A DNA stretch of 64,000 bases from Carpediemonas membranifera BICM (taxonomy: Eukaryota > Protista > Fornicata), in assembly GCA_019828565.1 (NCBI GenBank), contig JAHDYR010000002.1:372001-436000 (forward strand). Direction: 5' to 3'. A program made the translations under genes and the position numbers. Positions 1-64,000 of the stretch are shown here, piece by piece (the first letter of the stretch is position 1; every line of letters starts with the position of its first letter). The notes beneath the pieces are model-generated. The model did not search any database. It was not told where the DNA came from and worked only from the letters and a program-made list of their open reading frames with translations.

Positions 1-353
1 TTGTTCACAGAGTAGATGGAGTGGCCGCCAGGGAGCATGGCGGCTGTGGAGACGTCGTCGGCGTAGCATAGGAGGCCTACGTCTGCGATGGGGAGGTAGC
101 CGATGATTGCAGGGGTAACAATCTTGCGGATGATGCCCTTCTTGCCCTTCTTGTCCATGGCGTACTTCTCTCTGATGAAAGTAAGTGCCTCGTCCTCGTT
201 ATTGAACGTATCAATGCCCCGCTTGCCAGAAAACAAGAGCTCGCCGGTTGACGGGTCAATCGAAAAGACCTGAGTATCACTGCGCCAGCATAGCGTACTG
301 ATTATAAAATAGGACTTGTTGTATAGTTGAACGATGCAGTGGCGCGAACGCAT
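1..353 (-). CDS. SAC9-like phosphoinositide phosphatase, N-terminal part (runs off the left edge; not in the ORF track)
   Basis: Manual translation from ATG at 353: MRSRHCIVQLYNKSYFIISTLCWRSDTQVFSIDPSTGELLFSGKRGIDTFNNEDEALTFI...AIIGY...LPGGHSIYSV. This closely follows the plant SAC9 N-terminus as recalled (DTQVIYIDPTTG.L.Y.GK.G.D.F.SE.EAL.YI...AILGY...LPGG..VYTV). Catalytic domain lies outside the window. Confidence 0.75.
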   Translation of the reverse strand, partial: MRSRHCIVQLYNKSYFIISTLCWRSDTQVFSIDPSTGELLFSGKRGIDTFNNEDEALTFIREKYAMDKKGKKGIIRKIVTPAIIGYLPIADVGLLCYADDVSTAAMLPGGHSIYSVN

Positions 354-510
354 TCAGTTCTGCCACCCGTTCTTTCGTCGTAATCTTTTTTCCAAAACTT
401 TCCAAGACTCTGAACGGGACGGTGCAAGCTAGCTGGGGCTTGCCCACTCGAATGGCGCTGCCCCACACATACCTGGGTTGGCCGTTGAACTCGTCAAAAA
501 TCGGAGCAAG

Positions 511-2445
511 ATGACTGTCACGAGCTATGCGAGCTTGTTGGAGCACTTGCAGCAATGTGCTGATAACAACAACCTTATAGAAATACTAGAACGTCGATCT
601 CAGACGGATTTACTCTCGTGGGCGCTCCAGCGGACGAGTAGTACTGAAGATGCCACGATGCTGCAAGTGAGCCTCTCTATCCAGCTCACAAAGAACATGA
701 AGGCGTTCGAGTTCCTCTGTAGTACGTTATGCGAGTTTCTCCTCGCCGAACTCCGTCTTATGACCATCAACTTCATCAAAACCATCGACGATGAGAATGA
801 AGAGACGATCGAGCTTCTAACTGAGTTTGCAGAGACACTTCCGACCGCTATGGTCCCACAAGACGGCATAGCAGCCCTCATTTCTCTCGGGATCCCCGCG
901 CTCTGCAGTGAGGCCATCTCTATGGCGGCCACCACATCCTTCCACCACCTTGTCACGAAACCACCGGATTGCCCGTTCTATGACACCCTCAAGCGCCTCA
1001 TTAGCCAGGTAATCACCCCACTTCTCCAAAAATGGGGTGTTCAAGCAATATCAGTCGAGAAATCGTCGCGCGACGGCCTCGCAATCGCAAGAGCGGCAGG
1101 CATATTCGACTTGGCCAAAGAGTGGCCGGATAGCGCTCAAACCGTGGCTGACATCACAAAGGCCATGACCGACGGAATGCCAAGAGACGTCATCCTGAAT
1201 ACATTGTCGGAAGCTCTCGCTACTGCTGTCAATACACGCCTGCTGCTGCCATCGGTCACACCCTCGGTCATTATGACAATGCTGTCTTGTCTCCATGGCA
1301 CACTGACTGCGGTCGGGGCTGGATCTATTATTTCTACCGTATCTTCCCTAATCTCGTCATATATCTCCAGAGCGGATTTGAAATCTATAGATCTCATTCC
1401 TGCTGTTCTTGAGAACATAGACGAGCTTCGTGTGGACGGCGCTGAGGCTGCTGTCTTCGACCCTCAACCCATGTGCGTGGGTCATTCTAAGGAGCTTTCA
1501 CTCGCCTCCATTTTCGTCCAAATCTTTGGCGGAGAGACGAAATTTGTGAACGCGCTTCATGCTAAGATGTGTCTGGATCTTATCGGTCCCTCTGTGAAAG
1601 AAGTGGCGCTCGAATGGACTGGCACTGTGGAAAAGCTCAAGCGTGTGATCGCCGCGGACAAGCTCGTGCCCATGGATGTCGTGTTGCACGATATTGCTGA
1701 AACTAGGCGTACAATTGCTACTGCGAAGACTTCCATGGCCCCAGCAAGACTCCAAGCACTCCAAGCACAATCAGTCACAATCATTTCACACGAATATTGG
1801 GCTGAAGTGGAAGATCAAGACTATATGAGCTACGCAGCTTATCCCCGTAATATCGCTTGGGCGATCAAGGTAGTGGCCGACGAGTTCCACACCCTCAAGG
1901 CACCGAGGCACCTGGTACCCACTGATTACGGCATTGTGACACTCGCGATTGAAGGAAAGGACGTGACCTGCTCCCCACTCGAAGCTGTGGTCATATCTCA
2001 GTTTGAATCTCGCGAATCTTGCGATATCTCAGATATTGTCAAGAACTCATTTGACGGCCTGCCGCCATCGCTTTCCAATGAGGCCTCTGACGCAGTGAAG
2101 CGCGCGGTTGACACGTGGATCCAGCGCGGCGTCCTTGTTCGGTCGGGCAAGACCCTCTCTGTGTCAGACCAACGGGGGCCAGTTATTAGCCACGGCGACG
2201 ACGGTTCGGGACCTGCTAGTGCATGGGATGAGGCTGGGGACAAGGTCTGGGCCTGGCTCAAGCCATTCCTTGCCAGTCGACCCGCGGACCTGCCTGGGCT
2301 GACTCTGGCGAAGCTCCATCAGGTGATGTGCGCCTTTGTGGGGACCTGGCGAGGCAGGACGGAGGTCGAGACTGAGCGGCTGCTCATGGATGCCGTGGGG
2401 CAGGGGCTGCTGGTGCGGGCGGACGGTGTGTTCAAGCTGGCGTGA
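511..2445 (+). CDS. APC2: Anaphase-promoting complex subunit 2 (cullin-homology protein)
   Basis: First ATG at 511. Cullin-homology motifs IFVQIFGGETKFVN, KLK...MDVVLHDIAETRRTI, IISHEYW, EFHTLKAPRHL...GIVTL...SPLEAVVISQF. C-terminal winged-helix LTLAKLHQVM...GLLVRADGVFKL is typical of APC2. Confidence 0.8.
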   Translation: MTVTSYASLLEHLQQCADNNNLIEILERRSQTDLLSWALQRTSSTEDATMLQVSLSIQLTKNMKAFEFLCSTLCEFLLAELRLMTINFIKTIDDENEETIELLTEFAETLPTAMVPQDGIAALISLGIPALCSEAISMAATTSFHHLVTKPPDCPFYDTLKRLISQVITPLLQKWGVQAISVEKSSRDGLAIARAAGIFDLAKEWPDSAQTVADITKAMTDGMPRDVILNTLSEALATAVNTRLLLPSVTPSVIMTMLSCLHGTLTAVGAGSIISTVSSLISSYISRADLKSIDLIPAVLENIDELRVDGAEAAVFDPQPMCVGHSKELSLASIFVQIFGGETKFVNALHAKMCLDLIGPSVKEVALEWTGTVEKLKRVIAADKLVPMDVVLHDIAETRRTIATAKTSMAPARLQALQAQSVTIISHEYWAEVEDQDYMSYAAYPRNIAWAIKVVADEFHTLKAPRHLVPTDYGIVTLAIEGKDVTCSPLEAVVISQFESRESCDISDIVKNSFDGLPPSLSNEASDAVKRAVDTWIQRGVLVRSGKTLSVSDQRGPVISHGDDGSGPASAWDEAGDKVWAWLKPFLASRPADLPGLTLAKLHQVMCAFVGTWRGRTEVETERLLMDAVGQGLLVRADGVFKLA

Positions 2446-2676
2446 GGGCGATGTGTCATTGGTCCCGATAAACTTGCGAAGCTCGCTTGGGATGCGTCGC
2501 CGCGCAGTCGTCGGTGAATAATGGGCATCCACTCAGGCCCCTGATAGTGGGCGCGGAGTCCCTTGGCAGCGGATACTCGTTGCATGCGAGATCTGTCGTG
2601 GTGTTGACTGGTCATGTCAATCATGTCAAAGTCACAGGGTCACACAAGTTTGACTGTTGTGTTGAGAAAAGACGAC

Positions 2677-4324
2677 ATGGCCAACAAAGACAAGACGGCT
2701 CTTGATGCATTGACAGCGGCCCATAAGCTATCAATCACTACCACGAACAGTATTGCAGGCGATGTTCCCTCGCTCATTGACTGCGCATGCCGACGCCAAT
2801 TGGAACAAGCTTCACTGATGTCCAGAATGCTGTTCGCGTTCAGGACGTTCAGGAGTAGACATGCTACCAACGATACACCGCAAGACGCCAAGAAACTTGA
2901 TTCCCTCACCGCCATGCTCTCCGAGACCCCCCTCTCGAGCCAGCCGCGCAAGTCCTCCTCGACCGCGCCCGCTCGATCATCACCAACAGCCCCCCGCTGT
3001 CCATGAACGTCGAGCTCGCGGCGGGGCAGGCGCTCCCGGCCGCCCTGCACACACTCAACCAGGGCGCGGTGTGGGCGTGTCTGCTGGGTGGCGGGGCCAA
3101 CCCAGACCTCGAGGACAGGGTGCTGGAGGAGTATCCAGAGGAGTGGCCAGACGCCATCGAGATGCGTGACAAGATCTACAAGGCTCTCACGCCCGAGGCC
3201 AAGTGCCTCTGGTTCCTCTGCCGCAAGTTCTTCTTCACCTGGAACGTCGCCGAGAAGGACGGCGAGAGCTGTCAGTGGAATGCATTCGGGAGATGCTACC
3301 ACCACCGCATGTACATGGGCCGACTCTTCATGCTCTGCATTGATGATTACGACACCTCTTTCACTAGGGCCAGAATGCCCAGGGCCCTCGAGGTCTACAG
3401 CGACGGGGCCACCCACATCGCAAGGACGCCCAAGGGCCTGTGGGGCTGGGGGCATAACGATGTGGCTCACCTGGGGTTCAAGACATCTGGCTTCGTCGAC
3501 CCGACCCGCCTCACCTTCCCAGCTGCCCCAAGGTCACCGAGCTCGAGGCCAGCCTGCCCCCCTGGGAGAAGCACAGGATGGTGACTGATGTGTCGATGAA
3601 GGGATATCGGACGTTCATCCTCACCCCAGTCGGCACTGTCATGGCCGGCTTCAATGCTCAGAGATATGTCGGCCCAGTCGACCGGGCGATCAGGAATCAC
3701 TTCCACCCAGTCGCTGTGCCACCTGGCTTTGTCCCAGATCACATCATGCAGGGTAGCAGAGTTGCCATCCTCTCCATGGGCGATCGGCAGATGATCAGCG
3801 GGAGCAACTGGGATGGCCGCCTGGGACTCGGGCACGAGAATTGGGTGACCGGCTTCGTCGACCTGCCCTTCAGGGTTGACCGGGTCATGTCCGAATGGTT
3901 CTTCAACATATTCCTCAGCGGCCGCCAGCCGCTCTTCGCCGGGATGGTTCTCAAGCACATCGCCCAGTCGGGCCTGCTTCCGGGATTCAATCAGCGCGAC
4001 ATCTGCCTCACACCCACCCCGCTCCGGTTCCCTGAGAGGGTCAAGGGGTTCTTCGCATCAAACTTCGACCTGATCTGGGTCACCGAGGGCAAGAGCCATT
4101 ATTGTAAGCATCATGAAGAACCCATCATTCTCCCCTTCGAGGCGACAGCTTTCAGCAGTTGCAGCTTCTGTAAGTGCGGCCAGTGGTTCAGGCCGTTGAA
4201 AGACTTGGATGAAGCTATTGAGATGGAAGACTGCGAGGCGCCGCCTCGTTCAGATGTGCATATGATCGTCACCGTCGACGTCGACCCGTGGACCCCGGGC
4301 GCCGAAGAGTCGACTGAATTGTAA
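2677..4324 (+). pseudogene. Dispersed RCC1/BLIP-II-like family, copy C1 (N-module type A; two 1-bp frameshifts at C-runs, possibly sequencing errors)
   Basis: Near-identical framework to five other copies, with RCC1-like GLWGWG..LGF and SGSNWDGRLGLGH motifs. Frame breaks at C-run 2927-2932 and CCC 3518-3520 join ORFs 2614-3006, 3003-3584 and 3578-4324. Confidence 0.75.
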
Positions 4325-4679
4325 AGTGATATTGACTCCAGTTGAGTCGGGTCCGAGTCGGCTTCCCAGCGATAAATCACAGCTGAACGCGACTACTGGC
4401 GGGAAGGCTTGAGAATGGTACGGGTATCCCATTCGTGGTACCCTAGAGACTAGAGCCTTAGCTCCTCGCCACGTGGCACCAACAGATCCACCGTGTCACT
4501 TTCCTGCCAGCTGCGGCATCCCAGCCGACCTCGGATTCACATATGGCGGAGAATGACGTGATTTGCGCGTCTATCCGAGTTGCGATGCTCGGGTGTCATG
4601 CTAATCAACTGATTATGCTGTAAAGATTGGTTGCAGGAAATGACATGCGCGACGTATCTCGCTTCGTTTGACAAACAGA

Positions 4680-7526
4680 ATGGAAGATCTTCACAACAAA
4701 AGCTATGAGCACTTGCTTGCACGATTGGAGCAACGAAAGAAGCGCGTGGAGGTCCTCAGGCGCAGCGTAGCCAACAAACAGGCCAGCTGTGCTGTTTTGT
4801 TGGACGCTCTCTGCAAATCTCCCATCCTTTGTTGCGTTCTTAGCTCCAAGTTCGAGTTCATCAAGGTGAACGCCTCCGTCAAACAACTCTACACGCGAAA
4901 CGAACGAAGCCGCCTTCTCTCCGCTGTTGAACACGTGATCGGCAAGTTGTCTCCTGAACACACGAAAGCTGTCTTCTATGACACCATCAGCGGCCCAGAT
5001 GCACCTATACGCATTTCCTGGACGGTTGTCGCCTCCTACTCGAGCGCCGGCCGCCTCCGTCGCGCCATGATGATCGGTTCCCGAGTCAACGAGACCAGCC
5101 GCAAGCGCACAGAGCTTCTCCACAACTGGCAGCGTGATAATTTACCCGCGCTGCCGAAGTCCTTCAACATTTACCAAATGATGGACCTCTTCCGTGCCGA
5201 AGGCTTCTTCGTGATGGTCCTGGGCCACCAGTTTCCGCAAGGCTATCGGTTGCTCATGGTCAGCAAGGTTCTAGAGGATATATGGGGTAGCTCTGCCGAG
5301 GAGCTTTGTGCCAACCCCTTTGCGTGGGCGAAAGCCATACACCCCGATGACTATGAGGCTACTCACGCCGTCCTCATCGAATTCATTCGTGGCGACAAGG
5401 AGCAGTTCAGAGTTCGGCATAGAGTCATATCAAAGGCTACGGGAGCGGTGCGGTGGGTTCAGGCGGTGGCCACTGCCTTCGTCGATGACGTCGGGGTGCG
5501 AGTTCAAGCCTTCGGATCAGTGACAGATGTTACAGAGATCGTCGAGGAGGAGGAGAAAGCCGAGCGCACTAAGGAGAAGATGGAGCAGCTTACCAAGTAC
5601 GCTGACGCTGTTCTATGGGTTGCGTCGCTCCGAGACTCGTCGTATAAGCTTCAGTACGTCTCCAACGCTTGGACACGATGGACTGGTCTATCTAGCGAGG
5701 AGATTGTTGGCGACAACGACGCGCTCCAACTCACACTACCCGAGGACCAAGCAGAGTGGCTCGCTCGCCGCCTCAAGTTCTTCCACCAGGGCCGGTCTGG
5801 GCTATCGGTGATGTATGACCTCCACAACGTCCAGACGGGCGAGGTAACCACTGCGCTGAACACTGCTGTGCTGCTAAGGAACAGCGAAGGCGACCCAGTC
5901 GCGAGTGTGGGCATCGCCAAGTCTGTCACGGAGCTCGTTCGCGCGCAGGATAAGCTCAAGGAAGTGAATGAGATGTTTGTGCAGATGGCTGAAACTATCG
6001 ACAACGCGTGGTTCGTGACTGTGAGAGTGTTCAAGGACCCTGACGGGAACATCGTCGATGAGTTCGGCAACATCGGATCGCCTAAGCCGCTTCATGTCAC
6101 ACGTAGCTGTTACGATATCTTCGAGCTCACCGCGGATGAGCTAATCAACACGCCCGGCGCCTGGCATAAGCACATCGACCCTGACGAGCTGCCAACCATG
6201 AAACGAGAGGTCAAGGAGTACTACACAAGAGCAATCGACGACCCTGCCACCGCCAGTTTCGATTACATACACAAGCTGAAGATGCCGGATGGGAGGATTA
6301 AGTATGCGTTGATTAGATCGAAGCCGATTCTCAATAGTAGAGGCGAGCTTGATGGATTTGCCGGAACTATCTCTGATGTATCCAAAATCGTCCAGATTCA
6401 GAGAGATTTGGCAGACTATATCGAGAAATCGAATCAGATCATGGATAATATTGAGACCATCATCGTCCTGTTCCAGATCATACCCGAAAAGCACGACATC
6501 CAGATCAACCTCGTCAGCCGCTACTTTGAGCGCTTCACTGGCCATCCCATCAGTGAAGTCCTCAACAAGAATCTCGCCACCTGGCTCAACCTTGTGGTCC
6601 ACCCCGCCGACCGCCAGTTTGTCTCAGATCAGGTTTTCGAGTTCGAGGCGACTCATGACTGTACGCGACACTTCCAGCAGCGGATGCTTCGGGTTGATGG
6701 GAGTACTGTTTATGCGGATGTCAAGTTTACTAGGGTTGAGGGGGCGGGTGAGGGTGGGTTCGACCTTGTGGTTGGGACACTTACGGATATCACGGAGATT
6801 GTGACTGCCCACAATGATTTGAACACTATCGAGCAGCAGATGCACAAGACTCAGAAGTTGGAGAGTTTGGGTGTTTTGTCAGAAGGTATAGCGTGTGATC
6901 TTAAGGATCTTCTCATGATTATTGTGGGCAACGCTGACCTAGCCCTTGAGATGATCGGTGACACCAACAAGCCCGTACGGATTCTCCTGTTAGAGATAAT
7001 TGAGGCCGTGACCAAGTCAAACGCCTTCACCGACCAGCTCCTGTCGTACGCCGGCAAGGGTAAGTATTTTGTCAGCGAACTCAACCTTTCTTCCGCTATC
7101 GGTCTGATGCAGGGCTTCCTGATGGGGTTGAATGTCCCAGATCACATCACAGTGCACTGGAACTTGGCCCCAGAAACTCAGCTTCCACTGGTTGCAGCCG
7201 ATAAGGTCCAGCTTGCCCAGGTGCTTCTTGCTCTCATCACGAACGGCATTGAAGCGATTGGGACACAGAGTGGCACCATTACCGTTTCCACTGGCTTTGA
7301 CACTGAGCGTGACAAGGTGTTCGTGCGAGTAGCGGACACAGGCTGCGGGATGCCGGTGGAGGTCAGGGAACGTATGTTCGACCCCTTTTACAGCACCAAG
7401 TTTACTGGGCGGGGGTTGGGCATGGCGACTGTCAAGGGCATCGTCGACACTCACCACGGGGCCATAGAGATCGACTCTTCTGTGGGTTCTGGGACTATTG
7501 TCACTGTGTTTTTTAGGCATCTGTGA
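4680..7526 (+). CDS. Multi-PAS/PAC sensor histidine kinase-like protein (HisKA-like + HATPase_c, no receiver); H-box His replaced by Cys
   Basis: Repeated PAS/PAC motifs (AIHPDD, HIDPDE, VVHPAD; SVTDVT, TISDVS, TLTDIT). H-box region QKLESLGVLSEGIACDLKDLL. N box LITNGIEAI, G1 VADTGCGM, F box FDPFYSTK, G2 GRGLGMATV. Confidence 0.9.
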   Translation: MEDLHNKSYEHLLARLEQRKKRVEVLRRSVANKQASCAVLLDALCKSPILCCVLSSKFEFIKVNASVKQLYTRNERSRLLSAVEHVIGKLSPEHTKAVFYDTISGPDAPIRISWTVVASYSSAGRLRRAMMIGSRVNETSRKRTELLHNWQRDNLPALPKSFNIYQMMDLFRAEGFFVMVLGHQFPQGYRLLMVSKVLEDIWGSSAEELCANPFAWAKAIHPDDYEATHAVLIEFIRGDKEQFRVRHRVISKATGAVRWVQAVATAFVDDVGVRVQAFGSVTDVTEIVEEEEKAERTKEKMEQLTKYADAVLWVASLRDSSYKLQYVSNAWTRWTGLSSEEIVGDNDALQLTLPEDQAEWLARRLKFFHQGRSGLSVMYDLHNVQTGEVTTALNTAVLLRNSEGDPVASVGIAKSVTELVRAQDKLKEVNEMFVQMAETIDNAWFVTVRVFKDPDGNIVDEFGNIGSPKPLHVTRSCYDIFELTADELINTPGAWHKHIDPDELPTMKREVKEYYTRAIDDPATASFDYIHKLKMPDGRIKYALIRSKPILNSRGELDGFAGTISDVSKIVQIQRDLADYIEKSNQIMDNIETIIVLFQIIPEKHDIQINLVSRYFERFTGHPISEVLNKNLATWLNLVVHPADRQFVSDQVFEFEATHDCTRHFQQRMLRVDGSTVYADVKFTRVEGAGEGGFDLVVGTLTDITEIVTAHNDLNTIEQQMHKTQKLESLGVLSEGIACDLKDLLMIIVGNADLALEMIGDTNKPVRILLLEIIEAVTKSNAFTDQLLSYAGKGKYFVSELNLSSAIGLMQGFLMGLNVPDHITVHWNLAPETQLPLVAADKVQLAQVLLALITNGIEAIGTQSGTITVSTGFDTERDKVFVRVADTGCGMPVEVRERMFDPFYSTKFTGRGLGMATVKGIVDTHHGAIEIDSSVGSGTIVTVFFRHL

Positions 7527-7957
7527 GGCTGTGTCGCGTGTACTTTTATTAAAAATTCATGTGGTATGGGATTATGGCGGACAGGCTATGGCCTAGAGAG
7601 CACGCCTTTGATATCAGCTAGTGGAGGGCACAGATCTTGCACTTCGCACCACATTATTGAGCGGCCACCTTGTTCCGCCAGTGGTCATGATGACGAGCGA
7701 CGATAGCCAGAACCGGAGGCCAACCAACAGCACTAGGTCAACTGCTATGGTGCTCTTCCCAGTGCTCTCCCGGTTATCTGAGATGACCGAGATTGGTTGT
7801 TAGGATGTCCCCCCAAGACCAGGGGACACTGGGTCTGGCCGAGATGTTCCGCTCACCCATGCTCACTTTACTACTTTCTAATTCTGCGAGCTGAGCCATT
7901 CGGCTTTCCCGGTTGCCATCAGGTTTATGAGCACCCTGGACCCTCGGCTGATGAACT

Positions 7958-9609
7958 CTAAATGGGGATTTTAGTTGCGGTTCTGATGACTTGCTGGAGT
8001 AGAACTTTACAGAAGAACTTTACACCGACCTTTACATGAGTCTGAAGATGTCTATCTGTCGAGACGGGCATCTGAATGCCCGTCTCGCCCGGGGTCCACG
8101 CGTCGACGTCGACAGTGACGATTGTATGCAAATTTGAACGAGCCGGCACCTCGCACTCTTCCATCTCAGCCACTTCGCCCGAGCCATGTGACGCCTCGAA
8201 CCACTGGCCGGCCGGGTTGCAGAAGGAGCCCTTACAGAAACTTGTCGCTTCGAAGGGGAGAATGATGGGTTCTTCATGATGCTTACAATAATGGGTCTTG
8301 CCCTCGGTGACCCAGATCAGCTCTTGGCGTGATATGAAGAACCCCTTGACCCTCTCAGGGAACCGGAGCGGGGTGGGTGTGAGGCAGATGTCGCGCTGAT
8401 TGAATCCCGGAAGCAGGCCCGACTGGGCGATATGCTTGAGAACCATCCCAGCGAAGAGCGGCTGGCGGCTGCTGAGGAATACGTTGAAGGAATCTGACAC
8501 GATCCGGTCAACCCTGAAGGGCAGGTCGACGAAGCCGGTCACCCAATTCTCGTGCCCGAGTCCCAGGCGGCCATCCCAGTTGCTCCCGCTGATCATCTGC
8601 CGATCGCCCATGGAGAGGATGGCAACTCTGCTACCCTGCATGATATGATCTGGGACAAAGCCAGGTGGCACAGCGACTGGGTGGAAGTGGAGCTCGTTCT
8701 CCACCTTGACTGGGCCGACATATCTCTGAGCATTGAAGCCAGTCATGACAGTGCCGGCTGGGGTGAGGATGAACGTCCGATATCCCTTCATCGACACATC
8801 AGTCACCATCATGTGCTTCTCCCAGGGGGGCAGGCTGGCCTCGAGCTCGGTGACCTTGGGGCAGCTGGGAAGGTGAGGCGGGTCGGGTCGACGAAGCCAG
8901 ATGTCTTGAACCCCAGGTGAGCCACATCGTTATGCCCCCAGCCCCACAGGCCCTTGGGCGTTCTGTCGATGTAGGTTGACCATTCGATATAGACTTCGAG
9001 GGCCCTGGGCATTCTGGCCCTAGTGAAAGAGGTGTCGTAATCATCAATGCAGAGCATGAAGAGTCGGCCCATGTACATGCGGTGGTGGTAGCATCTCCCG
9101 AATGCATTCCACTGACAGCTCTCGCCGTCCTTCTCGGCGACGTTCCAGGTGAAGAAGAACTTGCGGCAGAGGAACCAGAGGCACTTGGCCTCGGGCGTGA
9201 GAGCCTTGTAGATCTTGTCATACATCTTGGTAAGGTAAGCGCCCTGGTTGAGTGTGTGCAGGGCGGCCGGGAGCGCCTGCCCCGCCGCGAGCTCGACGTT
9301 CATGGACAGTGGGGGGCCACTGGTGAGGATCGAACGGGCGCGGTCGAGGAGGACTTGCGCGGCTGGCTCGAGAGGGGGGATCTCGGAGAGCATGGCGGTG
9401 AGGGAATCGAGCGATGCGGCACTGGTCGGTGTATTTGTGGTCTCTGCGTCGTGGATCGCGGGCATTTGCTCGTCGAAGTGCCTGGAGAAGGCCTCTTTGA
9501 GCAATGTGGGGACGTCCCCGGGGATCGAGGCGGTGATGGCGACTGAAAGACGGAATGCGGAGATAAGCACCTCTCTAGCAGCAACATGCGTGGAATCAGC
9601 GCTGCTCAT
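7958..9609 (-). pseudogene. Dispersed RCC1-like family, copy C2 (N-module type B; internal deletion after NQGA; one frameshift)
   Basis: ORFs 8809-9609 and 7958-8812 are joined by a 1-bp loss at GGG 8867-8869. Homologous to C1 and C3-C6. C-terminus extended past a fold-back at 8060-8087. Confidence 0.75.
8060..8087. repeat. Perfect 12-bp inverted repeat (fold-back) at the 3' end of copy C2
   Basis: CGAGACGGGCAT-ctga-ATGCCCGTCTCG read directly from the sequence. Confidence 0.9.
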
Positions 9610-9833
9610 CGCTCCCGGCGCTCAGTTCAGCGGATGTCAAATTCTGACTGCGGACTCGCCGACCGCCAGCCGTGAAGCCGACGTGGCGCCGCGATACACG
9701 CTCACAGCTGCGATACCAGCCGGAGCTGTCTCCCCAAGCAGCCGATGGAGGGCTCGCTTCACTCTGCCCAGCGGGTGTCTCAAGATGTTCACAACAGTCT
9801 TTATCACTCGGCGCCCGGGGTCCACGCGTCGAC
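8086..9833. repeat. 22-bp perfect direct repeat (8086-8107 and 9812-9833) bracketing copy C2
   Basis: CGCCCGGGGTCCACGCGTCGAC occurs at both positions. Confidence 0.9.
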
Positions 9834-9871
9834 ATCGAACCCCATTAAACCTTCACATCAACACAACACAA

Positions 9872-12800
9872 TCAGCCCAACTCTTTCTTCGGCCTCAGCG
9901 CGCAGACGATGTTGTCCCATGTCCCCGCGCCCCCAGTCACACCACCGACCTCCTCGGGGAACGCTCTTGGTATATGCGCAGACACGCGAGCGAGCGCGTT
10001 CCTCGCATCGACGTGCTGAAGGCCGGCCATTCGCATCTGCGACGCCAAGTTCCTCAGATCGCTACCCCAGTCGATTGCACGTGTCTTCTTCACCACGGCG
10101 AGCATAGCCTGCGTCTTGTCAGGGCATACCATGCTGCCAAAGACTGTAACAGTATCTGTGGCCGCAGTAGGGCCTCGGTTGTTGGCGAGCATGAGAAGGC
10201 AGCGGAGGATCTCGTCGCTAAAGGCGTCAACGGCACTGGCAATGGCGAAACAAGTGGCCACGAATTCGCTGGCGGCGTCAACCATCTCTGTCCGCCCAGC
10301 GCACTGAGTTTTCATCGTCATGTAGCCCCGCGACATGAAATTAAGCGCGCGTTCTTGGAAAGTCGGCCGCTCAAGCAACGGGAAGACCCGAACACGCGGC
10401 AAAGACTCGAGACCACTGTTGCTGTCGCCGGGATACTGGAGAATTAGTAAATGGAAGCCGGAGGACACCCGGGCATCCGAGACAGAGTGCAGCAGTGTGA
10501 GCAGCAGGTCAGTGTGGACCGGCTTGACCGAGGAAAGAACGGGCAAGCCGCGTTCAATGGCTGAAGTGACGGTGGCAGCGAGCTCGGCGTTAGTCTGGGG
10601 GAGGTAGAGCCTTGTGCCCGAGTATGAGCAGCTCAGCGGCTCAATGGCCGCTGCTGGGTCAGTTACTTCAACAACGAGGGCGTGGTCAATAGCGGGACTG
10701 TTCTCAATGGAAGAAGCGAGGAATCTGAAGAGATGGTCCTGCTGGTACAATGGACTCGAGAGCAGCAGGCTGGTGTTCACGAGCTGCATGTTGTACGTGG
10801 CGCTGAACACGGCTTGAGAGAGCATCGCGGAGACAACACTGAGTGTCCCTGGGACGAGGGCGCGAACAAGGCAGAGAAGGTCGATGGCGCTGAGCTCGAC
10901 GGTGGTGCTGGCCTCTCTAGCAGTGAGCATGCTCTTGCTGATGTCCTGGTGGAGTCTAAACGGTCTTGGTGGGCCATGGTGGATGTCCCAGCCTGATCGG
11001 AGACCACCGATCCACTCTTGCCAGGCCTCTTGCTCGGTCTCAAGGGAGTTAAGAAGCGCGTTGTTGGCCGAGAAGCGGGGATGGAGGCTGACGAGCCGCT
11101 GGACCTCCTTGTGCTGGTCGACGCTGAGCCAAGTCTCCTGGGTCGCACTGGGAGGAGAGGGGTCGCCCCTGATGAAAGGAAGCGCGTCTCCTGCAGTAAT
11201 CTTGATAATGTCTTCGAAGATTACGACACGGTCGTCAGGTAACTCGAGCGTCTCGATCACAGCCACACAGGCGGATAAGAGTAGCGAACAGGCTTGGACC
11301 AGTCCGGGTGGTGCAACTGCGGCCAAGGATTGAAGCATATTGGAGATGAATATCCGCATAAAGTGCCTCAAGTTATTGGGGATTGACACAAGGGCGTCTG
11401 AGCGCGTCTTCAGGTCGGCGCAAGCGATCTCGAAATTCGGCCCAATCATTGGCCAATGAAGCTCCCCACCGACAACGTTAGCCACGAGATACACGACCGC
11501 AAGAGATCTTGTTGTCACCTCGAAGGTCGGGGCAACAGCGAACAGAGCGTCTTGGGCATGTTGCACCGCCTTGTTGTGCGCAGTCCTTGCTTCCGACAGA
11601 CCAGTGAGAGTGTCGTCGTGGGTGTCAAGACCGCCGACGGCAGTGCTATACGCCGCGAGGATCTCCTGGTTGTGGTGCTCGAAGCCCGTACGGCAGACTT
11701 CCTCCCGGCTCGAGCGGAGGGTGCCTAGGCGATCTGGCTCGACGATTCTCATCATATCGTTCGTCATCTGTGCGGCAGTGCGCTCGAACGAGTCTGGGAG
11801 GACGAGAGGGGAGAGGTGAGAGCCTAATAAATGACTGCAGTTGAGTCGGGCAGCCTCCATCGACTGGGTGTGGAATATGAGCCTAAACTGCCGATGTACA
11901 CGCGTTACAGTGGCACCAAATCTGATATAAATACTGTGGGCGGACTTCAAGAAGCTGACCAAGTCGTGGAAGGCAATCAGGTCATCAATCTCTCTCTGGC
12001 TACTGTGTGTGTCAGTGATGGTCGCCGACACGTCCGTCTCCGCGAGTTCCATCTCCATTGCAAGTCGTGGTGAGTCGAGAAGTGACTCATCAGAGTCGGA
12101 AGCAGACTCCTGTGAGAAGTCGGTTGTGGTGTTGAATACGGACATATCAGCGTCCATCGACGCCTCTTGTCGCTCTGAGATCCTTTCCCAAGTCTCTAGG
12201 GGCACTTCATCTTGAGCTAGGGCCATCTTATACTCTGGGGAAGCAGAGACGAACCACTCCAGCTCCGACATGAGGGCTGTGACAGTGGGTACGGCGTCCT
12301 TGGTGCCGACACCTGTGAGAATGAGGCATGATCCTACCGCTGCGGCCTTGATGACAGTGTCGAGAAGGGAGCGGACAACAAGGCTCCTGGACTGGCCCTT
12401 AACGGTGGTAGGAGCGTACACCACGGTCGTCTGCCGGCCTTGGGTCGACTCCATCGCACGTACAGCATCCACGAGCTGCGGGATTTGGGTACCGCGGCAA
12501 AAAAGCAGGGGGTGGGTGAAATCTGGTGCTCTGAGTACACGAGCGGGCCATCCTTCCACGCTGGAGACTGACTCGAGAGATAGGAGCTCAGGCGCGGGTC
12601 TCTTGACGGCCTTAGGCCAGGCTTTAGGCAGTAGCGGGTCTGAAAAACCGGCGACAGAGAGCAGACGCAGGGCTGGGGAGTGGTGCGGGCTTCCAGCGAC
12701 AAAGAGAAGGGCGTTCTCGCCGTCAACCACATGCGGTGCAGGTTCATAAGCTGTGGCGGACTTAAACTGCTGGGCACTGGCCCTCGACCTGGGCGTTCCC

Positions 12801-15800
12801 ACCATCATCGAGGCCGAGGAGATCGATCTTGACCTGGCAGTTCGAAGAGGGGCAGTCTGGGCGCGTCTGATCTCCACGGGTGGGTAGTGGAGGGACACAG
12901 TGGTTACGTCAGCCAGACGGGAGTCGCCTAGGAGGATGTCAGAGACGTTGGCCTGCTGGGTAAAGTGCACGCCATGGCTGCTGAGTAGGAGGAATGTCTG
13001 CTGTAATACCGCGCGGCGGGCGGCGTCGTCCATTCCAGCAAGCGCGCAAACCCAGATACCCGCGCGGAGCGAGTCTCCCGGTGCGTTTTGGATCATGGAA
13101 GAGTATGTGGACGCGATGGCCGCCCATAGGCCGCGTTCGTTGAAGAAGGCCTTGACCATAGCGATCGTGCGTGCGTGGTCAGCTGTGAGCTCTGTGATGT
13201 GCTTGGAGACGTCGTCGCATTCGTGTTTGACTGTATCGAGCTTCTCGAGGTTCTCTTCAGCGCTGGAAATCACGTCGGCGAGCTCGGCTTCTACTGAAAC
13301 CAGCTCTTCCTTCTCATTTTCAACCTCCTCTCTGAGCATCTCGGCCCGAGCCTGCTTGGGCTTGACCTCGAGCTCTGCAGACTTGAGCTTGTAGAACGAG
13401 TTGACCCACTTGCCCAGGTCTGCAGCAACAGTTGGTTTCTTGGGTCGACCTTGCATGGCCGGGTCACTGAGTCTCTCGCCGACTTCTCTGAGAGCTTGTG
13501 TGGGGACCCCCTCGATGTACTCGAGACTCTGAACAAACTTGGTGTCTGAGATCATCAGTTTGGCCTCGGGCCAGTAGTCGAAACCAGTCTCGCGACCGTT
13601 CTCCATGATCACACGCGGAGTAAGTCCCTTGATGATGCAGATGCACTCGAGGATTGTCATAAGCGAGCCTGTGGGCTGCTTGGCTCTGAGAGCACCGATA
13701 TCTGCTCGTTTGGCTGCTACGAGTCGATTGAACGACTTGGTCACGCCCTCGCTGGAGCTGGAAATGAGCTGCGCCACTGCTGTGGTCAACGCCTCGATCT
13801 CAGCACTCTTCTCAGACACAGACTCGCGCAGGCGTGTTGCCTTGGCGGTGAGTTCGTCGCGCTTTGCCTTGTCGGCTTCAGCAACCATCCTCATCTTCAA
13901 AAGCTGCTTCTTCGACTCTTCAAGCAGTGGCTCAAGCCGGTTGATCTCCGCCAAGATTGCCCTCACACTACGCTCCGCCCGCTCAAGGCGATCCAGAGCC
14001 ATTGTCAACACAGTGTGGTCATGCTGTAAGGTAGTCAACCGCTGCTGGTAAAGAGCCGCGACAACCATGCCAGTCTGCTGAATAGCAGAGGGCAGAGTGA
14101 CAGACGACACAGTGGTAGAGGCAAAAGCGGTCTGATAGACTTCGACGATTACACGCAAAAGTCTGTGTGGCAGCCTGAGACCGTGAATCAGGGGTAGGTG
14201 CGGACTGAAAGACGGTGCTGGCAGGGCAACAGTGGTGATGCCGGAAGGCCGATGGGGTACGCAACACCGCTCGAGCAGTGTGAGTGCGGAGTGGGTTGTG
14301 AGGCTGGGCAGGGCGACCGTGAGCCCGCGGCGTATGAACCTAGAGGCATTCGGGAAGTCCAGGGCCATGGTGTGGAAGATGGCAGGGTCAACATGCATGA
14401 TTACAGTGACGTTGCCGCAGACGCGGTGTCGTAGGGTCTTGTACGGGTCCCCAGTCTCTGAGGAGAAGAGTTGGCGTACGGCGTTCTTCTCCATGGGCGA
14501 CATGTCGGGGAGATATCCGTGGATCAGCCAGGAGACGTCGCGAAGCATCTTGGAGTGCAGGCTGGGGTTGGCGCAGGCAGGGATGACCGCATATGTCTTG
14601 CCAAGGGCTGCACACGCGACAACACCGACAAGATACTGGCGCCACCGTTCAGTGGGAGTTTCTAGGGTCTCGACAATCTTGCGGGGGGCTTCTACAGCCG
14701 ACGGGGGTCTGCTGCTCGACGTACTCTGGTCTGGCGGTGCGAGTGAGCGCGTGGTGGGTCGACTGGCTGGTTGAGCCGCGTCATCACGGCCCAAAGCCTT
14801 GTGGAGCAGAGCAAAGGCCCGTCCATCGGCATGACCAGTCTCCTCGAGATCATCATGGGCCTCCCTGGCACTGGCGACTGCGTCCTGCAGCTTCTTGCCG
14901 TGGATGAGCGGATGGGCCAGGCCTCTGTTGTCATAAACTACGCCGATGGCGTCTTCGACGTGGGAAAGAAGGCCGACGGCGTGGAGTGTCATGGCGTGCC
15001 CGCCAGTGTGGCTGTTTGTGACAATAGTGACAAGTCGGGGATGGAATTGTGTCGCGTGTAGTCCGATAGCGTCGCCAGTCACCAGGGTATTGTGGAAAGC
15101 AGTCGGGGGATGCACCATGGGCGCTATCGTGGCCATAATCGTGTCTACGGCTGGCAGGACAGGCGGTGTCCCAGCGGTGAGCACGGATTCGGGAAGAAGC
15201 CGCTCGACGAGTGTCTTGCTGCTGAACCCGAGCACTGGGATGTCCGTCTTCGCGAGCCTGTCTAGCGTCTCCTCGAGCGTGTGCTGCTCAAAGTCGATAG
15301 CGGGGTCAAGCTGGCATGCCACATGCCTGAAAGCGATCGGATCCGATAATCTGTCCAAATCTCCGTATTCATCGCCAATTGAGTTACTCACGAGGCCCTG
15401 AACGATGTCCTTGTAAGTGCTTCCATGGTAGCAAGCAGAGAGTACGTCTTCATGCAGTGTGACCCAGATGACAGCAGGGTTGGCCTCCTCAACGAGCATG
15501 ATCCGTGCAAAGGCTGCGAGAAGCTGAGTAACTCGGCCGTGGGTGAAGATAGAGGCGACACCTGGGACGACCTCGCCTGCTGTATGTAGGACGGTGTAGA
15601 GCTCAGCGCTGAGAGCCACGCCGACCCTCATGGCTGCGACCATTCGTGGTAGAACAGGGTCATCGATGATACCCATACGTTTGATGATCTCGGCCCCAAT
15701 ATACTGGACACGGGCGCGCATGTCACGCTTGGACGGATAGTGACAGGGGACGCAGACGGATCGAGCGAGGGCACGCCGCCTGATCGGGTCGACCTGGATG

Positions 15801-18800
15801 TCAGTGGACCTGCGCGAGGGTATCTCCATCTGAACTACGGTTGAGAAGAAGTCAAAGAACTGCCTGGCGTCGTTGGTGGCACTGCTGCTCGATATAGCGG
15901 ATTTGGTGTCCATGATCTCGGACAGCATGCCGTATGCTACTGCCCTGTTACAGCTGGCAGCGTCTGTAGAGATGTTAACAGCGTCTAGCTGTGCAATAAC
16001 GAGTGTGGAAAACGGCTTGTCGTCCTTTGGTTTGAAAGTCCTGGGACCGGACGCCATGAGCTTCGTGTCAATGAATGAACCAAGCATGGATTGCACCAGA
16101 GTGCCCGGGGCAATATCGGACTCATAGACTGACGCTGGTTCGTACGGCGAGAGATCCTGCTCGGCACCGCTGGTGTTGGGTAGAGTGAGCATTGTTACAG
16201 AGCCTGTCTCGCTGCACTTGGCCGCAACAGCAGCAAGGAGGTGCTTCGAACCGGAGCCAACGACATGGCCTAGGATGACAGGCACATGGATGGCCTGGAG
16301 CATGGGTATGACGTCCATAGCGTTCAAGTCAGCAGCACACTGGGGTGGGTCAACTACTGGACGGGTGAGAGAGGACATGTCGAGGTAGTCGTCATGGAAA
16401 ATAGTAGAGGGCTCGTAAGAGACGGCGAGGCGGATGGTGTCGACTCGGTCGGAGGAGGACATGGTAATGAATGTACCGTAAGCTCCCGAGAAGATCGACG
16501 AGTGTGGTCTCTCCGGGTCCTTGGCAGAGCTGGGGACGTCGAGGAGGAAGCCGTCGCCCGTGGCTAGCGCAGAGCACGCCTGCTCGCGGAACCAGGACTC
16601 GAGCTTGGCCACGCGGTCTGGTGCGATGCCCGAGAGATCGAGCATGGTCACGACTGACTTGATAGCAGCCGTAGTCGCCTCAATCAGGGCAAGATCACCA
16701 CACGCGATACGTACAGCCAGGGCCTCGCCCTCTTGGTTGGCTGGGAGCTCGTCTCTATGAGCAGAAGTCCTCGCATCGAGCTGCATGAAGATATCCCCGC
16801 GAGCCTGGGTGGAGGCCGAGATCCGGTCCCGAATCTCGGTGAATAGACGGTGAAGCGTGGCCGCGGCGACAGAGGCGATTGTGCGAGCAGCGTGGACTCC
16901 AATCGTCACGCGATACACGCTCTCGATGCGGTCGTAGCCAAGCAAGAGGCTGGTCAAGACAGCCTCCAGCTGGCGTGCGAGGCGGGTGTTGGGCGACCAC
17001 TTGCTGAGATCGACGGCGCCTCTCTCCTTCTTATCAAAGACTTCGAGCAGGGTAACATCGTCGATCCCGAACGGGTCAGCTGCAATCTTTGCCATGCGGG
17101 CGTCAAACTCGCGACGGAGTGCGGCTTCAGCATATATGACTGACTGTTCGATCATATGAACCCTGTAGGACGCGAACACGGCCGGTGGGAGCTGGCCCAT
17201 ACCCGTAGACTCAATCATGATGATCGTGCTGGATGGAATAGTGACTGTCGTACCGTTTGAGAACTGGATGTCGAAGTTGGGCTGGATCGCATTAATCAAA
17301 CCAGCGAAAGACTCGATCTCACCGTCGAGGACGATGAAGTTCGCCTTCTCCTGCCGCTTCAGGTTCATCCTAGAGGGGGTAACCGAGAGCGTAGGAGGGT
17401 GCTGCGGCTGGGGAATGGACTCACCGACCAGGGCAGTCTCCTGCTTGTAACTGTGTGTGAGTAACGCCCGGAGTTTCGCGGCAGTACCTGGGTCTCCTCG
17501 CCCCAGGTATTCAGCGGAGAGAGAGGAGATGAGTGTCTCCAGGGTGCCTGGTCTGAAGCCTGACTCGGAGTCGTAGAAGCCCCACATGAGGCCGCCTCCG
17601 ATGGCTTCTGGGCAAATGACGTACTCGTCGACTGAGAAAGGGACTTGGGCGTTCGTGGGCACGAGGATTTCGGCAAAGGGGTCCTCGACTGACCTGCCCA
17701 GGACAGAAAGGGCTTCGAATGCTAGGCGCCGCACAGTGCTCTTCCCGGCCAGAGGAGGGGCGGCGATAACGACGCCTCTGCTCACAGTGATGTCTCTCGC
17801 AGTGTTTTGCTGTGCTACGAGTCGAATAGACTTCATCACGTCCACCACGGTGTTGACCAGACCCGTAGTCTGCATGATCTGCTGGCGGTCCATTGCTCGT
17901 CTAACACAACGACGGAGGAGTGCGGTCTCAGCTTCTGGCGAGGGTCTCTGGTCCTCTGTCTCGAACACCCGATCCATATAACTCAGGGCAGAGTCGTATA
18001 GGCGGGCTGGAACCGAGCTGAGCCACTCGTGCTTGAAAGCTGCCTTGAAGGCGCGGTATTCGTCGTCCTCGTCGTCTTCAAACAGGACGCGGAGTGCGTA
18101 TTGGAGCATCTGTAGGAGATAAGCACTGCGGGCTACTCCCTTGATGCCTCTGCCGAACATGCCCATCCACTCTGCGACGATCTCACCGATAGCCTCAGCA
18201 TTACGCACCCCATGACTCTGAAGTTGGACCAAGTCGAGCACTTCAGGCGAGGGTGGGTGGAACTGTACTGGTCGGGCAGTGAGACGGAGGTCTGTGTGGT
18301 ACTGGGGGATGACACCACTAATGAAGAGCTTGGTCGTGGATCTGAAAGGGATGTTCGTGCCAATGAGGTTAACAGTGGAAGCACGGGCCGCAAGGGCGTC
18401 CCTGACGCTCCGTATGACCTCTGCTAGGACAGAGAGTAGGGTAGGGGGCGAGGCCTGGTCCACCGTGATCACTAGCCAAAGTCCGGCGGCGACAGCACCC
18501 CTGATGTAGCGGAGGACAGTGGTCATGAGGTGCTGCGTGCACGCGTCGTGCCTGGACTGTCCGAATGGGACAGTGGGCACGCGTCTGATCACATGGCCGG
18601 TGAGGGCTCCGTAATCCGTGTACATAGTCTTCTTACCCATGGCAAGCTGGCCGGAGAGGGCGTGGACGGGGATGCCAGGGATGTGGATGGTCTCGTGTAG
18701 GGCATCGAGCATGGTCGCGAGGGGGCGGACGAGCGGTGGGGCAAGCTGGTAGCCGAAGTCGACGCATGAGGCACCAAAACAGATAGTCGGCCGCTGATCG

Positions 18801-21800
18801 TTGAGGTAGACTCGCATATGAGACCTCCAGTGGGTAGAGTCCTCGAGCAGGTCTCTGAGAACGTCCACGTAGTACAAGACAATGTAGTTCAACGTTACAA
18901 CCATTCGACGGACGAGGCTGGAGGTACGCCGGTCCGAACTCTCAGGGACCTTGCGGTACGTGGCCAAGAGATGAGGCCGAAGGGACGTGCAGAGGCCGAG
19001 GAGTCTTGCTTCTATAGCGATGAGTCCGTCCTTGGGGCTGGGTGACTCTAGCGCCGAGTCGATTAGCGTGGTGACCGCGAAACCAATGCCCACGGGTATG
19101 AGCGCTTGCGGCCACTTATAAAGAGCCTGCGTCACTGACTCGTCAGACCCACTCTCGAACGCCTTGGCGTAGTCTCTCAGCGCAGGCTTAGCCGACGAGT
19201 ACAAAGAGTCCGAGATGGCGGTGCTCAGTGCGGAAATCCAGTCGGTACACTTGCCCTTGGCACTAAAGACTGGCGGTGTGATCACCACAGTCTCACCGTA
19301 CACCGTGCGCACTCCGTTGTAAAGATGGGCCATGGGGATCCCCTCGTATGTCTTCAAATCAATCTCATCAGGCTGGGCCCTGGATAGCCCGGTAGCTCCA
19401 GGAATCATGGCGATATATGGACTCTGGTGCAGAGTTCCTGGGTTTGCTGTGGTAGACAGGAAGTCCATGAGCTCGGGATCGCTCAGGAAGAACAACCAGG
19501 GGCATGCTAGTCGTTCAGCTTCAAGGAAAGAGGATAGTGCTCGCGTGAGCTTGTCGTACCTGGTGATATAGCTGTCGACCTTGTCTTCCTTGAGCTCGGC
19601 TAGCAGAGAAGAGAGGCGAGGGAACTGGGAGATGACTGCGCCGACTTGTTTCTCCCACTCACCGGCCACCTGGTCGAAGCACCTAGCGTCGGCGGGGAGC
19701 TTGGCGCGGACCTCAGCGGCGGTGTACAGCGGTTTGATGCTCGTCCACATAGTCTGCGCATGTGAGAGTTTTTCAAGAAGTCTGGAAATATTGCCCGTCT
19801 TCCGCGTCCAAGCGGCAAGCTGTTCCTTGAACGCAGAGGCGTATGTCGAGTGGAAGAGGAACTTGACTCTGAACACCAGGTCTGAGATCTTCGCGAGGAC
19901 TTCTGGGATGTCCGAGATGACTGTGGTGCGGTCAGCGTCTTCGTGCTCGGTAAGCTCCTCTTCTTCTCCTGTAGGTGTGCCCCAGCCCCGCGCAGTGTGT
20001 GGTAGAGAGGCCTGCATGGCAGTCTCATCCTGGACATGGAGCCACAAGTTGTAAGGAATGGTGTGAAGCATGAGTTGCTCGAAGGAAGACTTGATCTCAG
20101 CCACACCGTGCTCAACTTCGAGCTCGTGGGATGCTTGGGAGGCTATGCGTTGAATGGCGGCGATATACGGGGTGAAATCGTACTGCTCGAGGATCGAGGC
20201 GAAGGTCATTCCGTACGCCGGCTTGAACGCGAAGCCAGTCTCCTTAGCCAGTGCTTCCCAGTGACGGTCGCGAAGCATGGGATTGCACAGAGCAGCGATA
20301 AGCGGGAGATGCTTGCTGAAGGCCGAGAAATCTTGTAGAACTCGTTCAGCGGTCCGCATGGGCGAGCCATAGTCAGAAAGGTCTACTTTCAGACGACGTA
20401 GCGTAACGCTCTCCTCGTTGATTAGGTTCTTAGCCTCATCGGGGTTCTGCACGAGGAGCTCGCCGTACATCAAGGCAGATTTCGTGACCGTCCAGTGAGC
20501 AGACACGTGCCACACGTGACACACGTTTTTGATGAGCTCAACGGTCGACCTGATTAGGGAAAAGTCGGTCGGAGTCATGCCAATGATACGCTCGTGTCTG
20601 TTGAGGACGGCACACTCATCGAACAACGTGTCCATCTCCTCCCGGGTTCGGGAAACAAGTGTGTAGTTCTCGTCAGCGGAGCCACCTTCAAGGACAAGGG
20701 CGCGCTGGATGCTGGGTCCCATCTCCGTGAACGATTCTTTGATACTCCGCGCCTTTTCCATAAAGTGCACACTGAACTGGTGACCGGCCGACTCTAAACG
20801 GAGGTTGGTCAGGCGCTGGAGTCGGCCGATGCGCTCGGAAGCGCCAATGAGCTTGTAAAACGACTGGGTGACTGCATCTCGCGTGTAGTAGCGGTTCTCG
20901 TGTAAGAGGTTGAGTACAGGACGAAGATCTGACTCAATCGACTCATGGAGTTGGTCAATGGTAGGCCCCGCCGCCTCTAGAGCGTCCCTGAGCTTGACAA
21001 TATCATCGGGAGACCGCGGGATCCGATTGAGTTTTCTCTCAAAGTTGACTTGGGCCTTGAGACTCCTAGCAACTCTGAGCGACACTCTCTGGTGCGTCTC
21101 ACTCAACAAGTCCATCTTGGCGTGGTGAAGAATGGAAATAGCTGTGTATTTCAAGGGGTGGAGCGAGAGGGCAAAGGGGGGGAACTTCATGAGCCCTTGG
21201 ATTGACTCAATATCTGCAGTCATGCGGGTGATATCGGACATGGTTTGTGACACCACGTTGAGGTCGACCGCGTCGCTCTTGAGAGGCTTGGTAGGCCATG
21301 AACCTCCTGTGGAGAGCATGATTGCACGCCGCACGTGCCTCTCGTTGACAATGTTGACGATGTGAGGGCCTGAGTAGCGCGGGAAAGCTCGTTTGAAAGC
21401 CTCACTGAGTCCTACGCGGTAAAACTGGGAAACGGCGGCCGCTGCAGGTCTGATCTTCGTGACACACTCCTCTTGAACACGGACGAGCGCCTCTCCGACT
21501 ATAACTTCAAGCTTCTCGAGCCGACTGGCCACCCGCTGCTCGATTCCCGGCGGCAGCTTGACCACTCCGCCCGGCCCAGCAATGTTTTGGAACGAGTCAA
21601 CCATAGTATCCCAGGAATGGTGGAGGGAGTCCATGATATCCTCGTGCATCGGATGCATCTCCACACTGAGCGTATCAAGCAGTGGCCCAAGAGCAATTGG
21701 AGCGTCTGTCCCGGTGATAAAAGTTGCCATGCGAGAGGACGCGACCAGGGTGTCTAGCTCTCTCAAGACAGTCGGCTGGGCTGGGTTAGCCGAGGTGACC

Positions 21801-22957
21801 ACCTCATTGAGGATCTTCACCATATGTAGTAAACGCTCACCAACTTCAGTGCCGCGAAGAGCACCCTCGAGCCGGGCATGGGGAGTGACGCGGACCCGGA
21901 TGGTGAGGAGAAGGCGGGGGGCACTGAGGGCATCAATGAGTCGGTCGGCACGCGATATGAGTGCTTCGCCAAGTATTTGACCCATCTCGAGGCGGAGTCG
22001 GCGAGCGAATCTGTCAGGTAAGATGTCACCGACAGACATGGGTGAGTCGACACAGCGGTCAAGGATCTCACCCACCCACCTTACAGCGATATCTGTCTGC
22101 ACGCCGACTGTGGTCATATCAAATCTTGTGAAAAACAAGATAATCGGTGTAGTCATGAGAAAGTTATCAGGTAGACTCTCTGGCAGTGGGGGCATTGCCA
22201 TGGGCTGCTGCTCCGGTGGCGGGGGGATCTCTGGGTCGGTTTCATCCTCACTATCAGCGGAGACGTCGCTTAAGTCATCTGAAGTGGGTCGAGAAGACGA
22301 GGTCCGCTTGAACTCAGTCTTGTACAGGGATTCGATACGCTCCCTCTCCTGCTGGTACAGTTTTCTGGCGATCAGTACGTCTGTGAGGTCATTTTTCGCC
22401 ATAAACCGCCTGTTGACGGACTCGATAACCATCTTATCCTCCCAGGCGCACTCCAAGTTGACCAGTGCCTCTCTGATCATGATCATGGACACGATCATGT
22501 CCGGCTGCATGATTGCGATCACAGGAATGGGTGCGATGACTCGCCCGGCCTCTTCGTACGTCCATGGAGGGCGAGCGAGGGGCTTGGTGTTGTTCGCAAC
22601 GAGGAATGAGCGGACGGCGTCGTCTATGTCCGCCTGGAACGTGCTACCGACGCGCTCGGCGATACGGGCGTGGAGTCTATCAGGATCCGAGCCCCATGAG
22701 ATGGCGCGGGGCCGAGGCACTGGGATTTGTGAGAGAGGAAGTGAATCATGGGGGACAAGGCGGCCACGTGGATTATGGGTTTGTTCTGCGCTTTTTGGTT
22801 TCGTAGTGGCGTTTTTGCGAGAAGAAATGGCTGGAAGCGTGCGCTTTGTGCTGGGACGCGCTGATGCGATCTTATCGTCAGCGGATGATAATATTCGGTT
22901 AAGAACCGTTTCATCGAGCTTGTATAGAGGGGCCTTTGCTGGTTTTCTCGACTTCAT
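9872..22957 (-). CDS. Highly divergent dynein heavy chain-like protein (axonemal single-headed type, degenerate AAA motifs)
   Basis: 4361-aa ORF. DHC_N2 motifs LPLIAALCNPMLRDRHWEAL and LFFLSDPELMDFLS. AAA2-like APPLAGKST and FIVLDGEI. Coiled-coil stalk with MTBD (FDYWPEAKLMISDTKFVQSL). AAA1 P-loop reads GQLAMGKKT. Confidence 0.85.
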   Translation of the reverse strand: MKSRKPAKAPLYKLDETVLNRILSSADDKIASARPSTKRTLPAISSRKNATTKPKSAEQTHNPRGRLVPHDSLPLSQIPVPRPRAISWGSDPDRLHARIAERVGSTFQADIDDAVRSFLVANNTKPLARPPWTYEEAGRVIAPIPVIAIMQPDMIVSMIMIREALVNLECAWEDKMVIESVNRRFMAKNDLTDVLIARKLYQQERERIESLYKTEFKRTSSSRPTSDDLSDVSADSEDETDPEIPPPPEQQPMAMPPLPESLPDNFLMTTPIILFFTRFDMTTVGVQTDIAVRWVGEILDRCVDSPMSVGDILPDRFARRLRLEMGQILGEALISRADRLIDALSAPRLLLTIRVRVTPHARLEGALRGTEVGERLLHMVKILNEVVTSANPAQPTVLRELDTLVASSRMATFITGTDAPIALGPLLDTLSVEMHPMHEDIMDSLHHSWDTMVDSFQNIAGPGGVVKLPPGIEQRVASRLEKLEVIVGEALVRVQEECVTKIRPAAAAVSQFYRVGLSEAFKRAFPRYSGPHIVNIVNERHVRRAIMLSTGGSWPTKPLKSDAVDLNVVSQTMSDITRMTADIESIQGLMKFPPFALSLHPLKYTAISILHHAKMDLLSETHQRVSLRVARSLKAQVNFERKLNRIPRSPDDIVKLRDALEAAGPTIDQLHESIESDLRPVLNLLHENRYYTRDAVTQSFYKLIGASERIGRLQRLTNLRLESAGHQFSVHFMEKARSIKESFTEMGPSIQRALVLEGGSADENYTLVSRTREEMDTLFDECAVLNRHERIIGMTPTDFSLIRSTVELIKNVCHVWHVSAHWTVTKSALMYGELLVQNPDEAKNLINEESVTLRRLKVDLSDYGSPMRTAERVLQDFSAFSKHLPLIAALCNPMLRDRHWEALAKETGFAFKPAYGMTFASILEQYDFTPYIAAIQRIASQASHELEVEHGVAEIKSSFEQLMLHTIPYNLWLHVQDETAMQASLPHTARGWGTPTGEEEELTEHEDADRTTVISDIPEVLAKISDLVFRVKFLFHSTYASAFKEQLAAWTRKTGNISRLLEKLSHAQTMWTSIKPLYTAAEVRAKLPADARCFDQVAGEWEKQVGAVISQFPRLSSLLAELKEDKVDSYITRYDKLTRALSSFLEAERLACPWLFFLSDPELMDFLSTTANPGTLHQSPYIAMIPGATGLSRAQPDEIDLKTYEGIPMAHLYNGVRTVYGETVVITPPVFSAKGKCTDWISALSTAISDSLYSSAKPALRDYAKAFESGSDESVTQALYKWPQALIPVGIGFAVTTLIDSALESPSPKDGLIAIEARLLGLCTSLRPHLLATYRKVPESSDRRTSSLVRRMVVTLNYIVLYYVDVLRDLLEDSTHWRSHMRVYLNDQRPTICFGASCVDFGYQLAPPLVRPLATMLDALHETIHIPGIPVHALSGQLAMGKKTMYTDYGALTGHVIRRVPTVPFGQSRHDACTQHLMTTVLRYIRGAVAAGLWLVITVDQASPPTLLSVLAEVIRSVRDALAARASTVNLIGTNIPFRSTTKLFISGVIPQYHTDLRLTARPVQFHPPSPEVLDLVQLQSHGVRNAEAIGEIVAEWMGMFGRGIKGVARSAYLLQMLQYALRVLFEDDEDDEYRAFKAAFKHEWLSSVPARLYDSALSYMDRVFETEDQRPSPEAETALLRRCVRRAMDRQQIMQTTGLVNTVVDVMKSIRLVAQQNTARDITVSRGVVIAAPPLAGKSTVRRLAFEALSVLGRSVEDPFAEILVPTNAQVPFSVDEYVICPEAIGGGLMWGFYDSESGFRPGTLETLISSLSAEYLGRGDPGTAAKLRALLTHSYKQETALVGESIPQPQHPPTLSVTPSRMNLKRQEKANFIVLDGEIESFAGLINAIQPNFDIQFSNGTTVTIPSSTIIMIESTGMGQLPPAVFASYRVHMIEQSVIYAEAALRREFDARMAKIAADPFGIDDVTLLEVFDKKERGAVDLSKWSPNTRLARQLEAVLTSLLLGYDRIESVYRVTIGVHAARTIASVAAATLHRLFTEIRDRISASTQARGDIFMQLDARTSAHRDELPANQEGEALAVRIACGDLALIEATTAAIKSVVTMLDLSGIAPDRVAKLESWFREQACSALATGDGFLLDVPSSAKDPERPHSSIFSGAYGTFITMSSSDRVDTIRLAVSYEPSTIFHDDYLDMSSLTRPVVDPPQCAADLNAMDVIPMLQAIHVPVILGHVVGSGSKHLLAAVAAKCSETGSVTMLTLPNTSGAEQDLSPYEPASVYESDIAPGTLVQSMLGSFIDTKLMASGPRTFKPKDDKPFSTLVIAQLDAVNISTDAASCNRAVAYGMLSEIMDTKSAISSSSATNDARQFFDFFSTVVQMEIPSRRSTDIQVDPIRRRALARSVCVPCHYPSKRDMRARVQYIGAEIIKRMGIIDDPVLPRMVAAMRVGVALSAELYTVLHTAGEVVPGVASIFTHGRVTQLLAAFARIMLVEEANPAVIWVTLHEDVLSACYHGSTYKDIVQGLVSNSIGDEYGDLDRLSDPIAFRHVACQLDPAIDFEQHTLEETLDRLAKTDIPVLGFSSKTLVERLLPESVLTAGTPPVLPAVDTIMATIAPMVHPPTAFHNTLVTGDAIGLHATQFHPRLVTIVTNSHTGGHAMTLHAVGLLSHVEDAIGVVYDNRGLAHPLIHGKKLQDAVASAREAHDDLEETGHADGRAFALLHKALGRDDAAQPASRPTTRSLAPPDQSTSSSRPPSAVEAPRKIVETLETPTERWRQYLVGVVACAALGKTYAVIPACANPSLHSKMLRDVSWLIHGYLPDMSPMEKNAVRQLFSSETGDPYKTLRHRVCGNVTVIMHVDPAIFHTMALDFPNASRFIRRGLTVALPSLTTHSALTLLERCCVPHRPSGITTVALPAPSFSPHLPLIHGLRLPHRLLRVIVEVYQTAFASTTVSSVTLPSAIQQTGMVVAALYQQRLTTLQHDHTVLTMALDRLERAERSVRAILAEINRLEPLLEESKKQLLKMRMVAEADKAKRDELTAKATRLRESVSEKSAEIEALTTAVAQLISSSSEGVTKSFNRLVAAKRADIGALRAKQPTGSLMTILECICIIKGLTPRVIMENGRETGFDYWPEAKLMISDTKFVQSLEYIEGVPTQALREVGERLSDPAMQGRPKKPTVAADLGKWVNSFYKLKSAELEVKPKQARAEMLREEVENEKEELVSVEAELADVISSAEENLEKLDTVKHECDDVSKHITELTADHARTIAMVKAFFNERGLWAAIASTYSSMIQNAPGDSLRAGIWVCALAGMDDAARRAVLQQTFLLLSSHGVHFTQQANVSDILLGDSRLADVTTVSLHYPPVEIRRAQTAPLRTARSRSISSASMMVGTPRSRASAQQFKSATAYEPAPHVVDGENALLFVAGSPHHSPALRLLSVAGFSDPLLPKAWPKAVKRPAPELLSLESVSSVEGWPARVLRAPDFTHPLLFCRGTQIPQLVDAVRAMESTQGRQTTVVYAPTTVKGQSRSLVVRSLLDTVIKAAAVGSCLILTGVGTKDAVPTVTALMSELEWFVSASPEYKMALAQDEVPLETWERISERQEASMDADMSVFNTTTDFSQESASDSDESLLDSPRLAMEMELAETDVSATITDTHSSQREIDDLIAFHDLVSFLKSAHSIYIRFGATVTRVHRQFRLIFHTQSMEAARLNCSHLLGSHLSPLVLPDSFERTAAQMTNDMMRIVEPDRLGTLRSSREEVCRTGFEHHNQEILAAYSTAVGGLDTHDDTLTGLSEARTAHNKAVQHAQDALFAVAPTFEVTTRSLAVVYLVANVVGGELHWPMIGPNFEIACADLKTRSDALVSIPNNLRHFMRIFISNMLQSLAAVAPPGLVQACSLLLSACVAVIETLELPDDRVVIFEDIIKITAGDALPFIRGDPSPPSATQETWLSVDQHKEVQRLVSLHPRFSANNALLNSLETEQEAWQEWIGGLRSGWDIHHGPPRPFRLHQDISKSMLTAREASTTVELSAIDLLCLVRALVPGTLSVVSAMLSQAVFSATYNMQLVNTSLLLSSPLYQQDHLFRFLASSIENSPAIDHALVVEVTDPAAAIEPLSCSYSGTRLYLPQTNAELAATVTSAIERGLPVLSSVKPVHTDLLLTLLHSVSDARVSSGFHLLILQYPGDSNSGLESLPRVRVFPLLERPTFQERALNFMSRGYMTMKTQCAGRTEMVDAASEFVATCFAIASAVDAFSDEILRCLLMLANNRGPTAATDTVTVFGSMVCPDKTQAMLAVVKKTRAIDWGSDLRNLASQMRMAGLQHVDARNALARVSAHIPRAFPEEVGGVTGGAGTWDNIVCALRPKKELG

Positions 22958-23307
22958 ATGAAACGGCCGTTGCTTGAGACCAGTTATACACGATTACATA
23001 GCGAGTGATAAATGGGTTCCCCGACGAGCACGTGGTAAGAAGCAACGGATGGACGGCGTTGAAGAGTGTTGACAGAACCTTGCACATCGGCTTCTCAGCG
23101 AGGAGACCTCCCGACCTTCTCTTTCCATGTTGGCATGACCGCCTGGGATGAAACGTTATTCATCCCACGAGTGGAGAACACACTGAGCCCGTGGGCTCTA
23201 GACATAATTTGCCACACATTAGATATCGGCCCTGTGATGAGCATGCTGTTGTTGCTGTTACAGAAAAGGATGACAGTTTACAATGCAGTCGACTCAGCTT
23301 CAGTCAA

Positions 23308-24902
23308 CTATTCGCTCGGCGTCTCAGGGTCGACGAGGATAATCTGCTCTGAACGAGGCGGCGCCTTGCACTCTTCCATCTCAGCCACTTCGCCCGAGCC
23401 ATGTGACGCCTCGAACCACTGGCCGGCCAGGTTGCAGAAGGAGCCCTTACAGAAACTTGTCGCCTCGAAGGGGATAATTATGGGTTCAGCATCACACTTA
23501 CAATAATGGCTCTTGCCTTCTGTGACCCAGATCAGGTCGAAGTTTGATGCGAAGAACCCCTTGACCCTCTCAGGGAACCGGAGCGGGGTGGGTGTGAGAC
23601 AATTGTCGTCATGACTGAATCCTGGCAGCAGGCCCGACTGGGCGATATGCTTGAGAACTTCGCCGGCGAACAGCAGCTGGCGGCCGCTGAGGAATACGTT
23701 GAAGGAATCTGACACGATCCGGTCAACCCTGAAGGGCAGGTCGACGAAGCCGGTCACCCAATTCTCGTGCCCGAGTCCCAGGCGGCCATCCCAGTTGCTC
23801 CCGCCGATCATCTGCCGATCGCCCATGGAGAGGATGGCAACTCTGCTACCCTGCATGATGTGATCTGGGACAAAGCCAGTTGGCACAGCGACTGGGTGGA
23901 AGTGATTCCTGATCGCCCGGTCGACTGGGCCGACATATCTCTGAGCATTGAAGCCGGCCATGACAGTGCCGACTGGGGTGAGGATGAACGTCCGATATCC
24001 CTTCATCGACACATCAGTCACCATCCTGTGCTTCTCCCAGGGGGGCTGGCTGGCCTCGAGCTCGGTGACCTTGGGGCAGGTGGGAAGGTGAGGCGGGTCG
24101 GGTCGACGAAGCCAGATGTCTTGAACCCCAGCTGAGCCACATCGTTATGCCCCCAGCCCCACAGGCCCTTGGGCGTCCTTGCGATGTGGGTGGCCCCGTC
24201 GCTGTAGACCTCGAGGGCCCTGGGCATTCCGGCTCTGCTGAGAGTGCTTTGATAGTGAGAGTCGAGCATGAAGAGTCGGCCCATGTACATGCGGTGGTGG
24301 TAGCATCTCCCGAATGCATTCCACTGACAGCTCTCGCCGTCCTTCTCGGCGACGTTCCAGGTGAAGAAGAACTTGCGGCAGAGGAACCAGAGGCACTTGG
24401 CCTCGGGCGTGAGAGCCTTGTAGATCTTGTCACGCATCTCGGTGGCGTCTGCCCAGTCCTCTGGATACTCCTCCAGCAGCCTGTCCTCGAGGTCTGGGTT
24501 GGCCCCGCCACCCAGCAGACACGCCCACACCGCGCCCTGGTTGAGTGTGTGCAGGGCGGCCGGGAGCTCCTGCCCCGCCGCGAGCTCGACGTTCATGGAC
24601 AGCGGGGGGCCGCTGGTGATGATCGAGCGGGCGCGGTCGAGGAGGACTTGCGCGGCTGGCTCGAGAGGGGGGATCTCGGAGAGCATGGCGGTGAGGGAAT
24701 CGAGCGATGCGGCACTGGTCGGTGTATTTGTGGTCTCTGCGTCGTGGATCGCGGGCATCTGCTCGTCGAAGTGCCTGGAGAAGGCCTCTTTGAGCAATGT
24801 GGGGACGTCCCCGGGGATCGAGGCGGTGATGGCGACTGAAAGACGGAATGCGGAGATAAGCGCCTCTCTAGCAGCAACATGCGTGGAATCAGCGCTGCTC
24901 AT
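23308..24902 (-). pseudogene. Dispersed RCC1-like family, copy C3 (N-module type B; one frameshift)
   Basis: ORFs 24018-24902 and 23308-24024 are joined by a 1-bp loss at GGG 24082-24084. The 5' leader to ~25018 is shared with C2. Confidence 0.75.
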
Positions 24903-25148
24903 CGCTCCCGACGCTCAGTTCAGCGGATGTCAAATTCTGACTGCCGACTCGCCGACCGCCAGCCGTGAAGCCGACGTGGCGCCGCGATACACGCTCACAG
25001 CTGCGATACCAGCCGGATCTCTCTCATGTCATCCGAACCAAATAGCGTGAGGTCGGCATCGATCATCAGCTCCCTCGTCAGACCAACTGTTTCTTCGGCC
25101 GACGTATCCTCAGCATCACAACACGCTCTACTCTTTATACCCCAGACA

Positions 25149-25688
25149 CTAACGCCTCCCCTGAGTCGCCTGCTTCGCCTTCATCTCTCTCTCATGCACG
25201 AGCTGGCGGTGAGGGACATACTCCTTGGCGAACTTCTTGAGCTCTAGTTCGCCGTCTGTGAGCTGCTCCGCCATGGTGCTGCATCTGCTGTTTGCCTCGT
25301 CAGCCATGTCTTGTAGACGCCGCGCCAGGCCGGCGCCTTGGAGAGAAGCGCTAATGGCATCGAGCTTCTCCTTCTTGGCCTTGAGAACGGCCTCCATCTC
25401 GTCATATTCTTTCTTCAGCGTCAGGAACTCGGCCATGCCGTCGCCTTCATCAAGCTTGGCAATCGCGGCGTCGCATTCCTGCTGTACACGCTCTGATACT
25501 GCATCAAAGGCCTCTTTGAGCTTCTCGAGCTGCTGAGCAAACGTGCATTTGTCCAGGAAAGCACGATACTCTCCATCATCGGCCTGAAGACGCTGAAGAT
25601 CGCTCAGGCCCAACGCCTCAAGAGAAGGAAACGAATTAGGAACGACTGGTATTGTAGGAGGAAGTTCTTTCTTAAACCGTTGTTGCAT
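25149..25688 (-). CDS. VPS37: ESCRT-I subunit VPS37-like (Mod(r) domain)
   Basis: Coiled coil followed by LQDMADEANSRCSTMAEQLTDGELELKKFAKEYVPHRQLVHEREMK, which matches the Mod(r) C-terminal pattern. Confidence 0.7.
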   Translation of the reverse strand: MQQRFKKELPPTIPVVPNSFPSLEALGLSDLQRLQADDGEYRAFLDKCTFAQQLEKLKEAFDAVSERVQQECDAAIAKLDEGDGMAEFLTLKKEYDEMEAVLKAKKEKLDAISASLQGAGLARRLQDMADEANSRCSTMAEQLTDGELELKKFAKEYVPHRQLVHEREMKAKQATQGRR

Positions 25689-25953
25689 GTGTTCAAATGA
25701 GCTTGGATGGATGGCGATCCCAATCTGACCATGTCACCCTGGCCGGAAATATACTGATAGGTCATCCGGTCCCTTGGACGCTTGGGGATGTTGTGGGTGC
25801 GTGTGGGTGCGTGCAACAGTGCGCTTTTTTGCGCAATTGGCGGCGTTGAGCATTGATGTCGGCTGTGGCTCTCAAATCGAAGGAATCACACCAGTTCTGC
25901 CGTATTAACTACGAAGGACGCATGTACAACGCTATAGGGAGTAGAATGCGGCT

Positions 25954-25970
25954 TTTGCATAAACTGCACA
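25954..25970 (+). promoter_or_regulatory. Candidate cis-element TTTGCATAAACTGCACA, 12 nt upstream of the HPS3-like ATG
   Basis: The identical 17-mer occurs at 32877-32893, upstream of the syntaxin ATG. Confidence 0.5.
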
Positions 25971-25982
25971 TCAAAATAGCAA

Positions 25983-28559
25983 ATGTCGGCGTTTGTCTCT
26001 GCATATAGCATCCTGCCGGCTAAGTACAACGGCGTCGACTATAACCCAGTTGGTATGATATCCACAGGTGATTTTGTTATCGTAGCCTCTGATTCCGGGG
26101 AGATATACATATATGATGCCCAAACCCGCGAAGTGAAGGTCACTTTCCATGCCATCAACTCCATTATCGAGCATATCGAATACAACAAGCCCATTGATTG
26201 CATCATGACCACCGAGCAGTCCTCCGCCGGCGTCCGCGAGTATTACCTCTATAGCTCATGGCGCACAGCCCCCCCTACGTCCAGAGTTGCCAAGCAGCCC
26301 TCCTTCGACCCTGCTGACCAGCTCCGGGTCCCCCACGACCCCATCGTCTCCGCCATCCCGGTCCGGCCTGTAGGGCGTTGGCCGGACGCCATCCAGCAGT
26401 GTCCATGCACTGGTAATCTCGTCGCCGTGTGCGGCCTGACCATGCACGTTCTCATGCACTATCCTGCGGACGACGGGGTGATCATTGGCATTGCTGCGAG
26501 TGTGAGCTTGCCTCCGCCCACGAACATAGGCGGAGAAGAAGATCCTACAGCCGCATGCATCGACAACCTCTCCGTGTTGTTCTCAGGAGCAGCCATACTC
26601 ATCGCCTTCATCGCGTTCGGCAGTCTGAGGGTGACTCGAGTGACGCTGGTCCCGTCCACGGCCTCTGACGGCCTCACCAGAGCCAAACCGCTCACAATCG
26701 ACGTCCTATCCGATACATCATCTAGAGGACCTAATACTGTCTTATTTGCTGCTTTCCACCGCAACAACAAGCCCCTGGACGTGCCTGATGATTACTCGCT
26801 CTCGCCCGAAGAGGATCTTTCGCTAGAAGTCATACACGGAAGAACACCGATCGCCCAGATGCTGTTTATGATTAGCTCAGTCGAGCGGCTGTTGTTTGGA
26901 CCCACACCTGGGAAAAAGAGTAAGGAGCTCGTTGCTCTGTCATTCTTGCCGGCCGCTTCAACATACGCAACCCTTCTCGCATGCACGAAGGACGCCGTGC
27001 ACGGCTTCCTAGTCCCCCTCATTGAGAAAGCTGACACTATCGTCCTGCAACCATACGCATCAGCTGATCCCATCATCCACGTGGCTGCGTGCGGGCAGAT
27101 GGCACTCACGGCCACCGAGAGTGGTGTAACGGCCTTGGTCCAGCCTCTGGGGCCAAACGGGCCCACTGCGGAGTGTACATTAGCTGTTGTTGGCAGAGCT
27201 AGTATCCCCTTTGTCAAACAAGTGAGCGTGGGTTCGAAACTCGCTGGAGCAGCACTTTCTTCAGTTATCGACGAGGATATCCACATCACCAATATTTATG
27301 CCCTCTCTTTCGACTTTATCGGCCCCGCTACCGAGGGTGACACCCGTATCCGGCTTCGTCTCCGGGATTCAGGTTCGGTCACCCGCGAAGAGGTCCTCGC
27401 CGAAATTTTTGCAGCCGACGATGGCCCAGCCACTGTTGCCTCTGCCGCTGCTGTCTGCCCCTCCGACGAGGCCTTCCTAGCCGAGATGGTGCCAGTAGTG
27501 TGTGGGTCGATCGAGATGTATCCTTCCCAAGTCCTTGCCAAGGCGTATGCGGCGCTCGACCGGGTTGAGAGAGCCCCCACCGCGCTGGTCGTTCGCTTAG
27601 CCCAGGCGGGGTTGTTTGATGATCTTGGCGCGATGCTTTACAAGGCAGAGTCGGTCGAATCGACAGAAAAGGCCCTAGCCGCCCTAGCAATGAAACCACA
27701 CGAAGCAACGGCCCTAGCTCACTGGCAACTTGTCGTGCAAGCAGACCCGGGTACCGCACCCTTCATATGGCCCGCTGTCGTCTTACCTGAGCCGAGGCTC
27801 TTCGGCCCAGGTACCCTGCTGCCAAAGCCTGACGCGGCCGTGATGAAGCTCGTCATCTCTCATCCTAGGGCGCTGGAGCAGCTCACTAGGCTGATTGGGA
27901 CTTATAGTCCGGCAGATTTACTCAATCTTGTGGCAAATGATTTGGATCCGACTGACACGCGACATGTTCAAGTGGTCGATCTATTAGCCCGATACATGAT
28001 CTCCAAATCTTATGATGTAGTCGACCAGCTCGCCAAGATTGCGTTAGATTTGCCCGATCTTGCTCCGTTTGGACCATCGCTGTTCCCCTGGATCCCCCAG
28101 CCTCTCGGCGGCATCCTCTCCCTTTCTCCGGATGTCCGGCACACCCTCACGTCGCTTCCGAGTCAACCTTGGACCGAGCTCACCCTCGTCGCCATCTCTG
28201 GTTCATGCGACCTCGTTTCCTTGCCCAAGGGCGAGGATCCTGTTCCAATCCTCATCACCATGGGTCGGCACGTGTCTTCTGAGCGGCGTCAGGCGTTTTT
28301 GTCATCGTTGGCCACGTTTGACCAGGGTGTGTATGACACTGTCGGAGCAGCGGTTGTCAAGTCTTGGCGGTGCGGCGTGCGTGAGCTCGAGTCGATACTG
28401 CCCGACCTGCCGCTGCATAGGCAGACCCATCTGATCCAATCTGCGGGGATGACGGAGGTCTGGCCCAAAATTCTTGAGACAATCAAATCAAGGGATATTC
28501 TTGGCGAGATGCACGATGTAGCCGGCTTTGTGAAGGATCTGAACGCCCTGTCCAGCTGA
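25983..28559 (+). CDS. HPS3-like (BLOC-2 subunit) beta-propeller + helical protein
   Basis: N-terminal pattern IEHIEYNKPIDCIMTTEQ...YLYSSWR and CPCTGNLVAVC resembles HPS3 as recalled (LAYSEAGDYLVAIEE...AYVNWR; CPVKGDLLVGC). C-terminus is helical. Confidence 0.55.
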   Translation: MSAFVSAYSILPAKYNGVDYNPVGMISTGDFVIVASDSGEIYIYDAQTREVKVTFHAINSIIEHIEYNKPIDCIMTTEQSSAGVREYYLYSSWRTAPPTSRVAKQPSFDPADQLRVPHDPIVSAIPVRPVGRWPDAIQQCPCTGNLVAVCGLTMHVLMHYPADDGVIIGIAASVSLPPPTNIGGEEDPTAACIDNLSVLFSGAAILIAFIAFGSLRVTRVTLVPSTASDGLTRAKPLTIDVLSDTSSRGPNTVLFAAFHRNNKPLDVPDDYSLSPEEDLSLEVIHGRTPIAQMLFMISSVERLLFGPTPGKKSKELVALSFLPAASTYATLLACTKDAVHGFLVPLIEKADTIVLQPYASADPIIHVAACGQMALTATESGVTALVQPLGPNGPTAECTLAVVGRASIPFVKQVSVGSKLAGAALSSVIDEDIHITNIYALSFDFIGPATEGDTRIRLRLRDSGSVTREEVLAEIFAADDGPATVASAAAVCPSDEAFLAEMVPVVCGSIEMYPSQVLAKAYAALDRVERAPTALVVRLAQAGLFDDLGAMLYKAESVESTEKALAALAMKPHEATALAHWQLVVQADPGTAPFIWPAVVLPEPRLFGPGTLLPKPDAAVMKLVISHPRALEQLTRLIGTYSPADLLNLVANDLDPTDTRHVQVVDLLARYMISKSYDVVDQLAKIALDLPDLAPFGPSLFPWIPQPLGGILSLSPDVRHTLTSLPSQPWTELTLVAISGSCDLVSLPKGEDPVPILITMGRHVSSERRQAFLSSLATFDQGVYDTVGAAVVKSWRCGVRELESILPDLPLHRQTHLIQSAGMTEVWPKILETIKSRDILGEMHDVAGFVKDLNALSS

Positions 28560-28627
28560 GACAGGGCATGGTTGGTCGTATTAATAAACGGCAGGATAGC
28601 GATCTGTGATCAAGGCGACGATTTTAT

Positions 28628-30594
28628 TCAGATGCCCGTCTCGCCCGCGATCCACGGGTCGACGTCGACAGTGACGATTGTATGCAAATTTGAACGAGCC
28701 GGCACCTCGCACTCTTCCATCTCAGCCACTTCGCCCGAGCCATGTGACGCCTCGAACCACTGGCCGGCCGGGTTGCAGAAGGAGCCCTTACAGAAACTTG
28801 TCGCTTCGAAGGGGAGAATGATGGGTTCTTCATGATGCTTACAATAATGGGTCTTGCCCTCGGTGACCCAGATCAGCTCTTGGCGTGATATGAAGAACCC
28901 CTTGACCCTCTCAGGGAACCGGAGCGGGGTGGGTGTGAGGCAGATGTCGCGCTGATTGAATCCCGGAAGCAGGCCCGACTGGGCGATATGCTTGAGAACC
29001 ATCCCAGCGAAGAGCGGCTGGCGGCCGCTGAGGAATACGTTGAAGGAATCTGACACGATCCGGTCGACCCTGAAGGGCAAGTCGACGAAGCCGGTCATAC
29101 CATTCTCGTGCCCGAGTCCCAGGCGGCCATCCCAGTTGCTCCCGCTGATCATCTGCCGATCGCCCATGGAGAGGATGGCAACTCTGCTACCCTGCATGAT
29201 ATGATCTGGGACAAAGCCAGGTGGCACAGCGACTGGGTGGAAGTGATTCCTGATCGCCCGGTCGACTGGGCCGACATATCTCTGAGCATTGAAGCCAGTC
29301 ATGACAGTGCCGGCTGGGGTGAGGATGAACGTCTGATCTTCCATCGACAAAGCAGTCACCATCCTGTGCTTCTCCCAGGGGGGCTGGCTGGCCTCGAGCT
29401 CGGTGACCGCGGGGCAGGCGGGGAAGGTGAGGCGGGTCAGGTCAACGAACTCGCGATATGATGACTCGAACCCCAGCTGGCCATGTTTGTTCTCCCCCCA
29501 TCCCCACAGGCCCTTGGGCGTTCTGTCGATGTAGGTTGACCATTCGATATAGACTTCGAGGGCCCTGGGCATTCTGGCCCTAGTGAAAGAGGTGTCGTAA
29601 TCATCAATGCAGAGCATGAAGAGTCGGCCCATGTACATGCGGTGGTGGTAGCATCTCCCGAATGCATTCCACTGACAGCTCTCGCCGTCCTTCTCGGCGA
29701 CGTTCCAGGTGAAGAAGAACTTGCGGCAGAGGAACCAGAGGCACTTGGCCTCGGGCGTGAGAGCCTTGTAGATCTTGTCACGCATCTCGGTGGCGTCTGC
29801 CCAGTCCTCTGGATACTCCTCCAGCACCCTGTCCTCGAGGTCTGGGTTGGCCCCGCCACCCAGCAGACACGCCCACACCGCGCCCTGGTTGAGTGTGTGC
29901 AGGGCGGCCGGGAGCTCCTGCCCCGCCGCGAGCTCAACGTTCATGGACAGCGGGGGCCGCTGGTGAGGATCGAGCGGGCGCGGTCGAGGAGGACTTGCGC
30001 GGCTGGCTCGAGAGGGGGGATCTCGGAGAGCATGGCGGTGAGGGAATCGAGCGATGCGGCGCTGGTCGGTGTATTTGTGGTCTCTGCGTCGTGGATCGCG
30101 GGCATCTGCTCGTCGAAGTGCCTGGAGAAGGCCTCTTTGAGCAATGTGGGGACGTCCCCGGGGATCGAGGCGGTGATGGCGACTGAAAGACGGAATGCGG
30201 AGATAAGCGCATCGTTTGTAGAATGTGGCAAGGAATCAGTGCCGCCGGGTATCATGGGTCTGTTCATGGACAGCGGGGGGGAGGCGTGTGACAGTATCGA
30301 GACAACCCGGTTGACAAAGTTGATGGCACTGCGATGGTGGAGGTCGAGGGCCAAGAGCGCGCTAGTCACCTCCTCGGCTGTGGCCTGATTTGCATCACCG
30401 TCTTCGTCCGGGAACTCCTCGCCGATCTCGCGAGTGAAGGCCTCTCGCATGAGAGTGGGAATGTCGCCTGGCAAATCCGCATAGTCGCGCGACATGGCGG
30501 AATGCAGGCCACTCATTGCGTCACGCTGGACGTCGCTGCCACTCTTGGGCCCTGAGGAGCGCATGGCCGCGAGGTGAGCGCGAGAGGTGTCCAT
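28628..30594 (-). pseudogene. Dispersed RCC1-like family, copy C4 (tandem N-modules C+B; one frameshift before a 438-aa core)
   Basis: ORFs 29941-30594 and 28628-29944 are joined by G5 (G6 in C3) at 29952-29956. The leader to ~30856 is shared with C5 and C6. Confidence 0.75.
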
Positions 30595-30888
30595 TCAGGC
30601 GAGGCGGGCATCGATCTCCTCGTCTGGAAGCACCATGCCGTTCAGCTTAGCAATCTCAGTATCAACATCGTTAATGCAGGCGTCCAGCTGCTGAAAAGGT
30701 TCCTGAACAACGATCGTCGAGAATGACTCGATCGCCGACTGACTTGGACCATTGCGATACCAGACCAGCCTTCAGCCCAGGACCTGACGCCCGTTAATGG
30801 TTTACTGCAATGCACGTCCTCCAACTATCGAATCGTGGCCTCATCGAGGATGACGACTCGAGAGATCAAGCGCCCTGCCTGTGTCTGC

Positions 30889-32727
30889 CTACTTCGCCTT
30901 ATGCGCCTGGTCGCCCCAGAAGACAGCGTTTGCCGTCTTCTTCCGCTTACAAGCGTCTGCCCGCATCCCCATCAGCCGGCCCATCATGGCGCCCATCGCA
31001 CCCAGCTCTCTCTCGTGGGTCAGGTCAACGATCATCTGCCGACGCCTACTCGCGCTAGGCCCGCCATCCTCCTCGTTTGCCGGCGTGGCTACGAGCTTGA
31101 ACCGCTTGCTGCCCCATATACTCGCGCACGTCTTCGCCTCATCGGGGTTGGGTAAAAGGTAGTCGTCCGCGTCAGTGTCGGTCGCAGTGGCCCCGCTGTC
31201 GGAGTATGCGAGGATGTCGGTGTCGGTGTCCGAGGCGGAGTCAGTATCGTCGTCAGTCGAGTCGACCGCGGCCAGTGTGACGAAAGGAGTCACGCACAGC
31301 TCCCGGTGCTTGCCCACGAGCCGCACCGTCTCGGCCTCGGGTCCTGTAGTCGCGCTGACAACATGTGCCCTCGCCTGACACCCACTGCTTGTCTTCTGCG
31401 TAGTTGTGCTAAACCGCACTGCAGGCTCCCGGCAACACGGGTAGACCCCCGTGTTGGTGCCGGGCTTGAACTCTGGTGCCATGGTGTGGTGTCTACAGTG
31501 GTCCAGGTGGGTCGCGGGAAAAGCTGCCCCACACACTGTACAATGTAACGGTCTGGTAAACGCCCAAGCGCGCCAATACGCCGCCTTCCAGGTGCCCAGT
31601 GACTCCTTGAGACCTGACATCCACTCGGATGGGAGGAACGCCGTGTCTGGGACATGGTCGGAAATGATGTCGCCGTGGAAGTCGACAAAGACCTTGGCCT
31701 TGGCGCACTTATACATGTCACGGTGCTCCTGACCGTAAATATCGCCGCAGAGCTGGCAGCGCTCAAGGGTGTGTGTTTTGATGTGGGACTTGGCGAAAAT
31801 CTCAAACAGTCGCTCCGAGAGCTTTCTTTTGGGATCCGAAAGGTCTGAAACTAGCTCTGGAGTCACAAGCTGAGCAATTCGAGTCACCAGGGTCAAACTG
31901 ATGCATGACAAGTCCAACGGCAGCTCGAGTACCGCCTGCAGGTGCTGGGCGATGAACTGGACGCATTCTGACACTAATCTGTCCATTTGGAGGAACTCTG
32001 CAGATATGGTGATTGATACGACTGATCTGACGTCTAGTTTGGGGTCTGTGGGCCCGACACAGTACTGTACAAGCCATTGGAATACAGAAACGTCGCAATG
32101 GACTGAAATATCGATGTCATCAAATGATGTGGAGTGCTGGCGCTGCAAGCAGTTGGCGAAGTACTTCATCTGCTCCACCAGGACCCGCTGAGGTAAGGTG
32201 AATTGCTTATCAACACCACGACCCTCGTCGTGAACATTGATTGTCACAGAAGGCTCCTCCTCCGGCTTCTCGGGCGGTGGGGTGGGTGACCTCGAGGCTA
32301 CGGGCGCCATAGTCGGCAGTGGTTCTGGAGGGAGGGAGGGAGCCTGGGTGGGGCCAGAGTTAGAGGTCATAAACGGACCCCGAGACCGGCTGTCGCGAGT
32401 TAGGTATCGGTTACCAGAGCTAGAGGGCGGGCGCTGTGTGGTTTGCTTGATCTGGCCGGTCTGGAGGTACTGACTGAACGGAAATTGGTTCGTAGTGATC
32501 CTATTTGACGGATTGCCGCTCTGAGGGCGTGATGTCTTGTGCGCAGTGTTATTTTTGTACAGGGTTTCATAGCGAATTGCACAGTCTCGTGGCGTAAAGC
32601 CAGGGACATAGGATGAAACGGTCGTCCAGAACAGCTGGTCAGATAACCCTTCCGTTCTGCGCTGACGCTCAGTCATTTTCACAGCATTGATAATTTTCAG
32701 GTCTAATTCACGGGTAAATAGTGGCAT
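30889..32727 (-). CDS. SANT- and BTB-domain protein (KIAA1841/SANBR, DUF3342-like)
   Basis: N-terminal SANT-like FWTTVSSYVPGFTPRDCAIRY. DUF3342/BTB signature INVHDE...MKYF...DIDISVHCDVSVFQWL...VVSITISAEFLQMDRLV. Cys/His-rich region GVYPCC. Confidence 0.8.
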   Translation of the reverse strand: MPLFTRELDLKIINAVKMTERQRRTEGLSDQLFWTTVSSYVPGFTPRDCAIRYETLYKNNTAHKTSRPQSGNPSNRITTNQFPFSQYLQTGQIKQTTQRPPSSSGNRYLTRDSRSRGPFMTSNSGPTQAPSLPPEPLPTMAPVASRSPTPPPEKPEEEPSVTINVHDEGRGVDKQFTLPQRVLVEQMKYFANCLQRQHSTSFDDIDISVHCDVSVFQWLVQYCVGPTDPKLDVRSVVSITISAEFLQMDRLVSECVQFIAQHLQAVLELPLDLSCISLTLVTRIAQLVTPELVSDLSDPKRKLSERLFEIFAKSHIKTHTLERCQLCGDIYGQEHRDMYKCAKAKVFVDFHGDIISDHVPDTAFLPSEWMSGLKESLGTWKAAYWRAWAFTRPLHCTVCGAAFPATHLDHCRHHTMAPEFKPGTNTGVYPCCREPAVRFSTTTQKTSSGCQARAHVVSATTGPEAETVRLVGKHRELCVTPFVTLAAVDSTDDDTDSASDTDTDILAYSDSGATATDTDADDYLLPNPDEAKTCASIWGSKRFKLVATPANEEDGGPSASRRRQMIVDLTHERELGAMGAMMGRLMGMRADACKRKKTANAVFWGDQAHKAK

Positions 32728-32876
32728 TATCGCTGTTCCTCCTCGTAACAGCGATTGAGAGCAGTTTCCAAAATGTGCAGTTTAGTGTCTCGACACAATT
32801 CGAGATCTCGGAGGCCATTTAAGAGGAATATGAGGCATCACCGCCCCAAGCATGTCTCAGCAACATTCTGTTTCGA

Positions 32877-32893
32877 TTTGCATAAACTGCACA
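32877..32893 (+). promoter_or_regulatory. Candidate cis-element TTTGCATAAACTGCACA, 26 nt upstream of the syntaxin ATG
   Basis: Identical to 25954-25970. Confidence 0.5.
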
Positions 32894-32919
32894 ACTCTAC
32901 GGGACAAAACCCGACCTGC

Positions 32920-33783
32920 ATGTCCTCCTCATTCCTAAGTACCGGAGCATCCGCTCAGTCTTATCAAACAGTAACTCCTCCATCTGGTAAGAAACCGATC
33001 AAGAAGGGACTTCCCGCTCGCTTTGAGGCTCTTCAGAAGGAAATCTCGAAGTCCATCGTTACCATCCAGCGTAACGCTACTAGCATCAGCCAGAATGCTG
33101 AATATGCCACTGACTCTGTCACTGAGGACGGCATCAAGTCAAACATCGCTCTCATCAAGAAGGTCACGGGGAGCCTGGAGCAAATGAAGGAGATGCTTCG
33201 CGGTGAGGCCGATATGGAGGTGTACAACCTCATGAACATTGCATACGAGCGCATGATGAAGACCCTACAGGATACTATCAAGCGGAACGACAAGTCTATG
33301 GAGGTTGCCGCCTCTATTGCTCAGAGAAAGCGGGCCCGCGCCGCTACCCAGCTCTCTCCGGCCAGTGACGCCACTCTAGAGAGGAGAGGGCTGCTCGATG
33401 AAGAGCGTGAGCAGGTATTCGAGGCGGTGGAGCTCGACATCGACCACCATGAGAACATCCTGCAGGAGTACCGCGCGGGCATCCGTCAGATTGAGAGCGA
33501 CATCCACGACATCGGCGAGCAGATGATCGACCTTGCACAGGGCATTGACGAGCAAGGTCAGCTTATCGACGACCTCGTCGACAACGTGGCGGTGGCTGAG
33601 ACCCATGTCGACAAGGGCCTCACCGCCCTCGAGAAGGCCAAGCGGCTCCAGAAGAAAGCCGGCAAGAAGGCTCTGATCCTTCTCCTGGTCATGATGTGCT
33701 CCGTTCTTATCCTAGTCGCCGTAGCTCTCGTGCTTCTTTTCATGAGCGGCGGAGGCGCCGTGCTTTTCCACTTCTTTTACTGA
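32920..33783 (+). CDS. Syntaxin (Qa-SNARE, probably endosomal STX7/12/SYP2-like)
   Basis: Likely ATG at 32920. Habc-like helices, SNARE motif IRQIESDIHDIGEQMIDLAQGIDEQGQLIDDLVDNV with central Q, and a C-terminal TM helix. Confidence 0.85.
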   Translation: MSSSFLSTGASAQSYQTVTPPSGKKPIKKGLPARFEALQKEISKSIVTIQRNATSISQNAEYATDSVTEDGIKSNIALIKKVTGSLEQMKEMLRGEADMEVYNLMNIAYERMMKTLQDTIKRNDKSMEVAASIAQRKRARAATQLSPASDATLERRGLLDEEREQVFEAVELDIDHHENILQEYRAGIRQIESDIHDIGEQMIDLAQGIDEQGQLIDDLVDNVAVAETHVDKGLTALEKAKRLQKKAGKKALILLLVMMCSVLILVAVALVLLFMSGGGAVLFHFFY

Positions 33784-34072
33784 AAACGGTAGAAAGTAAA
33801 TGGCTATCAGTTTATATAATGTGGGCGCGTGGAGGGGTGGGCTGTATTGACGTTGTTGTGCACTGTTGAGCTACAGTACCAAGTCCATCGCAGACCAAGC
33901 TGAGCGCGTCTGTTCGATAAAACAATGCTGGCGGTTGAAGTGAGGTACTACGTTAGTTACGCCCTACCTAATGTCAATCTCGAGATTATATCTGCACACC
34001 CACTTCTATCTTAGGATCTATTCCTGGTGGGATTGAGATTGTCTCCTGGCTAATTTGTCACTTGAGAAAGCA

Positions 34073-36106
34073 ATGAGCTCAATGCGTGCTCTGAGCGTTC
34101 TATTCCTTCTTTTACTTGCATCATTCTCTCTTCAAGCTTCAACAGCCACTCGTTCATGGACCGGTAACTACCACGTCCCAGATGGTTCGTCGTCTGGTGC
34201 TTATTTCGACTTTGTGGCCCCTTCTGGCATCACAGGCCTTGAGCAAGTCACTGTTCAGTTCCATACAACCTATGCGAGCGACGTGATCATCAAAGTCGTG
34301 AGCCCCAGCGGCTCCACGTCCACTCTCCGCAGCAGATCTGGCGGCTCCGCTGACATCCTCTCAACAACCGTCTTCTGCTACTCTGATGATGATTCCACGT
34401 GCCTTGAGCCCTATGGTTCTTCCCTCGGTTCCCTCGGTTCCTCTTCTGGCACATGGCATGTGTTTTTTGAAGACGCCGCGAGCCAGGACGACCTCTATGT
34501 CACCAACATCGTCCTCACCTTCGCCGTAGAGTTGCTCTGCGATCCCGGATACTACAGAAACGACGGCCTGTGCATTCCTGCCCCTGCCGGCTACTACGCC
34601 GACGGCAGTGACTCCTACCCTTGCAATGACGGCCACTACCAGCCCTCCTCTGGCCAGTCCAGCTGCCTGGTTGCCGCTGCGGGATACTATGTCCCCGCTG
34701 ACGGCCAGCCCCACACTTCCGCCACTCCATGCGCCGCCGGTTACTTTGCCAAGTACTCTGGCCTCAGTAGCTGCACCGCAACACCTGCCGGCTTCTACTC
34801 ACCCGGCACCACCAGTGGCCCCCTTCCTTGCAACTCCGGGAAGTACCAGCCCGACACTGCCGCGACGTCTTGCCTGACTTGCCCCGCCGAGACCTCTACA
34901 CCCTCTGGTACCCAGGGTTACTCGGAGTGCTTCGCGACCATGCCCCATGACGCCGTTATCTCTCCTTCCCAGTCACTCCTGGTGAACCCTTGGGTCGCGG
35001 GCGCGTCTGGGGTGACATCGGCGTCAATCACCACCGAGCACGGAAGCATCAACTGCTGGGTCAAGCCCCTCACCGCCTACAGCACCACCGCAGTCGCCCT
35101 GGTCCCCGTGATCGACTCTGAGGACAGCCTCGTCGACCTCGCTGGTACCCACAATGTCACTGTCAACCTCAACAACGGCGACGTCATTACTCAGCCCGTC
35201 ACTATCATCCCGAGTCTGGGGACCACCCAGCTCTCACTCCAGTGGCTAAGTCTCAATGCCAAGACTGACGGGTCCGTGTGCCTTTCGTCTAAGCCCGTCG
35301 GCACATCCATTGCCTCGCTCTCTTCCGTCGAGGCCAGCGCCACGACGGGAGCGTGTGTGTACAGCAGCACCACGGTCTCTACCGATTACATCAAGGACAC
35401 GCTCAACGTACACCTGGACACTGAGTTCGCCTACGACGATTCGTACGCGTGCTTTGTCCTCGACGGCGCCGACTTTGCCTCCAGCTCCTTCCGAGTGACG
35501 ATCTCCTCTGGCTCTTGGTCCACTGCGAGAGAGTGGACTGTCTATTCATTCGTCAGATCCGACGGTAACCTCTGCTTCCGGGTACCCGACCCTACTAACT
35601 CTGTCAACACTGATTCTACCGTGGGATACGTGGCATATGACACCAACACGGTGTCCCGCTACATGAAGCTGTATACCGCGAACGACGCCACCCTGGTCAC
35701 ATCCGAGGAGCTTTATATTTCATATGAGGATGATTATTATGACGACGGAAGCTACCTCCTCTTCTACTTCGTCTACGGGTTTTCCGTCGCTGTGTTCTGG
35801 GGTTGCTGCCTTTGCGGACCTTGCCTGCTTGTCATCTGCGCCGTCTGCCTCCCCACCACCATCATCGGTTGCTGCTGCACTGGCTTCGGCTTCTGCCGGA
35901 ACAAGCACGTTAAGCGCCTCAGCCCGATCCAGCGGAAGAAGAAGCAAGCGAATGTCAGGCCCACGACGTACTTGCCTTCCCAGTCGCTGTACCCCGCCTA
36001 CCCGAGCTATCCCCAGGGCCTTATGGTCGCCCCCGGCCCCGCGTCATACCCTGGTCAGCTGCCCCCCATCCCGGTGCCGCAGTACCCTGCGTACAGCCAG
36101 AACTAG
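34073..36106 (+). CDS. Cys-rich type I membrane protein (signal peptide, P-domain-like region, GCC2/GCC3-like repeats, Cys-rich TM, PY-rich tail)
   Basis: Hydrophobic N-terminus. HTTYASDVIIKVVSPSG...GTWHVFFEDAASQD resembles a proprotein convertase P-domain. CxxGxYQP..GQSSC repeats. TM segment is followed by multiple Cys. Confidence 0.75.
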   Translation: MSSMRALSVLFLLLLASFSLQASTATRSWTGNYHVPDGSSSGAYFDFVAPSGITGLEQVTVQFHTTYASDVIIKVVSPSGSTSTLRSRSGGSADILSTTVFCYSDDDSTCLEPYGSSLGSLGSSSGTWHVFFEDAASQDDLYVTNIVLTFAVELLCDPGYYRNDGLCIPAPAGYYADGSDSYPCNDGHYQPSSGQSSCLVAAAGYYVPADGQPHTSATPCAAGYFAKYSGLSSCTATPAGFYSPGTTSGPLPCNSGKYQPDTAATSCLTCPAETSTPSGTQGYSECFATMPHDAVISPSQSLLVNPWVAGASGVTSASITTEHGSINCWVKPLTAYSTTAVALVPVIDSEDSLVDLAGTHNVTVNLNNGDVITQPVTIIPSLGTTQLSLQWLSLNAKTDGSVCLSSKPVGTSIASLSSVEASATTGACVYSSTTVSTDYIKDTLNVHLDTEFAYDDSYACFVLDGADFASSSFRVTISSGSWSTAREWTVYSFVRSDGNLCFRVPDPTNSVNTDSTVGYVAYDTNTVSRYMKLYTANDATLVTSEELYISYEDDYYDDGSYLLFYFVYGFSVAVFWGCCLCGPCLLVICAVCLPTTIIGCCCTGFGFCRNKHVKRLSPIQRKKKQANVRPTTYLPSQSLYPAYPSYPQGLMVAPGPASYPGQLPPIPVPQYPAYSQN

Positions 36107-36371
36107 GCGCGTTGTCCACTATAAATACTACTAGATGGAACTCACTGGAATACTTTTTTTTGGTCGGGTGACTGGGCCTTCAGCAGCAGCGTTCCACGTC
36201 GGGTCTGAACGAGTCTCCGATCACAAGCTGAGTCGAGCCCATCAGACTTCAGAGTTGAGCACTCAGCTTGAAAGACCAAAGACTTCAAACAGTAGTCGTG
36301 TTGAACTGTGATTTATCGCTGAGAAGCAGACTCGGACCCGACTCAAGCTGGAGTCAATATCACTTTACAAT

Positions 36372-38032
36372 TCAGTCGACTCTTCGGCGCCCGGTCCACG
36401 GATCGACGTCGACGGTGACGATCATATGCACATCTGAACGAGGCGGCGCCTCGCAGTCTTCCATCTCAATAGCTTCATCCAAGTCTTTCAACGGCCTGAA
36501 CCACTGGCCGCACTTACAGAAGCTGCAACTGCTGAAAGCTGTCGCCTCGAAGGGGATAATGATGGGTTCAGCATCACACTTACAATAATGGCTCTTGCCC
36601 TCGGTGACCCAGATCAGAAAGGTATGGAAAGGTTTGCTGGATGCGAAGAACCCCTTGACCCTCTCAGGGAACCGGAGCGGGGTGGGTATGAGGCAGATGT
36701 CGTCCTTATTGTATCCAGGAAGCAGGCCCGACTTGGCGATATGCTTGAGAACCATCACAGCGAACAGCAGCTGGCGGCCGCTGAGGAATATGTTGAAGGA
36801 ATCTGACACGATCCGGTCAACCCTGAAGGGCAGGACCTCGAACCCATTCATCTCATCATGATCATTCCTGTGCCTGAGGCCCAGCTGACCATTGTTGTTG
36901 AACCCGCCGATCATCTGCCGATCGCCCATGGAGAGGATGGCAACTCTGCTACCCTGCATGATATGATCTGGGACAAAGCCAGGTGGCACAGCGACTGGGT
37001 GGAAGTGATACACGTTCTCCACCTTGACTGGGCCGACATATCTCTGAGCATTGAAGCCAGTCATGACAGTGCCGGCTGGGGTGAGGATGAACGTCTGATC
37101 TTCCTCCATCGACAAAGCAGTCACCATCCTGTGCTTCTCCCAGGGGGCAGGCTGGCCTCAAGTTCCGCGACCGCGGGGCAGGCGGGGAAGATGAGGCGGG
37201 TCAGGTCAACGAACTCGCGATATGATGACTCGAACCCCAGCTGACCATGTTTGTTCTCCCCCCAGCCCCACAGGCCCTTGGGCGTCCTGGCGATGTAGGT
37301 TGACCATTCGATACAGACTTCGAGGGCCCTGGGCATTCTGGCCCTAGTGAAGGAGGTGTCGTAATCATCAATGCAGAGCATGAAGAGTCGGCCCATGTAC
37401 ATGCGGTGGTGGTAGAATCTTTCTCGCCAATAGTATTGATTGCATTCGCCGTCCTTCTCGGCGACGTTCAGCGTGAAAAAGAACTTGCGGCAGAGGAACC
37501 AGAGGCACTTGCCCTCGGGGGTGAGAGCGTCGCGGATCTTGTGATGCATCTTGGTTTCGTCTGGCCACTCCTCTGGATACTCCTCCAGCACCCTGTCCTC
37601 GAGGTCTGGGTTGGCCCCGCCACCCAGCAGACACGCCCACACCGCGCCCTGGTTGAGCGTGTGCAGGGCGGCCGGGAGCTCCTGCCCCTCCGCGAGCTCG
37701 ACGTTCATGGACAGCGGGGGGCCGTGAGAGAGAAACGCGACAACCCTGTTGATAAAGGTGATGGCACTGCGATGGTGGAGGTCGAGGGCCAAGAGCGCGC
37801 TAGTCACCTCCTCGGCTGTGGCCTGATTTGCATCACCGTCTTCGTCCGGGAACTCCTCGCCGATCTCGCGAGTGAAGGCCTCTCGCATGAGAGTGGGAAT
37901 GTCGCCTGGCAAATCCGCATAGTCGCGCGACATGGCGGAATGCAGGCCACTCATTGCGTCACGCTGGACGTCGCTGCCACTCTTGGGCCCTGAGGAGCGC
38001 ATGGCCGCGAGGCGAGCGCGAGAGGTGTCCAT
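36372..38032 (-). pseudogene. Dispersed RCC1-like family, copy C5 (N-module type C; frameshifts)
   Basis: ORFs 37121-38032 and 36372-37127 are joined by G5 (C6 in copy C6) at 37143-37147. The 3' trailer (~36290-36390) is shared with C1. The leader 38033-38571 is shared with C6. Confidence 0.75.
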
Positions 38033-38662
38033 TCAGGCGAGGCGGGCATCGATCTCCTCGTCTGGAAGCACCATGCCGTTCAGCTTAGCAATCTCAGTAT
38101 CAACATCGTTAATGCAGGCGTCCAGCTGCTGAAAAGGTTCCTGAACAACGATCGTCGAGAATGACTCGATCGCCGACTGACTTGGACCATTGCGATACCA
38201 GACCAGCCTTCAGCCCAGGACCTGACGCCCGTTTATGGTTTACTGCGATGCACGTCCTCCAACTATCGTGGCCTCCTCGCGGGGATGACGAACGCAATAT
38301 CCAATTTATGATTGCTCGCGTAAAGGTTGAGATTGGTAGTGACGTCAGTGACACAGGTTAAATGACTCGAGAACGCGACAGAAGCTCGATCTCGCGGTCG
38401 CCCTTACAGAGGGCAACGACGGGCCTACCACGCCGCTAGTAGTGTGGGTCGAGTTTGCCCGCGCAGGTTGAGTGGTTGGGCTAGCCCTCGCTGATACCAC
38501 TGATGCTTCCCTTGCTCCTGGGTCTGCTAGGCCAGCGTTCACCCACAAAGAAGGATAGCTTTTATCAGGCGTCGCCCGGGGTTGACGTCGCCAAGAGAAC
38601 TCTCACCAGAGCTCAAATACCACAATCAAACCACCGAAACCTAATAATTTACTCCAGCCGCC

Positions 38663-40606
38663 TCACTTCCTCGCCCTCAAGTTCTTCACCGACCTCCTTG
38701 TCTCCCACTCCTCAAACTCGTCAGTCAACACACCTCTCACCCAAGTCATGAGAATCAACGCAATCATGCTCTCCTCCTCGACCTTGTCATCATCAAAATT
38801 AGCAATCAGATTCACCGCGATCTTGAGCCAGGACTTGTCAGGCTTCTTGTCTGGATTAAACTTGGCAGCTTGAATCACCATGCTTGAGCCAATCATTACA
38901 CGACAGGTTTCCCAGGATTTGACCTTCTTAGGGTTGCTGCCAAGTGTGATGAGGAACGACTGGACCACCTCGTGGACATATGGGGGTGGGATGTTGTACG
39001 TCTTCAGCTCTGCGAGCTTTTGGCGGTCGAGCTTGGCGAGTTGCTTGGCCAGCTTCTTGATGCGCTCCATCTTGGCGGCGAGGGCGGCGTCCTTTTCCCC
39101 CATCTTGAAACTTTGGGTCTTGGTTGTCGACTTGACTTTCTTCTCGGGCAACTTGGACCTTCTGGGAGCCTTGCCTCGTCTAGTGGGCTTGGACAAAGCT
39201 TTCCTGTACCCACTTACTTCTTCTTCTTCGTCGTCGTCATCATTTTCTTCTTCATCATCGTCGTCATCGTCCTTGTCGCTAACTTCAGCTTCGCTCTCGC
39301 TCTCCACGACAGGCTCGGGCGGGGGCTTCACTAGTCCCATATCATCCTTGTTCTCCCAAATGAGAGGGATGTCGTTATACGCCGACAACAATGTCTCGTC
39401 GGCTTCAAAATTAATCTGGCCAGATGTATCTGAACCCCAAACATAAATCACCCCATCATCGCATAAACACACAGTGTGCCCAGCCCCACATACCACCTTC
39501 ACAGCCTTACCCTCAGGCAGACCGTCAACCCGAGTAAAAGCTGGTACAACCGTTGGAGCTGTTTGACTGAGAGACCTCCTTTGGCCAGACATTGTTTGAA
39601 TCTGTGGTGACCTCAACTTCGAGGGACCTCCGCCGAGTGGTGACAAAAAGTTCGAGGGCCGCCTAACCTGCGGAGAAGCGAACATGAGAGACGCTGTGAG
39701 AGAAGCGGAGGAGCTTTGATCACCCACCCCGCACTGGTGGTTGGAGTTGTCGCCTGCGCTGTATACATGACCCTGATTGGTCAGGAGGACTGTAAAGTCG
39801 GCTCCGCAGGCTGCGCTGACTACTTGAACGTCGGCGCTGAAAAGGGCATCAACGAGGGCTGGTTCGCGACACTCGGTCCCCACTGCCCCGCACTGGCGCG
39901 ATGAGTTCAGACCAAAGGCGTAAACTGCTCCTGTGGACGTCACTACAACTGAATGATTGCCGCCTGCACCAACGAACGAGACGTCTGCGTCACCAAAGAA
40001 GTGTCCGTCAAGACACTGGGCTGGAAGGACGTATTCCTCTATTTCCACGCCGCACTGGCCGTACGTATTGTCTCCTTGGACCCAGACGCAGCCTCTGTCG
40101 TCCAGGGCGATGGTATGTTCATCGCCTGAATACGCCATGATTTGTACGACCCCGTCTGGGGTGATAACTGGCGGCTTATCCATTGAGCTATCGGTAGAGT
40201 GGCCAAAGACGAAGGTGCGGTCATCCTCAAGCGTGAGGGCCGTCATGTTGTCGTGAGCATGTATGTCGGCAACCAAGGAGCCGTGAAATTGGCCGCCGGC
40301 GTTCGCGCACATTGGCATGGCAATTGTCCGTGTGGCTGCATAGCTGCTCTCTAGTTCATTCAAGCTAAAGTCCTCTGAGGGGCGTATAGAATGTGTGGGG
40401 GAGCTGAGCGATGAAAGAGGGGACCTGACGGACGAAGCAAGGCCCGAGGACCGAGCTGTTGGTGTTATTGGAGACAATTGTGAGAATAGAGACGATCTTC
40501 GCCCCTCAAATTGGTGGGGCTTCAACATGTTGTTCGTTCGAGAAGGATATTCCTGGCTAAGCTGCACGGCGAATATCACGACAAAGAGGCTGCAGATCCC
40601 GGCCAT
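38663..40606 (-). CDS. RCC1-repeat protein with acidic linker and C-terminal dynein stalk-head (MTBD)-like domain; true start may be ATG 40528
   Basis: RCC1 repeats VWVQGDNTYGQCG, VYAFGLNSSRQCG, VYSAGDNSNHQCG, IYVWGSDTSGQ. D/E tract. LAELKTYNIPPPYVHEVVQSFLITLG...SWETCR...LMTWVRGV. Confidence 0.75.
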   Translation of the reverse strand: MAGICSLFVVIFAVQLSQEYPSRTNNMLKPHQFEGRRSSLFSQLSPITPTARSSGLASSVRSPLSSLSSPTHSIRPSEDFSLNELESSYAATRTIAMPMCANAGGQFHGSLVADIHAHDNMTALTLEDDRTFVFGHSTDSSMDKPPVITPDGVVQIMAYSGDEHTIALDDRGCVWVQGDNTYGQCGVEIEEYVLPAQCLDGHFFGDADVSFVGAGGNHSVVVTSTGAVYAFGLNSSRQCGAVGTECREPALVDALFSADVQVVSAACGADFTVLLTNQGHVYSAGDNSNHQCGVGDQSSSASLTASLMFASPQVRRPSNFLSPLGGGPSKLRSPQIQTMSGQRRSLSQTAPTVVPAFTRVDGLPEGKAVKVVCGAGHTVCLCDDGVIYVWGSDTSGQINFEADETLLSAYNDIPLIWENKDDMGLVKPPPEPVVESESEAEVSDKDDDDDDEEENDDDDEEEEVSGYRKALSKPTRRGKAPRRSKLPEKKVKSTTKTQSFKMGEKDAALAAKMERIKKLAKQLAKLDRQKLAELKTYNIPPPYVHEVVQSFLITLGSNPKKVKSWETCRVMIGSSMVIQAAKFNPDKKPDKSWLKIAVNLIANFDDDKVEEESMIALILMTWVRGVLTDEFEEWETRRSVKNLRARK

Positions 40607-40780
40607 AGTAGCTGATCAGAAGCTTACAGAAGAGTGTTACACAGCAATCACTCAACCATTGCCGACAGCATGATCCAATCATTCCATGCTCGTCACAGCT
40701 GTGTCGGTCCTCTTACCCAGCCAACGCTCCCCTCATGACTCCCGAATGCTCGCACAATCAAACCTTTACAAACACTACCA

Positions 40781-41887
40781 TTAGGCAAAGCGGGGGTCAG
40801 CAGCGATCTCATTGGTCCAGTCAGGGTGCTCAGCCTCAGCGAGCTCCGTCTCAAGCTGCACCTGGTTAATCTCAAACTGAGTAACGCATGCCTCCGTCAT
40901 CTCGAAGCCCTGGACGACGTGGACGCCAGTCTCGTCGATCATAACGGGATATGACCAAACGAGGCCGCGGGGAACGCCGTACTCGCCCAGAGAAGGGAGG
41001 CCCATGGAGATAATGCGGCCGGAAGTGCCAAAGTGCCAGTCACGGACGTGGTCGGCGATAGCCTTGGCAGCAGAGGCGGCGGAAGAAAGGCCACGCTTGT
41101 TGATGACCTCCTTGCCGCGGGACTGGATGAGGGGTGTAAGCTCTTCGTACCAGGCGTCGTCCTTGATGACCTCCTGGATGGGCACGCCGTTGATAGTGGC
41201 GTGGGCGACGGAGGGATACTGGCAGTCGCTGTGGTTGCCGAAGACCATGACGCCCTCGACGTCTTCGTTGGAGCAGCCAGTCTTCAGCATGATCTGGCCG
41301 ATGATACGGTTGTGATCAAGACGAGAGAGGCACGAGAAGTTGCGGATGGGGATCTTCGTGCATGCGCGGGTGAGTATCCAGGCGTTGGTGTTGGCGGGGT
41401 TGCCAACGGTCAGGATGCGGGCGTGGGTGGGGGCGAACTCCTGGAGCTGGCGGCCGATGACCTCGAAAGCCTTGGAGTTGGCGTAAATGAGCTCCTTGCG
41501 GAGCTGGCCAGCACGGCGTGGAACAGCGCCGAGGAGAAGGACGTAATCGGCACCGCTGAGAGCGACAGACATGCCAGCGTCATCGTTGCCGTGGATGGAG
41601 ACCTTGGCTACACGGGGGTAGTCGGAATCGACGATCTCCATGCGGACACCTTCCATCATCTGCTGGGGCGTTGAGCGGGCAGGAGGTTGCTGGTGGGGAG
41701 GAAGCTCCTCGTGGCAGTTGTCACACATAAGCCTGCGTGGAGGAGGAACGGAGGCGAGATCAACCATGGCGAGGTGGATACGGCGAGCACCGAATACGGA
41801 GCCATTCGCAATCATCGGAATGAGAGAATACGCAATCTGACCGGCGGCACCGGTGACAACAACCTTGATAATACGCTCAGTCTGCAT
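40781..41887 (-). CDS. MDH: Cytosolic-type malate dehydrogenase with ~28-aa insertion
   Basis: VVVTGAAGQIAYSL, GAVPRRAGQLRKEL (substrate-loop Arg), VGNPANTNA, SRLDHNR, GNHS, RGLSSAASAA. Confidence 0.93.
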   Translation of the reverse strand: MQTERIIKVVVTGAAGQIAYSLIPMIANGSVFGARRIHLAMVDLASVPPPRRLMCDNCHEELPPHQQPPARSTPQQMMEGVRMEIVDSDYPRVAKVSIHGNDDAGMSVALSGADYVLLLGAVPRRAGQLRKELIYANSKAFEVIGRQLQEFAPTHARILTVGNPANTNAWILTRACTKIPIRNFSCLSRLDHNRIIGQIMLKTGCSNEDVEGVMVFGNHSDCQYPSVAHATINGVPIQEVIKDDAWYEELTPLIQSRGKEVINKRGLSSAASAAKAIADHVRDWHFGTSGRIISMGLPSLGEYGVPRGLVWSYPVMIDETGVHVVQGFEMTEACVTQFEINQVQLETELAEAEHPDWTNEIAADPRFA

Positions 41888-42573
41888 TTGGTGGTGTTTA
41901 AGAACGACTTGTCTGAATGAATGATGCTAGACTGCACCGTTGACAACGGCACTCACAGCCGAGGCAGAGCGTGGCAGACACGCTATTTGGTGACTATGAA
42001 CGTCTATGCGAAGATTTGCGGCTCTATATTTGTCACAGACGAATGGTCATCAGCCGATTCGCATCAAATCCAGGGACGATCTCAATTCCGAGCATGCTGA
42101 CTGTGAATCAGAGTGGTTCTTAGGAACTGTTGTGGCACTGAGACGTGGTCTACCAGTGATTCAGCGCTTCGATTGAGTCAGAATCGATCACAAGATAATA
42201 TCAAATCGAGAATGATCGACTGTCGCACGTTGTGATAGGGACGCTGACCAACCTCGCCAAAGTTGCTGGCGGGCCTCTGCCGCAGTAAGCTCGGTCGGCC
42301 CCTTTCCCAGCATTAACCTTTCTCATTGTCTCGCCAGCAGTAACGACGGTCACATCAATCATCATTAGGACATGGGGCATGTAACATACAATGGCGGGCT
42401 TATCTGGTACACGTTGAAACAATGGCCGTTGACTCTCGGACTGGCGTTGGACCCCTGCGTAATGGCGATGCATCGCGCTTCTACCAACATCGCGGTAATC
42501 GCAGAATCAAGTGGAGAATGAATTTACCCAGCTCCCACTCTTACGAGTGGTAAAGCAGCCTTCCGTTTTTTTC

Positions 42574-43265
42574 TTAATAGATCCGGATGGGGTGCCCCAT
42601 CGTGGTCTTGATGTAGAGGCACTTGACGTTCTGCCACTTCTTCTTGAGGAGAGAGCAGAGGAAGTTGATGGAGAGCACAAGGTTCTTGTAGATCTCCTCT
42701 TCAGTCATCTTGACGTGGCCGATGGCGGTGTTGAGGCAGAGGACCTTCTTGAGCTGGAACTTGATGGTTGACTGGAGCTCGGTGATCTTCTGGGCAACGT
42801 CGTCGTTATCAGTGAGGGCAGTGGGGAACTTGCCGGCCTTGGAGAGGGTGGGGCCGAGGATACGGGGGATCCTCTTGATCATCGTGTCGGAGCACAGGAA
42901 AGCGTCGTAGGACTTGGCGAAGCGCTTGACAACCTTCTTGGCCTTCTTGAAAGCCTTGAGCTGCTCCTCAGTGCGAATGTCGGCGGTGATGCCAGCGGCA
43001 ACGGCGGCGTCACGCTGAGACTCGTTAAGGAGAAGGCAGATCTTGGCACCAGGGCGGGGGTTGGTAGGGAGGACAAGGGAGCCGGAGAAACGCTTGTCCT
43101 TCTGGGGGTCGTAACCCTTGAGGCCAATCTGAAGCTCGACAGTCTCAGTGAACTTACGGGGCTTCTCAGCAGAGGCAGCCACAATCTTGTGGATGGACTC
43201 GCGGAGGAAATCGCTGGGGATCTTGCTCACTGCGTAATTGGGTTCGAAATGAGTGGAAACGTACT
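42574..43265 (-). CDS. RPL10A: 60S ribosomal protein L10a (uL1); start codon assembled across a 35-nt intron (exon 1 ends at 43265; intron 43230-43264)
   Basis: RKFTETVELQIGLKGYDPQKDKRFSG...KAGKFP...TIKFQLKKVLCL...TMG. No in-frame ATG at the expected start; A|gtacgt...ttacgcag|TG AGC AAG restores M-S-K. Confidence 0.95.
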
Positions 43266-43492
43266 TTCTTCAGTTCTCGCTCGTTTTTTCACAAAAAAAA
43301 GTGTGCGAAAAAAGTTGACGAGATCATTATCATGCGATGACAACTGTAGAGTGCCCAAAAAGCCGGCAATGGATCCTAACCAATTGCAACTTGCCGTGGA
43401 AGCTTGCCCCCGACAACTAGCCAATCGTGCCGAATTTTTGAAGGCAGAACATGTAGCGGTCTTGAGATGGATATCTTTTAAGCCGGACTTTA

Positions 43493-45529
43493 ATGACCCT
43501 CAATAACACGAGAGCAGCGCGGGGCCGACTGTTGACTGTGCTTAATCTCCGAAAATCGACAGTTCTTAAGCTGCGATTTCCAGGGCTCCCATCATCGACG
43601 GTAATGAATGGCCACGTGCCGTTAACAATACAAACGGACATGCCCGACATGCATCCAAATACCCCGAATAGTCCTGCGCTTCCAGAGAGCCAATTTGCGA
43701 GAAATACGTCTTCATTAGGGATTTCGATCTCCTCTTCTCCAAGAACGCCGCAAAACGAACAGCGATATGCCTTACAGAACACCAAGGCAAAGAAACGTAC
43801 AACCAGGCCAATGACTGCGACCCCTGTTCCTCTGAGTTACCCCGAGATGGGCACCAGAGGTCAAAGCTATGCAGCCATGTCCCTGTCCTCGTCCACGCAG
43901 ATCGTACACAATGCTCTGGCACCCCGTCGGCCGCTCACCGACCCCAGACATGGCCATCCTCCGGCCGGGAGGTCTCGCCCCGCCTCTGCGATGGCCTCCC
44001 GTCGTCGGGTCGACCCAATGGCAATCGTGGCCTCGCAGCCTGTGTTTCCAATGAACCAGAGCATCCCACAGCAGTTCAAAACATCCACACGGCCTACTTC
44101 AGCGGTTCGACGCCGTGCTTCGAAAAAGGCCACCCGTCCCTCCGACCGTCCTGCCTCTGCCCCTCTGATCCGAGCCGAACCCACCCACGCCAACACAAGG
44201 GCCCCTGAGCGGATTTACCGCGCCCGTCCCCTGTCAGCGATGCCCTCCTACCTTGAGTCGCGCACTCGGCCCGTACTCACCGTCGACTACACCCAGCGGG
44301 GCGACATTTACTCGACCACGCAGGGCAAGGGCATGAGCGTGCTACTCGCCACCACTGCCTTCGAACTATTGGGCGTCAGGACGAAACACTCGCCTTCTAC
44401 TACCACTCGCAAGGCCGCTGCCTCTCCTGCCGCAGGACCGAGGTCACCTGGCTTGACTGGGTCAACCCGCCCCTCCACAGCCAAAGGACGCACTCACGGT
44501 TCTTTCAAAGTCAAGAAAAAGGGTAAACGTCCCGCGTCGGCCCACCCAGCCGGCGGGTCAACCCAAGCCCGACCCGCCACTCACGAGCGCGAGCCTATGG
44601 TACAGAGATACATGCAGCCGACGATCTCCCACACAATGGAGCCTGTGTACGGACATCTCGTACCTGTCCCAGCGTCGCAGAAGGCTGAACTCATCGAGTC
44701 GAAGCTGCTCAACCAAGACGTTAAGACTCGCATCGCCGGACTCAAGGAGCTCAGTAGCTTTGAGACACTACATCCCGACGCTCAGCAGGCGCTTCTCGAG
44801 ATGGGCATCGTATCCGTGGTTGCCGATATGATTCCCAAACTCGGGATGAAACGCCACGAGTTCCTCGCCCCGCCCGTCTCCGTCTATAGCGCTCTAAGAG
44901 GCATCCTGAACGCCACTGTTGTTCCCAGAGGCGACGTCTGTGAGTTCATGGGCAAAGATTGCGGTGTCCTGGGCGCTCTACTCGATGTCCTCCCCGCCTC
45001 GACAGCTCCTGGGATCTCTGCGCTTCTTATTGACCTCCTTCGCGACTCGTTTATTGTACAAACTGAGTTCCGACTCCTCGGTGGCATTGATATCTGTGCT
45101 TCGCTAATCACCACCACTTCCGCGACCCCTAGAGCGAGAGCCACGGCTCTTATCATTCTCGGCCAGGCATGTAACAACAACAGAGAGAGTCTGGAAGCAG
45201 TCTCTGACGTCCTCTTCGACCGGATCCTCTCCATGGTCGGAGACTCGGCCCCAGCCTACCGTACCAACCGGATCCGTGAAGACCACAGTGTTATAGCCCT
45301 CAGCGACCTCACTCCCATGACTCAACGCGAGGCCATACCGCCCAACCTCATGCTTCGCCTGTACGCGGCCGAGTTCCTCGCTCTGGCAGCCTTGGAGAAC
45401 TCGGCGGTGCTTACAAGGCTGGTGAACTTGGTGCATGGTGTGAGTAGGGTTGTGAGGGTGTTGAGGAGTGAGAAGAACACTCGTATGGCGTTGTTGGCGG
45501 ATAATTTGGAGGCACGTACTGCGGGATGA
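43493..45529 (+). CDS. Protein with long R/P/S/A low-complexity N-terminus and ARM/HEAT-like helical C-terminus; start uncertain
   Basis: 678-aa ORF with repeated RP[AS]SA motifs. C-terminus QTEFRLLGGIDICASLI...ALIILGQACNNNRES is ARM-like. Confidence 0.6.
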   Translation: MTLNNTRAARGRLLTVLNLRKSTVLKLRFPGLPSSTVMNGHVPLTIQTDMPDMHPNTPNSPALPESQFARNTSSLGISISSSPRTPQNEQRYALQNTKAKKRTTRPMTATPVPLSYPEMGTRGQSYAAMSLSSSTQIVHNALAPRRPLTDPRHGHPPAGRSRPASAMASRRRVDPMAIVASQPVFPMNQSIPQQFKTSTRPTSAVRRRASKKATRPSDRPASAPLIRAEPTHANTRAPERIYRARPLSAMPSYLESRTRPVLTVDYTQRGDIYSTTQGKGMSVLLATTAFELLGVRTKHSPSTTTRKAAASPAAGPRSPGLTGSTRPSTAKGRTHGSFKVKKKGKRPASAHPAGGSTQARPATHEREPMVQRYMQPTISHTMEPVYGHLVPVPASQKAELIESKLLNQDVKTRIAGLKELSSFETLHPDAQQALLEMGIVSVVADMIPKLGMKRHEFLAPPVSVYSALRGILNATVVPRGDVCEFMGKDCGVLGALLDVLPASTAPGISALLIDLLRDSFIVQTEFRLLGGIDICASLITTTSATPRARATALIILGQACNNNRESLEAVSDVLFDRILSMVGDSAPAYRTNRIREDHSVIALSDLTPMTQREAIPPNLMLRLYAAEFLALAALENSAVLTRLVNLVHGVSRVVRVLRSEKNTRMALLADNLEARTAG

Positions 45530-45570
45530 TGTAATCTATGTAACTTTGTCTGATTTCTATGTAAAAATCT

Positions 45571-46180
45571 GGTCTGGGCCTGGCTCAAGCCATTCCTTGC
45601 CAGTCGACCCGCGGACCTGCCTGGGCTGACTCTGGCGAAGCTCCATCAGATGATGTGCGCCTTTGTGGGGACCTGGCGAGGCAGGACGGAGGTCGAGACT
45701 GAGCGGCTGCTCATGGATGCCGTGGGGCAGGGGCTATATACACCCACCCCGCTTCGGTTCCAAAAGAGGGTCAAGTGGTTCTATGCTGATGGTTGGAATG
45801 TAATATGGACCACTGAGGGCCAGACTCATATATTTAGTTTATCAATATCTAGCTGCTTCTACACGACCATCTGGAAAAAGTCACCTCACTTTGCGGCTTT
45901 TGTCAAAGACTACATCCGCTGTCGGGGGCCATTTGAGGCGACTGACAATGGCAGCACACTTTCTTGGATTCGCAATTCATTCAAGACTGGCGAAGTCACT
46001 GGCGGCAAGAGACATATTCGGCGCAAAAATCCTGAACCGATTGTATATATCCTTCGAGATAACAGCTCTCAGCGGTTCCTACGACGTCTCACTGGACTTC
46101 GAGTCAACAAGATGGCAAGATTGCTCCTTCCACGACCTGGCCGGCCGGTGGTTCGAGCCGTTCGAGCCTTGCAGTACTGA
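45571..46180 (+). pseudogene. Chimera: 165 bp of the APC2 3' end fused to the 3' half of a diverged RCC1-family member
   Basis: 45571-45735 equals 2244-2408 with one substitution. It is followed by TPTPLRFQKRVKWFY...IWTTEGQTH, PFEAT and (other frame) DLAGRWFEP, all family motifs. Confidence 0.8.
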
Positions 46181-46342
46181 CCAGGGTATGACGCGGGGCA
46201 GACTGTGGAAGCCAGCAAACTCGTCGGATTAGCTCCTCCGCGGGCCCTTCACAGAGCCAACAAACATTGCCAGCATCACTGCAGTCACACTCTCGGTGTC
46301 GTCTTCCCAACACCCAACCAAGTCAAGGATTTAAACGCACGC

Positions 46343-48124
46343 CTACATCTCAGTCTGCAGGCCGTTCTTCTCAGGCTCAAGCCACTCCTCCTTCATCGCC
46401 TCAACAAGCTCGTCGATCTCAGCCTGAGCCTTGGCAGGATCCTCACCGCCAAGCTCGGCGTACCACTTGATCTTGGGCTCAGTGCCGCTCGTACGAAGGG
46501 TCATAATGGCACCGTTATCGAACCAATAGGTGATCATATGCGCACCAGGCTGGAGAGGGAGGATAGCCTTCTGGTCGGCCTGGTTCGTATCGAGACCCGT
46601 GGTGAGATCGCGGATCTGGAGGGCAGTGAAACGACCGACCTTCTTCATGTAGTTCTCGGCGGTGGGGGCACGGAGGCGGGCGAATATCGAGTCGATGACG
46701 GGCTTCTCGTGGCAGATGAAAAAGCTGTTGTTGCACATAAAGTAGCCATACTTCTTCTGGAGGTCCTTGAAACGGCCAAAGAGGGTGTTACCAGCAGCGT
46801 AGGTGGCGGCAGTGAGCTCTGCCATCACGCCAGCAGCGCTGATGCCGTCCTTGTCGAAAACGAGGGGGCCGCACATGAAGCCGATGGCCTCCTCGAAACC
46901 AAGGATGGGAGTCACGCCTTCGTTGGCGAAACGGGCGCATTCGCGACCAATCCACTTGAAGCCGGTGAGCACGCCAGCGTACTGGGCGCCGTTGGCCTTG
47001 GCGTAGGCGCCAAGCATGTTTGTGGAAACGAGGCTGTTCACGAAGCAGCGCTTGTCGTTGGTGACATCGGGGCGGCGGGCGACATCGGCCTGGAAGAGCC
47101 AGTCGGCGAGAAGGACGCCGATCTGGTTTCCGTGGAGGGAACGCCAGCCGAGCTCAGTCTTCTCGGCAACAGCGAGGCGGTCAGCGTCAGGGTCGTTGGC
47201 GAAGATGACAGTCACGCCAGCCTCGTCAGCCTCCTTGATCGCAACAGTGAGACGCTCAGGAATCTCCGGGTTGGGGAACGCAGTGGTGGGGAAGGCGGGG
47301 TCGGGTTGGACCTGGGCCTTGACGGGGACGACCATCTTGTCGGTGTTGAAGCCGTAGGACTCGAGAGAGCGCATGGCGTACTTGTAGCCGACACCGTGCA
47401 TGGCAGAGTAGGCGATACGAACGGGGCAAGCGGCGTTCTCCTCGTCAGTACGGGCGCGAACGGATTGGATGTCCTTGTAGTAGCTATCCATGACCTCAGC
47501 ATGGATGTCGGTGACCTTATCGTTAGCGTCGACCTCAGCAACAGGGATAACGTCCCAGAGGTCGAGGTTGGCGATGATGGAGTCTTGGATACCCTTGTCG
47601 TGTGGCTCGGTAATCTGCACGCCATCAGACCAGTAGACCTTGTAGCCGTTGTCGGCCGCAGGGTTGTGGGAGGCAGTGACCATGATACCGCAGGCGGCGG
47701 AGTACTTCTTGACAGCGTACGGGACGAAGGGGGTGGGGACAATGTCCGAGTAGAGGCGGACGGGGATGCCCTCCTTCAGGAAGCAGGCAGCGGCAATACG
47801 GGCGAAGTCGTGGGAGTAGTAGCGGGCGTCGTGGCCGATGACTACGCCCTTTTCCTCGGCGTTGGGGACCATCTTCTTGACGTACTGGCAGAGGCCCTGG
47901 GAGGCCTGCTGGACAGTAACGATGTTCATGCAGATGTAGCCAGCAGCAATGCGGCCACGAAGGCCAGCAGTGCCGAAAGTCATGCGGTTGTTGAGCTTGA
48001 AGTGGATCTCGTCGTACTTCTCCTCCTTCATCAAGGTCTCCAGCTCCTCGCGGGTCTTGGGATCCTTATCAATCTTCATCCAAGCGTCATAATCGGCCTG
48101 AACGTCCTGCTGCGTCTTTGCCAT
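46343..48124 (-). CDS. Phosphoglucomutase/phosphopentomutase (PGM2 family alpha-D-phosphohexomutase)
   Basis: FGTAGLRG, TASHNP (phospho-Ser), DPDADR, GFEEAIG, RTSGTEPKIK. Strong codon bias suggests high expression. Confidence 0.93.
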   Translation of the reverse strand: MAKTQQDVQADYDAWMKIDKDPKTREELETLMKEEKYDEIHFKLNNRMTFGTAGLRGRIAAGYICMNIVTVQQASQGLCQYVKKMVPNAEEKGVVIGHDARYYSHDFARIAAACFLKEGIPVRLYSDIVPTPFVPYAVKKYSAACGIMVTASHNPAADNGYKVYWSDGVQITEPHDKGIQDSIIANLDLWDVIPVAEVDANDKVTDIHAEVMDSYYKDIQSVRARTDEENAACPVRIAYSAMHGVGYKYAMRSLESYGFNTDKMVVPVKAQVQPDPAFPTTAFPNPEIPERLTVAIKEADEAGVTVIFANDPDADRLAVAEKTELGWRSLHGNQIGVLLADWLFQADVARRPDVTNDKRCFVNSLVSTNMLGAYAKANGAQYAGVLTGFKWIGRECARFANEGVTPILGFEEAIGFMCGPLVFDKDGISAAGVMAELTAATYAAGNTLFGRFKDLQKKYGYFMCNNSFFICHEKPVIDSIFARLRAPTAENYMKKVGRFTALQIRDLTTGLDTNQADQKAILPLQPGAHMITYWFDNGAIMTLRTSGTEPKIKWYAELGGEDPAKAQAEIDELVEAMKEEWLEPEKNGLQTEM

Positions 48125-48352
48125 ACTTAAGAAGCAAGTGACACGTTTTCAAGCATTTTAGTGTCAAGTCCACGTTGGTCAACTGGGGCCCACGGCGCCT
48201 CGTCATTACGGCACAACACAGCCACACGCTCCAAGCCCCATATGCCGTCAGCCCCAGCCTTCCCAAGCCCATGCCTGATCTGATTCGATCCGATCTTTTT
48301 CTCGCAAAGATATCACAATCGTCTTTTCATTTACCATACATGTATACATACC

Positions 48353-49386
48353 CTACTTCCTCCCCCTGTCCATCTGCACCGAGTACCCAATAAACGCGAG
48401 CAAATCAAGCAACTGGAGTGACTCGAGAGCACCATCCTGAATATTACGATCCACAAGCGCCATACGACCAAGGATGGCGGCCTTGGCCTGGTCAGAGAGG
48501 AGCATGTCGTCGAAGATCACCTCGTTCATCTGCAACATCAGCTGTTTGACTGAATATGCAAGCTTAGTTAGTTCGTCAGCCTGGCGCTTGGCCGCGTCGA
48601 ACTGGCCGCTGCTGATCGTGCGGTAGACTTGACCCACGAGTTCATCCGGGATTCTACCGACCAGTGTGTCGATGTCCGCGGGCCCGGGCATCTCGAAGGC
48701 GGTAAAGGCCGTCTGCATCGTGGTGATTGCCTTGCGGAGGTCACCCCCACTGGTGGACACGATACGCTCGAGTGTGCCGTCAATAGTGTTGAGGCTCTCC
48801 TTCCTGGCTATCTTTCTAAGAGTGTTCAGGGAGGCGGCGGCTGGGATTGGCTGGAAGCGGAACTTGGCGCAACGAGATTTGATTGGATCAATGATCCGGG
48901 AAACATAGTTACAGATCAGACAGATCCTCGTGTTCTTACTGCATGTTTCCATGGTCCGCCTCAGCGCGCTCTGGGCATCGGGGGTGATGTTATCAGCCTC
49001 GTCGAGGATGACGAATTTGTAGTCCGGGCAGGGGTAGCCCTCCACCTTGGTGGTCACCACGATACGGGCAAACTCCTTAACGCGGGTCCTAATCACGTCT
49101 ATGCCTCGATCATCTGACGCGTTGAGAAAAAGAACGCGCTTCTTCATTTGCTTGGGGCCGTAGAGGTCGCGGCAGAGAGCGAGGATAGTAGAGGTCTTTC
49201 CTGTGCCGGGTGTGCCGTGGAAAAGCAGGTGGGGCATCTGTGTGAGAAGGATTGGGCAAAACGAACGTCTCCGGTTTCGATGGCGTTTCTAAGCATCTTA
49301 GTTACAGCCTCATGATGCGCAACACTCTCGATATCCTTGGGCCGGTACTTCTCCGTCCACGGAACCTCCGTCTTGGCACTGCTCAT
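48353..49386 (-). CDS. RFC4: Replication factor C small subunit (RFC4 / yeast Rfc2 type); exon 1 49267-49386, 29-nt intron 49238-49266
   Basis: PWTEKYRP in exon 1. Intron gttcgt...ttctcacacag. GTPGTGKT, LNASDDRGI, YPCPDYKFVILDEAD, SRC motif. Confidence 0.92.
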
Positions 49387-49547
49387 GTTCTCGCGCGAGT
49401 CCAGAAGTCGACCAAACAAAAGAGCCCAAAAAGAGGGATGCGTAGCTGAATAAGGTGTGCGTGCGTCATCGCATACTTGAAATGTCGTTACTGGCAGTGG
49501 TTGACGACTCCGCACTTTAAGCGAGCTTTGTCTGAGCTTTCGAGTCT

Positions 49548-50053
49548 ATGCCGAAGAGAGAGGCTAACCCGAACAAGATCCTTCACCGTTCGTCGCATAT
49601 ACGTCATATTACTCAGCAAAGAGCCGGAAGGTCGCCAAGATCAAGCGGTTGGAGCAGAGAATCACCAAAGTGAACGCTCCAATCCTCAAGCGCCAGCGGA
49701 ACGCTTCCGATGCGAAAGTATTCATGTGCAAATACTTTAAGATGCAGCTTGAGACTTTCCGTACTGAGGACGGCAAGGTTAATCCCCTCCCTGAAGCAGA
49801 GGCTGTGAAGATCGTCTCCACGTTCGTCCACCGGAACGACGGCATCATCGCCTCCAAAACCACAGATAAGGCGCACAGCAAGTGGGATCTTGTTGCCTTC
49901 GAGCACAACGCGCAGAAGGAAAAGTCCGAACTTGCCTCGGGTTTCTTTGAGGCCCCCGACTTGACGAGCAAGAAGGGTGTGCGGGCGCTGCTTGAGTGGG
50001 ATGAGATGGGCCACTCAACCCCCGCCCTGGTCATGCGGAAGTACAAGGGCTGA
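49548..50053 (+). CDS. TMA16: Translation machinery-associated protein 16; 29-nt intron 49588-49616
   Basis: Splicing gttcgt...ttactcag gives MPKREANPNKILHPKSRKVAK, the Tma16 HPxSRK motif. C-terminal GFFEAPDLT...LLEWD. Confidence 0.75.
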
Positions 50054-50191
50054 GCCCTGTCGCGGATTAAAAAAGCGCTTTTGAGATTTGTTTAATGATG
50101 GCGAAGGTGGTGGGCTTGGTTGGAGCTTGCCTCGAGGTGGGCCCTGCTGTCCTGTGTGGTGCGAGCAGTGTGACTCGGCGACTTTGAAGCG

Positions 50192-51196
50192 ATGAACGTA
50201 GTTGGCTACATCGCTGTTGGGACGTATGCTAGAACCGGTGCGGTACATCAGTTTGCCGTGAAATACGGCATGGACGACAACGGCGAGGGCACATGGTCCA
50301 TTGACCACCAGGCGTCCACAGAGATCGGATGCTCGGTGAAATGCCTCGCTCATTGCCCCGAGCGCAAGAGCATTATCGCCGGCGACGATAGAGGCTCCAT
50401 CCACATGCTGAACATGCACAAAGACGACTCCGACACGATGGAGCTCCACTCAGATGCGATCACATCGCTCTCTGTCCGCGGTAACTCCATCCTCGCGGCC
50501 GCAGCGGACGGTAACATCGCTATCGTGGACGTGGAGAACGGCCTCATCGACCACGTGACCACGAAAAGCCCCAGCCGTCGCATATACCCCTCTCTCGCCG
50601 TCCACCCATCCGGCAGGCTTGCTCTCTCCGTCAACGGCGGCCGGGTGCTTACCATGTGGGATCTGGAACACAAGAAGAGCGCGCTCACAGTCAAGCTCGA
50701 CCGAGCGAGATACAATGATGTCCAGTTCGTCTGCTTCCCCGCAGAAGAAGGCGGCGAGCCCGCCGCAGAGCCTAACGCCGCAGTCACCCTGTGTCGCGAG
50801 TCTGTGGACGTTTACTCTCTCGCGGACAACTTCAGTGTCCCCACGTTCTCACTGGAGGTCCCCACCGGTGGCCTATGGACTTGCATGCACGTGTGCGGCG
50901 GCACCATTTACGTTGGCGACAGTCTCGGCAACATCCACGTCGTAAGAGGCACCCTTGAAGACATCGACGTTGCCGTACAACGCTGCCACCGACACCGTGT
51001 GAACACGATCCAGACTTTCCCCCTGAACGACGGGGCTGGGACCCACACCATGGTCGTCAGCACAGATTCGTTCAGCGTGACTGACAGCGGCGTTGCACTG
51101 TGGGTTGACGGGGGTGAGGCCGAGGAGCCGCTCATGGGTCTGGCAGACGCAGAGATTCCTGCTAAGGTGCTCGCAGCCATGGCGTGCAGCGCGTAA
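50192..51196 (+). CDS. WD40 60S biogenesis factor PAK1IP1/MAK11-like
   Basis: N-terminal IAVGTY; HSDAITSL; LAVHPSGRLALSV...LTMWDL matches the PAK1IP1 HPSGKLALSV signature. Confidence 0.7.
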   Translation: MNVVGYIAVGTYARTGAVHQFAVKYGMDDNGEGTWSIDHQASTEIGCSVKCLAHCPERKSIIAGDDRGSIHMLNMHKDDSDTMELHSDAITSLSVRGNSILAAAADGNIAIVDVENGLIDHVTTKSPSRRIYPSLAVHPSGRLALSVNGGRVLTMWDLEHKKSALTVKLDRARYNDVQFVCFPAEEGGEPAAEPNAAVTLCRESVDVYSLADNFSVPTFSLEVPTGGLWTCMHVCGGTIYVGDSLGNIHVVRGTLEDIDVAVQRCHRHRVNTIQTFPLNDGAGTHTMVVSTDSFSVTDSGVALWVDGGEAEEPLMGLADAEIPAKVLAAMACSA

Positions 51197-51433
51197 TATA
51201 CATAAAGTAACATGCGGAGATTTATGGAGGTTTGGGTGCTGATGTTCATCCTTTCGCGTGCCTTGCTTGGTTAGGGTTGATAATCATTCTCTCTGAGAGC
51301 GAATTTGAAAACAGCCGGGATACAAGGTATAGCAGCTCTTGGAGCCGACAAGGGCATCGTCATTCGAGTCAGAGTTCGGCAGGTGGCAGAACATTTATGT
51401 TTACGCATTTTAAGGTTCACATCCTCCACACAT

Positions 51434-54400
51434 ATGCGGCTCATTGCGCTAGTCCTTGCGCTTTTTCTGGTTGCAGTAAGCGCAGCACAGGACATTAACC
51501 CCGCCTTCTATGAAAAGGCGCTGGAGGATAACGTGGATATCTTTGTCAGCTGCCAGCAAGAGATTATTGGCATTAGCGGCAACGAGAACCAGATTACATG
51601 CTACTTCTTTGGTACCAAGATCGATGTACCCACGACCAACCCCGTTACAACGGTTACCACGGCCTTTGGCACTTCCACGAACGTCGGCTACACCCACATT
51701 GGCACTAACGTCCGCGAGATCTTCATCTACCACGCCACTTTCGCCGTTCCCGACCCCGCCAACCCCGTTTACGCGTACTACGACTGCAACTGGAAGTTTA
51801 CCTTCACCACTGGTTCGTATTCCATCGCCATGGACACGCTTCTTTCCATGACCCACGGCACGGTCACCTTTGACGCCAACACCAACATCGTCTACGTCGC
51901 CGGCGACAACTCTGCCGGCCAGATTGACACCAACACTGGCGAGAAGACTTACGATTCCCCCTCGAACCACTGGAGCACCGCCCCGTTCGAGTACCACACT
52001 GTCGACTACGTGGAAGTCGGCGACAGCACGTTTGTGATCACCAACGAGGGCGAGCTCTGGACGCTGGGCGGCAGCAAGTACCCCGGCCGGACGCTGGCCA
52101 CCACTGATGTCTGGCTTCAGGTGTTTGCTCCCAACGGCAACGCCAACATCCTCTTCGACGGCGTCACTGTCGGTGATAACCACGCCCTGTTCAAGGCCTA
52201 CGACAGCATCACCCTCCGCACATATGTGTACGTCGCCGGCACTGGCCTTGCCACAAACTGCACGACTCCGAACAAGTACAAGCTCACCGAACTCACCCAG
52301 TTCAACGACCTCGACGTTGTAGACATCGAGGCTACATCCAGAGCATCGTACATCCTCCTTGCCGACGGCACGCTCTATGCTTGCGGTGACAACACCCTCG
52401 GCCAGCTCGGTGACGGCACCACTGTCTCCCGCTCCCAGTTCAAGCCCGTCAACCTCCCCGCTGGCTTTATCCCCTACGCTCTCGGCCAGGCCCGCGGTGA
52501 CAACATGTTTGCCATCAACTCTGCAGGCAAGGTTGCCGCCTGGGGTGACAACTCTGTCGGCCAGCTCGGCATCAACTCCGAAGCCCAGTACCAGGGCACC
52601 CCCACCTACGTCAGCGGTGTCAGCGGCTCTGCCATCCACGTGGCGGCCGGTAAGGACTTCACCCTCGCCCTCTCTGATGACGGGCTCCAGGTCTACGGCG
52701 TCGGCAACGTCAAGTACACAGGCACCGATCCCGCCGTCGTCACTGGCAAGTACATCAAGGCCTTCGCCAAGTCTACCCTCGTCCCACCCAACACCGCCGC
52801 CATCTCTACTGGCTACGTCCACACCGTGGCCCTCGTCACCGGCGACACCGCATCAGTCTACACCTGGGGCGACAACGGTTCCGGCCAGCTCGCCCAGGGT
52901 GAGGGCGCCAAGTCCACGGTCACCCCCACCATGGTCCCAGCCCTCTCGGGCACGGCCACCCAGTCCCGCCCCTTTAGCCGAGTGTATGCCGGCCAGGAGC
53001 ACACCATTGCTATGGAGTCGACGGACATGCACGATCAGGCCTTTTACGAGATTTACCCCGACGGCATGGTCAGAGTGGCTTCGCTCTCTGGCACGGTCGG
53101 CAAGTCTATCCTTGGGGCGGTCGAGCAGTACGGCGCGACGTACTCTTCTGTGCACTCTGCTACAGTAGATATGGTTGACGATATCTTCTGGATCTGGTCC
53201 GATTCGCACTATCCTGTTACTGACGAGATTCTCCAATTCACTATCCGCAACGAGGCTCGCGAGAAATCATTCCGTTTCGCAATCCCCGCCTGCGTCACCA
53301 TCAAGCCCAAGGTCCGCTCCATCGACCTCTCCTTCGACGGCGCAGCATGGAACGTGGCCCTCGACCTGACCCACGGCGTCATCAACCCCCTGATGTCTCA
53401 GGTCTCCATGGACTGCATGGGGCTGGTGTCGCACCAGATCACACTCAACGCCATGGACGTGGGCGCGGGGTCCGCCTGGGACCTCAGGCTGTCTGCCATG
53501 CAAATCATCGGCGGCAAGGCCAGGATGCTGTACTCCTACTACTCACAGTGCACGCTGACTATTGACGGCGTGACCATGTACCAGGGCGACATCGGCACCC
53601 CTCTTGCCCTTGATGAGACGCTCTCCACGTTCTCCCTCAAGATGGAAACCCCTTATGTCCACTACGGCGGCCAGATGAACGCATGCATCGGCCCTCGTGA
53701 CGACTACAACCGGTTCCTCCCCATGAAGAACGCCGACCTTGTCGCCAACACCCAGTTTGTCGCAGTTTACCCCACTACTGTCTCCTCCGAGCAGACCCAG
53801 GAGCTCTTCTTTATGGGTCACGCCCCCACCTTTATCTACGACGAGGACCACGAGCGCTACTGCGTTGCAGTCCAGACCAACTTCCCCGTCTCTGGGCAGA
53901 TTCAGGCCAAGTACAAGGGCCAGATCATCGGCCGCGAGAAGTTTGTCCAGATGCGGGCAGACTCGACCAAGAGCGCCATCACCATGGTCGACCAGGAGTC
54001 CGTTCTCACCGCTGACGTCCCCGTGACGTTCTGTGCCAACGCATATGACATTCAGGCTGTCCGTAAGATCACCAGCGCCCCTCCGCTCGCGTTTGACTTC
54101 TTCTTTTTCAACCAGGACACCGGCAACAGCCTTGTGCTCAACCCCAACCTCATCCCCGCGACTGGCGACTACTGTGTCTCCGTCGCCTTCCTACCCGGCC
54201 AGTACACCTACTCTGCGACGTTCAACGGCCTCCAGACTCTCATCGGTGGCGGTACGTTCGCTGTCAAGGCGGTACCCACGTCCACGGGCGGCAGTGGAAG
54301 CTCCTTCTCCGGGAGTGGTATTGAGGTCGCCCTCGCCGTGACTGCCCTCGTACTCGGCTTGCTCATCGCCTGCGTCGGGCTCATTGGCGGTGCAGTCGTT

Positions 54401-54556
54401 GCTGCTGGTGGCGTCCTCTATGGCGTTGTAATCGGCAAGGGCATCCCATCCGGCACGGGCCGCTCGATGGCCTCAGCGGTTGACCGGGCCGACGAGCAGT
54501 TTGGTCTCCTTCGCGGTGTCCAGAACGCGGATTACCTGGGTGAGGATGCGCTGTAG
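51434..54556 (+). CDS. Secreted/type I membrane protein with RCC1 repeats
   Basis: Signal peptide MRLIALVLALFLVAVSA. RCC1 repeats LYACGDNTLGQLG, AAWGDNSVGQLG, YTWGDNGSGQL. C-terminal hydrophobic helices. Confidence 0.8.
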   Translation: MRLIALVLALFLVAVSAAQDINPAFYEKALEDNVDIFVSCQQEIIGISGNENQITCYFFGTKIDVPTTNPVTTVTTAFGTSTNVGYTHIGTNVREIFIYHATFAVPDPANPVYAYYDCNWKFTFTTGSYSIAMDTLLSMTHGTVTFDANTNIVYVAGDNSAGQIDTNTGEKTYDSPSNHWSTAPFEYHTVDYVEVGDSTFVITNEGELWTLGGSKYPGRTLATTDVWLQVFAPNGNANILFDGVTVGDNHALFKAYDSITLRTYVYVAGTGLATNCTTPNKYKLTELTQFNDLDVVDIEATSRASYILLADGTLYACGDNTLGQLGDGTTVSRSQFKPVNLPAGFIPYALGQARGDNMFAINSAGKVAAWGDNSVGQLGINSEAQYQGTPTYVSGVSGSAIHVAAGKDFTLALSDDGLQVYGVGNVKYTGTDPAVVTGKYIKAFAKSTLVPPNTAAISTGYVHTVALVTGDTASVYTWGDNGSGQLAQGEGAKSTVTPTMVPALSGTATQSRPFSRVYAGQEHTIAMESTDMHDQAFYEIYPDGMVRVASLSGTVGKSILGAVEQYGATYSSVHSATVDMVDDIFWIWSDSHYPVTDEILQFTIRNEAREKSFRFAIPACVTIKPKVRSIDLSFDGAAWNVALDLTHGVINPLMSQVSMDCMGLVSHQITLNAMDVGAGSAWDLRLSAMQIIGGKARMLYSYYSQCTLTIDGVTMYQGDIGTPLALDETLSTFSLKMETPYVHYGGQMNACIGPRDDYNRFLPMKNADLVANTQFVAVYPTTVSSEQTQELFFMGHAPTFIYDEDHERYCVAVQTNFPVSGQIQAKYKGQIIGREKFVQMRADSTKSAITMVDQESVLTADVPVTFCANAYDIQAVRKITSAPPLAFDFFFFNQDTGNSLVLNPNLIPATGDYCVSVAFLPGQYTYSATFNGLQTLIGGGTFAVKAVPTSTGGSGSSFSGSGIEVALAVTALVLGLLIACVGLIGGAVVAAGGVLYGVVIGKGIPSGTGRSMASAVDRADEQFGLLRGVQNADYLGEDAL

Positions 54557-54607
54557 AGTGGTGTGCGGATAAAAAAGCTTCGTATTTGCATGAGGGGGTC
54601 ATTTAAC

Positions 54608-54707
54608 TTGGTGACTCGGGTGTGGCGGCTGAGATGGTTGAGTGTGAAGCGTCCAGGGATTATTGGTGAGATTGTACAAGCCGAGGTCGACCCGTGGATA
54701 CCGGGCC
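54608..54707 (+). pseudogene. Degenerate 3'-end remnant of a diverged RCC1-family member, immediately upstream of the copy C6 leader
   Basis: GDSGVAAEMVECEAS and, frame-shifted, IVQAEVDPWIPG resemble the family C-terminus GSGEVAEMEECE...IVTVDVDPWTPG. Confidence 0.55.
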
Positions 54708-55246
54708 CGCCTGATAAAAGCTATCCTTCTTTGTGGGTGAACGCTGGCCTAGCAGACCCAGGAGCAAGGGAAGCATCAGTGGTATCAGCGAGGGCTAGCC
54801 CAACCACTCAACCTGCGCGGGCAAACTCGACCCACACTACTAGCGGCGTGGTAGGCCCGTCGTTGCCCTCTGTAAGGGCGACCGCGAGATCGAGCTTCTG
54901 TCGCGTTCTCGAGTCATTTAACCTGTGTCACTGACGTCACTACCAATCTCAACCTTTACGCGAGCAATCATAAATTGGATATTGCGTTCGTCATCCCCGC
55001 GAGGAGGCCACGATAGTTGGAGGACGTGCATCGCAGTAAACCATAAACGGGTGTCAGGTCCTGGGCTGAAGGCTGGTCTGGTATCGCAATGGTCCAAGTC
55101 AGTCGGCGATCGAGTCATTCTCGACGATCGTTGTTCAGGAACCTTTTCAGCAGCTGGACGCCTGCATTAACGATGTTGATACTGAGATTGCTAAGCTGAA
55201 CGGCATGGTGCTTCCAGACGAGGAGATCGATGCCCGCCTCGCCTGA
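54708..55246 (+). repeat. ~540-bp 5' leader shared near-identically with C5 (38033-38571, inverted) and partly with C4 (30595-~30856)
   Basis: Direct sequence comparison. The ORF track gives the same spurious peptides at both loci. Confidence 0.9.
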
Positions 55247-57207
55247 ATGGACACCTCTCGCGCTCGCCTCGCGGCCATGCGCTCCTCAGGGCCCAAGAGT
55301 GGCAGCGACGTCCAGCACGATGCAATGAGTGGCCTGCATTCCGCCATGTCGCGCGACTATGCGGATTTGCCAGGCGACATTCCCACTCTCATGCGAGAGG
55401 CCTTCACTCGCGAGATCGGCGAGGAGTTCCCGGACGAAGACGGTGATGCAAATCAGGCCACAGCCGAGGAGGTGACTAGCGCGCTCTTGGCCCTCGACCT
55501 CCACCATCGCAGTGCCATCAACTTTGTCAACCGGGTTGTCTCGATACTGTCACACGCCTCCCCCCCGCTGTCCATGAACAGACCCATGATACCCGGCGGC
55601 ACTGATTCCTTGCCACATTCTACAAACGATGCGCTTATCTCCGCATTCCGTCTTTCAGTCGCCATCACCGCCTCGATCCCCGGGGACGTCCCCACATTGC
55701 TCAAAGAGGCCTTCTCCAGGCACTTCGACGAGCAGATGCCCGCGATCCACGACGCAGAGACCACAAATACACCGACCAGCGCCGCATCGCTCGATTCCCT
55801 CACCGCCATGCTCTCCGAGACCCCCCTCTCGAGCCAGCCGCGCAAGTCCTCCTCGACCGCGCCCGCTCGATCCTCACCAACGGCCCCCCGCTGTCCATGA
55901 ACGTCGAGCTCGCGGCGGGGCAGGCGCTCCCGGCCGCCCTGCACACACTCAACCAGGGCGCGGTGTGGGCGTGTCTGCTGGGTGGCGGGGCCAACCCAGA
56001 CCTCGAGGACAGGGTGCTGGAGGAGTATCCAGAGGAGTGGCCAGACGCCATCGAGATGCGTGACAAGATCCGCGACGCTCTCACCCCCGAGGGCAAGTGC
56101 CTCTGGTTCCTCTGCCGCAAGTTCTTTTTCACGCTGAACGTCGCCGAGAAGGACGGCGAATGCAATCAATACTATTGGCGAGAAAGATTCTACCACCACC
56201 GCATGTACATGGGCCGACTCTTCATGCTCTGCATTGATGATTACGACACCTCCTTCACTAGGGCCAGAATGCCCAGGGCCCTCGAAGTCTGTATCGAATG
56301 GTCAACCTACATCGCCAGGACGCCCAAGGGCCTGTGGGGCTGGGGGGAGAACAAACATGGTCAGCTGGGGTTCGAGTCATCATATCGCGAGTTCGTTGAC
56401 CTGACCCGCCTCATCTTCCCCGCCTGCCCCGCGGTCGCGGAACTTGAGGCCAGCCTGCCCCCCTGGGAGAAGCACAGGATGGTGACTGCTTTGTCGATGA
56501 AGGGATATCAGACGTTCATCCTCACCCCAGCCGGCACTGTCATGACTGGCTTCAATGCTCAGAGATATGTCGGCCCAGTCGACCGGGCGATCAGGAATCA
56601 CTTCCACCCAGTCGCTGTGCCACCTGGCTTTGTCCCAGATCACATCATGCAGGGTAACAAGGTTGCCATCCTCTCCATGGGCGATCGGCAGATGATCGGC
56701 GGGAGCAACTGGGATGGCCGCCTGGGACTCGGGCACGAGAATTGGGTGACCGGCTTCGACTTGCCCTTCAGGGTTGACCGGATCATGTCCGAATGGTTCT
56801 TCAACATATTCCTCAGCGGCCGCCAGCTGCTGTTCGCCGGCGAAGTTCGCAAGCATATCGCCCAGTCTGGCCTGCTGCCAGGATTCAGTCATGACGACAA
56901 TTGTCTCACACCCACCCCGCTCCGGTTCCCTGAGAGGGTCAAGGGGTTCTTCATATCACGCCAAGAGCTGATCTGGGTCACAGAAGGCAAGAGCCATTAT
57001 TGTAAGTGTGATGCTGAACCCATCATTATCCCCTTCGAAGCGACAGCTTTCAGCAGTTGCAGCTTCTGTAAGTGCGGCCAGTGGTTCAGGCCGTTGAAAG
57101 ACTTGGATGAAGCTATTGAGATGGAAGACTGCGAGGCGCCGCCTCGTTCAGATGTGCATATGATCGTCACCGTCGACGTCGATCCGTGGACCCCGGGCGC
57201 CACATGA
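55247..57207 (+). pseudogene. Dispersed RCC1-like family, copy C6 (tandem N-modules C+B; one frameshift before a 436-aa core)
   Basis: ORFs 55247-55900 and 55897-57207 are joined at C-run 55821-55826, the same lesion as in C1. Confidence 0.75.
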
Positions 57208-57341
57208 GGATTCAATCACAGCTGAGTCGATGGCATCGTAAACAAATAATAATCATCATCAAACGTGCAAAAGACGCTTTACCGTAAGGTACTACTAGCA
57301 ATTCTGACAACGTGCCACACCAGCCATCATAAACTCACAAC

Positions 57342-60300
57342 CTACTTGAGCCTACCCATAGACTTAGCTAGACCAGCAGCGTTACTCGGCAGGCGAGGGA
57401 TCGACGGCAACGGAGAGTTACCCAACCCAGCAGGCCGCGGCGTTATTGGGAGGACGGGGAGTACATCTGTCGGCGAGTTCAGCGCCGTACCAGGCAGCGA
57501 GATCGAAGGGAGCGATGACTGCGGTGTTCTCAACGCCCGGCCCGAAGCCAATGGAGAGCGGACACCAGAGTTGACGGCAGGAAGCTGGGGCAAGGCGGGT
57601 AGGCCGGGCATACTGGGACTACTGGGGCTTCTGATCGGAGGGAGTTTGGTTGGAGGCCGAGTGCTGGATGACGTGGGGATGACTGATGCTAATGGTCCAT
57701 CCGAGGTCGAGTCGTGCTTTGACTTCGATTTGAACACTAAGAAGCCGCCGACTGGGACGGCTGCGAGGATGAAGACAACCACTGCGGCTACAACAAGCAG
57801 GATTAGACCAACGCAACCAACCAGGCCCAGCACGGGGATATACGCCCCAAGAGCTATGAACACAGGCAAGTTCGAGTCATCAGACCCGCCACCCGACCCC
57901 TCCGAGTGCAAGAGCAGGGTCGACCCGCTATAAACATCGACCGTCAGCGCCTTGATGGCGTCTAGGAATGAAGCATGGCCGGGGGCAGGTCCACAGACCA
58001 TGCCGTTGTGGAGGAAAAGAGGGCCAGCCTCGGTGCCGTCGAGGAGGAGTCTAATCAGGTCGGTGCTCCCGAAACGGGCCCCAGAGAGGGAAACACAGAC
58101 AGTGGTGGAAGCCGAGGCTGTTGTTGTTGCTCCATCAAGTGGAGCTAGGAAGGGACTGAATGCGCTAATATCATCCGTGTCGATGGCTCCGGTAGAGCTG
58201 CATTCAATCGTCGTTGAGTTCAAAGCAGTCACGGAGTCGAGAGCGGCAGACCAGCTGATGGCCTCGACCTCGAAGGAGGCGGGGCAAATCGACCCGCTCT
58301 GGCTGGCTGTGAGGTTGGTGACGCTAATGATGATCTCGGGTTGTACTGGGATATTGGATTCGATCAGGATCGTATCACTCTCAGTGAGCCCGCTAAATGA
58401 AATCGTCAATTCGTACTCGCCGGCTGAAATGACACCATTTTCCGGCTCGCAGACGGGTACAATGAATGAAACCGCGCCTTCCTCGACAATGGTGCACTCG
58501 CACGCGCCGAAAGAGGCTGACTCGAGGGAGGATGAGATAATAGAGGAGTTGACGGCGATGGCCTCGCTCTCTGAGTCAACCCCGCTGATATAAATGGCGC
58601 AGGAAGCGTGGGGCTTGCCGTCGGCCGGTGTGCTTCTCATCATGGGGCAAGTAGTGCATGATCTGGCACCATCGCTGCTAAACATGCCGTCGTCACATGG
58701 CATAGGCTCAGAATCAGCCGCGGCGCTGTAACCTGCAGGGATATCTATGCAGGCCGACTGGCCCTGGGCCGTCTGGTATGTCGAGGCCGGGCAGGGGGTC
58801 TGGTCAGTGTGGGCGCCCGTGGGTGCGACGAAGAAGCCTGCACTAGCCGCGACACACGAGGTCTGGCCGGTGTTGGGCTGGTAGTAGCCGGAGTTGCACT
58901 CGACCTGCGTGGACTTGTCGGAGTCGGGAACGTAGTAGCCAGCCTCGGCCTCAGTGCACTCGCTCGAACCTGCGCTGCTCCAGTGCCCGCTGTCGCAGGC
59001 TGTCTGCCCGACCTGAGGGCCAGAGGCTGGGACGTAGTACCCGGCGTCGGCCTCGGTGCAGTTGGTCTGGCCGGCATTTGCCTGAAATGACCCGGCGTTG
59101 CACTCCACCTGGTCTGTCTGGTCAGTGTTGGGGACGTGCCCGGCTTCAGCCTCAGCACACGTGGCCTGGCCCTCCCCGCTGTAGTGTCCGTCCTCGCAGC
59201 TCTCGCACGAGGTCATCCCCTCGTCGGGCTGACAGGTGCCCGCGTGACACGGTGTCTGGGTCGACTGGGTTGAGTCGGGGACGAAGTTACCGGCTAATGC
59301 TGCAGTGCAGGTCGACTGGGCGGCGGAGGCAGTGTAGGTGCCGGCCATGCAGGGGTACTGTCTGGACTGGTCAAAAGCGGGGACGTAGTAGCCTGCGTCC
59401 GCTGCGGTGCACGTCTCCTGGCCGCCGGGGGAGTAGTACCCCGTGTCGCACGGCTCCTCACCGCTCCTGGCCGCGTTGACGTGGTACGCGGCCCGGGCCT
59501 TGGTGCATGAGCCCGAGCCCTCTGTGGCGTACCAGCCGCTGGGGCAGGACTCGATGTCACTCCTGTCGCTGGTCGGAACGAAACCGGCAGGGGATACGGT
59601 GCACTGGGACGCACCGGCGCTGCTGTAGTAGCCGCTCTGGCAGGGGGTCTGGCTCGACTGGGCACCGTTCGCCGGGACATAGAAGCCGGCGCTGGCCGTG
59701 ATGCAAGAGGTCTGGGCGGCAGCCGGCTGGTACTTGCCGTTGTTACACTGCTTCTGCTGAGACTTGTCATCGTCATCCACGTAGTACCCGGCCGACGCCC
59801 TCGTGCACGTGTCCGAAGTCGCCCCGGCCGCGTTGAAGTAACCAGACGAGCAATCCCTGCATGACGACTGTCCCGCGTCCGGCTGGTAGCTGCCTGGCTC
59901 ACACTGGGTCTGGCCCGGGTGCCCGACGCCGTCGTCCGCGGTAAAGTAGCCCGGGCTGGTGGTAACACATGCTGCCTGACCTGGGTTGGGCTGGTAGTAG
60001 CCACCGTCGCAAGGGTACTGCTGCGTCTGGTCGGTGTTGAGGACGTAGTAGCCGGCCTCGGCGGCGGTGCACTCAATGCTGCCGGCGACGGCGAATGTGC
60101 CAGGGTTACAGGAATCCTGTGTCGCGTGTGGCTGACCGTCGTCTGCCGTGAAGAAGCCGGCGTCTGTAGTCACGCAAGAGCTCTGGCCGGTGCTCGGCTG
60201 GTAGCGGCCGCCATCGCATACCACCTGCTTGGTCTTGTCGGAGTCAGCGACGTAGTACCCGGCTGAAGCGCTCGTACAAGACGTCTGCCTGGTAGTAGCT

Positions 60301-63300
60301 GCGTAGGTACCATTGCCGCAGGGTGTCTGGTGATCTTGTGCACCGCCCGCTGGCACGAAATACCCGGGCTGGGCCTCGATGCACGCCGTCTGCCGTGGAG
60401 CAGTGCTGTACCAGCCTGCGTTACACGCTGTTTGAGTGTTCGAGGCGGGGTTCGTTACGGCGTATCCAGTGTCGGCGTCGGTGCAGGTCGAGGCGCCGTC
60501 TGCGTTTGAATAGGTGCCTGCGGAACAAGGGAGCTGGGTCGTGTGCGCGTCGCCGTCGGCCGGGACGTAGTAGCCGGCGTCTGCGGTGTCGCACGAGGCC
60601 TGCGCGGGGTCGGGTTGGTACTTGCCGTCGTTGCACTTGATACAGACAGCGGCGAGCGCACCGGAGTAGGTGCCTGCCGTGCAGTCCTCCTGGGCTATGT
60701 GGGCGTCGCCGTCGTCGGGAACGAAGTGGCCGGGGGTCGCATCAAGGCAGGTCGACTGCACGCTGTTCGGCTGGTACTTGCCGTTGTTGCACTTGATGCA
60801 GGTAGACGCGCCGGCCTCCGAGTATGTGCCTGCGGGGCAGTCCTCCTGGCCTGACTGGTCGCTGTTCGTCTTGTGGCCCGCCGTCGCCTGGGTGCAGCTG
60901 GACTGGCCGGTGCCGGCATACTTGCCTGCGTCGCACGGCTCCTGCGCGGTGTGCGGCGTGTCGACGTTCTCGACGTAGTGACCCACGCTCGACGTCGTGC
61001 ATGACGGCGATGCGGCAGAATTGCTGTACTCGCCGTTGAAGCAGTTCGTGCAGGACGAAGCGCCCGCGTTCGAGAAGGTGCCGGCTGGGCATGGCTCCTG
61101 ACCGGATTGGTCTCCCTTCGTCTTGTAGCCAGCAGTCGCGGTCGTGCAGCCGCTGGCGCCGTCCACCGACCACTTGCCAGTGGCGCAGTCGTCTTGGGTC
61201 GTGTGCGGCTGGTTGTCGTCAATAACGAAGTGGCCGGCGTCGGCCTCGACGCAGGTGGCCTTGCCGGTGGCAGGCTGGTAGTGGCCGTTGTCGCAGACGA
61301 GCTGGGTCGTGTGCGCGTCGCCGTCGGCCGGGACGTAGTAGCCGGCGTCTGCGGTGTCGCACGAGGCCTGCGCGGGGTCGGGTTGGTACTTGCCGTCGTT
61401 GCACTTGATACAGACAGCGGCGAGCGCACCGGAGTAGGTGCCTGCCGTGCAGTCCTCCTGGGCTATGTGGGCGTCGCCGTCGTCGGGAACGAAGTGGCCG
61501 GGGGTCGCATCAAGGCAGGTCGACTGCACGCTGTTCGGCTGGTACTTGCCGTTGTTGCACTTGATGCAGGTAGACGCGCCGGCCTCCGAGTATGTGCCTG
61601 CGGGGCAGTCCTCCTGGCCTGACTGGTCGCTGTTCGTCTTGTGGCCCGCCGTCGCCTGGGTGCAGCTGGACTGGCCGGTGCCGGCATACTTGCCTGCGTC
61701 GCACGGCTCCTGCGCGGTGTGCGGCGTGTCGACGTTCTCGACGTAGTGACCCACGCTCGACGTCGTGCATGACGGCGATGCGGCAGAATTGCTGTACTCG
61801 CCGTTGAAGCAGTTCGTGCAGGACGAAGCGCCCGCGTTCGAGAAGGTGCCGGCTGGGCATGGCTCCTGACCGGATTGGTCTCCCTTCGTCTTGTAGCCAG
61901 CAGTCGCGGTCGTGCAGCCGCTGGCGCCGTCCACCGACCACTTGCCAGTGGCGCAGTCGTCTTGGGTCGTGTGCGGCTGGTTGTCGTCAATAACGAAGTG
62001 GCCGGCGTCGGCCTCGACGCAGGTGGCCTTGCCGGTGGCAGGCTGGTAGTGGCCGTTGTCGCAGACGAGCTGGGTCGTGTGCGCGTCGCCGTCGGCCGGG
62101 ACGTAGTAGCCGGCGTCTGCGGTGTCGCACGAGGCCTGCGCGGGGTCGGGTTGGTACTTGCCGTTGTTGCACTTGATGCAGGTAGACGCGCCGGCCTCCG
62201 AGTATGTGCCTGCGGGGCAGTCCTCCTGGCCTGACTGGTCGCTGTTCGTCTTGTGGCCCGCCGTCGCCTGGGTGCAGCTGGACTGGCCGGTGCCGGCATA
62301 CTTGCCTGCGTCGCACGGCTCCTGCGCGGTGTGCGGCGTGTCGACGTTCTCGACGTAGTGACCCACGCTCGACGTCGTGCATGACGGCGATGCGGCAGAA
62401 TTGCTGTACTCGCCGTTGAAGCAGTTCGTGCAGGACGAAGCGCCCGCGTTCGAGAAGGTGCCGGCTGGGCATGGCTCCTGACCGGATTGGTCTCCCCTTC
62501 GTCTTGTAGCCAGCAGTCGCGGTCGTGCAGCCGCTGGCGCCGTCCACCGACCACTTGCCAGTGGCGCAGTCGTCTTGGGTCGTGTGCGGCTGGTTGTCGT
62601 CAATAACGAAGTGGCCGGCGTCGGCCTCGACGCAGGTGGCCTTGCCGGTGGCAGGCTGGTAGTGGCCGTTGTCGCAGACGAGCTGGGTCGTGTGCGCGTC
62701 GCCGTCGGCCGGGACGTAGTAGCCGGCGTCTGCGGTGTCGCACGAGGCCTGCGCGGGGTCGGGTTGGTACTTGCCGTCGTTGCACTTTATACAGACAGCG
62801 GCGAGCGCACCGGAGTAGGTGCCTGCGGGGCAGTCCTCCTGGGCTATGTGGGCGTCGCCGTCGTCGGGAACGAAGTGGCCGGGGGTCGCATCAAGGCAGG
62901 TCGACTGCACGCTGTTCGGCTGGTACTTGCCGTTGTTGCACTTGATGCAGGTAGACGCGCCGGCCTCCGAGTATGTGCCTGCGGGGCAGTCCTCCTGGCC
63001 TGACTGGTCGCTGTTCGTCTTGTGGCCCGCCGTCGCCTGGGTGCAGCTGGACTGGCCGGTGCCGGCATACTTGCCTGCGTCGCACGGCTCCTGCGCGGTG
63101 TGTGGCGTGTCGACGTTCTCGACGTAGTGACCCACGCTCGACGTCGTGCATGACGGCGATGCGGCAGAATTGCTGTACTCGCCGTTGAAGCAGTTCGTGC
63201 AGGACGAAGCGCCCGCGTTCGAGAAGGTGCCGGCTGGGCATGGCTCCTGACCGGATTGGTCTCCCTTCGTCTTGTAGCCAGCAGTCGCGGTCGTGCAGCC

Positions 63301-64000
63301 GCTGGCGCCGTCCACCGACCACTTGCCAGTGGCGCAGTCGTCTTGGGTCGTGTGCGGCTGGTTGTCGTCAATAACGAAGTGGCCGGCGTCGGCCTCGACG
63401 CAGGTGGCCTTGCCGGTGGCAGGCTGGTAGTGGCCGTTGTCGCAGACGAGCTGGGTCGTGTGCGCGTCGCCGTCGGCCGGGACGTAGTAGCCGGCGTCTG
63501 CGGTGTCGCACGAGGCCTGCGCGGGGTCGGGTTGGTACTTGCCGTCGTTGCACTTGATACAGACAGCGGCGAGCGCACCGGAGTAGGTGCCTGCGGGGCA
63601 GTCCTCCTGGGCTATGTGGGCGTCGCCGTCGTCGGGAACGAAGTGGCCGGGGGTCGCATCAAGGCAGGTCGACTGCACGCTGTTCGGCTGGTACTTGCCG
63701 TTGTTGCACTTGATGCAGGTAGACGCGCCGGCCTCCGAGTATGTGCCTGCGGGGCAGTCCTCCTGGCCTGACTGGTCGCTGTTCGTCTTGTGGCCCGCCG
63801 TCGCCTGGGTGCAGCTGGACTGGCCGGTGCCGGCATACTTGCCTGCGTCGCACGGCTCCTGCGCGGTGTGCGGCGTGTCGACGTTCTCGACGTAGTGACC
63901 CACGCTCGACGTCGTGCATGACGGCGATGCGGCAGAATTGCTGTACTCGCCGTTGAAGCAGTTCGTGCAGGACGAAGCGCCCGCGTTCGAGAAGGTGCCG
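57342..64000 (-). CDS. Giant Cys-rich surface protein (GCC2/GCC3 ephrin-receptor-like repeats, TM, Pro/Ser-rich tail); 5' end beyond window; +1 frameshift at 62494-62497
   Basis: Dozens of CxxGxY...C...AGYY repeats. TM LPVFIALG...GGFLVF. ORFs 57342-62603 and 61987-63903 join at CCCC, where other repeat units have CCC. Confidence 0.85.
60530..64000. repeat. Near-identical 768-bp coding tandem repeat (256 aa); one unit lacks 156 bp
   Basis: The anchor GTGTGCGCGTCGCCGTCGGC recurs at 60541, 61309, 62077, 62690 and 63458 (spacings 768, 768, 613, 768). Confidence 0.9.

Follow-up and report, generated by a model that had tools for sequence, protein, structure and literature searches.

Mosaics of conserved and variable segments that arise by segmental copying are well known from Borrelia vlsE, trypanosome mosaic VSGs and lamprey VLRs. 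A sequence-only reading of part of the genome of Carpediemonas membranifera, a free-living anaerobic flagellate, had set a group of its RCC1-like genes beside these as a cassette-shuffling system; we could not uphold this analogy, as the Carpediemonas family has no silent cassette archive for the five alleles tested and no signal repeats, and its exchange reaches beyond the loops. Furthermore, unlike vlsE and VSG, the predicted product is by hydropathy neither secreted nor membrane-bound, and unlike the lamprey VLRs the family consists of gene-length copies encoding a propeller, not of LRR modules joining an incomplete germline gene. On comparison it appears instead to resemble type I plant NLR clusters and fungal hnwd genes without being a member of either, lacking an NTPase (no NB-ARC or NACHT NTPase was found in sequence or model). 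With the type I plant NLRs (lettuce RGC2, potato R1, coffee SH3-CNL; PMC3113787) it shares chimeric clustered paralogs, frequent exchange, birth and death, orientation-independent conversion and variation on exposed residues, which in Carpediemonas are putative binding residues; unlike them it has an RCC1-type propeller without NB-ARC or LRR, a probably haploid protist host and very short tracts. [quoted passage not shown]

Copies in the window and the family in the genome

The genome studied here is the C. membranifera assembly of PMC8516963 (24.24 Mb, 69 contigs; R9.4 nanopore reads at 83x, polished with Nanopolish and Pilon), and the window, the whole 64,000-nucleotide stretch that was analysed, covers positions 372,001-436,000 of contig C3. 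Within it lie six copies (C1-C6) and a seventh, partial one, with the following features:

2677..4324 (+): copy C1, with a helical module of type C at the N-terminus, followed by core and propeller; 1 bp is deleted near 2927 and again near 3520
7958..9609 (-): copy C2, type-B N-module, with a helical linker shortened in frame by an 81-nt deletion and the shared -1 variant near 8867; its 3' end passes into a fold-back palindrome
9610..9838 (-): spacer and 27-nt remnant, the 3' end of a former upstream neighbour (matches 8086-8112)
23308..24902 (-): copy C3, type-B N-module, with a private allele at the C-D loop of blade 1; 1 bp is deleted near 24083
28628..30594 (-): copy C4, stacked N-modules A+B; propeller ORF 28628-29944 open
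36372..38032 (-): copy C5, type-A N-module, with private alleles at three loops; a C run near 37145 has lost 1 bp
45571..46230 (+): seventh copy, incomplete, in which a divergent blade 5-7 fragment is fused to 165 nt from the 3' end of the APC2 gene (2244-2408)
55247..57207 (+): copy C6, stacked N-modules A+B; core ORF 55897-57207 open
56095..56127 (+): near-invariant framework block KCLWFLCRKFF in C6
56158..57114 (+): propeller of C6
56158 (1AB) and 56230 (1CD): variable loops of C6 blade 1
56290 (2AB) and 56344-56394 (2CD): variable loops of C6 blade 2
56488 (3AB) and 56548-56601 (3CD): variable loops of C6 blade 3
56647 (4AB) and 56701-56754 (4CD): variable loops of C6 blade 4
56782 (5AB) and 56839-56904 (5CD): variable loops of C6 blade 5
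56950 (6AB) and 57001 (6CD): variable loops of C6 blade 6
57046 (7AB) and 57085 (7CD): variable loops of C6 blade 7

The N-modules derive from different subfamilies. Remnants of a former tandem neighbour are found at C2 and C6, the arrangement at 9610..9838 resembling the tandem pair L013/L016, and we rejected an att-site or TSD reading of the 27-nt element bracketing C2 because such a remnant explains it better. The earlier description of six genes holds for the copies themselves; that all six are open does not, as the assembly carries 1-bp deletions inside the propeller in C1, C2, C3 and C5 and in the N-terminal part in C1, C4 and C6.

Copies C1-C6 belong to a cluster of 16 close copies spread in both orientations over ~310 kb of contig C3 and interspersed with housekeeping genes; other large clusters lie on contigs C13 and C67. 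With up to 3 mismatches allowed, a near-invariant 32-nt framework block matches the genome at 163 places, and at least 100 of these matches are exact; counted in this way the family comprises at least 163 loci. The DNA-level analysis covered the window and 30 loci; L011 and L016, whose 3' ends are divergent or truncated, were omitted from most tests, and the 14-copy analyses below are the contig C3 cluster of 16 minus these two. All named homologues come from C. membranifera. When 1.8 billion representative sequences were searched with a profile, all ten of the distant full-length matches looked up were likewise from this species, and by this measure the family appears to be species-specific or lineage-specific. 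Our literature searches found no paper describing it and none linking Carpediemonas or Anaeramoeba to RCC1; an apparent precedent in Ostreococcus was discarded, the matches being merely strain names that start with RCC1.

Propeller fold and variable face

In an AlphaFold2 model from a 91-row alignment (pLDDT 87.5), residues 11-97 form a four-helix bundle, 122-188 a helical linker and 190-530 seven blades of four strands each. The best Foldseek folds were RCC1, RPGR, UVR8 and HERC2 (E ~1e-10, Z 13-14.6) and a profile search matched RPGR/UVR8, while Pfam recognized one RCC1 repeat (PF00415, 25.1 bits vs a cut-off of 21.7) and the whole-domain model PF25390 scored far under its cut-off. By this predicted fold we assign the family to the RCC1/BLIP-II propeller superfamily. 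It shares with RCC1, RPGR, UVR8 and the HERC RLD the fold and the blade motif, and its variable loops match the face that UVR8 uses; unlike these proteins, to which it is 11-18% identical, it has the single Pfam repeat and an N-terminal part that is novel, and it is massively expanded and hypervariable. This N-terminal part had no specific match in Pfam, PDB profile or structure comparisons, known NLR effectors (CC, HeLo, TIR, HET, MLKL-like) included, and its four-helix bundle is generic (best Z 6.5, to ferritin-like folds). An F-box reading of the helical linker was rejected, as there was no Pfam or PDB profile match and conservation of the look-alike first helix does not extend to distant members, and an ankyrin-like reading was likewise unsupported. 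There is no signal peptide, as the sequence-only reading had held: the maximum 19-residue hydropathy is 1.1-1.6, with no signal-like or transmembrane stretch.

In a four-stranded meander the A-B and C-D loops lie on one face. In every blade of the family (7/7) these loops are hypervariable, and the B-C and D-A links hardly vary, with an entropy of 2.15 bits versus 0.66 bits (p=1e-23, 46 members). The expectation that the variable segments might cluster on one propeller face is borne out, blade by blade, by the A-B and C-D loops, an assignment that is topological, based on blade topology and alignment rather than on measured coordinates. The profile alignment places the variable loops at the GWRHT and WNKF positions of UVR8, which make up the surface at which UVR8 dimerises and perceives light (PMC4501546). 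As regards Ran-GEF or beta-lactamase-inhibitor activity, a hypervariable face of this kind would argue against a single fixed partner.

Exchange among paralogs

All 18 of the motifs quoted in the sequence-only reading were located in the copies it had named, and a six-copy alignment confirmed its picture of near-identical frameworks carrying block alleles. Its variable segments are present, but its counts of about 12 segments with two to four alleles are not those of the 14 copies, which have ~19 segments with 2-6 alleles, and its grouping of C2 with C5 by KVEN was mistaken, KVENEL (C2) and KVENVY (C5) being distinct alleles; C5 carries private third alleles at three segments. No combination is shared between copies (14/14 analysed haplotypes are distinct) and no single tree is adequate, trees of gene quarters being better by 359 lnL, both as had been claimed. 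Together with these quarter-gene trees, the PHI test (p≤0.001) and four-gamete pairs bear out the proposed segmental exchange among paralogs. For the six copies, with 152 informative sites, PHI was 0.122 vs 0.479±0.017 permuted (p=0.0005, the floor), there were at least 15 recombination intervals, and four gametes occurred in 36 of 78 segment pairs; for the 14 contig C3 copies PHI was 0.197 vs 0.694 permuted, with four gametes in 66 of 136 pairs. Site incompatibility in the 14 copies climbed from 0.04 (<10 nt) through 0.49 (40-80 nt) to 0.90 (>640 nt), linkage being half-lost by ~40-80 nt; this rise with distance indicates that the exchange tracts are short. Differences were mostly 0-1 nt within an allele and 5-20 nt between alleles, and part-converted alleles exist. 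The more divergent copies of contigs C13 and C67 (82-90% identical) likewise carry a recombination signal, and exact loop peptides form conflicting sharing groups almost wholly among members of one contig. Exchange is not limited to the loops, as it also involves N-terminal modules and 5' flanks, where shared sequence stretches in nested steps from -104 to -1193. The mosaic, as seen in one genome of one strain, is confirmed; it goes beyond chance and homoplasy, and recombination is strongly supported.

Among the broken copies, the deletions at about -77, -13 and +561 sit in runs of six to seven cytosines, and those at about -77 and -13 occur in no RNA contig at the corresponding contig C3 positions, so that these homopolymer deletions are probably nanopore errors. 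The -1 variant near +526 is common to exactly six contig C3 copies, including C1 and C2, and an in-frame look-alike of it is assembled at four other loci; depth steps at RNA contig ends suggest that an RNA contig crosses +526 without insertion, and the variant may thus be real. If so, about half of the contig C3 cluster would be pseudogenic, yet still swapping tracts.

Origin and meaning of the repertoire

We consider it likely that this is a cytosolic binder family whose diversity arises as clustered paralogs recombine ectopically and without a programme. Copies on one contig trade short tracts, the frameworks are homogenised, and old, divergent alleles persist in the A-B and C-D loops on one face of the seven blades. 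The exchange would proceed, and we say this with good confidence, by gene conversion or by template switching of a replicative kind in the course of homologous-recombination repair, broken copies probably serving as donors, and selection for new binding specificities would retain the loop alleles. We lean towards a role in recognition or defence: this face may recognise variable non-self ligands, e.g., proteins of viruses or bacteria, and a conserved host partner may couple to the N-terminal part. C. membranifera is probably haploid, has lost Rad51A and has two Dmc1 paralogs, and recombination-dependent replication has been proposed for it (PMC8516963); conversion or template switching is plausible on these grounds, and we infer that this machinery is linked to the exchange in the propeller family. 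The nested 5' breakpoints, tandem remnants, fold-back end and APC2 fusion all fit homology- and microhomology-driven template switching.

A recombination-prone genome might duplicate and convert any repeat, the loops varying because they are unconstrained, and the pattern would then be a neutral by-product. This would fit the face dN/dS near 1, the flanks and neighbouring genes that are likewise duplicated and fused, and the many broken copies. With variable sites chosen from other copies, dN/dS at variable sites was 1.14 (0.71-1.98) vs 0.36 elsewhere on contig C3 and 1.34 (0.99-1.88) vs 0.31 on C13/C67, intervals that include 1, so that positive selection is not formally shown. However, the opposite-face loops, similarly exposed, are nearly invariant in 7/7 blades, R, D, E, Y, W and N are abundant at the variable codons, and loop indels preserve frame as multiples of three (no stop codon in the family frame was found among 30 loci). 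Synonymous divergence is also highest beside variable codons: at fourfold sites of C13/C67 it is 0.26 there vs 0.10 away, indicating loops older than their frameworks, as expected if conversion homogenises frameworks and selection retains loop alleles. We regard the neutral account as unlikely, and the earlier description of a diversifying beta-propeller repertoire stands, in that seven blades have hypervariable loops reassorted among paralogs.

Quite unlikely, too, is a dedicated mechanism, modelled on vlsE, VSG or avian Ig conversion, that copies donor loops (including those of frameshifted pseudogenes) into expressed copies within a clone. One might cite for it alleles that are letter-identical across copies, tracts that often span a single loop, the ~half of the 16 contig C3 copies that look broken, six copies sharing one -1 variant seen nowhere else, and a 32-nt framework block identical in at least 100 loci. 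Against this, there were no stand-alone or silent partial cassettes for the five alleles tested, three private alleles being single-copy and two shared alleles lying solely within gene-length copies; the copies contained neither a G4 nor an RSS, nor any 10-mer occurring twice in one copy, and there was no flanking direct repeat acting as a signal, the 27-nt bracket of C2 being the neighbour remnant; and no recombinase or reverse transcriptase was present among the ORFs scanned. In addition, exchange spills outside the loops, part-converted alleles occur, and many paralogs are present in RNA, their contigs mapping to contigs C3 and C4, though these cannot rank expression or resolve single cells. 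Breakpoints in the framework, which the sequence-only reading expected of cassette shuffling, are to be expected from any homology-driven exchange and are not evidence of programming. A diversity-generating retroelement was also rejected, as the allelic differences (AG 71, CT 50, CG 35, GT 30, AT 28, AC 25) show no adenine bias and the scanned ORFs included no reverse transcriptase.

That consensus building or short-read polishing of near-identical repeats created the mosaics is very improbable: the assembly is indeed R9.4 nanopore with Pilon, and leftover 1-bp deletions in C runs mark imperfect sequence at family loci, but long reads at 83x were available and unique genes separate the 1.5-2 kb copies, Pilon made 3,483 substitutions genome-wide vs 1,013 minority calls in just 14 copies, the three private alleles occur once in the genome and so cannot have been imported by polishing, the C13/C67 clusters show an equal pattern at merely 82-90% identity, and an Illumina RNA contig equals C4 28658-28892 letter for letter (235 nt; 6CD, 7AB and 7CD segments), a match of one haplotype and probably one data set that, as RNA contigs can be chimeric, supports rather than proves the phasing.

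What the analysis adds is the placement of the variable segments in the A-B and C-D loops of every blade, on one propeller face. A bolder proposal, which we think rather unlikely, is that a Dmc1-only, recombination-dependent replication machinery actively reshuffles loop alleles, with frameshifted copies as donors, at a speed that diversifies a clone within generations and provides it with an immune repertoire that is intracellular and anticipatory; if true, this would be an adaptive-like binder repertoire, neither NLR nor Ig, in a unicellular eukaryote. Little is known of immune recognition in free-living protists, and the family would carry the evolutionary marks of non-self receptors of plants and fungi on an RCC1-type scaffold that lacks an NTPase switch and is unreported in this role in the literature searched. 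Its loop alleles, compatible in frame, form a natural library of putative propeller binders. As the organism can be cultured, the 16 marked paralogs and their ~19 allelic segments offer an internal record of how often ectopic conversion occurs and how long its tracts are, and thereby a read-out for recombination and replication in C. membranifera, which lacks Rad51A and ORC.

Ends of the family genes and the neighbour of C4

Close to the end of each gene of the RCC1-like propeller family, the VDVD codons create a 12-nt palindrome (4268-4285, 8102-8113 and 28658-28669), and several unit boundaries lie no more than about 30 nt from it. At 8060-8087 the 3' end of the family copy C2 meets a fold-back palindrome with 11-bp arms, formed by the C4-type ending. 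An RNA contig covering the gene that adjoins the copy C4 (28002-28674) shows four differences; as the 3' flank of C4 is common to the family locus L014, part of this adjoining gene may be duplicated there.

Other genes and a fused partial copy

The window also holds the following genes:

4668-7526, between the copies C1 and C2: multi-PAS histidine-kinase-like protein with a HATPase domain
9872-22957: ORF of 4361 aa similar to a divergent dynein heavy chain, as judged by reading the sequence and not by domain scan
38663-40606 and 51305-54556: a pair of unrelated RCC1-repeat proteins of conventional type
57342-64000: large surface protein with Cys-rich repeats

One of the two conventional RCC1-repeat proteins has a dynein-stalk-like tail, and the other an apparent signal peptide and a C-terminal membrane segment. 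The Cys-rich protein has tandem units of 768 nt and longer that are 98-99.6% identical, and its gene contains frameshifts in the assembly. At 45571-46230 (+) a 165-nt stretch from the 3' end of the APC2-like gene (2244-2408, 99.4% identity) is joined to a degenerate family 3' fragment, the fusion encoding a 176-aa ORF.

Unusual copies elsewhere

Two family loci on contig C13, L027 and L029, are separated by 5.4 kb and show no difference along a stretch of 1,034 nt or more, reflecting either a very recent duplication or a collapse. In the locus L011 (C3:446984 onward, in contig coordinates) there is a switch at about nt 1100, after which the 3' end is only 35-40% like other family members, and L007 carries a foreign tail and a 19-nt deletion; both are chimeras with distant subfamilies.
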